In this document: positions 1-64,000 of the stretch, one piece after another
Numbering within the stretch: position 1 is the first letter of the stretch
Layout: the number at the start of each line of letters is the position of its first letter
Assembly (NCBI GenBank): GCA_963769025.1
Contig: CAVYKI010000003.1
Coordinates: 672,001 to 736,000, forward strand
Origin: an uncultured Verrucomicrobiae bacterium
Lineage (GTDB): Bacteria; Verrucomicrobiota; Verrucomicrobiia; Chthoniobacterales; Chthoniobacteraceae
Direction of reading: 5' to 3'
Length of the DNA: 64,000 bases
Translations under genes and position numbers: made by a program
The notes under the pieces: generated by a model
What the model saw: only the letters and a program-made list of their open reading frames with translations
Database searches by the model: none
What the model was told of the DNA's origin: nothing

Positions 1-206
1 TGGTCGCCGAGCAACTGCTCGTGTTCGACGATCTCCACATCGTGAATGCCCGCGCGCTCCAGGATCTGCGCGGCGACCTCCGCGCCGCGCACACCCGAGC
101 TCACGGGCATCTGGCTGTACTGGTGATAGACCCGTTTTACCCGCCACGCAGCTCCGAGCGAGATGGCGAGCGTGAATACGAACAGAAGGATGAAGAGTGG
201 ACTCAT
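1..206 (-). CDS. Putative neutral zinc metallopeptidase (YugP / Zn_peptidase_2-like), N-terminal part; runs off the window
   Basis: Not in the ORF track. Hand translation from ATG 206 gives MSPLFILLFVFTLAISLGAAWRVKRVYHQYSQMPVSSGVRGAEVAAQILERAGIHDVEIVEHEQLLGD(H): an N-terminal TM followed by the GAE.A..IL...GI.DV....L.DH pattern of YugP. Confidence 0.75.
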   Translation of the reverse strand, partial: MSPLFILLFVFTLAISLGAAWRVKRVYHQYSQMPVSSGVRGAEVAAQILERAGIHDVEIVEHEQLLGD

Positions 207-233
207 GGCGGGATGATTCCGCATCCACCCGAC

Positions 234-278
234 TTCGACAAATACGATGTTCCTTCCATACCGTTCGTTTTTTTGGAA
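234..278. promoter_or_regulatory. Two candidate LysR (NhaR-type) binding boxes in the divergent intergenic region
   Basis: TTCG-ACAAATA-CGAT (234-248) and TTCG-TTTTTTT-GGAA (264-278): two dyads with T-N11-A geometry, 30 bp apart, between the LysR gene and its divergent neighbour. Confidence 0.5.
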
Positions 279-291
279 GTCTCCGTCGCGC

Positions 292-1191
292 ATGGAATGG
301 CTCAACTATCATCACCTGATCTACTTCTGGACCGTGGCGAAGGAGGGCAGCCTGAAAAAGGCTGCCGAGAAGCTCCACGTCTCGCAGTCATCCATCTCCG
401 CGCAGGTCAGCGCCCTGGAATCAGCACTCGGCGAAAAGCTCTTCCGTCCCAGCGGGCGCACGAAGGTGCTCACCGAGATGGGGCGCGTGGTGATGGGTTA
501 TGCGGAGGACATTTCCTCCCTCGGCCGCGAACTGATGAACACCGTCAAGCACCGCGCCGGCACGCGGCCGATCCGATTCCACATCGGCGTCGCGGACTCG
601 GTGCCAAAGCAGATCGCCTACGAAATCATCCGGCCTGCCTTTCAGCTCCAGCCTCCGGTGGAGATGGTCTTGCGCGAAGGAAAGGTGGATTCCCTCCTCG
701 CGATGCTCGCCTCTCAGCGCCTGGACATCGTGCTCGCCGACGAACCCGCGTCGAGCACGCTGAAGTTTAAGACATTCAACCATCCCCTCGGCACCAGCGA
801 CGTGACTTTTTGCGCAACGCCGGCCCTTACGGCAAAGCTCCGCAGGAATTTCCCGCAGTCACTCCACGGCGCTCCGGCGCTGCTCCCGGCGGAGCACACC
901 GCTTTCCGGATGGCCTTGGAGACATGGTTCGATTCGCTCGGCATCCGTCCGCGCACGGTCGCTGAATTCGAGGACACCGCCCTGATGAACCCCGCCGCAG
1001 CCGATGGCCTTGGTTTCGTCCCCATCCACACCGTGATCGCGAAGCGGGCCGCCCGGCAAAACGGATGGAAGGTGATCGGCCGGGTCAGCGAATGCACGGG
1101 GCAGTTCTACGCGATCACCGCCGAGCGCAAACTCAAGCACCCGGCCATCGTCGTCATCACCGAGCACGCACAATCCAGACTCTTCGCCTGA
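292..1191 (+). CDS. nhaR: LysR-family transcriptional activator, NhaR-type
   Basis: MEWLNYHHLIYFWTVAKEGSLKKAAEKLHVSQSSISAQ HTH; GVADSVPK, AEFEDTALM and FYAITAERKLKHPA motifs typical of NhaR. ATG 292 preferred over 247. Confidence 0.85.
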   Translation: MEWLNYHHLIYFWTVAKEGSLKKAAEKLHVSQSSISAQVSALESALGEKLFRPSGRTKVLTEMGRVVMGYAEDISSLGRELMNTVKHRAGTRPIRFHIGVADSVPKQIAYEIIRPAFQLQPPVEMVLREGKVDSLLAMLASQRLDIVLADEPASSTLKFKTFNHPLGTSDVTFCATPALTAKLRRNFPQSLHGAPALLPAEHTAFRMALETWFDSLGIRPRTVAEFEDTALMNPAAADGLGFVPIHTVIAKRAARQNGWKVIGRVSECTGQFYAITAERKLKHPAIVVITEHAQSRLFA

Positions 1192-1230
1192 TCCGGATCC
1201 GGACTTTCGCGGCAAAAGCCGGTGTTTCGA

Positions 1231-3391
1231 TCAGAACGAGATTTTCGTCCCGAATACGAAGTTCCGTCCGGGTTCGTTGATGCCGGAGCCGTGGATGCGG
1301 TAGTCCTCGTCGGTGATGTTTTCGCAGGCGGTGTAGAGGTTGAGGTTCTTGCACGGACGCCAGCCGAGGCGCACGGAGCCGATGGCGTAGCCGGGCGTTC
1401 CTCCAGTCGGGATGCGCTCGGTGTCGGTGCGGTCGGAGAGCGAGAGGCGGGACTGCTTCGCCGCGAGGGTCGCGACGCCCTCAGCCCACCATCTTGCGTC
1501 CTCACTTTCCCAGCGGATGCCGAGCTGCGCGGTGAGCGGCTGGATGCGCGAGGAGGGATAAGTGCCGATGCGTGCTGCCGTTGAACTGCTCCGTCTCGCC
1601 CTCGGACCATGTGAAGGTGCCGAACGCCTTCCAGCCGCGCGCGAACATCCACGACACGCCGGCCTCGACGCCCTGCACGTAGCCGTCGCCGCTGTTGATG
1701 CGCTTCACCTCGGGGCTGCCGTCCACGGTCGCGCCGGTGCGGTAGCGGGTGATCTGATCCTCGATCCACATGTGATAGAAGGACGCGTAGAAGCTGACTG
1801 TTTCCGTGGAGACCTTCGTGCCGATCTCGAAGGAGAGATAATGTTCGGGGTCGAGATTCGCCACGGGCGTTTCGATTTCGCCGCTGCGCGCGATGTCGAA
1901 CGACGTGAAGTCGCTGAGGTTTGGCGCGCGGAATCCCTGCGAGAGGCCGGCGAACGATGTTCCACTGTTTCGTCACGTCGTACTGCGCGCGGAGCGAGAA
2001 GGTGAGCGCGTCGAATTGCTCCGTGAAGCTGGCGATGTTGAGCCGGTCCGTCAGGTCGGTATCGATGACGCCGGTGTCCGCCTGCGCCCACGTCCAGCGT
2101 GCGCCGGGGATGAGCTTCAGGCGCTCGCTGATCTTGATTTCATCCTGCACGTAGATGCCGAGCAGGTCGTAGCCGGAGTCGTCGGCGACGGGGCCACGCG
2201 GCTTGATGGAGCGCAGCGAGCCGTTCGCATTCCAGCTCGTGCCCCAGCTCTGCACGAAGTCGTGGTAATACTCGACGCCGTACGACCACAGCCCGACGGA
2301 TGACGGGCTCTCGAAATTCACGAGCACGCCGAGCTGGTCATCGCGGAAGCCGTCCACGTCGCGCCGGCCGGTGCTGCGGATGCGATCCTGTTCCTCGCGC
2401 TGGCTGTGAATGGAGAGCGTGAACGAGGCCTTCGAGAGCCAGTCCGCGATGTCGCGCGACTCGATGCGCATGTAGGCGAGTTCGCGGAGCTGGTCGAAAT
2501 CGCGCCGCTTGTCGGTGCCGACGGTGGTGCCCTCCCAGCTCTTGCCGTAGATCGTCGAGTGCCAGCGCGGCACGTTGTTTTGCTCGTCGCGCTGGAAGGC
2601 GAAGGTCACGTCGGTGTTCTTCGTCGGCCGCCACAGCATGGTGAAATCGCCGCTGATGCCGCCGTAGCCGCTGTTCGACTGCCTGCCGGTGCCGTCGCCC
2701 GCGCGGAGGTCGCCGAAGTCCTTGAACGTCAGCCCGCCCGCGATGCCGAGGTGCGGCGAGAGCGCGAGAGAAAATTCCCCGCGTGCCGTGTGCGAATTTT
2801 CCGCCGTGGCGTAGCGATACTCCATCGAGGCGTGCGCCTCCGGCCCGGTCGCCGCCGTGGATCGCGCCGTCCCGCGGGCTTGTCCTCCGGCCACGAGATG
2901 AGCGGCGGCTTGCGCGGGATCGCATTCACCGTCCCGCCGATCGCGTCGCTCCCGTAGAGCACGGACGAGGGGCCTTTCACCACCTCGATCCGGTCGATCG
3001 TGTACCGATCCATCGTCCCCCAATACTGGTTCGGCCCTTCGCGAAAGACGGCGTTGTTCAGCCGGATGCCATCAATGAGCGCGAGCGTGCGGAAGCCCGT
3101 GAAGCCGCGGATGAACGGCGAAGTCTGCCCGTAGCCGGTGCGCTGGAGCATCACGCCAGGGGTCTCTGCGAGCGCATCGGGAAAGGTCCGCACGTGCCTG
3201 CGCCCGAGGAAATCCGACCCGCCGATGACGTGCGCCGTGTACGGCACGTCGAAGAGCGAAGCCTCCGATCGGGTGGCGGTGATGAGGGTTTCATCGAGGA
3301 TGCTGAGCTTCAGCGGAGCCGCCGGATCCTGCGCGCGCGCGGCGGTGAGGGTGGCGAGACAGGCGATGGTGATGCGAAGTCGAGGCGACAT
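1231..3391 (-). CDS. TonB-dependent outer-membrane receptor (~720 aa), split by frameshifts at ~2880, ~1956 and ~1570
   Basis: Signal peptide MSPRLRITIACLATLTAARA; TonB-box-like ETLITATR; plug motifs PFIRGF, LIDGIRLN, IDRIEVVKGPSSVLYGSDAIGGTVN; barrel GFRAPN..NLDPE; C-terminus ENITDEDY..PGRNFVFGTKISF* ending in Phe (stop 1231-1233). Confidence 0.9.
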
Positions 3392-3426
3392 GAAGGGGTG
3401 GTGGGGTTGCAAGGTGTCGCGCCCTT

Positions 3427-3443
3427 AGCCAGAGCTGTGCCAA
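3427..3443 (-). promoter_or_regulatory. Sigma-54 (-24/-12) promoter for the TonB-dependent receptor
   Basis: Minus strand TTGGCACAGCTCTGGCT = GG-N10-GC with an intact TGGCAC, 35 bp upstream of the receptor ATG. A GAFTGA activator is encoded next door. Confidence 0.7.
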
Positions 3444-3578
3444 CGGAAATCGCAAGCGGTTGCATCCACGGCGGCAGGCACTTGGGTGGATTCAGAATTC
3501 CGCCCATCCGACGGGAGGAATAGAAAGTATTCGCCTTGCACCACTTTCAAGAACAGAAAGTGACCGCGCATTTTCCCG

Positions 3579-4955
3579 ATGTCCCGCAGCCTTTCCTCCC
3601 GCCTCGCCCTGCCATTCGTGGCGTTTGTCGCCGTGGGCTCAACCGCACTCGTCGCGTGGGTGCAGTTCGAGGAGACCCGCGAGTCCCGCGCCGCATTCCT
3701 CGCGACGGCAAATGCAAACGCGCAATTTGTCCGCAGCCAGCGCCTGCCCGCGACGGAGCGCACCGCGCAGGCCTTGGGCGAAGTGCTCGGGGTGGAGGCG
3801 TATTTTTGGCGTGGCGGCGATCCGCTGACTGCGGTGCCCGATCCCACCCGGCGGCTCGCCACACCGGAAGGTGCGGCGCTGGCCGAAGCGATGCGCCTCC
3901 CCGCCGGAGCCGTGCGTGCGAGCCACGAAGCGGAAAGCGTGCGGATGCCGATTGATGAACACGCAAGCCTGCTGCTTTTCCGCACCGGGCCGGACGGCGG
4001 CGGGCTTTGGCGGCCGCGCACGTTCGCAGTGCTCGGGGCGTTCTGGCTGCTCTCCGTCGCGCTCGCGTGGGCGCTGGCAAATGGAATTGTCGGCCCGCTG
4101 CGCAGCCTCGCGCAACGCCTCCCGCGCATCGCCGACGACGCCTCCGAGCCCGCGCTGCCGGAGTCCTCCCGGCCCGACGAAATCGGCCAGCTCGCCCGCG
4201 CGTATCTCGAAACTCGCGCCGCGCTCACCGGCGAACGCGCCGCCCGCCAGCAGGCCGAGCGGCTCGCGACGCTCGGGAAAATGGCCACCGGCCTCGCGCA
4301 CGAAATCAACAACCCGGTCACCGCGATCAAGCTCCACGCGCAGCTCCTCGAAGGCGAGACGTCCGCATCGCAGCCGGTGCGCGATTCGCTCGGCATCATC
4401 ATCGCCGAGGCGGCGAAAATCGAGGGCCTCGTGAGCCAGTGGATGTTCCTCGCGCGCCCGCAGCCGCCGCAGACTTCGCGCTGCGACCTCGCGGAAATCG
4501 TCGCCGCCGCCGTCCGCACGCACACACGGCCCGCGGAGCATTCCGGCGTGAAGATCGTGAACGAAACCGCCGCTGGCCTCTGGGTGAATTGCGACGCACG
4601 GCGCATGAGCCAGGCCGTGGGGAATCTCATCATCAACGCCATCCACGCCACCGCCGCGCACGGCGGCACGTTCACCATCCGCAGCCGGGAAAGCACGTAC
4701 ACCTCCGCATTCCGCGAGATCACTTTCACCGACACCGGCCCCGGCTTCAGCGAAGCCGCCCTCGCCCGCCACGCCGAACTGTTCTTCAGCGAAAAGGAAG
4801 GCGGCATGGGCATCGGCCTCAGCGTCACCTCGGAAATCGTCAAAGCCCACGGCGGCGAACTCCGCGTCGAAAATGTCGCCGGCGGCGCACGGGTCACGAT
4901 CCTCATGCCGCGCGCCGGGAATGCGAAATCAGAAATCGGAAATCAGAAATCCTAA
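3579..4955 (+). CDS. Sensor histidine kinase (2 TM, HAMP, HisKA, HATPase)
   Basis: Two TM segments; HAMP (PLRSLA..DEIGQLA); H-box LAHEINNP; N-box NLIINA; G boxes DTGPG and GMGIGL. Confidence 0.92.
   Translation: MSRSLSSRLALPFVAFVAVGSTALVAWVQFEETRESRAAFLATANANAQFVRSQRLPATERTAQALGEVLGVEAYFWRGGDPLTAVPDPTRRLATPEGAALAEAMRLPAGAVRASHEAESVRMPIDEHASLLLFRTGPDGGGLWRPRTFAVLGAFWLLSVALAWALANGIVGPLRSLAQRLPRIADDASEPALPESSRPDEIGQLARAYLETRAALTGERAARQQAERLATLGKMATGLAHEINNPVTAIKLHAQLLEGETSASQPVRDSLGIIIAEAAKIEGLVSQWMFLARPQPPQTSRCDLAEIVAAAVRTHTRPAEHSGVKIVNETAAGLWVNCDARRMSQAVGNLIINAIHATAAHGGTFTIRSRESTYTSAFREITFTDTGPGFSEAALARHAELFFSEKEGGMGIGLSVTSEIVKAHGGELRVENVAGGARVTILMPRAGNAKSEIGNQKS
4925..4952 (+). repeat. Tandem heptamer (GAAATCN)x4 at the kinase/regulator junction
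   Basis: GAAATCA GAAATCG GAAATCA GAAATCC immediately before TAA-ATG. Confidence 0.85.
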
Positions 4956-6315
4956 ATGGCCGCCGTTCTCATCATCGAAGACGAATCCTCCCTCGCCGCC
5001 GCGCTCGCCCGCGTGTGCCAGCGCCTCGGCTGGCAGGCCGAACTCCGCGCGAGCGGACGCGCCGGACTCGATGCGCTCCGCAGCGGCGAGTTCAGCCTCG
5101 CCATCCTCGACATCGGCCTCCCCGACCTCAGCGGCCTCGATGTGCTCGCGGAAGTCCGCAAGCGCGCCATCCCGATCCCGATCATCGTCATCACCGCGCA
5201 TGGCAAGCTGGAGAACGCCATCGCCGCGCGCCAGCTCGGAGCCGCCGCCTATCTGGTGAAGCCGCTCGATCTGCGCGAGGTCGAGCAAACCATCCGCCAC
5301 GCGATCTCCGCGGCTGCCGCAGGGGAAGGCACGCCCGGTGAGCAAAATCGGGAACCCGAGTTGCTCGGAAGTTCACCGGCGATGCAGCGCGTCTTCCTCG
5401 AGATCGCCCACGCCTGCACGACCGATGCGCCCGTGCTCCTCTCCGGCCCCACCGGCACCGGCAAGACCCTCGCGGCGCAAATCATCCACCGGCACAGCGC
5501 CCGCCGCGCCGCGCCGTTTGTCGCGCTGCATTGCGGCGCCCTGCAGGAGCAGCTCCTCGAAAGCGAACTCTTCGGCCACGAACGCGGTGCATTCACCGGC
5601 GCCGTGACCGACGCGCGCAGGCCATATCGAGCGCGCCCGAGGCGGCACGCTCTTCCTCGACGAGATCGGCGACATCTCGCCCACCGTGCAGGCCAAGCTG
5701 CTGCGCTTCGTCGAGGAGCGCGCCTTCACGCGCGTCGGCGGACGCGAGGACATCCGCGTCGAGCTGCGGCTGATCACCGCGACCAACCGGAACCTCCGCG
5801 AGGAAGTGAAGGCCGGACGTTTCCGCGAGGATCTCTTTTACCGCCTCCATGTCCTGGAGATCGAAATGCCCCCGCTGCGCGAGCGCGCCGCCGACATTCC
5901 CGCCCTCGCCGCGAATTTCCTGCGCTCCGCGCAGCGACCCCTTTCCGCCGCACCCGAGACCCTCGCCATCCTCCAGCGCCACGACTGGCCCGGCAACCTC
6001 CGCGAACTTCGCAACGTCCTCGAATACGCCGCCGCCGTCTGCACCGGCACCGTCATCCTTTCACAGCACCTCCCCCGCGAACTGCGCGAGCAAACGGTCC
6101 GCGACACTTCCCCCGACGCGCGCCTCTCCCCCGTCCTCGCCGGATGGCTCGATGCGCGCCTCGCGGAAAAATCCACCTACCGCGACATGCACGACGCCCT
6201 CGAAGCCCTCGCCCTGCGCCATCTCCTCACGCGTTTCGACGGCAAGCCCACCGTGCTCGCGCGCGAGACAAAAATGAACCGCGTCACGCTGCGGAAGAAG
6301 TTCGCCCGCAAGTAG
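4956..6315 (+). CDS. Sigma-54-dependent response regulator (NtrC family), one frameshift at ~5610
   Basis: Receiver (IIEDE, LDIGLPD, YLVKP); Walker A GPTGTGKT; ESELFGHERGAFTGA. After removing one base: GHIERARGGTLFLDEIGD, FREDLFYRL, WPGNLREL and a C-terminal Fis-like HTH ending at 6315. Confidence 0.9.
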
Positions 6316-6362
6316 GTTTTCTCCGCGACGCGTCCTGCCGCCGTCACGCCGGGCGCGCAGCT

Positions 6363-7013
6363 CTACGGCACCGTCACGCGGATGTTGCGGAACCACGTCG
6401 GGTCGCCGTGCTCGGTGAGCATCAGTTTCCCGCGGCCGGGGGCGAACCCCTCCTTGTTCTTGAACTTGCTCTTCGCGATCGCGGCCTTCCACTCGTCGGA
6501 TTTCGTGTCGGCCGAGGAGCAGAGCTTTCCGTTCAGCCAATGCTCGATCTTGCCATCCTTCGCCACGATGCGGCTGCTGTTCCATTCGCCGATCGGCTTG
6601 AGGATCTTGTCCTTCGCGGAATCGATGATGTCGTAAATGCTGCCCGTGTTGTGGCTCCCGCCCTTGAGCCCGTCGGCGTGCTTCTGGTCGTCGATCATCT
6701 GATACTCGATGCCGAGCCACTCCTTGCCGCCAACTTTCGTGACCCAGTATTTGATGCCGTTGTTGCCGCCATCAGCCAGCTTCCAATCCCACTCGAGCAC
6801 GAAATCCGAGTATTCCTTTTCGGAAAGCAGGTTGCCGCCGCCCTTGCCCGCGAGATGAATCACGCCGCCGTCTTCCACGACCCAGCCGGGACCGGGCTTC
6901 TCGCCCTTCGCATCCCGGAAATCGGCGAGCGTGAGCGTGACGGTATCGGCGACGGACCACGCGGAAGCGCAGAGCGCAAATGCCACGGTGAGGAGAAGAC
7001 GGGAGGTTTTCAT
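6363..7013 (-). CDS. DUF1080 (3-keto-disaccharide hydrolase family) secreted protein
   Basis: Signal peptide MKTSRLLLTVAFALCASAWS; YSDFVLEWDWK, GGNNGIKY, GIEYQMIDD, GEWNSSRI, IEHWLNG and WFRNIRV motifs. Confidence 0.9.
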   Translation of the reverse strand: MKTSRLLLTVAFALCASAWSVADTVTLTLADFRDAKGEKPGPGWVVEDGGVIHLAGKGGGNLLSEKEYSDFVLEWDWKLADGGNNGIKYWVTKVGGKEWLGIEYQMIDDQKHADGLKGGSHNTGSIYDIIDSAKDKILKPIGEWNSSRIVAKDGKIEHWLNGKLCSSADTKSDEWKAAIAKSKFKNKEGFAPGRGKLMLTEHGDPTWFRNIRVTVP

Positions 7014-7278
7014 GGAGGAGTGGGTTTGGTATTTGAACGGGGCGCATGCGCCCATTTGAGACGCGTCGCGGGAGCGCGAACGTTGCGAGTTTGCCTGCGC
7101 GTGGCGAGTCTCAAAATGGAGGACGGACGCAGCCGCGCGGCTGTGCGGGCAGCCGTGGAGGGAGGCGGGCCGGCGCTGCTTTGGCTTGTTCCCGCGACAC
7201 CGACGCAGCACGGTTCCTCCGCCCGGCCGCGCCTGCAGCCTGCGCGCCTTTTCATCCTCACTCCATCGACCGAACCCC

Positions 7279-8934
7279 ATGACCGCCCTACCACTCCGCA
7301 GAATCCTGACGGCACTCTGCCTCCTCTCGTTCACGCTCGCCGCAGTCGCCGCGCCTCCGGCGAATGACACCCCTTCCCTGCTCTCGAACGGAACGTTTGA
7401 AACCGACAGCAAAGGCACCGGATGGCCCGACGGATGGTCGCGCCCCGCCGGCAGTTCGTGGGAAAAGGAAGGCGACACGCGTTTCCTGCGGCTCCAACTG
7501 TCGAAGCCCGGCGACACGGTGCTCGTGTATCGCCTCGTGAATCTTCCGTCCCCGCCGCCGCCGGCATTGGAATTCCGCCTGCGCGTGCGCTACTCCGACA
7601 TCAAGCGCGGAAAGAACGCGTGGTTCGACGGCAGGATCATGGGGCATTTCAAAAATGCGGAGGGCAAGGTGGTGAAACCGGATCCTTCGACGCCATCGTT
7701 CACCGGCACCTCGAAGGGCTGGGTGGACAAGAGCTACATCGTGAAAGTCCCCGCGAGCGCACGTTCGCTGGAGCTGATGCCCTGCCTTTTTCAGGCCGCC
7801 TCGGGCACGCTGGACTTCGCGCGGATCGAGGTTTTTCCCGCGACTGCGGATCAGTTGCCCAAGCCCGAGCCCGTCATTCCCTCCGTGGCAATGACTCCTG
7901 CGAATCCCGCGTCGCTCCCCCCCGAACTGCACGTCTCCGGCGCGCAGATCCTGGCCAAGGACGGCAAGCCCGTGTGGCTCCAAGGCCTCTGCATCGACAG
8001 CCTCGAATGGTCCGCCGGTGGGGAAAAAATCCTGGTCACCGTCCCGGTGGCGATCGACCAGTGGAAGTCGAATGTGATCCGGCTTCCCGTGCGCGAACAC
8101 TTTTGGTTTGGGCGTGGCCCTTGGCAGAAGAAAGGCGAGGGCGGAATGGCTTACCGGAAGCTCGTCGATGCCGCCATCGAAGCTGCGGCCGCACGCGGTG
8201 CGTATGTGGCGCTGGACCTGCACCGCTTCGGCGCGCCGATGGCGAAGGACGTGGAGTTTTGGAAAGACGCCGCGCTTCGCTACAAGAACCACCCGGCGGT
8301 GCTGTTCGAATTGTTCAACGAGGCACACGGCATCTCGTGGAAAATCTGGCGCGACGGCGGTTCGCTCAAAGGCCCCGCCAACAAAAGCACCGACGTGAAC
8401 GCCGCGGAAAACACCGAAGAAACCGAAGGCGACGTCTCGACCGGGATGCAGGCATTGCTCGATGCCGTCCGCTCCACTGGCGCGCGCAACATCGTCATCG
8501 CCGGCGGACTGGACTGGGGCTACGACCTCTCCGGCGTGGTGAAGGACTACGCGCTCACCGAACGCGAAGGCGGAAACGGCATCGTGTATTCGTCGCACAT
8601 CTACCCGTGGAAAAAAGACTGGCAGGGAAAGACGCTGGATGCCGCCGCGAAGTATCCCGTCTTCATCGGCGAAGTAGGCACGCCGCCGGACTGGAAGAGC
8701 TTCCAATTCATCCCCGAAAGCGGACGGACCGAAGACCTCAGCAAGCCCGATTGGGCAATGGACATGATCGGGCTGATTCAAAAGCACAAACTCCACTGGA
8801 CCGCGTTCAGCTTCCACCCGAAGACCGGCCCGATGGTCATCCAGGATTGGGATTACACGCCGACCCCGTACTGGGGCGCGTTCGTCAAGGAAGCGCTCGC
8901 CGGCAAGGTGTATGAAATGAAGCGGATGCGCTAG
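7279..8934 (+). CDS. Glycoside hydrolase family 5 with an N-terminal carbohydrate-binding-like domain
   Basis: Signal peptide; LLSNGTFE..GWPDGW jelly-roll start; NVIRLP, ALDLH, FELFNEAH (acid/base), YSSHIY and PVFIGEVG (nucleophile). Confidence 0.88.
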   Translation: MTALPLRRILTALCLLSFTLAAVAAPPANDTPSLLSNGTFETDSKGTGWPDGWSRPAGSSWEKEGDTRFLRLQLSKPGDTVLVYRLVNLPSPPPPALEFRLRVRYSDIKRGKNAWFDGRIMGHFKNAEGKVVKPDPSTPSFTGTSKGWVDKSYIVKVPASARSLELMPCLFQAASGTLDFARIEVFPATADQLPKPEPVIPSVAMTPANPASLPPELHVSGAQILAKDGKPVWLQGLCIDSLEWSAGGEKILVTVPVAIDQWKSNVIRLPVREHFWFGRGPWQKKGEGGMAYRKLVDAAIEAAAARGAYVALDLHRFGAPMAKDVEFWKDAALRYKNHPAVLFELFNEAHGISWKIWRDGGSLKGPANKSTDVNAAENTEETEGDVSTGMQALLDAVRSTGARNIVIAGGLDWGYDLSGVVKDYALTEREGGNGIVYSSHIYPWKKDWQGKTLDAAAKYPVFIGEVGTPPDWKSFQFIPESGRTEDLSKPDWAMDMIGLIQKHKLHWTAFSFHPKTGPMVIQDWDYTPTPYWGAFVKEALAGKVYEMKRMR

Positions 8935-8969
8935 GAACCTTCCGACACGGCGCGAAATCTCCCACCGAC

Positions 8970-9941
8970 ATGCCGAGCACCGCCACGCATCGCCCACGCA
9001 TCGTCGTCCTCGACGGACACACCTTGAATCCCGGCGACCTCGATTGGCGCGGGGTCGGGGCGCTCGGCGAACTCACGGTCCACGAGCGCACGGACGACGA
9101 TGACATCGTCGCGCGCGCGACCGGTGCCGACATCATCTTCACGAACAAGACGCCCGTGACGGCCGCGACCATCGCCGCGCTCCCCGGGCTCCGCTTCATC
9201 GGCGTGCTCGCCACCGGCTACAATGTCGTGGATACCGCCGCGGCGAAGGCGCGCGGCGTTCCCGTCTGCAATGTCCCCGGCTACGGCACGGCTTCCGTCG
9301 CGCAGCACGTCTTCGCATTGCTCCTGGAACTCACGCAGCAAACCGGCCACCACGCGAAGACCGTGCGCGAGGGCCGCTGGAGCGAGTGCGCGGATTTCTG
9401 CTACTGGGATTTTCCGCTCGTCGAACTCGCCGGCCGCACGCTCGGAATCGTCGGCTACGGCCATATCGGCGGGGCGGTCGCGCGCATCGGCGTCGCGTTT
9501 GGCATGAAGGTCATCGCGAGCACGCGCAGCCCTCGCAGCGAGGAAGGTGTGGAGTTTGTTTCCACGGACGACGTCTTCCGGCGCGCCGATGTCGTCACGC
9601 TGCACTGCCCGCTCACCGACGCGACTCGTGGCCTCGTGAATGCCGCGCGCCTTGCGACGATGAAGCCCGCCGCATTCCTCATTAACACCGGCCGCGGCCC
9701 GCTCGTCGTCGAGCAGGAACTCGCCGACGCGCTCACCGCCGGACGCATCGCCGGCGCGGGCCTCGACGTGCTCTCCGTCGAGCCGCCCCAGCGCGACAAC
9801 CCGCTCTTCGGCGCGAAGCACTGCATCATCACCCCTCACATCGCCTGGGCCACGCACGCCTCGCGCTCGCGGCTCATGGACGTGGCGGTTGCAAATCTCC
9901 GCGCCTTCCTCGAGGGCAAGCCGCAGAACGTCGTGAACTGA
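8970..9941 (+). CDS. D-2-hydroxyacid dehydrogenase (glycerate dehydrogenase / hydroxypyruvate reductase-like)
   Basis: IVVLDGHTLNPGDL, ATGYNVVD, GIVGYGHIG Rossmann motif, LHCPLT, INTGRG, LDVLSVEPP and TPHIAWA. Confidence 0.92.
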   Translation: MPSTATHRPRIVVLDGHTLNPGDLDWRGVGALGELTVHERTDDDDIVARATGADIIFTNKTPVTAATIAALPGLRFIGVLATGYNVVDTAAAKARGVPVCNVPGYGTASVAQHVFALLLELTQQTGHHAKTVREGRWSECADFCYWDFPLVELAGRTLGIVGYGHIGGAVARIGVAFGMKVIASTRSPRSEEGVEFVSTDDVFRRADVVTLHCPLTDATRGLVNAARLATMKPAAFLINTGRGPLVVEQELADALTAGRIAGAGLDVLSVEPPQRDNPLFGAKHCIITPHIAWATHASRSRLMDVAVANLRAFLEGKPQNVVN

Positions 9942-10077
9942 GCGATGACGCGGAATGTCCTCATCACCTCGTCACCCTTCGCCGACCCCGGCGCGCGCGT
10001 AAGCGAGGCCGCAGCCCTCAGTGGGTGCTGAATCCCGAGGTCTTCGATTCACCCGCGCTGCGCATGTCCTTTTCCAA

Positions 10078-10872
10078 ATGAAGACCAATCCCGTCCGTTC
10101 AAAACTCAAGCGCGGCGAGCCGAGCACCGGCACATGGCTCAACCTCGGCGATTCCACCGCCGCGCAGCTCATGGCGCGCACCGGCTTCGACTGGCTCACC
10201 GTCGAGATGGAGCACTCGCACGTCAGCTACGAGCACGCCGCACGGAGTTTTGCCATCATCGCGGCTTCGGGCTGCGTGCCGCTAGTTCGCGTGCCAGTCA
10301 ACACGACGGAAAGCATCAAGCGCGTCCTCGATACCGGCGCGTGGGGCATCATCGTGCCGCTGGTGAATTCACGCGCCGAGTGCGAAGCCGTCGTGCGCGC
10401 GGCGCGCTACCGGCCGGTCGGGCAGCGCACGATCGGCGGGCAGCTCGGCCCGGCTAATTTCGCCACCGACTCCGCGACGTACTTCGCGCGCGCCAACGAC
10501 GAAATCCTCGTCGTGGTGATGGCCGAGACCGCGGACGCCGTCGCGAACATCGACGACATCCTCAGCGTGCCCGGCATCGACGCCGTATTCGTCGGCCCGA
10601 ACGATCTCCACGCCTCGCTCGGTGCCGCGCCCGCATTCGACAGCGACCTCCCCGCGTTCAACGACGCGCTCGCCCGCATCCTCGCGAGTGCAAAAAAGCA
10701 CGGCGTCGCGCCCGGCATCCACGTCCCTGACGCCGCGCAGGCCCGCCGACGAATCGCGGAAGGCTGGCAGTTTATCGCCATCGCGAGCGAAGTCGGCATG
10801 ATGCTCACCCACGCCGCGCAGCTCGTGAAAGACCTCGGCCTCGGCACAGCGGCGGCAGCCGTAAAATATTAG
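10078..10872 (+). CDS. HpcH/HpaI-family class II aldolase (2-keto-3-deoxy sugar-acid aldolase-like)
   Basis: GFDWLTVEMEH, PLVRVP, IKRVLDTGAWGIIVP, VMAET and VPGIDAVFVGPNDL. Confidence 0.9.
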   Translation: MKTNPVRSKLKRGEPSTGTWLNLGDSTAAQLMARTGFDWLTVEMEHSHVSYEHAARSFAIIAASGCVPLVRVPVNTTESIKRVLDTGAWGIIVPLVNSRAECEAVVRAARYRPVGQRTIGGQLGPANFATDSATYFARANDEILVVVMAETADAVANIDDILSVPGIDAVFVGPNDLHASLGAAPAFDSDLPAFNDALARILASAKKHGVAPGIHVPDAAQARRRIAEGWQFIAIASEVGMMLTHAAQLVKDLGLGTAAAAVKY

Positions 10873-11061
10873 CGGTCGGCCCTGAATGCGCAAAGTCTCC
10901 GCTGTCAGGCACCCGGCCGCAATCCACTGCTCGTTTTCGATGGAAAGCGCCCCAACGTCCGGAATTCCCGCTGCCGCTGCGGACAGGGTCACTCACCGCG
11001 CCTCGCCATAAAGCAGCAAGCACAGTTGTCGCACGAGATCGGGGCGTGGACACCGCCGGTC

Positions 11062-12483
11062 TCAGCCTGCACTGGGTGGATCCTGGATGAGTTGCAATCT
11101 CCCGCCGTGCAGCGCGACTTTCCCATGCGTCCTCCATTTGATTACCAGATATGCGACCACGAACGGAAACACGAGAAACACGTGGAAGATGTATCTGGAA
11201 TGCTGCGCAGCAACGAACAGAAACATCAGGAACGTATGGAGTGCCACAGGAACCCCGATCAACAACACCCTGAAATTACGAGTGATGTACGAAGCCGCGA
11301 CGATGGAAAGCAACGAAATCCAAAGGTAAAGGGCTGGTCGATAAAATATGGATTTCAGGATTGGCTTTGACGTATTTTTGACCAACCACCTCAGAAAGCT
11401 TTCGCACCCCGGCGCGAGATGCGCCAACTCGATGCCCATTTCATTGCGATCGATTGCTTCCGGCACTTCATTTACATGTACCCCATATGTCCATGCACCG
11501 CGTGGCTCAAAAGGCTGCCAGATGATCGATGCCATTTTTGGACGGTATCTGGCCAAGAGCGGCCAGTTTTTAAGCCAAACCCTTTTCCAGACCTCGCTGA
11601 TCTCTTTCTCCCGCGTGAAAATTCGCGCCATTCCCGGCGTGTAGATGATGGTGTCAGGAGTATAAATATTGAACCACCCCCTCCATTCCTCCAACGGCAT
11701 TATTTCCCTGATGAATTCCTTCTCCGCCTCGGATAACTGGCCGTTCTTGTAGTATATCACCGACAGGTCGATGCATTTGAGTTGCACCCGGTTGTATTGC
11801 TTGTTTCGTACGACCTTAAACGCGTCGTACACCGGCCATTGGACGAAGACTACAATTAGCGAGCCGATCACCGCCGCAACCAATACCGATCTCCAGAAGC
11901 GAACATAGCACACCAGCACGGCCATCAGCAGTCCCAAGGCCGGGAAGATTCCTTCATGCCGGCACAGGCTGAGCAGTGCACTTCCAAGAGCCAAAATCAA
12001 GATGCTGCGCTTTTTTTCCAGCCATGCTCCGCCTGATTCGACAATCCGGATGCAGCATCCGCTCAAAAGGAGAATCAAAACTCCGAAAGGGATGTCCTTC
12101 TCGAGCGTCACGAGATTCGCTCCGACCATCGGAGAAAGGGCGAGAACAGCCGAGATGGCACCGAGCAGCCACCGGGGCGCCTTCAAACCCTCAAAGGTCG
12201 AGAAAAGGAAGTGAAGCACGCCACCGAAGAAGATAATCTGTGCAAGACCGACCACGCCGGGAGTATTCCAAAGGCGCGCCAGGAGAGAATAAATGATGGG
12301 GACAAATCCGGTGTGCAGTTCATCAATATTTCCGTAAACCGCACCACCCCACATATATAGCGAGTCGGCATTCATCATGCCCGGGAAAAAAGCCATCCAC
12401 CAAACCAGGCAGGATAGCACAGGGACTATGGAATAAACCCATGCCAGGGTTTTCGGTCGGCTTTTTAACTGTATTTCGTCCAT
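11062..12483 (-). CDS. Polytopic membrane protein, DUF6020 / GT-C glycosyltransferase-like (low GC)
   Basis: Many TM helices; FFPGMMNADS loop after TM1; KDIPF, RHEG and SRY motifs; large periplasmic loop. Start at 12483 or 12513. Confidence 0.65.
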   Translation of the reverse strand: MDEIQLKSRPKTLAWVYSIVPVLSCLVWWMAFFPGMMNADSLYMWGGAVYGNIDELHTGFVPIIYSLLARLWNTPGVVGLAQIIFFGGVLHFLFSTFEGLKAPRWLLGAISAVLALSPMVGANLVTLEKDIPFGVLILLLSGCCIRIVESGGAWLEKKRSILILALGSALLSLCRHEGIFPALGLLMAVLVCYVRFWRSVLVAAVIGSLIVVFVQWPVYDAFKVVRNKQYNRVQLKCIDLSVIYYKNGQLSEAEKEFIREIMPLEEWRGWFNIYTPDTIIYTPGMARIFTREKEISEVWKRVWLKNWPLLARYRPKMASIIWQPFEPRGAWTYGVHVNEVPEAIDRNEMGIELAHLAPGCESFLRWLVKNTSKPILKSIFYRPALYLWISLLSIVAASYITRNFRVLLIGVPVALHTFLMFLFVAAQHSRYIFHVFLVFPFVVAYLVIKWRTHGKVALHGGRLQLIQDPPSAG

Positions 12484-12632
12484 CTGCAATGGGCCACGAT
12501 CGATACCAATCAAATTATCGCTGGCTGATGTCGGATTTCGGAATTGATGTCAATCCGGGCTTCGCGGGGGAGGACTCCAAAAATCGAATTGGCCCGGCTA
12601 TCGGGGGCGAGTCCTTGGGCGACCGGCGGGGC

Positions 12633-14957
12633 TCACTTCGGCTTCGCAACGAGCATCACCGGGCGGAGCAGCCCGCCAAGCGATAGGTCCGTAATCTGTG
12701 AATGATCGACGCGCACGGCGATGGTGTTTTCACCGGGCTTCATGGCGGCCGTCACGTCGAGTTCAAAGGGCGATCGAGGTTTGGCCATTCCCTCGCGTGG
12801 CGGCTTCACGCCGGGCGCGACCGCTTTTTGCGCGTTCTGATACTGAGCAGGCACGGCGATTTTCTCGCCATTCACATAGACCTCGGACTTTCCGTCCACT
12901 TCGGTGAAAAGGAGCGCGAGGTTTTCGTGTTCCTGCGGCGCGACGAGCTTCGTGCGATACCATAGGACAGTGTTCTTGTCGTATCCTTGCGCATCGAGCG
13001 TGGTGCTGAAGGTCGCGACGAGCGGCCATGCGTCGTCCTTGAATTCGGCCCGGTGGAAGCCCTGCTCGTTGCCATCGTCCGCCTCGTCGAAGCTGAAGCG
13101 CCAGCGGTCGGGCATGACTTGCAGCACACGGTTCGGCGCGGCGGTCAGCGCCGCACCCTGGAGCACCTGCGCGCTGAGGAAGCGCTTCAGGTACGACGTC
13201 GCGTATTCGCGATTCGCAGTGCCATTCGCGATGAGCGACTGCAGGCGTTCGACGGTCGCCTCGTATTCGCGCTTTGCGGCGGCAAAATCACCGCGATTCA
13301 TCGCATCGGAGATCGTGCGATAGGCGCGCGCGCTGCGAAGGCCCTCGGCGTGCAAGGCGACGCGCTGCTCGTATGCGGCGTCGCCTTTTGCTGCCGCCGC
13401 CGCTTTTGCGAACAGGCCCTCGCAGTGCGCCAGAAACTCCGGCGTGTAGATTTGCCCGAGGCCAAAAAAACTGCCGGCGTGCGATTGGAGCTGCTGTTGC
13501 GCCGCGTCGAGCCCCATCCAGTACGCCTTCATGTGCGGCGCGGCCTTGGGGCCGTAAAATTTCACCCAGTAATCCTCCATGATCGCCGCCGCGTCGGCCC
13601 GTGGATCGTACGCGAGGCGCAGGCTGAGATAGATCTGCGGGCCGTAGATGTGCCAGTTCGAGAGCACCTCGATCGTCATGTAGGACAGGCCCTTGTCGGC
13701 GAGGTACGGGAACTCCTTCCGGCACGCGCTGAACTTGAACATGGGCAGCGTGCCGTCCGCGAGGTTGTACATGTAGTTGTAGTAGCCGAGCCGGCTGGCC
13801 ACCGCGGCCCATCCTTGCGTCATCTGCACCTGCTGCTCGCGCGAGGTGCAGCCGGGATGACCGATGGGATGCAGGCGGCAATAGCGGATCGGCGCGATCA
13901 TCGCGCACATGTTTGGCCCGAGCTGGCGCGGCACCGTCGGCGGCTGCGTGTAGTCGGCGTAGCAGTAGAAGCTCAGCACGGACGCGGGATGCTCCTTCGC
14001 CACGCGACGTCCGACCCAATCGAAAAAATCGAGGTAGCGGTTCGTGACAGCGACCCGTCCGCTCGACGGCTCGAACGCCTTCGGATCATCCTGCGCCATG
14101 CATGCCGGGCACTGGCAATAGCCTCGGCCATCCGTCGGCGAGAGCGAGGGGTGCCGCGTTCCTTTTTCAATGGCCGCGATGACACCCTGGGCGAAGTGCT
14201 CGCGCAGTCCTGGATTCGATGTGCAAAGCCATCCGCCTTGCTTGCGCTGCCCATCCGCTCCCATCGCGAAGAACTCGGGATGCCCGGCAAACAGCGATGG
14301 CGGGACGTAATTTCCCCACGAGTGCGAATGCCCGAACGGCTCGCCGCCCGCGCCGTTCCACGCCTTCCACAGGCGGGCATTCCAGCTCGGCCCCTTGGGA
14401 TTCCGCCACTGTAAGCCGGGCTTCGCGGTGATGTTCATCGCCTTGACGGAAAGCGTGGTCGAACGCGGGAAGACTTCGCCGAGCGGGCCGTCCATCAGAT
14501 AGCGGCACCCCAGTTCCTCCAAAAAGCGGCATACTGCCGTCAACGTCGCTGCGTCATTCTGCCCGCCGACCAGCACACGCCTTTCATCCGCCAAGATGCG
14601 CAACCCTTCGTGGCTCGCGCTCTCGATGTCGTCGAGCTTCAGCCCGGCCGCCACCGCGGCCCTGCCGACAAATATCGCCGGCGAATCTTCGGGTGCCTTG
14701 TCGGCGACTGGCAGCTCCACGTCGGTGATCTTTTTCACCCACTCGACCAGCGTCCGCACCGCGAGCGCCTCGTCGGTTTCGGCACCTTGCCTTTTCCGCG
14801 CTCCTTTGCCCTTTGCCGGCGGTGCTTCAGCCGCAGGTGGCGCCGCGATCACGATCGTGGCGAGAGGCTTCCCGTCGCGAACGAGATCCAGCGCGTGCGT
14901 CTGAACCAATGAAGCGACGAGGGCGCAAAGCGTGACGGCGAGCAGCGAACTTTTCAT
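12633..14957 (-). CDS. DUF4838-domain secreted protein with a C-terminal sugar-binding jelly-roll
   Basis: Signal peptide MKSSLLAVTLCALVASLVQTHA; FLEELGCR, HSHSW..HPEFFA, LCTSNP, CQCPAC, YADYTQPP; C-terminal WYR..VDG..VYVNG..GENTIAVRV. Confidence 0.8.
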   Translation of the reverse strand: MKSSLLAVTLCALVASLVQTHALDLVRDGKPLATIVIAAPPAAEAPPAKGKGARKRQGAETDEALAVRTLVEWVKKITDVELPVADKAPEDSPAIFVGRAAVAAGLKLDDIESASHEGLRILADERRVLVGGQNDAATLTAVCRFLEELGCRYLMDGPLGEVFPRSTTLSVKAMNITAKPGLQWRNPKGPSWNARLWKAWNGAGGEPFGHSHSWGNYVPPSLFAGHPEFFAMGADGQRKQGGWLCTSNPGLREHFAQGVIAAIEKGTRHPSLSPTDGRGYCQCPACMAQDDPKAFEPSSGRVAVTNRYLDFFDWVGRRVAKEHPASVLSFYCYADYTQPPTVPRQLGPNMCAMIAPIRYCRLHPIGHPGCTSREQQVQMTQGWAAVASRLGYYNYMYNLADGTLPMFKFSACRKEFPYLADKGLSYMTIEVLSNWHIYGPQIYLSLRLAYDPRADAAAIMEDYWVKFYGPKAAPHMKAYWMGLDAAQQQLQSHAGSFFGLGQIYTPEFLAHCEGLFAKAAAAAKGDAAYEQRVALHAEGLRSARAYRTISDAMNRGDFAAAKREYEATVERLQSLIANGTANREYATSYLKRFLSAQVLQGAALTAAPNRVLQVMPDRWRFSFDEADDGNEQGFHRAEFKDDAWPLVATFSTTLDAQGYDKNTVLWYRTKLVAPQEHENLALLFTEVDGKSEVYVNGEKIAVPAQYQNAQKAVAPGVKPPREGMAKPRSPFELDVTAAMKPGENTIAVRVDHSQITDLSLGGLLRPVMLVAKPK

Positions 14958-15163
14958 GGGCGAGGGGGGGACAATCGGACGGTTTCCCGATTGGCTCCCA
15001 AGCTGCCTCAGATCGTGGACCCGGATCAATCCCTCTCACCAGCGATAGCGCCGCATGCAGCAGCATCTCGGCGCGGGACGGAATGCAGTCATCCAACGCT
15101 TCCGTCGCGCCGTCACTACGTGACACTCGTCCCGTTGCCCGGTCACGGGATGGCCGTGGCTGA

Positions 15164-18100
15164 TTACACGCCTTCGCTGCGGGTGCGCCGAGTGCGCCGC
15201 CGCTCACGGTAGCCGATCAGCGCGCACAGGGCGATCGAGCCGATCAGGGCCGACGTGGCAGGTTCCGGCACCGGGACGATTTCGTACGAGCCGGCGTCGA
15301 ATTGCAGCGCGTTGTAGCCGCTGCCAAATCCGGCGAACGAGATGTCCATCTGGCCGAACGAGCTGGTGAACTCGCTGGTGAGACCGGCGAAGATGAGCCG
15401 GTCGTGAAGGCCGTCCACCCCTTCGCCGAATCCGCTCCCGTTCCAGTTGCCGCTCCAATTTTCGATCGTAAGCGTGGTGCCGCCGGTGTGCGTCCCCAAT
15501 CCCGCGAAGCTCAGGAGGCCCGCAGCCCCGGTTCCGAAATCGAGCGTGGAATTGAGGCTCAGCGTCAGCAACCCGAGGCCGACGGTCGGCGTCGCTCCGC
15601 CGGAGCCTTCGCTGGTGCCGGCGAGGCCGGTCTGCAGCTTGCCGCCATTGAGGATCACTTCGGCGACGTTGTTGATGACGTTGTTTCCGCTCAGGAGCAA
15701 TGTGCCACCGGTGTTCACCTGGATGCTTGCCGTCCCGCTGAGGCTCCCCTGGACATCCATGATGCCCGCGGCGATCACAGTCGCGCCCTTGTAGTCGCTT
15801 TGCGAAGTGACCACCATCGTCCCCGCGCCCGCCTTGGTCAGCGGTTCAAAGGGATTGGCAGCGGCGCCCGTGATCGGACTCGCGACCGTGAGCGTGGTTC
15901 CCGGGGCGGTCTCCACCGTGTTCGTCTGGGATGGCGAGAGATCCAGCGTGATGCCGCGCGTGGGCGCGATGGCCATGTCTGCCGTGGTCTGCAGCGTGCC
16001 GCCGATGAAGCGCAGCGAATCGGGACGCGGGTCGATGTGGACACGTCCGAGGCTGGTGTCCGCGGCCACGGAAAGTCTGCCCTCTTCGAGGATGGTGCCG
16101 CCCTGGTATTCGTTCACGCCGTTGAGCGTGAGCGTGTCGGCGCCCTTCTTGTAGAGGGTCACCGAGCCGTTGATCTGGCCGTCGTAGCTGCTGGGCGTGG
16201 CGGTGTTCACCGTCAGCGTCTTGACGCCAAAACCGCTGTTATTGATCGAGCCGCCGGGACCGGTGAGGCTGGCGATCTCCTGGTTGTAGCCGTTCAGATC
16301 GAGGATGCCGGACGAACCTGCACCGCGCGTATTCACGCCGGTGGTCACGGCCAGCGCGTTGTCGCGACCGATCTGGATGATGCCCGCATCCACGATGAGG
16401 TTGTTGAACGTGTTGCTGCCCGCGAGCTTGATCACGTCCTGGCCGGTCTTCGTCAGGTCAAAGTTGCCGGTGATGTTGCCATCGATCACGAGGTACGAGC
16501 CGCGCAGGCCGACGTTGCTCGGGTCGAGGTTCGTCGTCGTGTTCAGCTTGCCCATGTCGTAGAAGATGCTGTTCGCGCCGTTCGAGACGCCGGCGGGATA
16601 GATCTGGCCGAGGAAGGAATTGGCGGTCAGGTTGATCGTCACGCCTTCGCGGATCGTCTGGATGATCGCGAACTCATCGTAGTCGAGCGGCTGGTAGCCC
16701 ATGATGGAGCCGCCGGAGAGATTGATGGTGCGTGAAGACGGAGTCGTCACATCGGTGAAGATCTGCAAATGCACCCCGTCCGGCAGCGTGTAGGTGCCGG
16801 TGGAGCCGCGAGCGTCGCTCACCGCCCAGCGCTCGATGGAGCCGGCTTCCTGCTGCAAGGTCGCGGTCGGGACGAAGTTCGACACGGCGATTTCCATCGC
16901 GGCCGTCGAGCGCAGGTTCGCGGTGATGAAGCTGTTTCCGAACGCGCCATTGTGCGTCACGCGCACCGTGCCGTCGCCGACGCTGAAGGTGTGCGGGTTC
17001 AAGGCGGTGCCCGTAAAGGAGGCGCTGTTGTCGCCGAGGGTCAGGACGCCGTCGCCGCTCATGCGCACGTCGTAGAGGCCCTGGTTGTTCAGGCCGCCGA
17101 CGCCGCTGCCGGCACCGAGCTGCACGCCGCTGGTGGAGCCGGGGCCGAAGCTGGTGGCATCCACGCTGATCATGTAGTTGTCGTACAGTGTCACCGTCCC
17201 GGTGCGGATCGTGTGGCGCGAGCCGTCCGACTGGAAGAAGACGATGCCTTCATGTCCGCCGCCGGTGGTCTTCAGGTCGATGGCGGGAATCTGATCGAGC
17301 CGGTCGTTCGCGGCGACGGACCGGATCTGTCCCATGTCGTTGACGGTGATTTTGCCGCCGCTCCACGTGAAGAGGTCGGGCGTGCCGCTGTTGAACTGGT
17401 AGCGCACCTCCGCGAGCTGAACGTGTTGTCGTTGTCGGTCATGTGCGCGCCGTTGAGGATGACCTCGCCGGTGCTCGCCGCGCCGGGTGTCTGGAAGCGC
17501 AGGAGGCCGCCATTGACCACCCAGTTGCCGGTGAACTGCGGCTGGTCGGTGTCGATGCTCAGCGTGTTCGTCCCCGACTTGGTGACCTGGCTGGCGTAGA
17601 TCTTGCCGTTGATGGCCAGCGTGCCGGTCGTGACCCAGATGAGCGCCTCGCCCGTGCCGTCTCCGGCGGCTCCGAAGTAGAGATCGGGATTCAGCGTGGC
17701 CGTGAGATTGCTGCCGACCATGAGGCCGCCGCTGCGGATGGTGATCCTCCTGAACACGTTGTTCGTGCTGTTGTTGATATTCCGATCCGTGCGCAGCGCC
17801 CAGACGTCGAGATTGATGCCCAGCGTCGCGGTGGCGGATTGGAGGTTGAGGATCTCGGTGCCGTCGTTGAGCGAAAGCGTGCTGCCGGTGAGGGTGCCGC
17901 CCGACGAGGTCTTGTAGTTCGCCGGCACCGCAGAGGTCGAAGTGTCGGTGAGGATCTGGAAGCCGTACGTCGCGTCGTACTTCAGGAACTGGTTGTCATT
18001 CCGGCTCACGATCCACGGATCGACCATGTTGTTGTTCACCGGGACCTGGCCTGCGGTGGCTCCGACGCCGGAAGTCACGATGAAGTGATCCGTGTTGACC

Positions 18101-21100
18101 GTGCCGGGAACCCCGAGCAGCCCGGCATCGTGGCGGAGACTCAGCGTGCCCCACTGGCCGATGCCCGACGCGACTTTGCGGAAGATATTGCTGGTTTCCA
18201 GTTCGGCGCCGAATCCCGTGGTGCGCCGGACGGTGACTTCGGAGCCGCCGCCGACGGTGATGTCGCCGACGACTTCCCGGTTTGCCGCATGGTCGGTGTT
18301 GTCTCCGACCATGTCGATCACCGCGCTGAAGAGCGTGATCGGCGCGGTGTCCGCCCAGCGACCGCCGCCGCCGATGGTGCCGCCAGCCTGGGTGCCGGTG
18401 GTGCCGCTGCCGGTGAAGGGCGTGTTATTGTCGAAGCGCAGACGCGAGCCGCCGTGAAACACCCAGATGTTGGCGTTGGTGGTCGCGCTGTTGGCTGCGG
18501 TGCCGGAGGCGCCTTCGATGCGGACCTCTCCGAAGACATCCACCTGCCCGGTGCCCAGCGGCGTGCGGAATGTGGTCCCGGTGCTGACCGCGCCGCCCTG
18601 CAGCGACAGGGCGACCCCGCGATACCCGCCGTCGCGATGGCGGGACCGGGTGAGCAGCGTGCCACCGTCGTAGGTGTTGTTGCCGTTGGTATTGAAGGTG
18701 ATGGTGCCGTAGCCCATCACGGCATCCATCACGCCGATGATCATCTTGTTCTCGGTGCCAATGCCTCCTGCCGCGAACTGATCCGCGCCTGCCGTCGCCG
18801 GCTGAAGCGTCATCGTAGCCGTGCCGCCGCCGATCCGGAACTCGCGACCTCCCGTGCCCCAAGGCGTCACGCTGTTCGCAGTCAGGTTGCCGTTGCCGTC
18901 GCCGGAGCCGATAAACCAGTTGGCAAACACGCCGCCGTCGCGCGTCGCCATGAGCGGATCGGCCGAAAGGCTTTGGTTGTTGTCGATGCCCAGCACGCCA
19001 AAGGCCGTGCCGCTGATCACACCCGGGACTGCCAGCGCGGCGGTGATGGAATTGAAGTTGGCGATGGTGCGCGTGCCGATGACCGGGAGCGCCGTGCCGC
19101 TGGTGAAGACCTTCGTGAGGCCGGTCGTCCCGAGCTGCGAGGTGCTGCTGAGCGAAAGTGCGGACCCTGCGAAGAACTGCACCGGACCCGTGCCGAGCGT
19201 GGCGTTCGTCTGGGCCATCCGGGTGTGGCCCTGGAAGTTGTTGTAGCCGCCGGAAAACGTATTGGCCACGTTGTTGTTGAAATACATGAAGTACTGGCCG
19301 GCCTTGTTGAGGGTGCCCGTGCCGCTCACCAGTCCGTTCAGGAACAGGTCCGTGCTGTCCACGCGGAAGAACGGGCTGCCACTCACCACCACCTGGCTTT
19401 CGATGATGATGTCATCCCCGAAGCTCGCGGCCTGGAAGATGACGTAGGGGCTGTTGGTGGTGCGGAAGAAATTCCCGCTCGGCGAGCCGTTCACGCCGAT
19501 GGTGCGGTTGGCCGCGGAGGCACCGCCATTCCGATCAGTGATGAAGGTCACCTGTCCGTTCACCGAGATGTCCTGCCCGGCGGCTGTGAAGACGCTGGAG
19601 TTTCCATTCTGCGCCATGCGCACGATGCCGAAGTTCAATTCAATGTCGCCCGTGCCGCCGACGTCCGAGCCATTGACCGAAGTCACGCGCCATTCACCCG
19701 CATTCAGCGTGAAGCCGCCGGTGAAGCCGGTGTTGGTTCCGTCAAAGCGAAGCACGCCGCCGCCCGTCTTCACGATGGGCGCCGCGCTGGTGATGTTTCC
19801 CTGCAAGTTCCAAGTCGCGGTGTTGACGTTCATGCCCACGGCGCTCGTGCCGCCGATGGTCGTCGTGCCGAGCACGTTCGTGTTGGAGTTGCTGTTGTTC
19901 ATCCGGATCAGCGTGCCCGCGGGCCCGTCCGTGCCGAGGATGTTCAGGTTGTTGAACTGCACCGCCGTGGTGGTGGCGGCTCCGGTGTAGCGCTCCGCCT
20001 GGATCTGCGCGTAGGGGACATTCGCCGCGACGGTCACATCCAGGTTGAATGTCGTGGTGGTGCTGTCGTGCCGCAGGCGCAGGTCGGCAAACTGGTTGCC
20101 ATTGAAGTTATTCGCGTAGTCGGCACCGAGGATGATCGCGGTGGCCGTGCCCACCGTGCCCGCATCCATCGAGGTACAGGCGTCCGCCATTCATCTGGAT
20201 GGTGCCGGTGATGGCGTTGGCGTTATTGGTCAGTCTGGAACCCGCCGGGGCCGTCAAAGGTGAGATTCGCGGCCGTGACGACGCCGCCGAAACGGGAGTT
20301 CGGCGTGCTGTGGCCGCCAAAGACGATGCCTTCCACCGGCGTCGTGCCGTCGCCGAAGTAGATGTCCGTGGTGTTGAAGTTGACACGGTTGGAATCGTCG
20401 CTGCCGAGGATGAGGCCGCCGCTGTGGATGTTGATCTGGCCGCCGTTGAAGATCATGTCCTGCGTCCCGCTGAACTCGTCCACCCGCAGCGCATAGACAT
20501 TGTAGGTGCCGGTGAGCGTGTTGTTGCCGTTCGCCGAGGAATTGTTGGGGTTGAACTGTTCGACGGATGTGGACGTGGCCGCACCGAAGAAGGCATCGCC
20601 GCCGACAGCCGCGTTCGCCGCGAACGGCGCATTCTGATAGCCGAGGTTGATGTCGTAACTGAGGAAGTTCCGGCGTGTCTGATTGATCATCCACGGGGCC
20701 ACGATGCCGTTTGTGAGCGTGGGCGTCACCGCGTTGAAGAGCTTCATCGATTCCAGATTCACCGAACCGAGCTCGTTCGCATTCTCACGCACCGCGAGCG
20801 TGGCCTGGCCGCTGCGGACGATGTCCGCGACATTCAGGCTGATCTGGCCGTTGGTGCCGTTCCGCTCCAGGGTGATGCCCGCCCCGCTCTTGATGGTGAC
20901 GACGCCTACGGTTTCCTGGTTCGCACGACCGCTGCTGATTGATCAGGTTGAGCCCCGCGCCGTCGAGGAGGAGCGGGGTGGTGTCGCCCAGCTTATTCTC
21001 GGTGGCCTCGGTGCCGAGATTGCTCTCGTTCAGGCGCGACGTCATGAAGCTGTCATTCACGTCCATGTTGTAGTCGAGGCGCAGGTTGCCGCCGGGGCGG

Positions 21101-24100
21101 AGGTTGAGCGTGTTGACCTGCGCGCCGGAGTCATCGGTCAGGCGTCCGGCCCCGCGGAGGGTGAGGCGGCCATACACGTCGAACACGGGCGATGCGCTGT
21201 TGCCGGTGAGTTCCAGCAACCGCGGCGATCGACCCGGCATCCGCCACGCGGAAGACGGTGGTGTTGCCGGTGTAGCTCTGGTCGCCGTAGATGCGGATGC
21301 TCGCACCCGAGCCCGAGGGCGTGGCACCCGGGAAAATGGGTGCTTTTCCGAGCTCCACGGAGGCGGTCCCGGTGAGCACGTTCGAATTCACGATGGTGAG
21401 GGTGCCGGAATTGCTGCCGCTGAAGATGTAGCGGTTGTCCACGGTCGCCCCGAGGGTGTCCGCGGTGTAGAAGGTATTCGACACTGCGGAGATGCCCCAC
21501 TGGCCGGAGCCGAGCCGGGCGAGGTTGATGGGCGTGGTCCAGAGACCTTCGCTCAGCCCGAGTGCGATGGAGCCGTCCGTGAGCGAACGCAGGCCGTAAT
21601 CGGTGAGCGGCGCATCCGTGAGCAGGTCCACGCGCGTGGTCGAGCCGCGCTCCGAGCCGTAGATGCGGACTTCCTGGTTGTTCCCGGGATGGAGGACGTT
21701 CGCGGCGGTGAGGATGTTCGAAGGCGCGGTGATGCGGATCGCGGAGCCCTGGTTGACGATGATGTCGCCCGTGCCGGCGTTGGACGTCGCAGTATTCACC
21801 AGCGTGATGCCCGGGGAGCGGATGTCATCCAGCCCACGGGTGCCGAAGATGAACGTGCCACCGGTGATGACCACGCCGCCGCTCCACGTGGCGCTGTTGT
21901 CGCCGCCGATGGAAAGATCGGAGCCGCCGATTTTCGTTCAGCGTGTAGCCCTTGCCACCGTCGGTGATGGTGCCGGCGAGGACGAGCTGGCTGTCCGTCT
22001 GGATCCGGGCGTGGTTCGTCAGCGTGATCGTGCCATCGAAGCGCGGGATGAAATTGTTCGATTGGTTCGTCAGGAAGCGCTGCACGTCCAAGGTCAGGTC
22101 ATTGAAGACCAGCAGCTTGTTCTGACCGGCGCCGGTCGCGCGATCCGTGCGGAAAATGGAGTCGCCGCCCTGGTGGACGACGTTGTTGCCGATGTTGATG
22201 CGCTGCTGGTTGCTGGTGCTGTCGCCGATGGCCAGCGCCGTGAACTGGCCGCCGCGCAGCAGGATCGTGGTGGACTGCCGGGATCGGCCGAGGTGTTGGT
22301 CGTCGGCGTGGCCCACGAGTTGTCGTTCACCCACGCGGCGACGGTGCCGCGCGTGATGTCGAGCGTCTCCAGCGTGTTCGGCTTGTTGCCGTTGATGTTG
22401 CTCAGCGTGAGCGTGCCCGCGCCCGCCTTGACCAGCTTGGAACCGGCGGTGCCGAGGATCTGGCCGTTAAATTCCTGGCTGCTGTCCTCGCGGCCCACGG
22501 TGAGCGTGTTGCCGCCGAGGATCAGCGTGCCGGCGGAGAACTGGAACGAGTTGCTCGGGTTGAGCGCGGAGAGGTTGCCGAACTCCTGGTCAAAGCCGCC
22601 CAGGTCCACCGTCGTGCCCGGGGACATGATGAGGACCGAGCCGCTGGTGCCGGCCAGATTCGAGAAGAACGGCAGCACATTCGCCGCGGTGAATTTCAGC
22701 GTGCCGCGGTTGAGCTCGATGTTGCCCTGAAACTGCTGCACCGCGCCGATCTCCAGCGTGCCGGCGCCGAACTTCGTGAGGACGGTGGTCAGCGTGTTGT
22801 TGGAGTTGTTGCGGAAGTTCCGGATCGGGACGTTCAGCGAGGAGATTGCCGCGTCGTCCACGTAGAGCGAGAGGGCGGTGTCCTCGATGTTGATGCGCGA
22901 GCCCGCGGCGCCGTTAATGTCGGCGCCGTTGTTCAGGATGATGCCGCCGCCGTTGGCCGGCGTGGCGGTGTCTCCGACGAGCAGCCGGAAGCCGCCGAGA
23001 TCGATGTTGGTATCCGTGCGGAACGCGAAGACCCCGCGGTCGGCCGTGAGCGTGCCGCCAACACCGGTGGCGTCGAAGACCTGCGTGGAGCCGGCGACGG
23101 TGTCGATGTTGCCCGTCGCGCCGCCATAGGCGTACGTGCCCACGCTGGTGGCTCCGCCGGTGATGTAGTTCGCGGCGTTGTTCGTGCCGGTCGTGGTGTG
23201 GACCGCCCAGGGACCGACGATGCCGTTCACATTGGCGAGCGCGGAGGTGAAGGTGAAATTTTCCTCCGTGCCGAGCGCGCCGCGGACGGGGACAAAGCTC
23301 ACCGTGCCGGCCGCCCCGCTGCGGACGAGCGAACCGAATCGCAAAGTCGTGGTGAAGGCGTCCGCCGCGAGGTCTTCGACCCCGACGCGGGCACCGCCGG
23401 ACACCGTCAAGGCACCCGTGCTGGTGGTGGTGGAACTTGCTCCCGCCAGCCCGCGCAACTGGACCTCCGCATCGAGGATCGTCATGCCCCCCGTGCCGAA
23501 CGGGCTGCCGCTGGTCGCCTGCGCGTGGCCGATGAGGATGCCCTGCGTGACCGTGGTGAGGCCGGTGTACGTGTTGCCGGTCCCGGTGGAGGGATTGAGG
23601 ATCACGGTGCCGTTGCCCAGCTTGTTGATGTCGAAGCCGCCGCTGATCACGCCGGTGAAGGTGGTATCGCCACCGACGAAGGACGAGAGCGCCATGCCGC
23701 GCGTGGAGAGGCTCACATTGCCGCTGAAGGTCTTCGCGCCCGCGTCCAGGCCGCCGAGGGTCTGCACGTTGCCGGTGCCGGTGTTGATGAAGTTCCGGCT
23801 GATGTTGCGGACGCCCGACGCGAGGATCTCGGAGAAGACATTGTTCCGGAAGGTGACGGTCGAGGAACCCCCACCGAGAGCAGCGTCATCCCCGAGGACG
23901 ATGTAGCCGTTGGAAATCGTGACGGTGCCCAGGAATCCCGGGCTGGCCGCATTCAGAACGAGGGAACCCTCGTCATGCTTCTCGAGGGCGATCGTGCCGG
24001 CGCCGGTGATCGGGCCGGTGATGGTCGTGAGCGCTCCGCGGGTGCGCAGGCTGATGGAGCTCGTGAGCGTAAGGCTCCGGGGATTTCGATCCTGTAGCCG

Positions 24101-27100
24101 TTCGCACCGTCGAAAAACAACGCGCTGCTGCCCGAGCTTCCGACCGTGTAACCCCCGGCATGCGAGATCGTGAGATCGGGCAGGATGACGGTGACATCCT
24201 CCGAGCCCGCAGTCGTCGGGCCGACCGAGATGACGCGCGAGGACTCCGGCATTGCCACCGGTGCCGGTAGTCATCGTGGCATTGGCGATGAGTGTGCGGA
24301 CCTGCGCCATCGATGCGGAAATCGATATCGGAAATGCGGTCGCTGTTCGTGTTGAACTGCAAGCTCGATGCAGGTGAACCGGCGGCGCCGACGTGCGTGA
24401 GGACCAGGCGGCCCTGTTGCACGATGGTGTTGCCGTCATAGGTGTTGTCGGCGGTCAGGATGAGCATGCCGCCGTTCATCTTTTGCAGCGTCTGGGCACC
24501 CGTGGCCTGGTCACCGATGATGCCGTTGACGGTCACGAGGCCCCGGTCCGGGGTGTAAACATTGTCGCTCCCGATGAGGAGGGAGATGGTGTTGGCCGAG
24601 TTGGCGAAGTTGATGTTGTTGACGGCCAGGTCGGTGAAGTTGTTGCCGATGCTGAAGACTTGCAGCGTCCGGTTGGCGTCGAACGTCAGGTCGCCCATTT
24701 GCGTGGTATTGAAACCGCCGCCCCCGAGCGTCGTGGTGCGGATTGTGCCTGTGCCACCGATGACGCTCACATTCCGAGCCGCATACTGCGTGCCGACCGA
24801 GCCGCCGAAGTTCCCACCCGCCACGTCGAGCCGGAGTTCGCCCGAACGGATGGTGATGTCCGCCGTGCCGGTGCCCAGCGCCGCGTTTTCGCCGACCTGC
24901 AGGATGCCGCCGCTGCCGATGGTCACCGTGCCGGAGAAGTTTGGCTGCGCCTTCGGGATGTAGATGGTGCCGTCCGTGTAATTGCGGTCCGTATTGTCCG
25001 GAGCGCCGATGATGAGCGGGAAGGCGCCCTGGAGCACGTCGGCATTCGCGATGGTGAACACTGCGGAGTTGTTGCTGTTGCCACCGAAGCGGTAGGCCTG
25101 GACCGCACCGCCCGAGGGCGAGAGGGTCGTGCCGGTGAAGACGGCGCCGCCATTGTCCGCGCCAAACCAGACCTCGACATTCGGCGCGACCGCAAAGATC
25201 AGCCCGGGGATGTCCGCCTGGAAGTTGCGGTTGCTGCCGAGGATCACGGAGATACGGCGCGCCTGGCCGCTCTGGTTGTTGGCGATCAGGAAATTGTTCC
25301 CGCCCGTGTTGGGAATGCCCCCGGTGGCGGTGAAGCTGTTGAAGGTGATGGTCGGATTACCGAGCGCGTCCAGGCCCGTGCCGTAGCCCGGCCCGAGGTC
25401 GAGCGCCGCAGGCGTGTCGTTGCTGATGTTTTGAAGGATGACCACCTGCCGTGAGCCGATGTTGCCGGGGCCCTCGATGTAGAGGAGGCCGCCCTGGTTG
25501 ATCTGAATGTCGTTGCCCGCGACGTTTGCGCCCGCAGTGCCGGTGCCGCTCAGCCAGACTTCGCCTTCGCTGATGATGGTGCCGCCCTCGTAGCTCTTGG
25601 GCGTGTTGAAGATCAGTTCGCCACCGCCGCGCTTGACGATGCCGCCATTGGTGATGTCGCCCGAGATGATGCCCATCACCGCGCGGTTTCCGCCGGACGC
25701 GCTCCCATCGAGGCGGATGTAGCGCTGCTCTCCGCCGAGATCGAGGGCATTGACGAGCGTGGCGACATGCGTGGCGTTGCCGCCATTGAGCGTGAAGACA
25801 CCGGGATTGAACGTCGCGCTGCCCCACGTGACCGCGGAGCCCATGCCGCCGAAGTTGATGTCGATCGGCGCACCATAGGCCGAAAATCCGGACCCGGTGC
25901 CGCCGAGGAACTGCACCTGCCCGACTCCCGTGCCGAGGGCGCGCGTGAAGTGGCCGTCGTTTTCGTACGTGCTCTGGTTGATCGCCGACCCGCCGAAGGT
26001 GAGATTGCCCGAGCCGAGCGCCACGGCTTTGGAGCCGATGACCCCGCGGAACTGGCCTTCGTTGATGAACGTGGTGCCGGTGTAGCTGTTGGCGGTCACG
26101 AAGGAAGCCGTGCCGCCCCCGGTCTTGACAACCGAGACCTTGTTCAGGCCGTTATCCGTGACGTCGGAGATGATGGTGCTCGAGTTCGTGCCGATGAGAT
26201 ACAGCTCGTAACTGCTGGCCGCACCCGCGGTGAGGAAGGGCACGGAGATCGTGTGCGTGGTGTTGCCGGTCGTGATGACGCCGCCGGCGTCCACGATGAG
26301 CGTCGTCCCCGGGTCGCCACTGAGCGTGCGCGCCGTGGTGCCCGCCATGTTCAGCGACTGAACAGTGCGGTTCGCGGTGATGGTGCGGTTGCCGCTGGTG
26401 ACCTTGATGTTCTGCCCCGCTGCCCAAGTCCCCTCCGCGGTGTCGATGGCGTAGTCTGCATTGCCCAAGGTCGCATAACCAAAGCCACCCAAGGTGGTGT
26501 CATTGTACTTCAGGAATTCAGTCTGCGTGGTCGAACTGCCGAACCCGTAAGCCCAGCCGCCGACGAAGGCCACATCGCCAGTACCCTCGATGGCGGAATT
26601 GAGGATCCTGTATTGCGCTCCGGCACCGATGCCATTGGCCGCGCCACCATCGCCAGACATGCGAAGTGTAGTGCCAGCGTTGCGGGCGAAGCTGGTCAGC
26701 GTGATCGTGTGAGCAGCACCGCTCGTGGTATCCCGGAGATCGATGAGCGCGTCGCCTGACGTGAGCGTCACGGGGCCGACCACTTCATTCCAAACCGTGG
26801 TGTTGGTATTGTTGAACGCATTGTTTTCCAAGCGGATGCGCCCGGCGCTCAGGAAGATTGGAATATCGTCATCGACCTGATTCTGAAAGGCGGCCCCACC
26901 CGTCGTCTGGGTCGCGAGCATCTGCAGAAGGCCATTCTTAATCGTGATCGACGAGATGTTCTCGTAGCCGTTGACCCCGGTGGTCACGCTGGAACCCTCC
27001 GCACGAAGTTCACCCAACTCCGATAAAATCGTGCCGCTCACGGTCGACGCGGTGTTCGTGATACGAAAACCGCTGAGGCCGTAGTGGACAATGTTGCCGG

Positions 27101-28562
27101 TCCCGGTGACCACGCCGGAGAGGGAGACAAACCCGATGCCGCCCGCGCGCAGCGTATACCCTGGCGTAGCGCCCATGGAAAATGCGCCACTGAGCGTGAA
27201 CGTGCCCGTGAGGTCCGCTTGAATGCGCGCATCGTCGGCGAGGGTCACGGCACCGTTGACCGTCGTGCCGTTCGCACCCATCAGATTGCGCAGCGCGCCG
27301 TTGTTCCGGAAGCCGTTGCCGCTGATCGTGACGATCTCCGCCGGGTTGCCGATGGCGCCCGAGCCGTTCGCATCCGGTCCGAAGGCGAGCGTGCCGCCGG
27401 CAGTCACCACGGTCTCGTTGCCGGCCCCGATGGCACCGAGCACCGCGCCATCGTTGGCGAACGGCACGTCAAGGATCATGCCCCCGCTGATCGTCGTCAC
27501 GCCCGTGTAGGAACTCGTGCCGCGAAGGACCAGTGTGCCGTCGCCCGTCTTGCTCAGCCCGCCGCCACCCGAGATGTTGCCGGTGGAGACGACGAGACCC
27601 TCGGCGACATTGATGTCCCCCGAGAATGAATTCGCCCCGGAGAGCACCAGCGTCCCCGTTCCGAGCTTGGTGAGACCGCCGGTGTTCGTGCTGTCGATGA
27701 TGCCGAACATTTCCACATTCTGGCCGTTCGTATCGAGTTTGATGGATGCGGCGCTGTTCTTGATGACCGGCGAGTAGTCCGTCCCCGTGGCGCTGTCCGC
27801 CGTGTACTGCAGCGTGCCGCCGCCGAAGGTAATGACGCCCACGGTTCCCAAGGCGTCCGCGCTGCCTGCACGCAGGATGCCGGCGTTGATGAAAGTGTCG
27901 CCCAGGTAAGTCGCCATCCCGCCGAGCACCAGATTACCCGCGCCCGACTTCGTGAGCGACCAGAAATTGCCACCGTCATCGATATCCGAAAGCACCGTGA
28001 GCGTCTTGCCCGCGGCGACATTCCAGTCGTTGTTCCCGCCGAGGAGGACAGAACCCCCGAGCCCGCTCCGGATGGTCGCCGACTCGTTTGCGATGATGCC
28101 GGTGTTCAGCGTGAGGCTGTACGTGTCCGTGAAAATCGTGTAGGTCCCGCTGTTCGGCGTATTGAACGTGAGACTGCCCGCGGTGACGGCCGACCCGAGC
28201 GCCACGGTGCGGGCGATGCCCGAGGTGCCGCCACCGAAGATCGCGTCGTCGGGAGTGGCGTTGTTCCATGTCGTATCGCCGGCGCCCGTGTTCCAGTTTC
28301 CGATGCCGTTGGCCCAGATCTGATACTGGTTGGTGGTGAAACCGAGATTGCCGTCCTGAACTGCGGCACCGTCCCCGGTGAGAACATCCCATATCAGCGA
28401 AGCCCCCCGGGCCGGCGCGACCGTGGTCGCCAGCATGACAGAAGCCGCGAGCAGCGCCGCGGAGCCCGCAAGGATGCGACTGCAAACCGGCTTGCGAGAT
28501 TCGAACGCCGGCTGCTTTTTGTGTTTGCGGCTCGTGCGGAGGTTGAGGCGGTTTGCTTTCAT
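15164..28562 (-). CDS. Giant surface protein 1 (~4,460 aa): autotransporter-associated beta-strand (passenger) repeats plus PEP-CTERM; ~10 frameshifts
   Basis: Start MKANRLNLRTSRKHKK..ILAGSAALLAASVMLATTVAPARG (long signal peptide); many LTKxGxGTLxLxGxNxYxGxTxxxxGxL repeats; G/T/N/A-rich. The frame continues across junctions at ~24290, 24245, 24080, 22285, 21935, 21225, 20940, 20235, 20165 and 17415. Ends VPEPATSALIGSIALCALIGYRERRR. Confidence 0.85.
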
Positions 28563-28808
28563 TGGATAAGGAGGGTTGGGTTCGCTCGGAGGGGGAGATT
28601 GCGTGATGAGAAAATGGGGGTTTGCTCGCAGATGCTTCAGAGGGGCAGCACGTGCGCGCTTCCCCCCGCGCAAGGCGGGCATTCGATCGGGCATCGCCGT
28701 GCTCCGGAGCCGCGCGGACGTACGCGGTTGATGCGGAAATTTATCACGCGCAGGCGGGAAGTGCTGGAGGGGGTCGTTTTCATTCGGGAGTCAGTGCTGA
28801 CAGCCCGA

Positions 28809-28934
28809 GAAATAGGCCACGGACGCCAATCCGCGCAAAACGATCACAAGACCCCAGAAACCGAGGGCCGGATGGCTAATCAAACGACAAATCCGTGGCA
28901 GTTTTTACGACACGAATGTCGTGTTGCGAAGCCG
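28809..28934 (-). promoter_or_regulatory. Conserved upstream element / putative promoter of giant protein 1 (copy 1)
   Basis: Minus strand GCAACACGA-N4-CGTGTCGTAAA-N41-GGTTTCT-N10-GATCGTTTTGC; TTGCGC-N18-TATTTC. Aligns without gaps to 31176-31301. Confidence 0.7.
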
Positions 28935-29313
28935 CTCCGCGTGGCTCTGAAACACGGGACTCCCGGCCTCATCAGAGGGAATGCCGCCCACTCGCCTGCC
29001 AATCCTACGGAAACCACCGTCCGGACTCACGACGAAGGCGCGTCGTCGAAACATTCGCCGCAGCGTGCGGGAACCGGCGGCGGCGATTTGGAAACTGCCG
29101 AGGCCGGTCCGTGAATGCGGGTCGAAACAACCATCCGCAGAGCCCCTGTGACAATCGCGAAGGCGCGTAGGCTAGACGCCTTCCTAATTTATTATCTCAC
29201 ACGGGGAAAGTCGTGTGCGGCATCGCCGTGAGCCGTGAAGTCGCCTCCTGCGTCGGGTGCACCCGCGCGTCCTACCGCCCTTCGAAAACGCGGGCCGGGC
29301 CCGGGCGCCGCAG

Positions 29314-29997
29314 TCACTCCTCCAAATCCTTCACCCAGTTCGCGGCGACGGAATACAGCTGCGTGGCGCTGCCGACCCCGAGCTTCTCCCGGACGCGGGC
29401 GCGGTACGTCTCCACGGTCGAATTCCCGAGGTTCAACGCTTTCGCGATGTCCTTCACGCTATGCCCCCGGCCGATGAGTTGGAAAATCTCCAGTTCACGG
29501 TCGGTCAGCGCCTCCACCCCCATCTGGGTCGTCGAAGCCGAGCCCGAGGCCATCCGTTTCAGCAGGCTCGATGTCACCTCGGCACTCAAATAAATCTCGC
29601 CGGCCAACACCTGCCTCATGGCCTTCATCAGCTCGGACGCCGGCTGCGATTTGTTGATGTATCCCCTGCCGCCAGCCTGCAAAACGCGCTCCGCGTAGAG
29701 CGACTCCTTGTGCATGGACAATACGAGCGTTGGCAGCTGGATCTCCTGCGAACGGATATCCTTGAGAAATTCCAACCCCCCAGGCCCGTCCTTCAGGCTG
29801 ATGTCCACGACGGCGAAATCCGGGCTGGCCTGCCGGATGATCTCCATGGCATCCCTGATATTGTCCACGGCACCGCATATCTCCATGTCCGGTTCCTCGG
29901 TGATGATTCGCGCAATCTGGTCGCGAAACATGGGGTGATCCTCGACGAGAAGCACTTTGATCTTTTTGGCGTCCGTTTGCTGGTTTGATGGACTCAT
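29314..29997 (-). CDS. NarL/LuxR-family response regulator
   Basis: KVLLVEDHPMFR, VVDISL, VLSMH, GYINK; HTH LTDRELEIFQLIGRG..IAKALNL..TVETYRARVREKL. Confidence 0.93.
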   Translation of the reverse strand: MSPSNQQTDAKKIKVLLVEDHPMFRDQIARIITEEPDMEICGAVDNIRDAMEIIRQASPDFAVVDISLKDGPGGLEFLKDIRSQEIQLPTLVLSMHKESLYAERVLQAGGRGYINKSQPASELMKAMRQVLAGEIYLSAEVTSSLLKRMASGSASTTQMGVEALTDRELEIFQLIGRGHSVKDIAKALNLGNSTVETYRARVREKLGVGSATQLYSVAANWVKDLEE

Positions 29998-31052
29998 GGG
30001 CTGAGAGTGTTGGTTCGTCGCTTAGCTCCGGCATCGTCTGAAAGCAAGCAGACGACCCGCGTTCCCCGGGGGATGCGGGGAAGCAATTGAATCAGGGCCC
30101 CCATCTGCGCGGCCCGGTAATTCATCGTGCGAAGGCCAATTCCCCTCGTCATGCCCGATTCGGGCCGGACTCCGATACCGTCGTCCGCGATCTCGAGTTC
30201 GACCCGCCCTCCCGCTGTGGACAGTTTCACGGCGATGTTTCGCGCCTTGGAATGTTTGATTGAGTTGCTCACTGCTTCCTGGGCGATCCGATAGAGGTGC
30301 ATCGCCGCCTCGGGTTCCAGTCTTGCCGTGTGCCCGGATTGCGAAAAAGTGACCCGGACGCCCTCAGCCACGATGGTGCTCATCGATACGAGTTCATCCA
30401 GCGCCACAGGAAGTCCTTCGCTGCCCATCTGGACGGGAAAAAGTCCGTGCGCAAGCCGCCGGGTCTCCGTTAGCGCTTTCCTCACGTAGCCTTCCGCTTC
30501 GCGGCACTTGGCGGCTTCGTCCGGGCGCTCCGGGGCCAGTCGTTTCGCCAGCGACTCCATCGCGAGCGCGGTGCCGGAAAGCAACTGGCACACTCCGTCG
30601 TGCAATTCACGGCCGAAATGGCGCTGCTGTTCCTCAAGCTCGTTCAAGATATCCCTCCGAAGCTCTGCTTCCCGCTGCAAATCCCTCTGAACCGCTCCTG
30701 CCCTCTCTCGCTCGTACGCCTCCAAATTTCTCAGGAGCGCCGCCCCGAAAGCGACGAAGAGCAAGTACGCAGTGCGGGTGACGGTCACCCACGCAAACGC
30801 GATTTCGGAATGATAAGGGTGGGAGCTCCAGTTCCCCAGCCACCAAACCGACGCAGACGCCAATGCGAACGCCACCGCTACCCGTCGGTTGACCGCGTAA
30901 CCAACCACGAAAATCGGCAGCCCGTAAAAAAAGAACATGCTGAATTCCCATCCGGTGATAAAATCGAGCGTGCCGATGCCGAGCGTGGCAACCGCCGCCA
31001 GCACGACCACCCAACGTTCGGGTAATTTTCGGAAATCGGACAGCCAGGACAT
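29994..31052 (-). CDS. NarX/UhpB-type sensor histidine kinase (HisKA_3) with an N-terminal 4-TM domain
   Basis: Four TM segments; RELHDGVCQ H-box; LYRIAQEAVSNSIKH, IADDGIG and GIGLRTM. ATGA overlap with the regulator. Start uncertain (31052 preferred; 31151 possible). Confidence 0.9.
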   Translation of the reverse strand: MSWLSDFRKLPERWVVVLAAVATLGIGTLDFITGWEFSMFFFYGLPIFVVGYAVNRRVAVAFALASASVWWLGNWSSHPYHSEIAFAWVTVTRTAYLLFVAFGAALLRNLEAYERERAGAVQRDLQREAELRRDILNELEEQQRHFGRELHDGVCQLLSGTALAMESLAKRLAPERPDEAAKCREAEGYVRKALTETRRLAHGLFPVQMGSEGLPVALDELVSMSTIVAEGVRVTFSQSGHTARLEPEAAMHLYRIAQEAVSNSIKHSKARNIAVKLSTAGGRVELEIADDGIGVRPESGMTRGIGLRTMNYRAAQMGALIQLLPRIPRGTRVVCLLSDDAGAKRRTNTLSP

Positions 31053-31175
31053 CTGCGCTTGATGGAACAAATGGAGTGGTTCTGCAATCATTCCCAGCTT
31101 GGGAGAGGCGTGCGCATCGATACCTTGCCACGTCTGGAACGGTTTGCGCATTCGAGCTTAGTGGGGCACCAGGAT

Positions 31176-31301
31176 CGTTTTGGCAAAACGAAGCCCGTGT
31201 CGTAAACATTGCGACCAACTTGTAGCGTTAGCGACCGTCGCGTGATGGGTTTCTACGGCCTGCCGATCGTTTTGCAGGCCACGCTCCCGTAAGCGTACTT
31301 G
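31176..31301 (+). promoter_or_regulatory. Conserved upstream element / putative promoter of Verru_Chthon A (copy 2)
   Basis: GCAAAACGA-N4-CGTGTCGTAAA-N41-GGTTTCT-N10-GATCGTTTTGC; TTGCAG-N18-TACTTG. Same spacing as copy 1. Confidence 0.7.
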
Positions 31302-31320
31302 GGGTTTAACACCATTTGCC

Positions 31321-34300
31321 ATGGACACCCCAAGAACCGCCCCATCCCGATCCGAAAACGCCCCCCCCGGTCCCGAAACGCCGCCAACCCCCTTCGTCCG
31401 TCGCCTTCGCCGTCCCAAGGCGGTTGCGCTCGTGCTCGTCATCGTATTCGTAGTCCTGCTCAGCGGACTCATCGTCTCCTTCTTTGCGCGTGTCGCGACG
31501 GACCTCGGCTCCTCCCGCTCCTACGCCGAAGGCGTGGCGGTCCGGCAGTTGGCCGACTCCGCCGTGAGCGTCGTCATGGGCCAGATCCGTGCGGCCACGA
31601 GCCTGCCGAACGCCGCGTGGGCATCCCAGCCCGGGATGATCCGTACCTATCGCAGCGCGACCGGACAGCCCGGACCCGACGCGGCTGTGTTCTTCAAGCT
31701 CTACTCGTCAAACAACCTGACCCTCTCAGGCGCAGATATCGCGAATTTCGATCCGACCGTCACCGACCAATCCCTGTCCTCCAGCGCCGTCGAAGTCCCC
31801 CTCGGAATCGGCGGCTGGCGGCAGCAGCCGGCGTTTTTCACCGACCTCAATGAGCCGGTGGAAGTGGCTGACCCGGAAGCTGGGGCGGGCATCAGCAAGA
31901 CCATCAAACGTTACCCCATTTTCGACCCGTCGGTCGCCGCGATCTACAACCCCGGCAGCCGCCCCGCCAAACCCGCATGGAAGGTGGAAGGATGCGAAAT
32001 CGCCCTCTCCGCCAGCGATCGGACGGGAAACGATGCCCCCATGCCAGTCCGGTGGATCTACATCCTCGCGGACGGCACCCTCACGACCCCCGTCCCCCTC
32101 ACCCGGCCCGCGAACGGAACCTTGGGCTTGATCGCGACATGGTCCACCGTCGGGCCGGATGGCACTTCCAAGACGGGCGTCCCGACAAAAACCAACCCCA
32201 TCGTCGGGCGCATGGGCTTCTGGACCGATGACGACTCGTGCAAGATCAACCTGAATACCGCGGGCGGATTCGTGCTCCCGTCCGGCGTGGACGAAGACGT
32301 CAACCTGAACTACACGAAGCCCACCAAGACGCTGCCCGAAAAGAACCCCGGTTACTATGCGGGCTCCTTTTGGGATACGCCGCGGGTGCAGACGTATTTC
32401 GACCGGGGCATCAATAACACCAATGTCGAAAACTACCGCGGCGGGCTTTCCAACTCCCAGCCCGGGCGGAACGAGTTCCAGCGCTACCCCGGCCATCCCT
32501 CGACGACCTCCCTCGGACTCGTGTTCAAAAATCTCCTGCCGGGCGTCTCGACGGGCTTCAGCTCGGCCAAGCTGTACGCGATGACCCCGCGCCTCATGCC
32601 CGGCGGTTCGAAGAATGGCAACGCCCGCCTTGAGACCAAATTCGACCTGCCGTTGCCAATCAAATCCCGCTACACGGCGAGCAAGCCCGGCACGGCCGGC
32701 TATCATCTCTTTGGCTCCGTCGATGAGCTCGCCTTCACAACCCTCAATGGCGAACGGAAATCCGTGGAGGATGCCATCAACGAATGGGTGGCAAGCCAGC
32801 CCACGCCGACCGATGGCTTGCCGCCAGAGGTCCCGCTGCAGGAGGGTTCGCTCACCCCCGATATGGTGGACAAAGTGCGCTTCTTCCTTACGGCAAAGGG
32901 CCGCTCGCCGGAGCTGAACCTTTTCGGCCGTCCCCGGGTGGCGATCTGGCCGGTTCCCAGCGCGAAACGCGAAGCGCTTCTTCAGAGCTACAACATCCGG
33001 AATGCGAGCGACGATTTCATCCGCTTCTGCGCGACAGTCGGGCGGAACAGCGATCCGACGACGCAGGCCGTCACCCGGCAGGGCGAATTCATCTTCGACC
33101 GCGAGGATCCCTATAGTTCCACGGTTGATTTCAACCTGCCCCGCAATCAGCAGGTTTTCGGCTATCTGCGGGAACTCACCTCGTCCTCCGGTGGCCAGAT
33201 TCCCGGGTTCGGCGGCAACTTCGAAACGAAGTACGCCAACGGCGCCGGCGGGCGGGATCAGATATTGACCGAGATCTTCGACTACATCCGGACCATCAAC
33301 CAGAAGGACGGCTCCCGGGAACGGACGATCGACGAAAAAACCGTCGCTCGCTCGCTCGTGAACAATCAGCTCAAGGCCGCCTCCCGCTACGCCCCCCACG
33401 CCATCGTGATTCCCACGCGCACGACCTTCGCTGGCAGGAAGGTCTCAGGCTTTGGCCGCTATCCCACCATCTCAGAAGCCACGTTGGTATTCTACAATGG
33501 CGGCTACACGTGTCAGCCTAAGAAGGGAAGTGACCTCGAGAAGGCGGACCTGCCGGACGGCGGGTCTGCGCGGACTGGAGGAAACAACGCCCTGGTCACC
33601 ATCTATGACCTGACAAAATCCCCCGGCGATCCCCGGGATCCCGCGTCGGCCCAGGCGAATCTGGATCGTACATCCGACTGGGCGAAGGCAAATGTCGAGC
33701 GATGGACCGGACAGCTCATCCGCGCGTTCGTGATATTCGAAACGTTCAATCCCATGCAGGGCTACGCGCCGGTTGATAACTTTACCAACATCAGCCTGGT
33801 GGACACCACGAAAGTGGGAACCGACGGGAAGCTGCAGCGGTACAATTTTGCTGACACCAACAAGGGCTTCTTCGTCCACGAGCTGAAGATCAACGGCCAG
33901 TTTGCCATCCAGACGGCCGGGTCGGGCGGCGCAAAGCCCATCGGCATCGGCGCCGGCACTAGCGGCGGCACCATCAAGAACTCATTCACCCGCACCTCGG
34001 GCGAAACGTGGGGAGGCCGCAATTTTGGCGGAATGGAAGGCTTCTTCCACACGATGCAGGACGACATTTCCTCCATTCCTTCCGCTGCCAACTATTATGC
34101 ATTCCAGTCCAGATGCGAGGATCTCGTCCGCGACGGCGTGCGCGTCGGACTCGAAGACAAGACGTTCGACTTCTTCGGCGGCGACATGGACCTGTTCATC
34201 CGTTACGAGGACAAGGCCGGCCACAACGAACAGATTCAGAAAATCACCCTGAACTTTCCAAACGCCAAGGGGTGGCCGTTGCCGACCCCGTCGTACCGCC

Positions 34301-36000
34301 TCGATACCGGGGGATTTGACAATCGGAATCCGGCCTTTGACAGCAACGGGGCCGACTCATGGCACGCGTGGGGCACATACTTGAAAAAGCACAATCTGCC
34401 CAGCGGATGGGGAATGGGCTACAACTTGCCTTCGAGGATCGCATGGAGCCGGGAGCACTCCTACAATCCTTGGACGAAATTCGACAAAAACGGAAAGCAG
34501 GTGGGGGACGGCTACCGCTACGCCAATCGTTTCCTGCAGATCGTCCAGCCAGGAGATACGATCCGCAGTCTCGTGGTCGGCGGCGGCGACCCGGCGGCGG
34601 CAGACCCGCGGATCGGTGCGCTGCAGCAGGAAGGCGGGACCATGCAGCCACATCCCGACTATTTCAGCACCACCAAGCGCCGCGCCGAGACGCTCCGTTA
34701 CGCCAGCGGGGGGTTCTACTTTGATCCATCGACGCCCACGTATGCGGAGCCGCCGGAAAGTTCCACCCAGCCGACCACAGGCTCGTTCATCCCACTCGCC
34801 GGCACGAAGTACAAGCCTGGTTACGGCCCGGATCTGGTGCGGACGGATTCCAAGGGGCAACCGTTCGTGGCTAAGCGGTCTGACGGCCAGCTCGCCGATT
34901 TTGACACAGGCATTGGCAGCTTTCCGGACGGCGCATTTGCCGGGAAGGCCGACGAAGGCAATGTGGCCGAGTATTGGCAGGACATCTGGGGCGTGTGGCA
35001 CTATGTGGAGCCCTACTTTACGACATGGGTCTATGATCCGCCGCTCGACACCTATTTCTCCCCAAATCGCCAGGTCCCGGGGCCCGTGATGTTCGGCTCC
35101 TTGCCGGCACCGCACAAAGATTGGTCGAAGTCCGGTTGGAAGACGCTGCTCTTCTGCCCGAACCCCGCCGGAGCCGGCCATCCCGGTGCACAGTCGCCAC
35201 CGGACCACCTGCTGCTGGACCTTTTCAACATGCCGGTGGTCGAGCCCTATGCCATCAGCGAACCGTTTTCCACCGCGGGAAAGGTGAACCTGAACTACCC
35301 GATGGTGCCATTCAGCTTCATCAAGCGCACGACCGCCCTGCGCGCCGCCCTGCATCCCCTTCGGGTGACTGCCATCCCGCAGTTCTTTGTCGATGGGAGC
35401 AAGCAGTTCCGCTATAAGGGGCAGGATAATGTCGAAAACTTCCGCTATCTCGTGGATCGGGATGAGACGCTGAAGGCGTTCGACGATTACTTCGACCAAT
35501 ACAAGAAGAACAGAAGCGGCGGCTTCTTTAAGTCTGCCTCTCAGATCTGTGAGCGCTACCTCTACCCGAAGGGCACGACCGTCGATGGAAGCTCGGTGAA
35601 ATTCACGAAGGGCGAAGGGCAGATCAAGGCGTTCTGGGAGAAAAACCAGCTCACGGGCGACAACGTCCGCGAGAAGCCGTACGCGGACCTCTATCCGCGG
35701 ATAACCACGAAGTCGAATACCTATACCATTCACTACCGCGTCCAGACGCTGCGCCAGCGAAAGTACACGGGAGATGCCAAAGGCGAAGATGCCTATTATC
35801 GCACTTTCGATGAAAGCCGGGATCGCGTGCTGGCTGAATTCCGCGGCAATACGACGATCGAGCGCTATCTCGACCCCGAAGATCCGCGCTTCCAGCCCTC
35901 ATACGTCCCGGCCAAGGACAGGATCGATGTCGAGAAAAAGTCCCTCGAGGAGGCTTACCGGTTCCGGATCATCTACAACAAGCGCTTCTCACCTTGGTAG
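31321..36000 (+). CDS. vccA: Verru_Chthon cassette protein A (TIGR02600-like)
   Basis: Pilin-like N-terminal helix ALVLVIVFVVLLSGLIVSFF; WASQPGMIRTY, FKLYSS, DLNEPV, PMPVRWIY, NPIVGRMGFWTDDDSCKINLNTA, NEFQRYPGHP, FSPNRQ, PPDHLLLDLFNMPVVEPYAISEPFSTAGKVNLNY, TGDNVRE and YPRITTKSNTYT. Confidence 0.9.
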   Translation: MDTPRTAPSRSENAPPGPETPPTPFVRRLRRPKAVALVLVIVFVVLLSGLIVSFFARVATDLGSSRSYAEGVAVRQLADSAVSVVMGQIRAATSLPNAAWASQPGMIRTYRSATGQPGPDAAVFFKLYSSNNLTLSGADIANFDPTVTDQSLSSSAVEVPLGIGGWRQQPAFFTDLNEPVEVADPEAGAGISKTIKRYPIFDPSVAAIYNPGSRPAKPAWKVEGCEIALSASDRTGNDAPMPVRWIYILADGTLTTPVPLTRPANGTLGLIATWSTVGPDGTSKTGVPTKTNPIVGRMGFWTDDDSCKINLNTAGGFVLPSGVDEDVNLNYTKPTKTLPEKNPGYYAGSFWDTPRVQTYFDRGINNTNVENYRGGLSNSQPGRNEFQRYPGHPSTTSLGLVFKNLLPGVSTGFSSAKLYAMTPRLMPGGSKNGNARLETKFDLPLPIKSRYTASKPGTAGYHLFGSVDELAFTTLNGERKSVEDAINEWVASQPTPTDGLPPEVPLQEGSLTPDMVDKVRFFLTAKGRSPELNLFGRPRVAIWPVPSAKREALLQSYNIRNASDDFIRFCATVGRNSDPTTQAVTRQGEFIFDREDPYSSTVDFNLPRNQQVFGYLRELTSSSGGQIPGFGGNFETKYANGAGGRDQILTEIFDYIRTINQKDGSRERTIDEKTVARSLVNNQLKAASRYAPHAIVIPTRTTFAGRKVSGFGRYPTISEATLVFYNGGYTCQPKKGSDLEKADLPDGGSARTGGNNALVTIYDLTKSPGDPRDPASAQANLDRTSDWAKANVERWTGQLIRAFVIFETFNPMQGYAPVDNFTNISLVDTTKVGTDGKLQRYNFADTNKGFFVHELKINGQFAIQTAGSGGAKPIGIGAGTSGGTIKNSFTRTSGETWGGRNFGGMEGFFHTMQDDISSIPSAANYYAFQSRCEDLVRDGVRVGLEDKTFDFFGGDMDLFIRYEDKAGHNEQIQKITLNFPNAKGWPLPTPSYRLDTGGFDNRNPAFDSNGADSWHAWGTYLKKHNLPSGWGMGYNLPSRIAWSREHSYNPWTKFDKNGKQVGDGYRYANRFLQIVQPGDTIRSLVVGGGDPAAADPRIGALQQEGGTMQPHPDYFSTTKRRAETLRYASGGFYFDPSTPTYAEPPESSTQPTTGSFIPLAGTKYKPGYGPDLVRTDSKGQPFVAKRSDGQLADFDTGIGSFPDGAFAGKADEGNVAEYWQDIWGVWHYVEPYFTTWVYDPPLDTYFSPNRQVPGPVMFGSLPAPHKDWSKSGWKTLLFCPNPAGAGHPGAQSPPDHLLLDLFNMPVVEPYAISEPFSTAGKVNLNYPMVPFSFIKRTTALRAALHPLRVTAIPQFFVDGSKQFRYKGQDNVENFRYLVDRDETLKAFDDYFDQYKKNRSGGFFKSASQICERYLYPKGTTVDGSSVKFTKGEGQIKAFWEKNQLTGDNVREKPYADLYPRITTKSNTYTIHYRVQTLRQRKYTGDAKGEDAYYRTFDESRDRVLAEFRGNTTIERYLDPEDPRFQPSYVPAKDRIDVEKKSLEEAYRFRIIYNKRFSPW

Positions 36001-36171
36001 GCCTTGGAGCCGCCGGGCGCATGGAAGCGCCACCCGCAAAGCACCGGCAGGACGGGCACCAGCATCCGTTTACAAAACAGCGACGCCTCTCACAGGCCGC
36101 GTGTGCATTGGGCGATCGTTCGCGCGTGCTCCCAGGTCAGCGGAGCACGGATGCTGTATCCGTTTCCTGCC

Positions 36172-39100
36172 CTATTTGCGCCCGACGCGGCTGCGGACAC
36201 CGGTGAACCGGCGGCGCTCGCGGTAGCCGATGAGCGCGCACAGCGCGACCGCGCCGATGAGCGCCGTGGTCGCGGGCTCCGGCACAGGGACGATCTCAAA
36301 TCCGCCACCACCGAAGGTAATCTGGGCGCCGCTGCCGATGAAGGTGCTGCCGGCATCCGAGAAGAACAGGATGTTGTCGAGTTGGCCGCTGCTGTATCCG
36401 CTGTCAACCGAGAACAGGAACCGGTCCTGCCCGTCGCCGATGGTTCCCATGTCGGTGTCGCCGATATTGTAGAACGGCCCCGTCCAGTTGAAGACCCTCA
36501 GCGTGCCCGTGAACCCGGCGTTTGCGTTGGTGAACGTCAGCGCGTTGCCATTGACGTTGGTCCCGAAGTCCAGCGTGGATGTCCCGCTGAGCGTGAGGCT
36601 CATGAAGGTCTGGTTCTGGCCGGAGACGATGTTGCCAATCTGCGCCGTCCCGTCGGCGACGGTCAGCGTCGCCGCGCCGCCGCCCACGATGGTGCTCGCA
36701 TTGTTGTTCATCAGCAGCGTGCCGCCGCTGTTCACCGTCACCGCGGACGTTCCGCTCAGGGTGCCGGTGACCTCCAGCGTGCCGCCGTTGACATTCGTCG
36801 CCGCGGTGAATCCGCTGTTGCTGGTGCCCGAGATGGTCACGGTTCCCGCTCCGACCTTGGTCAGATCCGCAACGCCGGTGCCGGTGATGGCCCCGCTCAC
36901 GTTGAGTTTGTCACCAGCGGTCGCCGCTCCGATCGAGCTCGCAGTCTGCAAGGTGACCGGGCCGCCGACGGATGCGCTGAGTCCCGTGCCCGTCAGCGCG
37001 CCTTGCGAAGCCGAGCCGGTGCCGTTCAGGAAGATCGCCTCGCTGGCGACCGTCACGTTATTGATGTCCAGCGTGCCGCCCGCGCTGACCGTGGTGCCGT
37101 TCGTGGCTGCGCCGAGGCCCGCCGCGTTCGCGACGCTCAGGACGCCGCCGGTGACGGCCGTCGTGCCGGAGTAGGTGTTGACCCCGCTGACCGTCCAGGT
37201 CCCGGTGCCAGCCTTCGCCACACCCGTGTTATTCGTTCCGGTGAGGTTGTCCACGATGGCTCCGGCGATTTCGCCGGTTCCTGCGGTGGAGCCTTGCAAG
37301 GTCAGGGTCTTGTTCGCCCCGGCTCCCGTCGCGGTGAAGTCGCTCGTGAACTTCACAAGGCCCGTGCCCGACTGGTCGAGGGTGCCGCCGCCGGTGGTGC
37401 CGGCGAGGTCCACGACGCGGTCGGTCGTTTCGCCTGCGCCGGTGTAGATGAGCGTGCCGGTCGTGGCTGCCGCACCGAGGCCGATGGTGCCGTTGGCGAC
37501 CGAGTTGGGCGCGCCGAGGTTGCTGCTGGCGCTTGGTGCCGGGGTGGCCACGCTGTTGATCGAGCCGACGCTGATGGCACCGTTCTGGATGGTCGTCTTG
37601 CCGGTGTAGGTGTTCGGACCCGACATCGTCATCGTGCCCGTGCCGGTCTTGGTCAGCGAGTTCGTCACGGTGGCCGGGGTCCCTCCGCTCATGATGCCTG
37701 AGTAGACGGTGCTGCCGCCATTACCGCCGGTGGTCAGCAAGCCCGGGATGGACGGAGTGAGGCTGCTCAGGGTGACGAAGCCGCCGCCCGCGAGGGAGCC
37801 GATGGTTTCGGTCTGGCTGTTGACATCGAAGGTCGCGCCGGCATCGACCGTCAAGGCCGAGCCGTTCGGGATCCTGTCACCGGTCGTGCCGAGCTGCAAC
37901 GTGCCGCTGGCGACGGTGGTGGTGCCGCCGTAGACGTTCGTCGCGGTGGTGAACTGCGTGACGCCGGGGCCGCGGGTCGTCAGGTTGAAGCCGCCTGAAA
38001 TCGCGCCGCTGACGGTGAAGAGCGTCCCCGCGCTGGTCGCGGCGATGGTGCTGTCCGAGGCCATGATCACCGTGCCGGACTGGATGGCCGTGCCGGTGCC
38101 GTTGAGGGCGCCCATCAGATCCGCCGGGCCGTAGCCGAAGGCGGCGAGGTTGCCCGCCGTCGTGTCGCCCGCGCCGTTGATGGTCACGCCGATTTCTGCG
38201 CTGGAGGCATTGCTGATGTTCAGCGTGGCTCCGTTCGCCACCACGGTCGTGCCGGCGGTCGTGCCGAGGCCGAGCGCATTGGTGATTGAGAGCGTGCCGA
38301 CATTGATGTTCGTGATGCCGGTGTAGCTGTTCGCACCATTGAGGATCAGCAGTCCGGTGCCGGTCTTGGTCAGCGTGCCGGTGGTGGTGCCGATGATGGA
38401 CGAGATGGTCGTATTGCCGGTCCCGGTGACCGTGAGTCCGAACGTGGCACCGGAGAGCGTGCCGGGGTTCGACAGCGTGAGCAGGCCCGCGTCGGACTGG
38501 ATGGTCGTGTTGCCGGACAGGTTCACCAGACCGCCGTAAACGTTGTTGCCGCTCAGGTTGCGCAGCGCGCCGTTGCCACCGCTGCCGGTGCCGTTGAGCG
38601 TGAGCAGTTCGTTCGGGTCCACCGCGATGTTGCCCGAGAGCGCGAGCGTGGCGCCGCTGGAGACCTCCGTGCGGGTGCCGGCCGTGGCGTCGGCGGTGCC
38701 GAGGGCGTCGCCGTTGGTGATGCTCAGGATGCCCTGCGCGACGAGCGTCGTACCGGAGTGCGCATTTGCCGCGCTCAGGACGAGGGTGCCGGTGCCGGAC
38801 TTCGTCAGCGAAGTCGCCCCGCCGGTCACCTTGCCGGCGAGCGTCAGCACGTTGCCGCTGGTGACTGCGATGGTCGGGGTCGCGTTCGTCAGGGCGATCG
38901 GCGTGTTGAAGGTCGCCGTGCCGGTGGCCGCGCTGTCGGTGATGGCCGCCGCATCAACGATCGTCAGCGTGAAGCCACCCGTATTTTGCAGCACGATCGT
39001 GGACGCGTCGCTGATTGTCAGGCCGCCGATGCTCATGTTGCTGCCGAGCACCATGCTGCCCTGGTTCGTGGCGCCGGTGGCGGAGAGGGTGACCGCCGTG

Positions 39101-42100
39101 GACGATCCGGGGACCTGCCCGGTGGCCATCGTGCCCGCGGCATCGGTGGTCCAGTTGCTGTTGGCCGAGCCATCGGACACGGACCACACGTTGGCACCAC
39201 CCGCGAAGCCGCCCTTCCAGAACGCACCGGTCAGTTCGGCTGCGGGGAGGGTGTCCAAGGTCACCAAGGTATCAGTCTGATTGCTCAGGAGCATCGGGAG
39301 GACCGTGAAGTTGGTGTTGTTGTAAACATTGCCGATCATGTAGCTGCCGGAGCTGCCGTTCGACGTGGTGAGGCCGCCGGAAGGCGCGCTGATCACGGTG
39401 TGGGTGCCGCCAGGAGCCGAGCCGGTGATGCCATAGACATCGATCGAGGTGATGCCTGCGTGCGAGGCGAGTGCGCCGGTGTTGAGGGCGAGCTGGCTGC
39501 TGAAGGCCCCGGAGCCGACTTCCATGCCGACACGCTGCGTTGCGCCGCTGAAGGTGAGGACCGTGCCGCTGTTCGCGCCGAGGGTCAGGATCTCATCGGC
39601 GTTGATGCCCGTCCGCATGTTGAAGGTCGCGCCGTTGCCCACCGTGAGGCTGCTGGTGCCGCTGATGCCGTCGATCACTCCCGCCGTGGCGTGGGTGACT
39701 TCCAGGATGCCGCCGCTGACCACCGTCGAACCGACGTAGGTGTTGATGTTGCTCAGCGTCAGCTTGGTCGAGCCGGTCTTGGCGAGGTTGATGTTGTACT
39801 GGATGACGCCGCCGTAGATGGAGTCGAGCGTCGCGCCGCTGCCGACGGTGAGGGTCTTCACCTCGGTCGAGCTGTTGGTCACGTAGCCGCTGCCGGTGAG
39901 GTTCGTCGTCGCGGCGGTCAGGCCGGTGGAAGGCGAGGTCAGGCGGCCGATGGTCTGGTTGAAGCCGTTCAGGTCGAGGACCGAGGCGCCCGTGGTGCTC
40001 ACGTCGCCCGTCGTGGGCAGCGAGTTGTTGGCACCGATGCGGAGCATGCCCTGGAGGAGGTTCGTGCCGCCCAGGTAGGTGTTCGCGCCGGAGAGCGTGA
40101 CGGTGTCGTAGCCCTGCTTGGTCAGCCCGCCGGGGCCGCCGATCGCGCCTTTGATCTCGAGGATGACGCCCCTGGCCGTGTTGCCGAACGGAGAGAACGG
40201 ATTCGCCTGCACGCCGTTGTCGTAGCCGTTGATGCCCTGGTTGATGTTCTGACCGAGGAACGAGTTGCCGGCCAGCGTGAAGGTCACGCCGCTGCCGAGG
40301 GTGCGATAGACCGCGAACTGGGTGGCGTTGGCCGCAATGCCCTGGTCGTCCACCTTCACGAAGCCCTCGATGGAGCCGCCATTCATCGTCACCGCCACGG
40401 TGCCGGTCTGGTCGTTGTTAATCTGAAGCGTCCCTGCGCCTAGATTGATGGCTCCGGTGCGGGCGCCATTCACACTCCAGCGCTCGATGCCGCCATCCTC
40501 GTAGGTCACCGTGTTGGTGACGCCGCCCGCCGCGAAGATGTCGAGGACGCCGAAGCGCTTCACATTCACCGCGCCCGTGCCGAGCGAGGCGGTGTTGAAG
40601 ACGCCGACCTCTCCCTGCTCGATGCTCACGTTGCCGGCAAAGGTGCTCGCGCCACGGATGTAGAGTTCCGCATTGCCCCACTTCTTAAAGGTCTGGTCCG
40701 CGCTGCCCGAGAGGCTCGCGATGGACAGGCCGATGCCGGAGCCGGAGGTGAAGTTGTTGTTAATGGACGTCTGGCCGATGTTCAGGATGGCGCTCGCGTT
40801 CGCACCGACCAGCGAAACGTCGCCGACCTGGAGCAGCGCGCGCTGCTGGTTGGCGGTGAAGGCCAGTTGCGCGTCGTGCAATGCACCGCCCGTGGAGGTG
40901 ATGACCACGTTCGAGAACGAACCGGCGGCGCCGAGCGACTGGGTGCGATCCGCCGCGCCGGGGGTGTAGTTGATCAGGGCGTTGTCCGTCACGAGCAGGT
41001 TGCCCATGGAGTAGAACTCGTTGAGCGCGCTGCCCTGGTTGGCGTTGAGCTGGAGCGTGGGCGTGCCGGTGGCGTTGGCGTGGAGGGCCACGGTGTTCGT
41101 GGCCGTCGCATTGCCGAGGGCGCCAAAGACGTTGGCGACGATCGAGCCTTCGTTGACGTTCCAGCCGTTCGAGTAGCCGTTTCCCGGGCCGCGGGCCGCG
41201 TCGCTCTGGTCCTTGGCAATGGTGATCGAGGAGGCACCGAACTTGGTGATGCCCGCCGCGCCGACATTCTGGATGTCGCCGTTGATGGTGAGCCCGGCCT
41301 GGCTGAAGATCAGCGCTTCCTTGCCGTTGAAGTTCAGGTTCGGGTTAATCACCGCCGCCGCGTAGGCGAGGATGCCGCCGCCGCGCCGCACCCGCCTGGT
41401 TGAGCGTGATGGTGTTGAACTGGCCGAAGGCGTTGTTGACCGTGAATGCACCGATGCGGAAGGCGAACGTGGAGACATCGCCGGCCAGCGTCGTGTTGGC
41501 CGTCACGTCATCGATCCGCGTGTTGTTGTTCCCGCCGAAGTTCGTGCTGTTGTAGGTGACGTTGATCAGCCGGTTCGTGCCGCCGCCCGCGTCGGTCAGG
41601 AAGGACTGGCCGACTGCGTTGATGAAGCCGTTCACGATGTAAGCCGGCAGCATGTTCACGCCACCGCCCACCGTCGCAGGCAGGCCACCGGAGGCCACGA
41701 AGTTGTCGGTGTTGCCCGCCGTTCGTGCCGAAGGTGTCGCCGGGCACGAAGACCATCGTGCCGGTGCCGACACGGGTCAGGGAGGCAGCGGTCAGGACAG
41801 TTGCGTGTGGCAGGCACGCCGGGGTTGATGATGCCGATCCGGGAACCCTTGTCGAAGGTGATATGCCCCGACCGTTTCGGTGATGCCGACGTGGCATTCT
41901 GCGACTGGAAGAAGAGCGACGAGCCGTTCAGCGCGATGGCCGCGGTGTCGCTCCAGCGGTTCATGTTGTTGCCGGCGGTGATGCCGTTGCCGTCGAGGCT
42001 CAGCGTCGAGCCGGGGTGGAAGACGTAGGTGTTGGCGTTGTTCGGCCGAGCAGATCGCCGGGCGTGTTCAAGGCATTGCGGAACTGGCCGTTCACGCTGA

Positions 42101-45100
42101 CGGCGCCGAGGAGGCCGAAGACATCCACCGTGCCCGAGCCGAGCGGCGTGTCGCCGAGCGTGACGCCGGAACGGATAAACAGCGAGCTGCCGCGGCTGAC
42201 CGTGGTGCCGCCGGTGTACGTGTTGTCATTGTTCAGGAGCACCGTGCCCTGGCCGTTGACGGCCAGCGCGCCGACGAGGAGCCGGTTTGCGCCGGTGAGG
42301 ACGTTGGCGGTCCCGACCACCGGGCTGAGATCCAAGCGGTTGGTGGCGGAGTCGTTTGCGCCGAGGCGGTAGGTGTTGCCGTTGCCAGCGCCGAGGGCGT
42401 TGGCCGTGTAGGCGATGGTGCCCTGCGAACCGAGGTAAAGGCTGCCATCACCGATGCTGCCGGCCGCGAGGCTCAGGGGATTGGCGTAGGTCGCCTCGAT
42501 GCGCAGCGTGCTGTTGGTCGAGGCGGGGTTGATCAGCGCGGCGAGTTGCGCCGGCGTGTTGGCCGCCAGGATGCGCACCGTGGCGAATCGCGCCACCGAG
42601 CCCATGGCGAGGACGCTCTGTCCCGATCCGGTGTCGATGTTCGTGCCCGCTTCGAGGCGGATGGCACCTTCCGGATTGATCTGGATCTGGCTCGTGCCCG
42701 CCGTGGCCAGCGTGCTCGCGCCGCCGAGGTTGCCGAAGCGCATCAGACCCTGGTTGATGTAGATTCCGCCCGTGAAGGTGTTGACGGCATTCGGAGCCGC
42801 TGAACCCGCGAGCCGGTCGTCAAACCAGATCTCGTTGCCGCCATTCTTCACGATGTAGAGGTTGCTGCCGCCGTCGCTCACGCCGCTCAGGACTGTGCCG
42901 AAGTTGCCCGTGAAGGTCGGCGTGCCGCTCAGATTCACGGCATTGAAACGCGTCGAGTAGTTGTTGCCCTGATTCACCGTCAGCGTCTGGCCGCCGATGT
43001 TCAGGGTGTTGAAGGCCAGCGTCTTGTTGGATGCACCGATCGCGGACGACCGGTTCGACGTGATCGTCGTGCTGCCGACGATGTTCAAATTCGGGACGTC
43101 GGCGAAGAGGTAAGTGCGGTTGGTGCCGGTCGCATCGCCATCGACCCGGAGGCTAAGTGCACCACCGAGGATGGTGATGTCGCCCGAACCGAGCTGGCTG
43201 AAGAGAACGTTGCCGCTGGAGGTGCCAAGGCTGGTGGAATTGCCGCCCACCTGAACGGTGCCGCCCTGAATGATCAGGCCGCCGGTGTTGTCGCTGGTCG
43301 TGGTGTAAACGGCCGCGTCCAGACCGAGGTTGAGCTGTCCAGCGGCCTGCTTGATGATCGTGGCTGAGCCGGTCAGCGCCTGGTTGCTCGTGACACCGCC
43401 GAGGGTCAGCGTGTTATCGAGCCGGAAAACCGCGTTCCCCACCGGGCCCAGATCGGTCGTGCCGTTGATCTGAAGCTGGTAGGTATTGCCCGAGGTGAGG
43501 CTGAAATTCTGGCCCTGGTCTCCGGGCGCACCGCCGAACGTGAGCGTGCCGGCGACCTGCATTTTCGCGCCGGTGAGCGTCGTGCTTGCGGCCCGATCCA
43601 CGTTCACCGTGACGAGCGCGTTGCCCGCAGCCAGCACGATGCTGTTGTTGAAGATCTCGTTGGTGACATCCCCGCGGAAGCCCAGAGTGGCGGCGTAGCC
43701 GTTGACGGTGATGACACTGCCGTTGCCGCCGTTGTTCGATGTGCCGGCGGTGGTGTCGCTGTCGCGGATAAAGAGCTGACCGCGGTTCAGGGCGATGGGG
43801 CCCGTGAAGCTGGTGTGATCCGAATCCAGGAAGAGCAGTCCGTCACCGGTCTTCGAGATGGCGGTGGCGGTGATCTTGCCGGTGCCGGTGGCGACGCTGT
43901 CGGCCACGTTGTTGGCCAGCGTGCCGATGATCATGTTGCCGACTTGGTTTCCGATATACAGCTCGCCCGTCGTCGTGATGGCCGTGGTGATGGTGTTGGC
44001 CACGTTGGAAATCAGGCCGCCGCTGCCGATGCTGAGGATGCCGGCGTTGGTGCCGGAGATGTTGGCGTCGGCACGGACGCCCCAGGTGCTCACCGTCACG
44101 CCGTCGGCGATGGTCGCCGCCGCATTGACCAAAAGGCGCTCGTTGGCGAGGAGCGGGTTGGTGACGAGCGCGCCGCCGATGGCGCGGTCAAAGCCGGCGT
44201 TGACGAAGCCGAAGTCGCTGTAAGTCACGAACTGGACATCGGTCTGGTTCCAGATCCACGGCGTCATCATGCCGTTGGCGAGCGTGGCACCGGAGATGTT
44301 CGCGAGCTGCGCCGCGAGGTTGGCGCCCGCCACGGTCACGCGTTCATCGCTGCCGAGCTGTCCGGCATTCTGCGGATGGATGGACACCTGGCCCTGGTTG
44401 AGGCGGGTGAGGCTCGCCATGTTCAGTTCCGTGATGCGGCCGGTGAAGCTGCGGTTCGGGATGATCAATGAACCGCCATCGATGCTGACGGCACCGACGA
44501 CTTCGCGGATGTCCGCGGCGTTGCTGCCGACGAGGCGGAGGATGCCGCTGTTCAGGACGACGGGCGTGGCGTCGCCATAGCGGCCCTGGGCCGAGATGCC
44601 GTTCGCGAGCAGGTCAAAGTCATTGCGAAGCTGGATTTCGCCGCCCTGGCGGATCGTGGGCTGGATCGCCGTGGCACCGTTGAAGAACCGGCCGCCGGCA
44701 CCGCCCACGGCGAGGGCGCCGAAGGTCTCGTAGCTCGGCGACGTCATCGTGCCGCGGATTTCCAGGACGCTGCCGCGGTTCACCAGCGTGGTGCCGGTGT
44801 AGGTCTGGTTGCCGATGATGATGGCCGTGCCCGCGCCGTTGCCCACGGTGACCGAGCCGCTGTTGGTGAGCGGCGCGCCGGTGACGAGCGAGGTCTTCGT
44901 GGAAGCGCCGAAGGTCACATCGCTCAGCGCATTGTTCGTGAAGTCGCTGCCGATGTAGATGATCGCGCCGCCGCCCGCGAGGCGGACGACCGAGTCGGTG
45001 TTGTTGCCACTGCCCGCACCGAAGTTGTACGACTTGCCGGCTCCGAGCGAGGCGGCGTTGTAGCTGCCTTCGAGGAAGGAGCCGTTCGTCGTGGAACCGA

Positions 45101-48100
45101 GGAACCACGTGCCGTCGCCGATCTTCCCGAGGTCGATCGTCTGGCTGTAGGTGGAGTTGATCGCGAGAACGCCCGCGCCGGTGTTCAGCGCGCGCTGCAT
45201 GTTGCCATCGAACGCGCCGCCCGCCTGCGGGACGCGCAGGTGGTAGTCGGCGAGCGCCGTGTTGTCGCCGATGCCGATGACGCCGTAGGTGTTCAGGTTG
45301 CTGCGGACATCCACGAGCTGGCCGCCGTTGACGTTGCCGATGCCAGTAAAGCGCAGGATCGCGCCGGGCTGGATGGTGACATTGCCCGCTGCGAGCGTGG
45401 AGGTGGTGTTGAGTTCGCGGGTGTTGCCCCGGAAGTTTGCAAAGTAGGTGTTGCCGGCCGCAAGCACGGTGCCGCCCGTGGCGGTGTTCGCGGTGGTGTT
45501 GATTTCCAGGTTCGCGCCGCCCTGCTTGAAGAGCGTGCCATTGCCGCTGACCGTCCCGCTGAGGGTGGTGGAGGTGAAGTTCAGCGAGAGGTAGGCGTCA
45601 TTCGTCATGGTCATCCCACCCGCGATCTCCAACGAAAAGTTGTTGGCCCCATTCAGGCTCAGGAAGTTGGTGCCGAGCGGTCCGCCGAACGCGATGCTGC
45701 CGATCTGCACCGTGTTGTTGTTCGCCGCGTTGCCGCTGCGGACGTCAATGACGGTGTTGATGCTGCTGATGAAGTTGCCGCTGCTCATCGTGGCTAGGGA
45801 GCCGTTGACGAAGTTGTTCCCGGCAAAGACGGACACGGTGGACGGGTCCGAGAGGTTGTCGTTGTCGGTACGGAAGTTGATCGTGGCTCCATTGAGCGTC
45901 ACGGTCGCCCCGGTGCCGAGCTGGTTCGAGCCGCCCTGCGACCGGCGCACTTCCAAGGTGCCTTGCATCACGTTCCACGCGCCCACGGCATTCGGGGCGG
46001 ATGGGTTCGAGCCGCTGCCCGTGCCGGTGTTGGTCAGGTAGAGCGCGCTCGCGCCAATCTTGGTGATCGTCTTGCCGCTCGCGTTGATCGTGCCGCCGAG
46101 GACAGCCTGCTGCGCCACGTTCAGCACGGTGTCGCCGGCAAAGGTGGTGTCGTTGCGCACGAGCAGGCCGTTGGTGCTGCCGCCCCCAAACGTGAGGACC
46201 GGGGCGTTGATCGTCAGGCTGTTCACGGCCTGGAAGCCGGTGGTGCTGTTGGTCGCAATCTGGCTGGTCGTGTTCGCCGAGCCGAAGTTGTTCAGCGCAT
46301 TGATCGTGAGGTCGTAGCCATTGCCGGGGCCGATGGTGATGACATCGATGTTGTCCTGAACCTCGTTCGGCGCGATCGTGTTGCGGATGTCGAGGATGCC
46401 GCCCGCGAGGTTCACCGGACCCGTTCCGAGCGAGTTGAAGGAGCCGATCTGCAGGCTGCCCAGCGGGGTGTAAAGGCCGGAGGCGCTGGTGATGTTGCCC
46501 GCGTTGATCGTGGTGCCGCCATTGTAGTCGTTGTTGTAGCCGAGGATGGCGGTGCCGATGCCGCTCTTGACCAGCGCAATGTTGCCGGTGATGAGGCCAT
46601 TCGAGTTGCTCGTGACGCCCGTCTGCGTCGCGATGGTCAGCGTCGCGGCGGCGCCGGTGTTGATGATGCGTCCCGTGGCGGCCGTGGCGGTCGTCTGTCC
46701 GCCGAGGGCGGCGATGGTCAGGTTCTGGCCGTTGATGTCGAACTCCGCGCCGTCCATCGGGGCGATATTGATGAGGCCGCCGCTGGGCAAGCTGCCCTGG
46801 CCGGCGAATTGCACCGAGCCGTCGTTGATCTGGATCGTCCGCAGGGCGGTGCTCGTCGGCGCCATCACGTTGCCGGTGCCCGAAATCAGCAGATCGCCGA
46901 GGCCGGACTTCGTGAAGTTCGTCGCAGTGAAGGAGCCGGAGAGCGTGTGCGCCGTGCTCGAGGCCGCGGTATATACCAGGGCTTCACCCGGCGCGGCGGC
47001 GGACGCCCCGAAGACGAGGTCCGTGCTGATCGTGACACCTGCATTGCCGCTGGCGGTGTTCGGATTGAGGATGAGGCCGCCGCTGGCAATCGTCAGGACC
47101 TGGCCTGGCGAGGTGATGCTTGCGCCGGTGCGGACGGCGTTCACCGTCTGTGGCGCGACTTGGGAGCTGTCCGCCACGGCCGACGCCGGGACGATCGCGT
47201 TGCCAGCCGCCGTCGTGGCGAAGACGGTGCTTCCGTCGCCGCCATTGGCCGCGCGCAGGGTGAAACCCGTGGCGCCGGAATTCTGGACAAAGTCGAGCTC
47301 GAAGGTCGAGGGGTTGCGCACCACGATGGTGGGCAAAGTCAGCATGCCGTTCGTGTTCGTGAACGTGGAGCCCGTCGCGAACTGCTCGGTCCCTCCGAGA
47401 TTCGCCAGCACGGACGGGACGATGACGATGGCGCCCTGGTTCACGCGGGTGAGCGCGGTGGCCGTGAGCTTGGTCGAAGTGGCCGCGTTCTTGGCGAGCT
47501 GGATCGAGGAACCCGCCCCGTAGGTGACGGTCCCAATGGTCAGGGCCTGGACACCGGCGGTGCCGACGAGGCTCAGCGTGCCGTCAAAGATGTCCACCCG
47601 GTTGCCGAAGGGCGTGCCGCTGAGGGCCGTCGTGCTCACGACGCCGCCGAAGGTGCCGGAAGGCAGGTTGGCCGCTGCCGCCGCGGGCGAGCCGCCGATG
47701 ACGATGCCGTTCAGCAAGTTGGTCCCGTTGTTCAGGGCCAGCGTTCCTGCACCCTGCTTGCCGAAGGAGAACCCCGTGCCGGCGACCTGGGTGTTGATGG
47801 TGAAGAGCCCGTTCGCGTCGCGCACATCGATGAAGCTCGTGTTCGTCGTGGTGATACCGAGGATGTGGTTGCTGCTCGCCGCATCCCAGAGGACGGGAGT
47901 CGTCCCGAGGAGCACCAGCGTGCCGGTTCCAGTGAGCGTGATGTTCGTCGCCGTCGTGGAGATGCGGCCGAGGTTGGCGTCGTTGAAGAAGCGCAGCACA
48001 CCGGCGCTGATGACGACCTGGCTGTTGCCGGCACCGGTCGGGAAGAACGTATTCGTGCCGCTCAGTTCCAGCGTGCCCGCTCCAATCTTGGTGAGCTTGC

Positions 48101-51100
48101 TGCCTGCGGCGCTGCTGTTGCTCAGGACACCGGAGAATGCAGTGACCCCTTGGCTGGCGAGAACGTTGAAGTTGCGCGTGCGGAGGGTGCCGTCCGAGTT
48201 CAGGTTGAGATCGCGGGTGAAGGTCAGGTTGTAACGCCCGCCGAAGGTGAGCGTGGTGTCCGCCGCAGTGGTGAGCGCGCCCAGCGCGTTGACAACGACA
48301 CGGTCCGCGCCGAAGGCAACGATTTCGCCGCCCGCGTTGGCATTGCCCGCGCCGAAGGTGAGCGTGCCGGTGCCGAGCGGGCCGCTGAGGATCGTCGGGT
48401 TGTTCGCCGGACCCGTGTAATACGTGTCCGCGTTGAGCTGGAGGCGGCCCGACGAGAGCGTGGTGCCGCCGCTGTAGGTGCTGGTGCCGAAGCCGTTCGA
48501 GTTGGCGCTCAGGCGCACGACACCCTGGACGTTGGTGTTGCCGATCGTGATGGCACCCGCGCCGCTGATGGATCCCTGGATGTCGATCACGCCGCCGCGG
48601 AAGGTGCCGTTGCTGGTCGAGACGTTGTCGATGAAGAGCGTCTGGCCGGCGGTCGGAATCGCAATGTTGCCGGTCACGACCGAGTTGTTGATCGTCTGGC
48701 CGCGCAGCAGGAACACGCCGGTGCCATTGACCGTCGTGAAGATGAGGTCGCGAGCGAACGTGATCTGGCCCGCCAAGCCAAGCTGGCCGGCGGTGTTCGT
48801 TCCGTTGTTGCCGAAGATGATCGGCGTGTCGCTCATGCCCAGCGCGCCGGCCACGTTCGGATCCGCGGACACGTCTCGTGCCCACGAGCAGGATGCCCTG
48901 GTTGACGGTCGTCGTGCCCTGGTAGGTGTTCAGTCCGTTCAAGATCAAGGCCGAGCCGCCGATCTTGATGATGTTGCTGCCCGGTCCGCCGGTGATCGAC
49001 CCTTCGAAGGCGAGATGATTCGTCTGGCCGATGTTGAAGGTGCGCGTGCCGCCCACACCGCCGGGGGCGAGGTTCACGGTGCCGGTGAAGGTCGCGCTGT
49101 CGCCACCGCTCGTGCTGAAGCCCGCTCCGATGAAGTCCACGTTATTCCTGATGGTCGGGACGTTGCCGAAGCTCAGGTTGCCGCCGTTGAGCCGCAGCAC
49201 GTTGGTCGCACTGCCATCACCGAGCGCGAAGGCGTTGTTGATCGTCAGGGTGCCGCTGTTGGCGCTGACGTAGCCCGTGTGGGCCAGGTTCCGTGCGTTC
49301 AGGGTGACGGTGCCGATGTTGCCGTTGATGTAGTGGGATCCGTTCGCATCGATGTCGGCAGTCAGTGCGCCGCTCTCGATTCCGCTGGCTCCGGTGAATT
49401 GGTTTTCGAAAACCGCGAGTGTATTGGTGCCGCCGCCGAACTGCAGGTTGCCCTGGTTGCCGCCGCCGCCGATGCGATAGACGCCGCCGCTGCCCGCGCC
49501 CAGAGTCTGGCCGAAGTAAATCGAGCCCACCGAGGTGCCCAGCCACATCGTGCCGTCGCCGATGGTCGCCATGTTGAGCGACGAGGTGTAGGCGTTGATG
49601 TCCAGCGCGAGCACTCCGCCAAACGGCCCGGTCTTGACGACATTGAGCTGCCCGGCTCCCGCGCCGAAGGCCGGCAGCGCGCCGTTGTAGGCCACCGCGA
49701 TGCCCGCGAGGCCGTAGTTGTCGCTGTTGAGCGTGACGGTGTTGCCCGCAATGTTCGAGAGGTCCGCGATGCGCAGCATGCCGCCCGGATTCACGGTGAT
49801 CGGCCCGGTGCCGAACGGCGTGCCGGTGCGCGTAAGGCTGCCGACGATGCTCGTGGCGGTGTTCGCCGTGGAGGCGTTGACGATGGTCCCCGTGTAGTTG
49901 TTCGCGCCGCTGGCCATGAGCACGGCTGCGTTGCCGAACTTGATCAGGTTGCCGCCGCTCACCTGCCCGCCGAGCACGATGCCCGAGAACGGAGTGAAGC
50001 TCACGTTCAGGTTGTTGTTGGTGCCTGCGAGGCTCGTGGTCCCGTTCACGTAGATGCCGCTGCCGCTAAACGTCGCCGTCACCGCGCTCTGGGCATTGAT
50101 TGTCCCGATGTTGGCGATGGTCAGGTTGTTGAAACGCTGCATGACCGCCTGGCCGTTGTTGGTAATCGTCGCGTCACCCGCAAAGGTGATGTTGCTGCCG
50201 AGGTTGGTCGTGGCACGGACGTTGGATCCCAGCACGTTGGCGGCGCTGTCGGTCCGGTTGCCGAGCAGGCCGTCGATGGCGAGCGTGCCGCCGTTGAGGA
50301 CGACCTCCTGCGAGTTGATCACGCTGAGCGAGGTGCCGTTCGCGCCGAGGGCATTGAGGAGCGTCAACTGACCGGCATTGATGGTGACAGCACCGGTGAT
50401 TGCGTTGACGGAATTGATCTGGATGTTGCCGCCGCCGAATTTGGTGATGCCGGCGGCCGTGATGGTGCCGGTGATGGTGTTGAACGTCGTGTTCGCGCCG
50501 CTCGGGCTGTAGAGGACCGCTTCCACCGGAGTCGCCAGCGAGCCGAAGACCAGGTTCGGGTTGACGTTGACCGTGTAGGTGCTGCCGCCCGAGTTGTTCA
50601 CGCTGCCCATGATCAACCCGCCGCTGGCGATGGTGATCGTGTTGTTGGCGCCGTTGGTGTTGATGTTCAGCGTCGAGTTGTTGTTCGGGCCGCTGCCTTG
50701 GAAGATGCGGAGGGCGTAAACGGACGGGTTGTCCTGCAGCGTGATGGCGGCGGTGCCGTTGAAGCCCGTCTGGAGCAGATCGACCGTCGCAGTGCCACCC
50801 GTCATCCCGGAAGTCAGGTTGATGTTCGCACCGCCGGTGGTCTGGACGTTCGTGTATCCGACCTGGTAGGGGCTGGGCGTCGTCGTATCCACGAGGCTCT
50901 GGAACCCGCTGTCCACTCCGGTGACCGGGCTGTAGGTCATGAACTGGTGCTCGGTCTGGTTGATCATCCACGGCGACACCATGCCCGCCGTGGCGATCCC
51001 GGCGGTCACATTCGCCCCGATCGTGGTCCTGCCGGCCAGGCTCACCCCGCCGGCGACGGTGATGCGTTCAAAGTTGTTGTACGTGCCCGTGGCCGCCAGT

Positions 51101-54100
51101 CCGCCCGGGATGCCGAGGGTGTTGGCGCTATTGGTAACGGAGAGTGTGCCGCCGGCCGAACGGGTGAGCCCTCCGAGAATCAAGGTGGCGGAACCCGAGC
51201 CGGACGGACGGATGACCGTCAGGACGCCGCCCTTGCTCACGTTGACCGTACCGATGGTCTCCTGGGACGTCACGGCGGTCGCGCCGTTGAAACGGAAGGT
51301 GCCGCCGTTCAGGTCCACTCCGGTCGTGTTGTTCCATGCGCCCTGGCCGCCGGCGTACTGGCCTGCGAAGTCGTTGATGATGATCGCGCCGCCGGGACGG
51401 AGCGTGAAGGCATTCGAATTCAGCCCGGTGAGCCCGTTGACGAACGAGCCGGTGCCGTTGTAGCCCTGCGGGTCCGCGGCGAGCTGGACGGTGCCGAAGA
51501 CTTCGACCGCTCCGGTGCCGAGCGGCGTGCTGCCGCCGGGGGCCGCGCCGGTCTCGAGTTCCAAGATCAGGCCCTTGGTGACGAGCGTACCACCCGAGTA
51601 GTTGTTCGAATTGCGGATGCGGACGGTGCCGCCGAGGTTGGTCAGCGCTCCGTTGTTTGCATTGCCCAGCAGCGAGCCGATCTGCACGGAGGCAGTGCCG
51701 GTGAGCACATTATCCGAGCCGCCAAAGCTGAGGATGCCCGACTGGCCGCCCGCGATGCGGTAGGCGTTCCCCAAGCCCACGCCGAGGGTCGGTGCCAGGT
51801 AGTTGGCTTCCGTTCCGAGGCCCGAGGCGAGGAAGGAGTCGCCGGCGCCGACGGTGGCGAGATTCAGCGCGGTGCTCCACATGGGCTGGCCGAGGAGAAG
51901 CGCAGTGTCGTACCTGCTGGCGAGGCCGGCGAGGATTCCGGCAGCCGGGGCGAAGTTGTTGTCCAGCGTCACCGTGCCGACGTTGTTGACGGCGCTGAGG
52001 ACGCGGAGATTGGCAGGCGTGCTGATGCTTCCATCCCCCGCGATGCGCAGGGTGGCTCCGGGATACACCCGCACGAGGCCCGAGCCGAGCGGCGTGCCGG
52101 TGGTGCCGGTGATCTGCACCGCTCCGGACTGGATGTTCAGGCCGCCACTCCACGTGTTGGCCGTGCCGGAGATGATCAGCGTGCGCAGTTCGTTGACGGC
52201 GCCGCTCGTCTTGTTCAAGGCACCGCTGCCCGCGATCACGCCCGCGAGTTCCACCACGCCGCTGGGACCGTTGCTCGGCGTGTTGATCGTCGCATAGTTG
52301 CCGAGGATGTTGGTGCCGTTCTGGACGAGCAGCCCGTAGCTGTTCGCGCCGGTGACGGTGAGCGTCTGGTTCGTGAGGTTCAGCGTGCTGAACTGGATGT
52401 TGTTGCCAATGTAGGTCGCATTGCTGAGCCGGTCCACGTTGACGGTCGCCGGGCCGCGGACGTTGACGTTCATGCCGTCCGTCGCCTGGTTGCCGAAAAC
52501 GATGCCGAACTGGCCCTTGGTGCCGCCGCCATTGCTGCGCAGGTCGAGCGTGCCGCCGTAGAGATTGAGATCGCCGGGCGTGCTGCCGGAACCGCCGCCG
52601 AGACCGGTGACGCTCAGCACCTGCAACGTGCCCTGGTAGAGATTCGTGCCGCCGACGTAGGTGTTCACGCCGGCGTCCGGCTGGTCCTGCCGCGCGGCGG
52701 TGATGGTGAGGGTGCCCGTGCCCATCTTGTTCAGCGTGGTGGATCCGACGGTGTCGAGGATGCGCCCGGAGAAACTGGTGCTGGTCGTGCCATTGACGGT
52801 GAGCTTCCCGGCCGTGGCGCTGGTGTTCGTGACAAACCCGCCCGAGCCGCTCTGCGAATTGCTCAAATCGCCAATTTTAACGTTCTGGCCGTTCAGGTCG
52901 AAGGTCGCGCGGCCATTGAGGTTGAGCGACGTCTGGAGCGAGTCAAACCGCCCGCTCGCGCCCATCTGGACCGTGCCTTCCTGGACGTTCAAGCCGTTGA
53001 TGCTGTTCGCGCCGAGGAGCAAGGTGGTGCCGTTGATGAGCAGCGTGCCGGGGCCGAACTTGGTCAGGCTGTTCGCCGTGATCGCGCCGGAGAGCGTGGT
53101 CGTGCCGGTGCTGCCGACGTAGATCAGGCCTTCGCCGGAGAGGTTCGATCCGACGACGGCGGAGGAAGCATCGAAGATGATGTTGCTGCTGATGGTCGGG
53201 CTGGTCCCGTAGGTCAGGATGCCGCCCTCGCCAGAGACGTGGGTCGCGCCGACACTGGTGATGCGCAGCGTGTTGCCGGAAATGTTGCTGTTCGTGCGGA
53301 GCGCGAAGGCGCTGGCGTTCGCCGTCAGCGTCTGGTTGCTCGTGATGTTGCCGACGGTCGTCGCCGTCGCGCTGTTGATGTCCGTGAATCCGAACGCCGC
53401 GAGCGGCACAAAGCCGTTGACCGCATCATTGGCCAGGAAGTTCGGCGTGCCCGCCGCATCCACCGTGATGATGCTCGGCGAGAAGATGCCGTTGATGACC
53501 GCCGAGGCCCTGGCGACGCCGAGGACGCTCGTGGAGATGACGCGCGCATCCGCGCCTGCGGTCGTCGTGCCGAGCGACAGGCTGTTTGGCTCGATGACGA
53601 GGGTGCCGAAGCCGGTGCGCGTCAGCGTGAGGGCCGAGAGCACGACGTCGTTGGTGCCGCCGTTGGACAGCGAGAGATGCGCTCCGCCGCTCATCGCGAT
53701 CGAGAGATTCGCCGCGGAACCGGCGTTGATGACCGCATTTGTATGGGCCAGCTCGAGCGTGCCCGCGCCGAGATTGAGCGCGAGCGCCGTCGTCGGGATG
53801 CCGGTGTTGGTCGAGGTGGTGACCGTGCCGCCGTTCAGGCGGAATGCGGTGAAGGTGTTGGCCGCGTTCAGCACGAGCGTGCCGCCGCCGGTCTTCGTCA
53901 GCGTGCCGCTCAGGACGCCGTTGGCGAGCAGCGTCGCCCCGGTGTTGATCTGGATGTTGCCGAAGTCCGCGCCGGCGCCAGTGATCGCATGGTTCGTCGC
54001 GAAGCTGTCCGTGATGCGCAGCGTCGCGCCCTGGTTGGCGTTGGCCGTGGTCGGGTTCACGCCGGTGATGGTGATCGTCCCGTTGGTGACCGTGTCACCG

Positions 54101-57100
54101 AGCTGGCTGTTCGCGCTGACGAGCACCGTGCCGCCCGTGATCGCGAGCGTGCCGAAGCTGTTGTTGCCCTGGAGCACCAGGTCGCCGAAGCCGATCTTCG
54201 TGAAGCCCGCTCCCGCGATGTTGCTGCCGGGGGCCTGGGTGAGCGTCTTGCCATCACCCACGTCGAATCCGCTCCCGGTCGAGGTCAGAGCGGTGACGTC
54301 ATTGGTCAGCGTGTAGTCGAAATCCCACACGCCGAGCAAACCGCCGTTCAGCATGATGTGGGAGGTCGCGGGGAGCGCGCCCACCGTGCCCACCACGAGC
54401 GTGCCCTGGTTGATCTGCGTGAAGCCGGTGTAGGTATTCGTGCCGCGCAGGCCGAGCGCGCTCAGTGCCGGTCTTGATCAGGCTGTTGAAGCTCGTGCCG
54501 ACCCCGTCGGTGATGTTGCCGGTGATGATTGCACGGGCGTTGACGTTGTTGACCGTGATCGTGCGCGCCGAGCCCTGTGCGGTGCCGAAGGCGCTGCTCG
54601 AAAGGCTGACATTGCCGGCGAGGAAGATGTTGACGCCGTTCGTGTCGATGATCGCGTCACCGAGGAAGGTGACGTCGTTGGCGAGCGTGATGTTGGGCGC
54701 GAGCCTGGGCAGGCCCAGATTTCCATTCGCGCGCAGCGTGCCGCCGTTGAACGTGATCGTGCCGGTGCCGAGCGCGCCGCTGTTGCCCAGTTCTACGAGC
54801 TGGCCGAGATTGATCGTCGAGCCGCCGGTGAAGCTGTTCGGGGTGTTCAGGAGCACCGTGCCGCCGCCGAGCGTGACCGCGACGGACTGCGCCTGGATCG
54901 TGTTGCTCACGACGCCGAACTGGACGCTGGCCGTGCCGGTGAGCACCGGGGAATTGATCGAGAACGAGCCGCCGCCGCCGCCGATGCGGTAGGTGTTGCC
55001 CGCCCCCACGCCGAGCGTGGTGGCCGTGTACGCCGAGAGGGCCTGGTTCGAGAGGCCGCCGCCGAGGAAGCTGTTTCCGTTGGTCGTGAGGGTGGCCTGG
55101 TTGAGCGCGGTGCTGAAGCCGGTGACATCGATCGCGACCACGCCGTCGTAGGTCGGATCGGAACTCACAAAAGTGACCGCGGGCAGCGCGCCGACATACT
55201 GCATGTTCAGCACGCCCGCACCGGCCTGATCGCTGTTGATGGTGAGACCGCCGCCGACGTTGGCCGCGTTGCTGATGCCGATGGCCGCGCCCGGGCTCAC
55301 CGTGATGGTGCCCGTGCCGAACGGCGTCTGGGCCAGCCCGTTGAGCGAAACCAGAGCGCCCTGGTTGACGGTGACCGCCGCGCTGTAGGCGGGAGAGTCG
55401 CCGCCGATGCTCAGCGTGCCCAGGCCCCACTTCTGCAACGCTCCCACGCCGGAGACCCCGCCGAGAATGGTCATGTTGCTGTTGGTCGCTGTCTCCGTGT
55501 TGATCGAAACCGGACCGTTGAACGTGGCGCTGCCGTAGTTGACAAAGGCGTTGTTCGTCACGCGAACGACCACCGGGGTGTTGAACGTGTTGTTCGCGTA
55601 AGGATTGACCGTCAGCTGATTGTAATAGGAGCTGTTGCCGCCCACGTTCGAATCCGCGTTCACCACCACGGTGCTCAGATAACGGGCCTGCCCCTCAGAG
55701 TACATCTGGCCGCCATTGAGGATGATTTGGTTCCCGTTGATGTAGGGGTTCACCGTGCTGCCGCCCAGTGCGTACTGGTTGTTCAGGCGGAACCAGTTCA
55801 GGCCGCTGACGGTCACATCGCCGGTGAGCGTGCCGCGGTTGTCGGCGTCGAGCCGCATGTCACCGGCGCCAAACTTCGTGATGCCGGTGGCCGTGATGGG
55901 ACCGGTAAAGTTCGTCGTGCTGGCGGTGTTGGGATTGTAGATGACGAGTTCACCCGCCGTTGCGATGGGCGTGGTGAAGGTCTTGGCACCGGAGCCATTG
56001 GTGACGATCAAGCCGCCGCTGACAATCGTGAGCACATGGCTCGGTGTGAGGGTCACGCTCCCCTGAGTCAGCGACGCCTGGTTGGACATCGTGATCGTGG
56101 AGGCACCGAGGGCGGTAATCACCGCACCTGCCGGGATGCCGGTGCCGGTGATGGGCTGGCCGACGCGGAGCGTGGCGATGTTGGCCCCGCTGACACCCGT
56201 GATGATATTGGAGCCCTGCGTGCTGGCACCCGTGACAGTCGCGGCGTTGCCCGTGGTGATGGCCGAGTCGGTGCGCAGCGCGTACACGCTTTGACTGGCG
56301 GTGAGCGCCTGGGTGACGCCGACGATGTCCACTGTGGCCACGCCGGTGGTCAGGCCCGTGAACGTGTTGGCGGTCGTCAGGCGGTTGCTGTAGGCCACCT
56401 GCCCGGCGCCCGGCGTGGCGATGCTGAGGAGCGGCTGGAGACCGAGCGTGCCGCCCTGGTTGCTGAGGAAGGTGAGATTCGTGCCGTCCACCATCCACAC
56501 CGGGGCGATGCCGCCGGTGGCACCTGCGCCGTTGTTGGTCGTGCCGGCGTTCGCGCCAAAGGTCGGAGTCGTCACGAGCAGGCGATCAAAGGCGGCGGCG
56601 CCGTTGAGGCTGCCCTGCGCTGTCATCACGCCCGCCGCGATCGTGGCGGCGGCGGCGCTGGTGACCGTGAGCGTGCCCTTCTGCGAGCCGCGGACGATGT
56701 CCGAGACCTCGAGGACATTCGTACCCGAATTCTGGCGGCTCAACTGGATCGTGCCGTTGTTGAGGCCGACGGTGACCGCGCCGATTTTCTCGTAGGTGTC
56801 CTGGTTGTTCGTGCCGACAAGGTTGAAAGTGCCGCCGTCGAGCGTGACGCCCGTTGCATCGGCCCAGCGGCCCTGGGTGCCCGAGCCGGCGAAGACGCCG
56901 GAGTTGTTGTCCAGACGGATCACGCCGAGGTTGCGCAGGACGTAGGTGTTGGCATTTCCCAGGGCGGGAACGTTGTACGCCGAACCGTCGCCACCGCGGA
57001 AGATGAGCACGCCGCTGTTACGGATTTCCACCACGCCCGAGCCGAGCGGCGTCGCTCCGCCAGGTCCGGGCGCTCCGCCGGTTTCCACGACGAGGGTGCT

Positions 57101-60100
57101 GCCACGGTTGATGAGCGTGCCGGCGCTGTAGCTGTTCGAGTTCTGGATGACCACCGTGCCCGTGGAGTTCAGGGGAGCCACGAGGCCGAGGGTGACCGTA
57201 GGGATGGAGCTGCCGATCTCGACCGAGTTCGCACCGGAGAGCACGTTGTCCGAGCCCGCGAAGGTGAGGGCCACGTTGCTGGCGCTGTTGGCACCGAGGC
57301 GGTAGCGGCTGCCGTTGCCGGCGGTGAGGCTGCTGGCGAGGTACTGCACGCCGGCGGTGCCAAGGCTCGCGCCGTAGGCGCCGAGGAACTGGTTGCCGTC
57401 GCCGATCTGCGTCATGTCGAGCGCCGTCGTGAAGGTCGGGATGCCGATCTGCACCGTGCCGCCGAAGGCGTCATTCTGCGTGGTCGCAGTCAGCGCGCCG
57501 GTGCCATTGGTCGGGCTGAAGTCGCCATCGAGCACCAGTGCGCCGAAGCCGGCCGTGCTGCTGAGGATGTTCACGCCGGCTGCACCCGTGGTGCTCGACG
57601 AGGCCGCGATGCGCAGGTAGCCGCCCGGATTCACGATGACCATGCCGGTGCCCATCGGCGTGCCGGTGGTGCCCGTCACCTGGACGGCGCCGCCGGTGAA
57701 GATGTTCGTGCCGCCCGTGTAGGTGTTCGCAGTGCCCGTGATGCGCACGGTGCCGGTGCCAGTCTTGTTGATGGCAAAGGCCACACTGCCGGTGTCCTGG
57801 ATCACCCCGGAAAGCTCGACGACCGAGCGCCCGGCAAGGGCCGCAGCGGTGGTGACGTTGAAGACCGCTGCATTGCCGCCGGTGACCGTGCCCGCGAAGC
57901 GGATGTTCTGGCTGTCCGTGGACGGCGTCGAGGTAAAGACGGTGTTGCCCACCGTGAGATTGCCGAACTGGAAGTATTGATCCAGGAAGCCGGTGCCGCC
58001 GATGCCGCCGTTGTTGTCGGTCACGATCGAGGTGCTGGTGCCGTTGACGATGACGCTCAGGCCGATGGTGTTCGGATTGCCGATGATCGTGGCCAGTCCG
58101 GGGCCGACGCCGCCGGCGAACAACTGGAGGTTGCCCCCCTGCAGTTCCAAGGTGGTGGGCGTTCCGGAAGCGTATCCGCCCAAGGCGGAGGGCGTATTGA
58201 GCAACACATTGCCCGACCGCAGCACAAAGCCGCCGGTGAAGGTGTTGAGATTGGACTGCGGGTTGCTGCCGCCGCTGTTATGGCTGCCGTTGAGCTGCAA
58301 GGTGCCGGTGCCGCCCTTGATGACGCGGACCGTGCCGGCGCCATCCTGGATGGTTCCGTTGAAGACCGAGTTGTTGGTCGCCTCGACGATGAGCGTTCCC
58401 GCCGTGGCATTGGTATTGGTGATGATGCCCGCCGATCCGGTGAGGCGCACCGACCTTCACGTTCGTCCCGTTCAGGTCGAGCGTGCCGGCGTCGTTGAGG
58501 ACGATGTTATGCGAAGCCGGCTGTGCGGTCGCACCGCTGAACTGCACGGCGCCGGACTGCACGGCGAGACCGCCGCTGATGCGGTTGCTGCCGCTGAAGA
58601 GCAGGGTGCCGGGGCCAAACTTGGTGAAGCTGTTCGCGACCACGCTGCCGCTGAGAGTGGGCGTGCCGCTGGTGAAGCCGGTGCTGGTGTACACCACGCC
58701 TTCGCCATAGTTCAGGCCATTGAGCTGGGTGGCGCCGTTGTTCACAAAGCCGAAGAACAGGTCGGAACTGATCACCGGGGCCGCGCCGCCCGCGCCGTTG
58801 ATGAGGATGCCTCCGAGCTGGACCTGGTTGCCGGTCGAGCCGTTCGCCACAATTCGCAGGACTCCGCCGGAGACGTTGGCCGTGGTCTTGAAGGCGTAGA
58901 TGCTGTTCGTGCCCGTGAGAACCTGGGGGGTGGTGATGTTGCCGACCGCAGTGGGCGCAAGCGCGGAAAGGGTCGTGACCGGCGTCGTCGGCGCGCCGGT
59001 GAGGAAGCCGTTCGTCGTGTTGTAGGTCACGAAGTCCGCATCGCTGTTCGGCGCACCGTCCGCGAGGCGGACGATGACCGGGGAGACGATGCCGTTGAAA
59101 TTCGAGGAGGCCACAGCCACGCCCAGAAGCTGCGTCGTCGCGAGCAGCCGCGCACGCTGGCCGGCGGTCGCACCAAGATTGGCCGTGGGCTGGATGACCA
59201 TCGTGCCCTGGTTCGTGCGCTGGATGTTGCCGAAGGTGAACTGGTCGTTGAAGGCAACGCTGTTGTTGATGTCAAAGATGCCGCCACCATTGATGTTCAG
59301 CGTGCCGGTGTTGCCCGTCGCGTAGTCCGCCACGCCGGCATTCGTGATGCGGATGGTGCCGCCGTTGAGCGTCGTGGTGCTGTTGGTGCCGAGCGGGGCG
59401 GCCCCGGCGGTCTGCAGGACCTCGATGACGCCCGCATTGGCGCTCCATGGCGTCGCCGCGGCGTTCGTCACCGTGAGCTGGAGAGTGCCGGCCCCGACCT
59501 TGTGGAGCACGCCCGTGCCCGCCGCCGCGACCGTGCTGGTGACCGTCTTGTTGGCCGCGACCTCGATGGCGCCCGTCGTGCTCATCGTGATGACCCGGTT
59601 CAGGTTCGCGATGTTTTCCGTGAAGCGCAGCATCGGCGTGCCGCCGGTGCCGTAGTTGGCGCTCGCGTTGATTGAAGACAATGGCCCCGGGCGTCGCAGT
59701 GTTGCCGAGCTGGTTGTTGCGCAGAGGCGCTCACCACACCGCTCATGATGGTCAGGCCCGCAAAGCTGTTGTCGCCCTGCAGGACCAAGGTGCCCGAACC
59801 GATTTTCTGCAGAGCTGCCCGCGCCCTGCCAGATGCTGCTGCCATCCTGGGTGAGGATGCGGCCCTCGGCCACGTCCACGTTGCTGGTGGCGAGGAAATT
59901 GAGGTTCTTGTTCAGCGTGAACGACGCCTCCCACGCGCTGAGCGTGCCGCCATTCATGTTCACGTACGGATTCGTGCCGAGCTGGTTGCCGTCCGTGATG
60001 GCGATGTTGCCCGCGTTGATCAGCGTGATGCCCGTGTAGGTGTTCGCATTCGTCAGGCGCAAGGCGCCCACGCCGACCTTGACCAGGCCATTGTAGGCGC

Positions 60101-63100
60101 TCGCGCCATCGCTGATGACGCCGGAAAAGGTGACGATGCCGCCCTGCGCCTGGGCGTAGGGCGCTTGTGTTCACCGTGATGGTGCGCATCGAGCCGCCCA
60201 CCGCGCTGTTCGAGAGACCGACCGCGCCGCTGAAGGTAAGGTCGCCCGCCGTGCCGTTGAAGGCGCTGTTGAAAATCACGTCTCCCGCAAAGCTGATGGC
60301 ATTCGTGACCGTGCGGCCGCCAGCAAAGCCATGGAGGCGCTGCATTGCGTCGCTCTGGATCGTGCCGCCGTTGAAGATCACGGTCGCTGGCGCCAAAGGC
60401 ATTGGCATTCCCGATCTGGACAGTCTGGCCCTGGTTGATGAAGACGTTGCTGGTCGCGTCGAGGTTGTTCGACTGGTTGAGGACCACGGTGCCGCCGCCG
60501 TTGACCATGCCCACGGACGCGCCCTGGATGCTGTTGTTGATGGCGCCAAACTGCACCGTCATGCCGGAGCCGCTGAGTTGGTTGGCCCATTCATGTTCAG
60601 CACGCCGCCGCCGCCGCCGATGCGATAGACGCCGCTGCTGTCCGTGAGCGTGCCGGTGAAATTCGCAGCCCCGCTGGCCGTCACGCCGGTGCCCGCATTG
60701 ATGCCCGCGGAACTTCCGAGGAAGCTGGTGCCGCTGCCGATGGTGCCCTGATTGATCGCGGTGTCAAAGCCGAGCACATCCACGGCGATGACGCCGTTGA
60801 ACGGGCCACCGTTGGTGCCGTTGTTGAACGTGATGGCCGGGAGCGCGCCGCTGTACGCGAGGCCGACGACACCGAGTCCGGTGAGGTCGCTGTTCACCGT
60901 GAGACCGCCGGTGACGGTGTTGGTCGGATGCGCGAGACGGACGGTCCCGCCCGGGTTCACCGTGACGAGCCCGGAGCCGAACGGAGTGTCTCCGAGGCTG
61001 CCCGCGGTGGAGACGAGGATGCCCTGGTTGACGACGGTGCCGCCGCTGTAGTTGTTCTGCGCGACGGTGGCCGCGGCGCCCGCGCCATTGGTGAGCACCA
61101 AGGTGCCAGGGCCCCATTTCTGGATGGCGCCCGCGCCGGTGACCTGACCTTGGAGGAAGGTGGCGTTCACACCGCTGGTGGTCGTGAGGAGATTGAAGGC
61201 GGCACTCTGATTCAGGGTGACCGTGCCCGTGTAGACCTGGCCGCCGGTGAGGGTCAGCACGGTCGGATCGGGAGCGCCGCCGGTCCGCGCGGCAAACGTG
61301 AGGCTGCCGAAACGGGGAAGCGTCGGCGTCGTGTTGGAAAGGATCGCCGAATCATTGATCACCGTGATTGCGCTGAGGAAATTGCCCGCGGCGGCCGTCG
61401 ATGGGCTGACGTCGAGGGTGCCGCCCGCAAGGCGGATGGCGGGCGCGTCCACCACATACGGCGTGGTGGTGGCCGCGGTGGTGTTTGCGCCGAGGCGGAC
61501 ACCGAGGGCGTTCGGCGTGGCGAACCGCAGCGAACCCTGGTTGATGGTCACAGTCCCCGTCAGCAGCGGAGTCGCGGCGACGGTGCCGCGGCTGTCGCCC
61601 GTGAGCGAAAGGGTGCTCGTGCCCGCCTTGGTCAGCCCCGTGGCGTTGATGCTGCCGGAGAGAATCTCCACGAACGCGCCGCCGTGGGAGTCCCAGATCA
61701 TCGCCTCACGGTTGCCGGCGGTGCCGAAAATCCAGTTGTTCGTGTGGGTGCGGTCGGCTGTCAGTGTGCCCGTAAAAATCAACCCGGCTGGATCGCCCAC
61801 GGGGGCGCTGGCGCCGATGGTGATGGCTCCGGTGCCGGTGAGTCCAAAGTCGCCGTTGACCCGAAGGGCGAGCGCATTGCTGCCGACGATGGCGGCGGTG
61901 GCGGTCTGGTTGACGGTGTTCGCAGCCGTCGAGGTCAGGATGTTCGTGGAGGCGTAGGTGATCGGAGTCACACCGCCAGTGGCATTGTAGCCGACAAAGG
62001 TGGTCGCACCGGTGTGATCCACCAACCACGCCGGGAGCAGCGCCGGCGTGCCGATGGCGCCGCCGTTCAGATTGGTGATCATGAAGCGCGTATCCGTCGC
62101 GCCCATGGTGCCGCCGGTGGTCACGAAGCCGAGCGAGCCCGCGTTGGAGCGGTTCAGGTCGGTGAGGTTGATGCGCGCATTGTCCGTGGCGGCTACGCCG
62201 CGGGAGATTTCGATGAGGTTGCCGCCCTCGAAGTTGATCGTCGCGAGATTCTGGATCGTCGTCTGCGCGGCCGTCGTGGAGCCGAGGAAGCGGAAGTTGC
62301 CGCTGCTGAGATTCAGCGCGGTCGTGCCGGCCAGGCGGGGCTGGGTGGCGCTGGTCGTGTACGCGTTGTTGTTCAGCACCAGGCCGACATTCTGCCCGAC
62401 TGCATTCGTGAACGCGGTGTTCATGATGTTCACCGGGTTCGTGAACGTCTGCTGCGGCAGCGTTGCGGCGACATTGTAGGCACCGCTGAAGAGCAGCTGG
62501 CCAAACAGATTCACCTGGCTGCCCTGCGGGATGTAATCCTGGACGTCCGCCGTGCTGGTGATCTGAAGCGTGCTGGCGCCGCCCGCGAAGCGGTTCACGG
62601 TGGTGGAGCCGGTGTAGTTGTTGCCGGTGCCGCTCAGGGTCACGGTGCCGTTCATGCCGCCCGTTGCTCCGACGATGTTCGATACCGTGTGGCCGATGAT
62701 GATGCCGTTCGTGATTCCGTTGGCGAAGGTCAGGTCGCTGGAGATCGTCATCACCGTGCCCGCGGCATTGTTGGTGCCGAGCCGCAGGATGCCATCCGTA
62801 TCCGCGGAGATCGCGCCGCTGTAGGTGGCCGTGGCGCCGGCGCCCAGCCAGAACCGGCCGTTGCCGGCGGCGTGATTGCCGAGCTGGCTCATGTCCACCG
62901 CGTTGGTGATCGAGCCTTGGTTGGTGCGCAAGGCGGCACCGATCACGGGGCTGGTATAGATGCCATTGGCCGAGGTGCCGATCGCGAAGTTCGCACCCAG
63001 TTCGAGCACGCCGGGCGCATTGCCCGCCGTGGTGGTGCTGGTCGGCCCGGTCGGGCCCTGGGAAACATTTACGACACTCCCCACCGTGGACTGGATGGCG

Positions 63101-64000
63101 ATCTGCGAGGGGCCGGTGAGGTTGCTCGTGTCGCTGATCCGCAGAATCGCATTCGGAGCGATGTAAACCGCACCCGATCCCATGGTCGCGCCGGTGCCGC
63201 CGGCAAAGTTCAACTGGAGCACGCCGGCGAAGACATTCGTGCCGCCGGAGTAGTCGTTGGCGGTGGCGGAGGTGTTCGCGAGGACGAGCGTCGCGCCGCC
63301 GACCTTGTTCAGCGCACCCGTGCCCGTGATCTTGCCTCCCGTGGCGCTGCCCACGTTCACAGTCGGAGTTCCGTTGCTGATGGTCGAGACTGCGCCGGCG
63401 AGATTCAGGTCGCCGGAGAGCAGGAGACCGAAGCCGTTCGCCGCCGTGACCAGGAGCGTGTCGTTATTCAGCGTGAGCGGGCCGCTGATCGTGTGCGTCT
63501 GGTTCGAGCCACCGCCACCGATGGCGCGATCCACGTTGATGATGGAGTTGCCGCGGATTTCGAAGGTGTTTGCCACCGTCAGCGCGGTGTCGTTGAGGAT
63601 ATCGAACTGCGCGCCCGTGTTCAGCGTGATCGTGCCGGAAGTCCCCGCGGCGGCAGAGCTAAGGCTGACGGCCAGACGGCCCGCGTTGATCGTGACGCCG
63701 CCGTCGAAGGTGTTCACCCCGGACAACTGCACGAAGCCCGCGCCGTCCTTGGTGATGCCCCTCGTGAAAATCCCGTCGTCGATGACCCCGGTGATGTTGA
63801 TCCCCTGCCCCGCAAGCGCGTTGTTGATGACGAGGTTGCTGTTGAGCGTGACGCCGGTGGAGATGGTGTCCATGCCCGCGAGACTCGTGATGTTGAGACC
63901 GCCGTGGTTCTTGAACAGCAGCGCCGAGCCGCTGCTGACATCAAAAGTCAGCGAGCCGCCGCCCGCCGCGAGCGTGTAAACGCTGGAGCCCAGCGCATCG
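36172..64000 (-). CDS. Giant surface protein 2 (>9,200 aa, 5' end outside the window): passenger-associated beta-strand repeats plus PEP-CTERM; ~14 frameshifts
   Basis: Frame open to base 64000. Continuous G/T/N/A-rich repeat protein across junctions at ~60580, 60390, 60150-60165, 59805, 59720, 59675, 58450, 54460, 48875, 42045, 41880, 41805, 41720 and 41390. No internal signal peptide or tail seen. Ends VPEPATTALIGAVALCALIGYRERRR. Confidence 0.82.
48900..64000 (-). repeat. Protein-level tandem super-repeat, period ~5.5-5.65 kb, about 3 units
   Basis: Marker motifs recur at near-constant offsets: TPFG.G..V.PG at ~60980/55320/49815; TKFGPGTLL at ~58620/53055; G(T/A)(P/T)(M/L)G.G at ~63185/57660/52090. 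Confidence 0.8.

Follow-up and report, generated by a model that had tools for sequence, protein, structure and literature searches.

Gene content of the locus

Five genes cover 97.8% of positions 15164–64000 of the window (the whole 64,000-nucleotide stretch of DNA that we analysed), bearing out the first-pass annotation on this point. They encode two giant surface proteins, a sensor kinase (HK1), a response regulator (RR1) and VccA, protein A of the Verru_Chthon cassette. Giant 2 starts 332 bases past the end of the window, and a second regulator and kinase (RR2 and HK2) lie beyond it on the same contig. The locus consists of two tandem kinase–regulator–giant units with a lone vccA between the giants, an arrangement met in the source genome only. 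Its features are as follows.

15164..28562, minus strand: giant 1, PATR/PEP-CTERM surface protein, 4,461 aa across 9 frameshifts
28835..28947, minus strand: 113-bp upstream element, copy 1, toward giant 1, with a 17-bp palindrome at 28895-28911
29314..29997, minus strand: RR1, NarL/LuxR-family response regulator, 227 aa (profile family match)
29994..31151, minus strand: HK1, membrane HisKA_3 sensor kinase, 385 aa, divergent from vccA
31163..31275, plus strand: 113-bp element, copy 2, toward vccA, with the palindrome at 31199-31215
31321..36000, plus strand: vccA, Verru_Chthon cassette protein A (TIGR02600), 1559 aa, unbroken
36172..64332, minus strand (the window ends at 64000): giant 2, PATR/PEP-CTERM surface protein, 9,381 aa across 13 frameshifts
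64535-64551, minus strand, same contig, past the window: palindromic box of giant 2, then 12 nt and a TTGCCA-N17-CTTAAT promoter-like site
64671-65342, minus strand, same contig, past the window: RR2, NarL/LuxR-type, 223 aa
65320-66372, minus strand, same contig, past the window: HK2, kinase partner of RR2, 350 aa

Read through their frame changes, the giants would be intact proteins of about 4,500 and 9,400 residues, the second being one of the group's larger predicted surface proteins. The 13 PATR matches in giant 1 and 35 in giant 2 suggest a beta-helix fold; from beta-helix geometry, the proteins would form rods some 100 and 200 nm long. Their PATR content, composition (59–65% G/A/T/S/N/V, almost no cysteine) and long leaders, that of giant 1 being basic with a LAGS motif, resemble those of type Va autotransporter passengers (PF12951/TIGR02601). 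Unlike such passengers, the giants end in a conserved 130-residue domain followed by a PEP-CTERM tail. As proposed from the first inspection, neither has an autotransporter barrel (PF03797), and the genome's five matches to this domain all lie elsewhere. The C terminus carries a PEP motif, a transmembrane helix and a basic tail. The claim that both giants end in PEP-CTERM holds by score for giant 2 (PF07589, 22.4 against a cut-off of 20.7; TIGR02595, 16.7–20.9 against 16). Giant 1 falls below the first cut-off (16.8) and is absent from the TIGR02595 matches listed; 23 of its 26 tail residues, however, are identical to those of giant 2.

Two-component pairs and upstream elements

A profile search identifies HK1 and RR1 as a HisKA_3 kinase and a NarL/LuxR regulator; they are 35% and 49% identical to HK2 and RR2, respectively. 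A dedicated two-component system had been proposed, but the system is not single, since HK2–RR2 stands directly before giant 2. RR2 orthologues (68–73%) occur in 3 of 29 other genomes of the genus. In both genomes whose contig continues, the next gene encodes an intact relative of giant 2, a PATR/PEP-CTERM protein of 7,317–7,337 aa with the same tail, and vccA is absent from the flanks examined of this conserved kinase–regulator–giant unit. No clear orthologue of HK1 or RR1 was found (best 46–52%), and a piece of giant 1 had no match at E 1e-20 or better among the 29 genomes. At 10 of the 12 relative kinase loci examined, the flanks covered hold no giant; pattern scans of genome and metagenome contigs returned two short vccA loci and three weak kinase loci, all uninformative. 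The conserved unit with its candidate operator provides a testable handle.

The upstream regions of giant 1 and vccA share an element, as noted before. Its two copies align ungapped over 113 bp with 73 identities, including two 11-bp exact runs, and score 33, where 100 shuffles reach no more than 14. Both face their genes in the same gene-facing orientation. The region upstream of giant 2 scores 11 against this block, a value equalled or exceeded in 57 of 100 shuffles. No third copy is among the blastn matches listed, and the window contains no Rfam match that would point to an RNA. The two copies also flank HK1–RR1 as inverted repeats, as in an invertible element, but they are only 65% alike and no recombinase was seen.

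The palindrome, followed by 12 nt and TTG(C/T)(C/A), precedes giant 2, the giants of its relatives, the C10 giant and HK1. Read in reverse, copy 2 of the 113-bp element presents the palindrome, 12 nt and TTGCCA, which is the promoter geometry of giant 2 aimed at HK1, not at vccA; a sigma-70 scan of the HK1/vccA gap found no site. The box recurs in two relatives that carry the kinase–regulator–giant unit. In a matrix built without the site of the C12 giant, that site is joint second among intergenic sites (18.0), the matrix being noisy, with one misplaced training site (score 10.2). Because the best match precedes dnaA and further strong matches precede unrelated genes, the box may bind a global regulator instead of RR1 or RR2. 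Of 14 further regions tested upstream of giant or vcc genes, 12 score within the null range for the box, all four vcc regions among them. The earlier idea of a co-regulated module is supported at the level of sequence only, by the shared block and the palindromic box, and vccA likely shares the regulation of the giants.

PEP-CTERM/exosortase sorting with PrsK–PrsR control, as outlined by Haft et al. (2006; PMC1569441), offers a close parallel in its PEP-TM-basic signal, exosortase, long upstream gaps that share a motif and two-component control. Unlike that proteobacterial, sigma-54-dependent arrangement, the locus places a NarL/LuxR regulator and a HisKA_3 kinase beside the target, and the targets have 4,500–9,400 residues. 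We found no sigma-54 NtrC-type regulator with a -24/-12 box: RR1 and RR2 are NarL/LuxR-type, and inspection of the shared element by eye revealed no GG-N10-GC spacing.

Family, fold and lineage of VccA

VccA is a full member of TIGR02600 (785.3 bits against a cut-off of 332.3; model positions 2–1296). Its prepilin-type start, with alanine at -1, no glutamate at +5 and one transmembrane segment, is of the K type; alanine at -1 also marks 12 of the 27 prepilin-like starts in the source genome. The gene is under purifying selection (pN 0.21–0.28 against pS 0.66–0.78).

The predicted structure of a full-length homologue, G025 (pLDDT 69.6, range 39–1150), matches nearly all of GspK from GspK-GspI-GspJ (3ci0_K; Z 11.0, rmsd 3.4, 254 of 280 residues) and of XcpX from XcpVWX (5vtm_X; Z 11.0, 230 of 259 residues); the next match has Z 5.5. 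Like GspK, the modelled homologue builds its core from both chain ends, lacks glutamate at +5 and supplies its C-terminal strand in cis. Because both ends of the window protein can be aligned with G025 (33% and 44%), we predict that VccA is a giant GspK-like tip pilin or fibre cap, in agreement with its earlier description as pilin-like. The model of the window protein itself (residues 361–1559, the first 360 missing) matched only beta-sandwiches, none above Z 4.7, and neither model drew a PDB match at E 0.001 or better in a Foldseek search. By sequence, VccA has no Pfam match and no PDB match at E up to 1. Unlike GspK, which has about 300 residues, VccA proteins have 1,150–1,700, with inserts that include a beta-sandwich without a match above Z 5, and each genome has several paralogous caps at a distance from the machinery genes. 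The best outside matches of VccB and VccD are XpsI/PilV and GspH, respectively. Given the match of the G025 model to GspK and XcpX, the Verru_Chthon cassette is, as modelled, a GspH-I-J-K-like tip set. In a published account, I–J heterodimers recognise a K subunit able to supply its own last strand (PMC13533445).

Cassettes of this type comprise proteins A to D (TIGR02600, TIGR02598, TIGR02599 and TIGR02596). No vccB, vccC or vccD adjoins vccA in the window, but a genome-wide check located them at C9:590k, C3:955k and C3:43k. The description of VccA as solitary is therefore correct locally and fails genome-wide, where there are six vccA-like genes, one further copy also standing alone. Nor is a lone vccA unique, since the genus holds a conserved lone-vccA clade without giants. 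In the tree, the window vccA groups with the copies of G004, G014, G012 and G015; a clade with the genome's C9 copy was rejected (delta lnL 246, p-AU 5e-6, 2,000 replicates). The C9 B-C-A cassette belongs to the same lineage (59% identity), with only 28–33 shared positions per 100 in residues 701–900, and the window gene is a second, non-sister copy. Its phylogenetic position indicates descent from a B-C-A lineage whose linked giants are of a different family; the C9 copy is not its source. In the G004/G014/G012/G015-type relatives, vccB and vccC occupy the place held here by HK1–RR1. The giants adjoining these closest VccA relatives resemble one another (45–88% over 2,000–4,900 residues), whereas the window giants reach at best 30–38% locally over about 200–370 residues and have a different tail, and so belong to a different family.

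A giant adjoins 9 of the 24 vccA loci with usable flanks. PATR giants are found beside 8 of 14 B-C-A cassettes that lack vccD and beside none of six complete B-C-A-D cassettes, in two separate clades, which is a testable pattern. A literature search on the cassette and its giants found no paper.

Export of the giants and the role of VccA

Exosortase, on whose presence the first proposal depended, is represented by three TIGR04178 matches in the genome, one of them above the TIGR02602 cut-off and 38 kb past the window; its Cys, Arg and His are present by eye. The expected type IV filament machinery was likewise located genome-wide, as secretins, ATPases and a prepilin peptidase, with the GspD-like secretin below the TIGR02517 cut-off (292 against 351).

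Our preferred reading, to which as a whole we give even chances, is a co-regulated surface island with an alternative GspK-like cap that uses VccB and VccC in trans. Each NarL-type pair would likely switch on its giant, the regulator presumably binding the palindromic box. The giants would be exported by Sec and cut at their PEP-CTERM tails by exosortase, and a secretin-based machine would likely move them outward. VccA would cap the fibre, assembling with VccB and VccC encoded elsewhere in the genome. A dedicated role in exporting the giants is improbable for VccA. Since it provides its own C-terminal strand and has a large variable insert, VccA is most likely an alternative tip that binds through a surface of its own rather than an adaptor fitted to this pair of giants. 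A comparable combination of sorting signal, intramembrane protease and secretin machine, which we infer here, is found in the GlyGly-CTERM/rhombosortase and MYXO-CTERM systems. Signal and enzyme differ there, and the T2SS step, putative at our locus, is reported as required for surface arrival (10.1101/2023.06.07.544157). Our literature search found no paper on T2SS export of a PEP-CTERM protein.

It is fairly unlikely that VccA is a hitchhiker, left from an incoming giant/vccB-C-A block that lost vccB, vccC and its own giant, and now working or drifting on its own, with the two-component pairs acting on nothing but the giants and themselves. The grouping of vccA apart from the C9 copy, the position of HK1–RR1 where the relatives have vccB and vccC, the conserved unit whose examined flanks lack vccA and the promoter geometry aimed at HK1 would all fit this. 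What it leaves unexplained is the gene-facing 113-bp block, with its exact runs, common to vccA and giant 1, and a 4.7-kb gene that has stayed unbroken under purifying selection.

The preferred reading also has the giants leave by the filament machine. Autotransporter passengers cross unfolded, and a folded 9,400-residue rod would be an extreme T2SS substrate. PATR is reported to aid passenger secretion (PMC9977779), and in Akkermansia PEP-CTERM proteins are described as more plentiful in intracellular than in outer-membrane fractions (PMC4960237). These points favour giants that stay periplasmic or cross the outer membrane by a Bam/Tam-assisted or two-partner-like route without type IV filaments. 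We consider this unlikely, as the giants have no barrel, the locus has no partner barrel gene and other CTERM classes are reported to use T2SS.

The first-pass annotation cast VccA as a cargo-specific subunit. A tip subunit that binds these giants, selecting them for export or holding them on the pilus tip, would suit the modelled GspK-type position, the element common to vccA and giant 1 and the preference of PATR giants for cassettes without vccD. It has precedents in type IVb pili, where the tip pilins TcpB and CofB bind secreted partners. This view is not supported by the comparative evidence, and we judge it quite unlikely. The window giants are not orthologues of those beside the closest VccA relatives, the kinase–regulator–giant unit exists in relatives without vccA, and three of four lone vccA loci have no giant. 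The source genome has at least eight large genes for PATR/PEP-CTERM proteins, and next to most of them no vcc gene was seen. Among 120 other genomes of the phylum, PATR proteins occur in 61 and TIGR02600 in none, with at most four candidates scored per genome and barrel-bearing proteins included in the PATR count. Finally, VccA has its own terminal strand and therefore needs none from a giant.

A broader scheme, in our view a long shot, would be a switchable export-display system in Chthoniobacteraceae: giant GspK caps would be interchangeable on one secretin machine with shared VccB–VccC dimers, while a NarL-type pair would co-induce a cap and the 100–200 nm PEP-CTERM rod that this cap selects or carries. 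If true, PEP-CTERM proteins would gain a way across the outer membrane, and substrate choice by tip-pilin swap would be shown. The locus bears on both outer-membrane crossing by PEP-CTERM proteins and the role of the Verru_Chthon cassette in an abundant soil lineage. By itself it does not show a new secretion system: all of its parts fall into catalogued families, and the arrangement with a lone vccA was seen in a single error-rich assembly.

The preferred reading takes the giants to be intact, although they are not the single open reading frames first assumed. Read-through requires 9 frame changes in giant 1 (28562–15164) and 13 in giant 2 (64332–36172), with no in-frame stop on either path. 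A genome-wide scan made 1,779 strong frameshift calls, or about 3.3 per 10 kb. The giants have 18, the median for segments of equal size being 12; 33 of 121 such segments have at least 18. An independent check of conserved loci found 30 frameshifts, in 13 of 62 loci over 88.5 kb. Since breaks in the giants are as frequent as in the genome at large, they are most likely assembly errors. Public DNA run X1 (share 0.07), compared with 20001–40000 and 41001–61000, gave short pieces of 99–100% identity, none of those listed spanning a break site. That the giants are decaying pseudogenes in a defunct island is highly improbable: 22 breaks in 41.6 kb, when other giants in the same assembly are unbroken across 14–18 kb, would fit decay, but conserved genes are broken at the same rate, with clumped, mostly +1 breaks, and 13,842 codons require no in-frame stop, with leaders and tails preserved in both giants. 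Programmed or slippery frameshifting was rejected, as homopolymer runs are not enriched at the calls and no strong motif emerged. An alternative genetic code was dismissed as well, because the breaks change the frame and are not in-frame stops.

Layout of the locus and its giant genes

The locus is a real, partly conserved surface island built of already catalogued families. The window is 672001–736000 of contig C3 in its source genome, which its named homologues place in Chthoniobacteraceae. The minus strand is tiled by long frames, at 15164–28562 and from 36172 to past the end of the window, in which the reading frame changes repeatedly. Read through with an X at each break, they give two giant PATR/PEP-CTERM proteins free of in-frame stops, which flank a regulator–kinase pair and vccA, the gene for Verru_Chthon cassette protein A (TIGR02600):

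15164–28562, minus strand: giant 1; 13,399 nt, 9 breaks, 4,461 residues
between giants 1 and 2: RR1 and HK1, the regulator and kinase preceding giant 1
between giants 1 and 2, plus strand: vccA, unbroken
64332–36172, minus strand: giant 2; 28,161 nt, 13 breaks, 9,381 residues
beyond the end of the window, immediately preceding giant 2: HK2–RR2, a second kinase–regulator pair

A profile built for this analysis detects 13 PATR repeats in giant 1 and 35 in giant 2. Each starts with a long basic leader that carries an LAGS motif and ends in a conserved domain followed by a PEP-CTERM tail; as the first-pass annotation had stated, neither has an autotransporter barrel. By general beta-helix geometry, they would be predicted beta-helical rods of roughly 100 and 200 nm.

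Assembly error is the simplest reading of the breaks, since they occur at a rate similar to that in genome-wide and conserved-locus controls. Across the source genome (G000; 5.34 Mb, 13 contigs, 83% complete), a frame-aware gene model made 1,898 frame-change calls; 1,779 lie 30 nt or more from the upstream stop, a density of 3.3 per 10 kb, and 1,414 of these are +1. In the giants it made 18 calls, where windows of the same size have a median of 12 and 33 of 121 have at least as many. Independently, a search of the genome with 88 ORFs from relatives gave 62 homologous loci totalling 88.5 kb, in which 30 frameshifts fall in 13 loci. Counting against assembly error, some other giants of the same assembly are unbroken over 14–18 kb; no read among the read pieces listed spans a break site. 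The likely indel frameshifts, about 1,800 across the genome, are clumped (1–51 per 50 kb) and mostly +1, a rate to be taken into account for any other finding in this genome that depends on split or frameshifted genes.

The extended leader (window 28400–28562; L001:6180–6332, a fetched locus) recurs in giants on contigs C9, C10 and C12 and in those of relatives. A long Lys/Arg-rich stretch is followed by (I/A/L)L(A/S/C)G(S/T) and then by a signal-peptide helix; the leader may have a role in targeting, by analogy with the extended signal peptides of autotransporters. The 130-residue domain immediately preceding PEP-CTERM (15272–15700 and 36280–36750) matches no Pfam family, and a search with the stretch that contains it returned 100 homologues; the C9 giant and those of genomes G007, G016 and G022 have a second type. 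Downstream of giant 1 on the same strand (11062–15029) lie a DUF4838 glycosidase-like gene and, within a lower-GC stretch, a DUF6020 membrane gene. Another genome of the phylum has a PATR-containing open frame of 12,731 codons (G102:C16).

Kinase–regulator units and the palindromic box

The proposed two-component system is present within the locus as HK1–RR1, but it is not the only one, HK2–RR2 directly preceding giant 2. HK1 homologues occur in 8 of 29 other genomes of the genus. At two of 12 relative loci (G014:C18 and G004:C139), a kinase and a regulator are followed, in the same order as here, by an intact PATR/PEP-CTERM gene (7,337 or 7,317 residues); at a third, in G005, the contig ends 230 bp past the regulator. 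The closest relatives of RR2 (68–73%) are at these three loci. The sequence covered at the other nine, and at two other NarL pairs of the source genome, contains no giant. The flanks covered at the 12 loci contain no vccA, and no clear orthologue of HK1/RR1 was found.

The upstream element ascribed to giant 1 and vccA was confirmed: the gaps preceding them share a 113-bp ungapped block with 73 identities (score 33; maximum 14 in 100 shuffles). Both copies contain a 17-bp palindrome that also occurs before giant 2. Before giant 2, the units of these three relatives and the C10 giant, a TTG(C/T)(C/A) hexamer lies 12 nt past the palindrome; in the vccA gap this geometry points at HK1. A matrix trained on eight sites, one wrongly picked, ranked a dnaA site first among intergenic sites and the C12 giant, outside the training set, joint second. 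Of 14 further regions upstream of giants or vcc genes, C12 alone scored clearly above null, C10 was borderline, and the four vcc regions did not exceed null. The box thus marks a subset of giants, with RR1 and RR2 as candidate binding proteins. Because it scores highest before dnaA (G000:C3:1255372), and also strongly at two sites ahead of an efflux-type adaptor gene and at one ahead of an acyltransferase-like gene (labels by eye; C10:191807, C10:191837, C3:933669), it could be the site of a global regulator.

VccA as a predicted GspK-like tip

Over residues 39–1150, the model of a full-length VccA homologue from G025 (1,150 residues; 49 sequences, pLDDT 69.6, pTM 0.76) matches GspK (Z 11.0, rmsd 3.4, 254 of 280 residues) and XcpX (Z 11.0, rmsd 3.2, 230 of 259 residues); the next match has a Z of 5.5, and ComZ 5.3. 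The window VccA aligns with this homologue at both ends, and its own model (residues 361–1559, pLDDT 78.7) contains a large beta-sandwich insert and has no structural match above Z 4.7. The best outside matches are XpsI/PilV for VccB and GspH for VccD, and one cassette of the source genome is ordered D-B-C-A, parallel to gspH-I-J-K. TcpB and CofB of type IVb pili are precedents for tip pilins that bind secreted partners. In PMC13533445, I–J dimers are reported to recognise a K subunit that receives its last strand either from PilY1, in trans, or from its own chain, in cis; K also carries a large insert in several fibres that lack a separate tip adhesin. VccA corresponds to the in-cis case of that scheme, so a lone vccA, without adjoining vccB, vccC or vccD, would be workable with VccB and VccC made elsewhere in the genome. 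We give roughly even chances to a co-regulated surface island in which VccA is an alternative fibre cap using VccB/C in trans.

Exosortase and T2SS/T4P genes, expected on the export model of the first-pass annotation, are found in the genome, all outside the window: three matches to exosortase, of which one exceeds the TIGR02602 cut-off, three loci with a secretin match above cut-off (one of them GspD-like and adjoining a GspE/PilB ATPase), 11 ATPase matches, one prepilin peptidase and 27 prepilin-like starts. Our literature search found no paper on the Verru_Chthon cassette by name or TIGR numbers, on giant PEP-CTERM proteins in Verrucomicrobia or on GspK with Verrucomicrobia. Related papers concern PEP-CTERM/EpsH sorting and PrsK–PrsR (PMC1569441), the Akkermansia proteome (PMC4960237), CTERM signals and T2SS (10.1101/2023.06.07.544157) and PATR in a beta-helix (PMC9977779).

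Possible links between vcc cassettes and giants

That VccA is a cargo-specific tip subunit for giants 1 and 2, as originally proposed, is improbable. Six vccA-like genes occur in the source genome. The window vccA groups, in a tree of 41 rows, with those of G004, G014, G012 and G015, apart from the genome's own C9 B-C-A copy, and constraining it to pair with the C9 copy lowers the log-likelihood by 246 units (16 rows). Each of the four relatives has vccB-C-A running divergently from an intact giant of 4,000–6,400 residues, which belongs to another family than the window's giants. Twenty of 44 vccA loci had flanks too short to be counted, and their exclusion favours positives; among the 24 kept, nine have a PATR gene of at least 1,000 residues within 5 kb (B-C-A 8/14, B-C-A-D 0/6, lone 1/4). 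The eight B-C-A loci with such a gene split over two clades, a pattern rather than a test, and upstream of one excluded B-C-A locus, in G003, about 18 kb contain no giant. Five lone vccA genes form a clade of their own, and the flanks covered there hold no giant either. A survey of 120 genomes of the phylum found PATR in 61 and TIGR02600 in none, with at most four TIGR02600 candidates scored per genome. Tree position, giant families, locus counts, lone clade and phylum survey combined speak against a cap dedicated to giants 1 and 2, while D-less cassettes and giants may still be more loosely connected.

The lone clade is conserved (G000:C9:862325–866314 and fetched loci L041, L042, L043 and L045). 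Near a LEPR-XLL-type giant lies a D-B-C-A-A' cassette (G000:C3:36593–44732), in which two short vccA paralogues stand in tandem. In six relatives and on C9, B-C-A cassettes of the window's vccA lineage are followed by an Agl23/PMT-like GT-C gene (TIGR03663) and a gene for an unannotated 800-residue membrane protein (G000:C9:580702–592278; L015:5672–9810), which hints at possible glycosylation of pilins or giants. The GC3 of vccB-C-A in two relatives, 0.55–0.63 against about 0.85 in its surroundings (G014:C11:70030–74826, G004:C46:33917–38680), suggests that the cassette moves between genomes.

What the first reader, a model, noticed from the sequence alone, without database searches (positions are those of the whole stretch)
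28809..31301. Ungapped ~100-120 bp upstream element shared by giant 1 and vccA, bracketing the NarL-type system
Seen: 28914->28835 (minus) and 31196->31275 (plus) both read CGTGTCGTAAA-N41-GGTTTCT-N10-GATCGTTTTGC, 53/80 identical by hand count with no gaps. Similarity extends upstream (GCAA.ACGA, forming an ACGA-N8-TCGT dyad) and downstream (TTGC..-N18-TA.TT, -35/-10-like). Each copy points toward its own gene, and the two genes are unrelated in sequence. Inference: a common activator-dependent promoter, most simply read by the response regulator encoded between them. This is direct sequence evidence that a Verru_Chthon subunit and a giant PEP-CTERM protein form one regulon.
Basis: partly seen in the sequence, partly recalled or inferred. 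Interest (0 to 1): 0.85.

Follow-up and report, generated by a model that had tools for sequence, protein, structure and literature searches.

The report
Shared regulatory DNA flanking a two-component system
Two inverted copies of a ~120-bp non-coding DNA element bracket a sensor-kinase/regulator gene pair and point outward at a giant surface-protein gene and a vccA gene; they are most likely a shared regulator-binding module, which is a plausible but fairly ordinary arrangement and is not yet proof of a regulon.

Summary
Copy A (28914->28835, minus) and copy B (31196->31275, plus) match at 53 of 80 positions without gaps. The best of 500 shuffles reached 42, and the next-best site in the window reached 38. 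Similarity covers about 120 nt, and the window holds only these two copies.

Conservation is block-wise: CGTGTCGTAAA, then 41 nt, GGTTTCT, 10 nt, GATCGTTTTGC. The core of the last block, TCGTTTTG, is the most enriched word in the elements. All 4 occurrences in the window lie inside the elements. Two of them form a perfect 17-bp palindrome in copy B, next to the kinase operon.

No Rfam match, shared RNA fold, coding signal or recognisable sigma-70, sigma-54 or ECF promoter was found. No transposase or recombinase gene was found either.

The best reading is a duplicated operator and promoter module bound by a dimeric helix-turn-helix protein. The likeliest binder is the NarL-type regulator encoded between the copies. 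This rests on position only.

The "one regulon" claim is overstated. It has two members, the -35/-10 reading is weak, and the ACGA-N8-TCGT dyad is not distinctive. The gene adjacency is not visibly conserved in relatives. The source genome could not be reached, so genome-wide and ortholog tests were impossible.

The parts
28835..28954 (-). Copy A of the element, oriented toward giant 1. It lies in the 619-bp gap between the RR stop (29314) and the giant 1 ORF start (28694).
   Evidence: Ungapped alignment to copy B: core 53 of 80, -40..-1 22 of 40. nhmmer A+B profile E = 3e-39.
31156..31275 (+). Copy B of the element, oriented toward vccA. It lies in the 268-bp spacer between the divergent HK start (31052) and the vccA start (31321).
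   Evidence: HK start taken from the 352-aa database form. The vccA 1559-aa form is identical to the database form.
28904..28914 (-). Block 1 in copy A: CGTGTCGTAAA (contains half-site variant TCGTAAA).
   Evidence: Exact in both copies.
31196..31206 (+). Block 1 in copy B: CGTGTCGTAAA.
28856..28862 (-). Block 2 in copy A: GGTTTCT.
   Evidence: By my rough estimate, not computed in a call, a 7-run could arise by chance in a spacer that is 47% identical.
31248..31254 (+). Block 2 in copy B: GGTTTCT.
28835..28845 (-). Block 3 in copy A: GATCGTTTTGC (half-site TCGTTTTG). It is the block nearest the gene.
31265..31275 (+). Block 3 in copy B: GATCGTTTTGC. It ends 45 nt before the vccA ATG.
31175..31191 (.). 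Perfect 17-bp palindrome TCGTTTTG-G-CAAAACGA (7-3-7 geometry), specific to copy B. It is the candidate high-affinity dimer site serving vccA and the divergent HK-RR operon.
   Evidence: Three TCGTTTTG in the 268-bp spacer; 0 of 5000 shuffles reach 3.
28910..28924 (.). Palindrome specific to copy A: ACACGA-CAT-TCGTGT. It overlaps block 1. The TCGT ends face inward, the opposite arrangement to the copy B palindrome.
28774..28781 (+). Extra half-site TCGTTTTC downstream of copy A, inverted relative to the element and 62 bp from block 3.
28880..28887 (-). Near half-site TCGTTTGA inside the spacer of copy A.
29314..29997 (-). NarL/LuxR-type response regulator (REC + GerE HTH), the candidate reader of the element.
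   Evidence: Pfam REC 2.1e-22, GerE 2.6e-16. Below all NCBIfam equivalog cut-offs. Nearest solved structure is NarL 1a04, 1.8e-26.
29994..31052 (-). Sensor histidine kinase (HisKA_3 + HATPase_c). It has an N-terminal block of hydrophobic helices with very short loops. An alternative upstream ATG lies at 31151.
31321..36000 (+). vccA (Verru_Chthon cassette protein A). It stands alone here: the HK is divergent on one side and giant 2 convergent on the other.
   Evidence: TIGR02600 785.3 bits against a cut-off of 332.3. ORF map and GC3 phase.
15164..28694 (-). Giant 1: a PATR-repeat protein with a PEP-CTERM tail, broken into at least 5 overlapping frames. The likely true start is M45 at 28562.
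   Evidence: Intact 4,425-aa relative at 53% identity.

Best explanation
The two copies are paralogous cis-regulatory DNA modules of about 120 bp in inverted orientation. One sits in front of giant 1 and one in front of vccA.

Each carries an array of TCGT-plus-T/A-run half-sites (consensus about [G/A/T]TCGTTTTG[C/G]) at fixed spacing. A dimeric helix-turn-helix transcription factor binds these half-sites. The likeliest candidate is the phosphorylated NarL-type response regulator encoded between the copies.

Block 3, nearest the gene, would place the regulator next to RNA polymerase. Block 1 and the sites upstream of it would add cooperative binding. The perfect palindrome found only in copy B would be the primary site, and it would also feed back on the divergent kinase-regulator operon.

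**Shown:** the repeat, its block structure, the half-site enrichment, the gene identities and the orientations.

**Inferred:** that the element acts as DNA, that the neighbouring regulator is the binder, the sign of regulation (activation or repression), and where transcription starts.
For: 1. **Not chance.** 53 of 80 identical against a maximum of 42 in 500 shuffles. The window's next best is 38.
2. **Block-wise conservation at fixed spacing.** 29 of 29 identical in blocks, 24 of 51 outside, no indel over 120 nt.
3. **Enriched word.** An unbiased word count ranks TCGTTT, TCGTTTT and TCGTTTTG (with complements) first among 6-, 7- and 8-mers in the elements. TCGTTTTG occurs 4 times in the window, and all 4 are in the elements.
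4. **Recurrence outside the A/B register.** The word recurs on both strands: the 17-bp palindrome at 31175-31191 and the inverted site at 28774-28781. Three occur in the 268-bp spacer, and 0 of 5000 shuffles reach 3. Independence of orientation fits recognition of double-stranded DNA.
5. **Geometry.** The 7-3-7 palindrome puts the half-site centres about one helical turn apart. From my knowledge of HTH dimers, this is usual for them.
6. **Position.** The copies bracket a REC+GerE regulator and its kinase, and copy B lies in the divergent kinase/vccA spacer.
7. **Rivals tested weakly.**
   - No Rfam hit.
   - The two copies fold differently, with z-scores of -0.44, -2.42, +1.07 and +0.38.
   - The consensus fold is only -20.5 kcal/mol.
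   - Mismatches show no codon phase: 21/26/30.
8. **Documented analogue.** BvgA is a response regulator whose paper cites the NarL structure. It binds an inverted-heptad primary site plus further dimers every 22 bp down to the -35. The bvgAS and fhaB genes are divergent and share a promoter region (passages of PMC7250471 and PMC7253368).
Against: - There are only two copies, both local. No third copy was found in 64 kb by ungapped scan or by gapped nhmmer profile.
- The clustering of identity into blocks is only moderately significant on its own (P = 0.015-0.035).
- Neither copy has a recognisable sigma-70, sigma-54, ECF or Bacteroidetes-type core promoter.
- The strong palindrome of copy B is degenerate in copy A. 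Copy A's own palindrome has the opposite half-site arrangement, so one binding mode cannot explain both.
- Distances from block 3 to the start codons differ widely: 45 nt for vccA and 140 or 272 nt for giant 1.
- Linkage is not visibly conserved.
  - The kinase's nearest relatives are 55-57% identical and lie on short metagenome contigs.
  - vccA has relatives at 63-70% and giant 1 at 53%.
  - No contig length is shared among the lists shown: the best 120 for the kinase, the best 120 for vccA and 86 for giant 1.
- Nothing ties the RR to the motif except position.
- The assembly carries many frameshifts, so single-base errors inside the elements cannot be excluded.
Confidence: 0.5

Rival explanations
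1. The element is a cis-regulatory module, but a different regulator or sigma factor encoded elsewhere reads it. On this view giant 1 and vccA were already back-to-back with one copy each, and the two-component system was inserted between them later and has nothing to do with the motif.
For: - The kinase lineage is much more isolated than vccA or giant 1. Its best relatives are 57% identical and found only in metagenomes, against 70% and 53% for the other two. No contig length is shared among the lists shown.
- The RR and HK are slightly lower in G+C (0.594 and 0.606) than vccA (0.613), giant 1 (0.64) and giant 2 (0.667).
- The window holds another two-component system with a sigma-54-type regulator (3579-7367) and a LysR regulator.
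Against: - No -24/-12 promoter is present in either copy.
- The strongest palindrome lies on the kinase side of copy B, where an autoregulatory site would be expected.
- Comparing contig lengths is an indirect and incomplete test of synteny.
Confidence: 0.2
2. The repeat is a decaying relic of an inverted duplication, for example one made when the TCS was inserted, and it has no present function. The perfect blocks are chance survivors.
For: - There are only two copies.
- Identity outside the blocks is 24 of 51, about what an old duplicate would show.
- The block clustering P is only 0.015-0.035.
- No recognisable promoter was found.
Against: - The block-3 core recurs independently in copy B (twice) and downstream of copy A. 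A decaying duplicate does not predict this.
- No indel occurs over 120 nt despite about 38% substitutions (75 of 120 identical).
Confidence: 0.12
3. The element acts after transcription. It would be either a shared 5' leader RNA bound by a protein or small RNA, or a short upstream ORF running through blocks 2 and 3. In copy B that ORF is ATG 31245 to TAA 31292, 15 codons. In copy A it has the same register from TTG 28883.
For: - Both copies point toward their genes.
- An ORF in the same register exists in both, with a shared G-F-[W/Y]-G-L-x-I-V-L core and two third-position-only differences.
- Small hairpins follow block 3 in both copies.
Against: - No Rfam hit.
- The folds of the two copies differ and the consensus structure is weak.
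- Mismatches show no codon periodicity: 21/26/30 overall, and 2/3/5 in the ORF core.
- The block-3 word also occurs upstream and on the opposite strand, outside any such ORF.
- The copy A ORF needs a TTG start and runs on after similarity ends.
Confidence: 0.08
4. The inverted repeats are recombination substrates. They would be the ends of a mobile or invertible 2.3-kb cassette carrying the TCS. Inversion would swap which outward gene lies downstream of the RR and which gene receives the strong palindrome.
For: - The copies are inverted and bracket the TCS, with identical 11-bp stretches.
- An 8-bp direct repeat AGGCCACG lies at 28814-28821 and 31276-31283.
- The TCS looks specific to this lineage at this locus.
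Against: - No transposase or recombinase was found among the ORFs scanned in the window.
- The direct repeat is not symmetric to the repeat ends: it lies 13 nt out on one side and 0 on the other. By my estimate it has roughly a 1-in-20 chance of arising among the positions tried.
- The spacer has diverged by about half, so there has been no frequent exchange between the arms.
- No match in plasmids.
Confidence: 0.05

Closest known systems
BvgAS-fhaB locus of Bordetella (BvgA operator arrays)
   Same: - A two-component system lies next to, and is divergently transcribed from, a very large surface adhesin gene, and the two share a promoter region.
- The regulator binds an inverted-heptad primary site, plus further sites on one helix face reaching the -35.
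- The same sites serve autoregulation.

These points come from passages of PMC7250471 and PMC7253368. That BvgA belongs to the NarL family and that FHA is very large are recalled.
   Different: - The motif is different: TCGTTTTG here, against the BvgA heptad, whose sequence I did not see in the passages.
- No binding data exist here.
- The kinase here is a small membrane-embedded type, not a BvgS-type multidomain kinase.
- Here the giant gene is co-directional with the TCS, and the divergent gene is vccA.
- No recognisable core promoter is present.
Proteobacterial PEP-CTERM upstream element with PrsK/PrsR (Haft et al. 2006, PMC1569441, section 7 read in full)
   Same: - It is a bipartite conserved DNA element in the long non-coding region upstream of PEP-CTERM genes.
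- The distal motif is sometimes repeated, and the spacer averages 62.8 nt (sd 10.6). Here the spacer between blocks 1 and 3 is 58 nt.
- It is linked to a two-component system.
- That paper states that such motifs were found only in Proteobacteria, and that other regulators and motifs remain to be found elsewhere (conclusion passage).
   Different: - The proximal motif there is a sigma-54 -24(GG)/-12(GC) site. Block 3 here has TTGC but no GG at the right distance, and no TGG-N9-[T/G]GC occurs in either upstream region.
- The regulator there is an NtrC-type enhancer-binding protein. Here the adjacent regulator is NarL-type, with no AAA+ domain.
- The NtrC-like pair at 3579-7367 scores far below the PrsR and PrsK cut-offs: 118.7 against 502.6, and 69.3 against 300.
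- Motif 1 there ends in TTTACA. Block 1 here reads ...GTCGTAAA.
- Here one of the two target genes, vccA, is not a PEP-CTERM gene.
NarL 7-2-7 heptamer sites and other NarL/LuxR-family palindromic operators
   Same: - The regulator has the same fold family. Its nearest solved structures are NarL, DevR, DesR, VraR and EvgA.
- The copy B site has inverted half-sites of 7-8 bp about one helical turn apart.
   Different: - The half-site sequence is unrelated to the NarL heptamer as I recall it. I did not check this in a paper.
- The spacing here is 7-3-7.
- The palindrome is present in only one of the two copies.

Membership tests
Operator array of a NarL/LuxR-family response regulator | A REC + LuxR/GerE-type HTH regulator is encoded at the locus. 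| tested here: met
   Pfam REC 2.1e-22 and GerE 2.6e-16. NarL 1a04 E = 1.8e-26.
Operator array of a NarL/LuxR-family response regulator | Inverted half-sites of about 7 bp lie about one helical turn apart, and are repeated in the promoter region. | tested here: inconclusive
   Copy B has a perfect 7-3-7 palindrome (31175-31191). It is degenerate at the same place in copy A, and copy A's own palindrome has the opposite arrangement. Single half-sites are shared at blocks 1 and 3.
Operator array of a NarL/LuxR-family response regulator | The regulator binds the sites and changes transcription. | not testable with these tools
   This needs EMSA, footprinting, DAP-seq or genetics.
Operator array of a NarL/LuxR-family response regulator | The proximal site adjoins a recognisable core promoter. 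| tested here: not met
   The consensus scan found 0 promoter-like sites. A relaxed TTGNNN-N16-19-TANNNT scan found none in either upstream region.
PEP-CTERM upstream element / PrsK-PrsR system (Haft 2006) | A bipartite element lies upstream of a PEP-CTERM gene with a spacer of about 63 nt. | tested here: met
   Blocks 1 and 3 are 58 nt apart, upstream of giant 1, which carries a PEP-CTERM tail.
PEP-CTERM upstream element / PrsK-PrsR system (Haft 2006) | The proximal motif is a sigma-54 -24(GG)/-12(GC) site. | tested here: not met
   No TGG-N9-[T/G]GC occurs in 28540-29000(-) or 31100-31400(+). The only loose hit, at 31135, is in copy B alone and lies upstream of the element.
PEP-CTERM upstream element / PrsK-PrsR system (Haft 2006) | An NtrC-type regulator PrsR (TIGR02915) and kinase PrsK (TIGR02916) are present. 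| tested here: not met
   The adjacent RR is NarL-type. The distant NtrC-like pair scores 118.7 against a cut-off of 502.6, and 69.3 against 300.
Structured cis-regulatory RNA (riboswitch or leader) | It matches a described RNA family. | tested here: not met
   Rfam 15 at E <= 10 over 28400-31500 gave only 3 weak, irrelevant hits, none in the elements.
Structured cis-regulatory RNA (riboswitch or leader) | A shared, stable secondary structure is supported by covariation. | tested here: inconclusive
   The two minimum-energy folds differ, with z-scores between -2.42 and +1.07. The consensus fold is -20.5 kcal/mol over 172 columns. Two sequences are too few for a covariation test.
Terminal inverted repeats of a mobile or invertible element | Inverted repeats flank a discrete segment. 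| tested here: met
   Copies A and B are inverted and bracket the RR and HK.
Terminal inverted repeats of a mobile or invertible element | A transposase or site-specific recombinase lies in or beside the element. | tested here: not met
   None was found among the ORFs scanned with NCBIfam and Pfam. Not every ORF of the window was scanned.
Terminal inverted repeats of a mobile or invertible element | Target-site duplication at the ends, and several copies in the genome. | tested here: inconclusive
   An 8-bp direct repeat exists but is asymmetric to the ends. No other copy in the window or in plasmids. The rest of the source genome could not be searched.
Upstream ORF / leader peptide | An ORF in the same register exists in both copies, with substitutions biased to third codon positions. 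| tested here: not met
   ORFs exist in both copies, but mismatch phase is 21/26/30 overall and 2/3/5 in the core.

The most novel reading that the evidence does not exclude
This could be a verrucomicrobial counterpart of the proteobacterial PEP-CTERM regulatory box, built on different parts. A small membrane-embedded kinase would signal to a NarL-type regulator that binds TCGTTTTG half-sites held in a fixed 120-bp frame. Through that frame it would co-control a giant PEP-CTERM adhesin-like protein and a lone vccA gene. That would tie display of a giant surface protein to the Verru_Chthon (pseudopilin-like) machinery. It would also supply the first cis-element and regulator for either gene class in this phylum.
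Probability: 0.25. Interest if true: 0.55.

Novelty: new member of a known kind. Interest (0 to 1): 0.35.

Why it matters
The held paper library appears to contain nothing on how Verru_Chthon cassette genes are controlled. The phrase 'Verru_Chthon cassette' gave 0 papers. 'PEP-CTERM' + 'Verrucomicrobia' + 'response regulator' gave 3 papers whose titles and abstract starts look unrelated.

The 2006 paper that defined PEP-CTERM says regulators and DNA motifs outside Proteobacteria remain to be found.

If this element is the operator of the neighbouring regulator, it gives a concrete, testable handle: a defined motif, two target promoters and a candidate sensor. That handle bears on when these bacteria deploy giant surface proteins, and on whether vccA works with them.

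If it is only a local duplicate, it is an ordinary case of a two-component system sitting beside its targets.

Tried and rejected
  - It gave 15 hits in unrelated phyla, close to my rough chance estimate of about 12.
  - None had the 58-nt gap or GGTTTC.
  - The window's own locus was not returned, so the source genome is absent or masked there.
  - In hindsight, a protein-anchored fetch with vccA would have been more useful, because vccA has relatives at 63-70% identity in genome assemblies.
- **Closed collections.** The 22-kb contig holding the closest kinase relative therefore stayed unchecked.
- **Rfam.** Nothing relevant.
- **RNA folding.** Single and consensus folds showed no shared structure.
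- **Promoter scans.** The sigma-70 consensus, relaxed sigma-70, sigma-54, ECF-like and Bacteroidetes-like scans found nothing shared by both copies.
- **Third copy.** The nhmmer profile and short-word blastn found none in the window. The next nhmmer hit, E = 1.8, is copy B's own palindrome.
- **Plasmids.** A distant blastn search found no match.
- **Half-site weight matrix.** Apart from its own 7 training sites, only 183(-), 35856(-) and 38407(+) score 12.5 or more, and they do not cluster. The matrix was trained on the elements, so this test is circular and carries little weight.
- **Upstream ORF.** Considered and rejected as the main reading.
- **Target-site duplication.** Only an asymmetric 8-mer was found.
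- **Timed-out script.** timed out and was redone with a proper shuffle.
- **Contig-length synteny test.** There was no overlap, but the lists are truncated and the test is indirect.


Full report
**1. The observation**

Reading minus 28914->28835 against plus 31196->31275 gives 53 identical positions of 80 with no gap. In 500 dinucleotide-preserving shuffles of the two intergenic regions, the best 80-nt ungapped match averaged 36.9 (sd 1.5, maximum 42). Scanning copy B against the whole window on both strands, the next-best site scores 38.

Identity by segment is:
- 22 of 40 in the 40 nt upstream of block 1
- 53 of 80 in the core
- 9 of 25 in the next 25 nt
- 25 of 100 and 23 of 100 beyond, which is random

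The element is therefore about 120 nt long, as the title says.

Conservation is uneven: 29 of 29 in the blocks against 24 of 51 outside. A permutation test on the two runs of 11 gives P = 0.015-0.035, depending on the region taken. That is suggestive but not overwhelming.

The window holds only these two copies, by ungapped scan, gapped nhmmer profile and motif search with mismatches.

**2. The surroundings**

- **vccA (31321-36000, plus)** matches TIGR02600 at 785 bits. The database holds the same 1559-aa form.
- **The regulator (29314-29997, minus)** has REC and GerE domains. It falls below every NCBIfam equivalog cut-off. Its nearest solved structures are NarL, DevR, DesR, VraR and EvgA.
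- **The kinase** has HisKA_3 and HATPase domains. The database form has 352 residues, so its start is probably 31052, not 31151. Its first 110 residues are mostly hydrophobic helices with short loops. By inference this suggests a membrane-embedded sensor.
- **Giant 1** carries PATR/TIGR02601 repeats.
  - ORF 23973-28694 ends in out-of-frame-looking sequence.
  - The GC3 phase plot shows coding continuing in other frames without a gap down to 15164.
  - The last ORF ends in a clear PEP-CTERM tail.
  - An intact 4,425-aa relative, 53% identical over the whole N-terminal query, fits one gene of about 4,460 residues.
  - The likely true start is M45 at 28562, ahead of a signal-peptide-like stretch (inference).
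- **Strand arrangement.** Kinase, regulator and giant 1 all lie on the minus strand.
  - Copy A sits in the 619-bp gap after the regulator's stop.
  - Copy B sits in the 268-bp spacer shared by the divergent kinase operon and vccA.
  - vccA has no B-D partners beside it. It runs straight into the 3' end of giant 2.

**3. What the element is made of**

The core of block 3, TCGTTTTG, occurs four times in the 64-kb window counting both strands, and all four lie in the two elements. Two of these are the aligned block 3. The other two lie upstream in copy B, on opposite strands, and form the perfect palindrome TCGTTTTG-G-CAAAACGA at 31175-31191.

Three copies in a 268-bp spacer were reached by 0 of 5000 dinucleotide shuffles of that spacer. 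An unbiased count of all 6-, 7- and 8-mers in the elements, with the rest of the window as background, ranks TCGTTT, TCGTTTT and TCGTTTTG first. That background is mostly coding, so the shuffle test is the fairer control.

Other features:
- Copy A has one more inverted copy (TCGTTTTC, 28774-28781) 62 bp downstream of block 3.
- Copy A also has a near copy (TCGTTTGA) in its spacer.
- Block 1 carries the variant TCGTAAA.
- Shared positions of TCGT/ACGA in both copies are 31188 (reverse), 31200 and 31267, in copy B coordinates.

However, the same pattern occurs six more times elsewhere in the window, so it adds little.

**4. Rival readings tested**

*RNA.*
- Rfam at a permissive threshold gives nothing in the elements.
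- The minimum-energy folds of the two copies differ, and only one of four z-scores (-2.42) stands out.
- The consensus structure of the pair is weak: -20.5 kcal/mol over 172 columns, against -50 and -56 for each 146-nt copy alone.
- Two sequences cannot give a covariation test.

*Short ORF.*
- An ORF in the same register runs through blocks 2 and 3 in both copies. In copy B it has 15 codons from ATG 31245. In copy A it has 30 codons from TTG 28883. The shared peptide core has two third-position-only changes.
- Mismatches show no codon phase (21/26/30; 2/3/5 in the core).
- The block-3 word also occurs outside any such ORF, on both strands.

*Promoters.*
- The consensus scan finds no sigma-70-like site.
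- Relaxed sigma-70, sigma-54, ECF-like and Bacteroidetes-like patterns find nothing shared by both copies.
- The proposed -35/-10 is therefore unsupported, and the core promoter is unknown.

*Mobile or invertible cassette.*
- The copies are inverted repeats around the TCS.
- No transposase or recombinase was found among the ORFs scanned.
- An 8-bp direct repeat (AGGCCACG) exists but is asymmetric to the ends.
- Plasmids hold nothing similar.

**5. Comparative evidence**

This is the weak point of the analysis. It returned 15 hits in unrelated phyla. None had the right spacing or block 2, and the window's own locus was not among them. The source genome is therefore absent or masked there, and neither genome-wide copies nor orthologous upstream regions could be examined.

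Protein searches give indirect information:
- The kinase's nearest relatives are 55-57% identical, all on short metagenome contigs. Genome-derived relatives are at or below 40%.
- vccA has relatives at 62-70% identity, several on large NCBI or ENA contigs. More distant hits are named Chthoniobacteraceae.
- Giant 1's best relative is 53% identical.

No contig length recurs between the listed hits of the three searches: the best 120 for the kinase, the best 120 for vccA and 86 for giant 1. The adjacency of this TCS with vccA and giant 1 is therefore not visibly conserved. This test is indirect and the lists are truncated.

**6. Most likely mechanism**

The pattern has four parts:
- fixed spacing;
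- perfect short blocks in a diverged frame;
- a half-site that recurs in both orientations, including a 7-3-7 palindrome;
- a position bracketing a regulator gene and overlapping its own divergent promoter region.

This is what an operator array for a dimeric helix-turn-helix protein looks like. The regulator encoded between the copies is the simplest candidate. I put about 0.5 on that full reading, and about 0.2 more on the same kind of module read by another factor.

Whether the element activates or represses is open. A site over the presumed -35 and an inverted site downstream of copy A would also suit repression.

**7. Comparison with known systems**

*BvgAS-fhaB.* In Bordetella, the regulator binds an inverted-heptad primary site plus dimers every 22 bp down to the -35. 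The bvgAS operon and the fhaB gene are divergent and share a promoter region (passages of PMC7250471 and PMC7253368). The logic is the same here. The motif, kinase type and gene order differ.

*The proteobacterial PEP-CTERM box.* Section 7 of PMC1569441 describes a 17-nt motif, a spacer of 62.8 +/- 10.6 nt and then a sigma-54 site, read by PrsR. Here the spacer is 58 nt. There is no -24/-12 site, the adjacent regulator has no sigma-54 domain, and the distant NtrC-like pair fails the PrsR and PrsK cut-offs. The element is therefore not a member of that system, though it may be a functional analogue.

That paper states the box is confined to Proteobacteria and that other motifs remain to be found.

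The held library has no paper containing 'Verru_Chthon cassette'. It has three containing 'PEP-CTERM', 'Verrucomicrobia' and 'response regulator' together. I saw only their titles and abstract starts, and they look unrelated.

**8. Verdict**

This is a new local example of a familiar arrangement: a two-component system beside target genes that share operator sites. It has some added interest because nothing is known about control of vcc genes or verrucomicrobial PEP-CTERM giants. The claim of a regulon rests on two adjacent copies and on position.

Interest is 0.35.

Noticed in passing
window 15164-28694 (minus); 36172 to beyond 64000 (minus): Both giant PATR/PEP-CTERM genes are split into long overlapping ORFs. 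The GC3 phase switches with no intergenic gap at about 24000, 22000, 21000, 20100, 17300, and at about 41500-42000, 48800, 54300, 58300 and 60200. Each is either a frameshift-ridden assembly or a pseudogene. Giant 2 would exceed 27 kb.
   Followed up: partly
window 1107-3412 (minus); 4956-6315 (plus): Ordinary genes are split too. A TonB-dependent receptor has its plug in ORF 2729-3412 and its barrel in ORF 1107-3023. An NtrC-like regulator has its REC domain and the first half of its AAA+ domain in ORF 4956-, and the rest in ORF 5686-6315. This points to indel errors across the assembly rather than anything special about the giants.
   Followed up: partly
window 3579-7367 (plus): A second two-component system of the sigma-54 type (AtoS/NtrC-like) lies about 20 kb from giant 1. 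It resembles PrsK and PrsR only weakly: 69.3 bits against a cut-off of 300, and 118.7 against 502.6. No -24/-12 site was found upstream of giant 1 or vccA.
   Followed up: partly
window 28814-28821 and 31276-31283: An 8-bp direct repeat, AGGCCACG, lies just outside the two copies. It is 13 nt beyond block 3 on the copy A side and immediately after block 3 on the copy B side. It may be chance, at roughly 1 in 20 among the positions tried by my estimate.
   Followed up: partly
window 31321-36171: vccA stands alone. No vccB, vccC or vccD gene follows it, and 171 nt after its stop the 3' end of giant 2 begins on the other strand. By my recollection of the TIGRFAMs description, these genes normally form a four-gene cassette.
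   Followed up: no
window 15164-15260 and 36172-36270 (minus): The PEP-CTERM tails of giant 1 and giant 2 are nearly identical: ...EIVPVPEPAT[S/T]ALIG[SI/AV]ALCALIGYRERRR.
   Followed up: no
window 28955-29313: A further 359 bp of non-coding DNA lies between the regulator's stop and copy A. It contains a GC-rich hairpin followed by TTTT just after the stop, and another ACGA/TCGT palindrome near 29030-29055. Neither was analysed further.
   Followed up: no
window 31245-31292 (plus) and 28883-28791 (minus): Short ORFs in the same register run through blocks 2 and 3 of both copies, with a shared peptide core G-F-[W/Y]-G-L-x-I-V-L. Block 1 carries an in-frame TAA in both. No codon-phase signal supports them.
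   Followed up: yes
L004, L007, L008, L009, L011, L015 (gap-53 matches): Six of the chance pattern hits, from Bacteroidota and Gammaproteobacteria, resemble one another across the gap. The pattern evidently falls in a conserved coding region of an unrelated gene.
   Followed up: no
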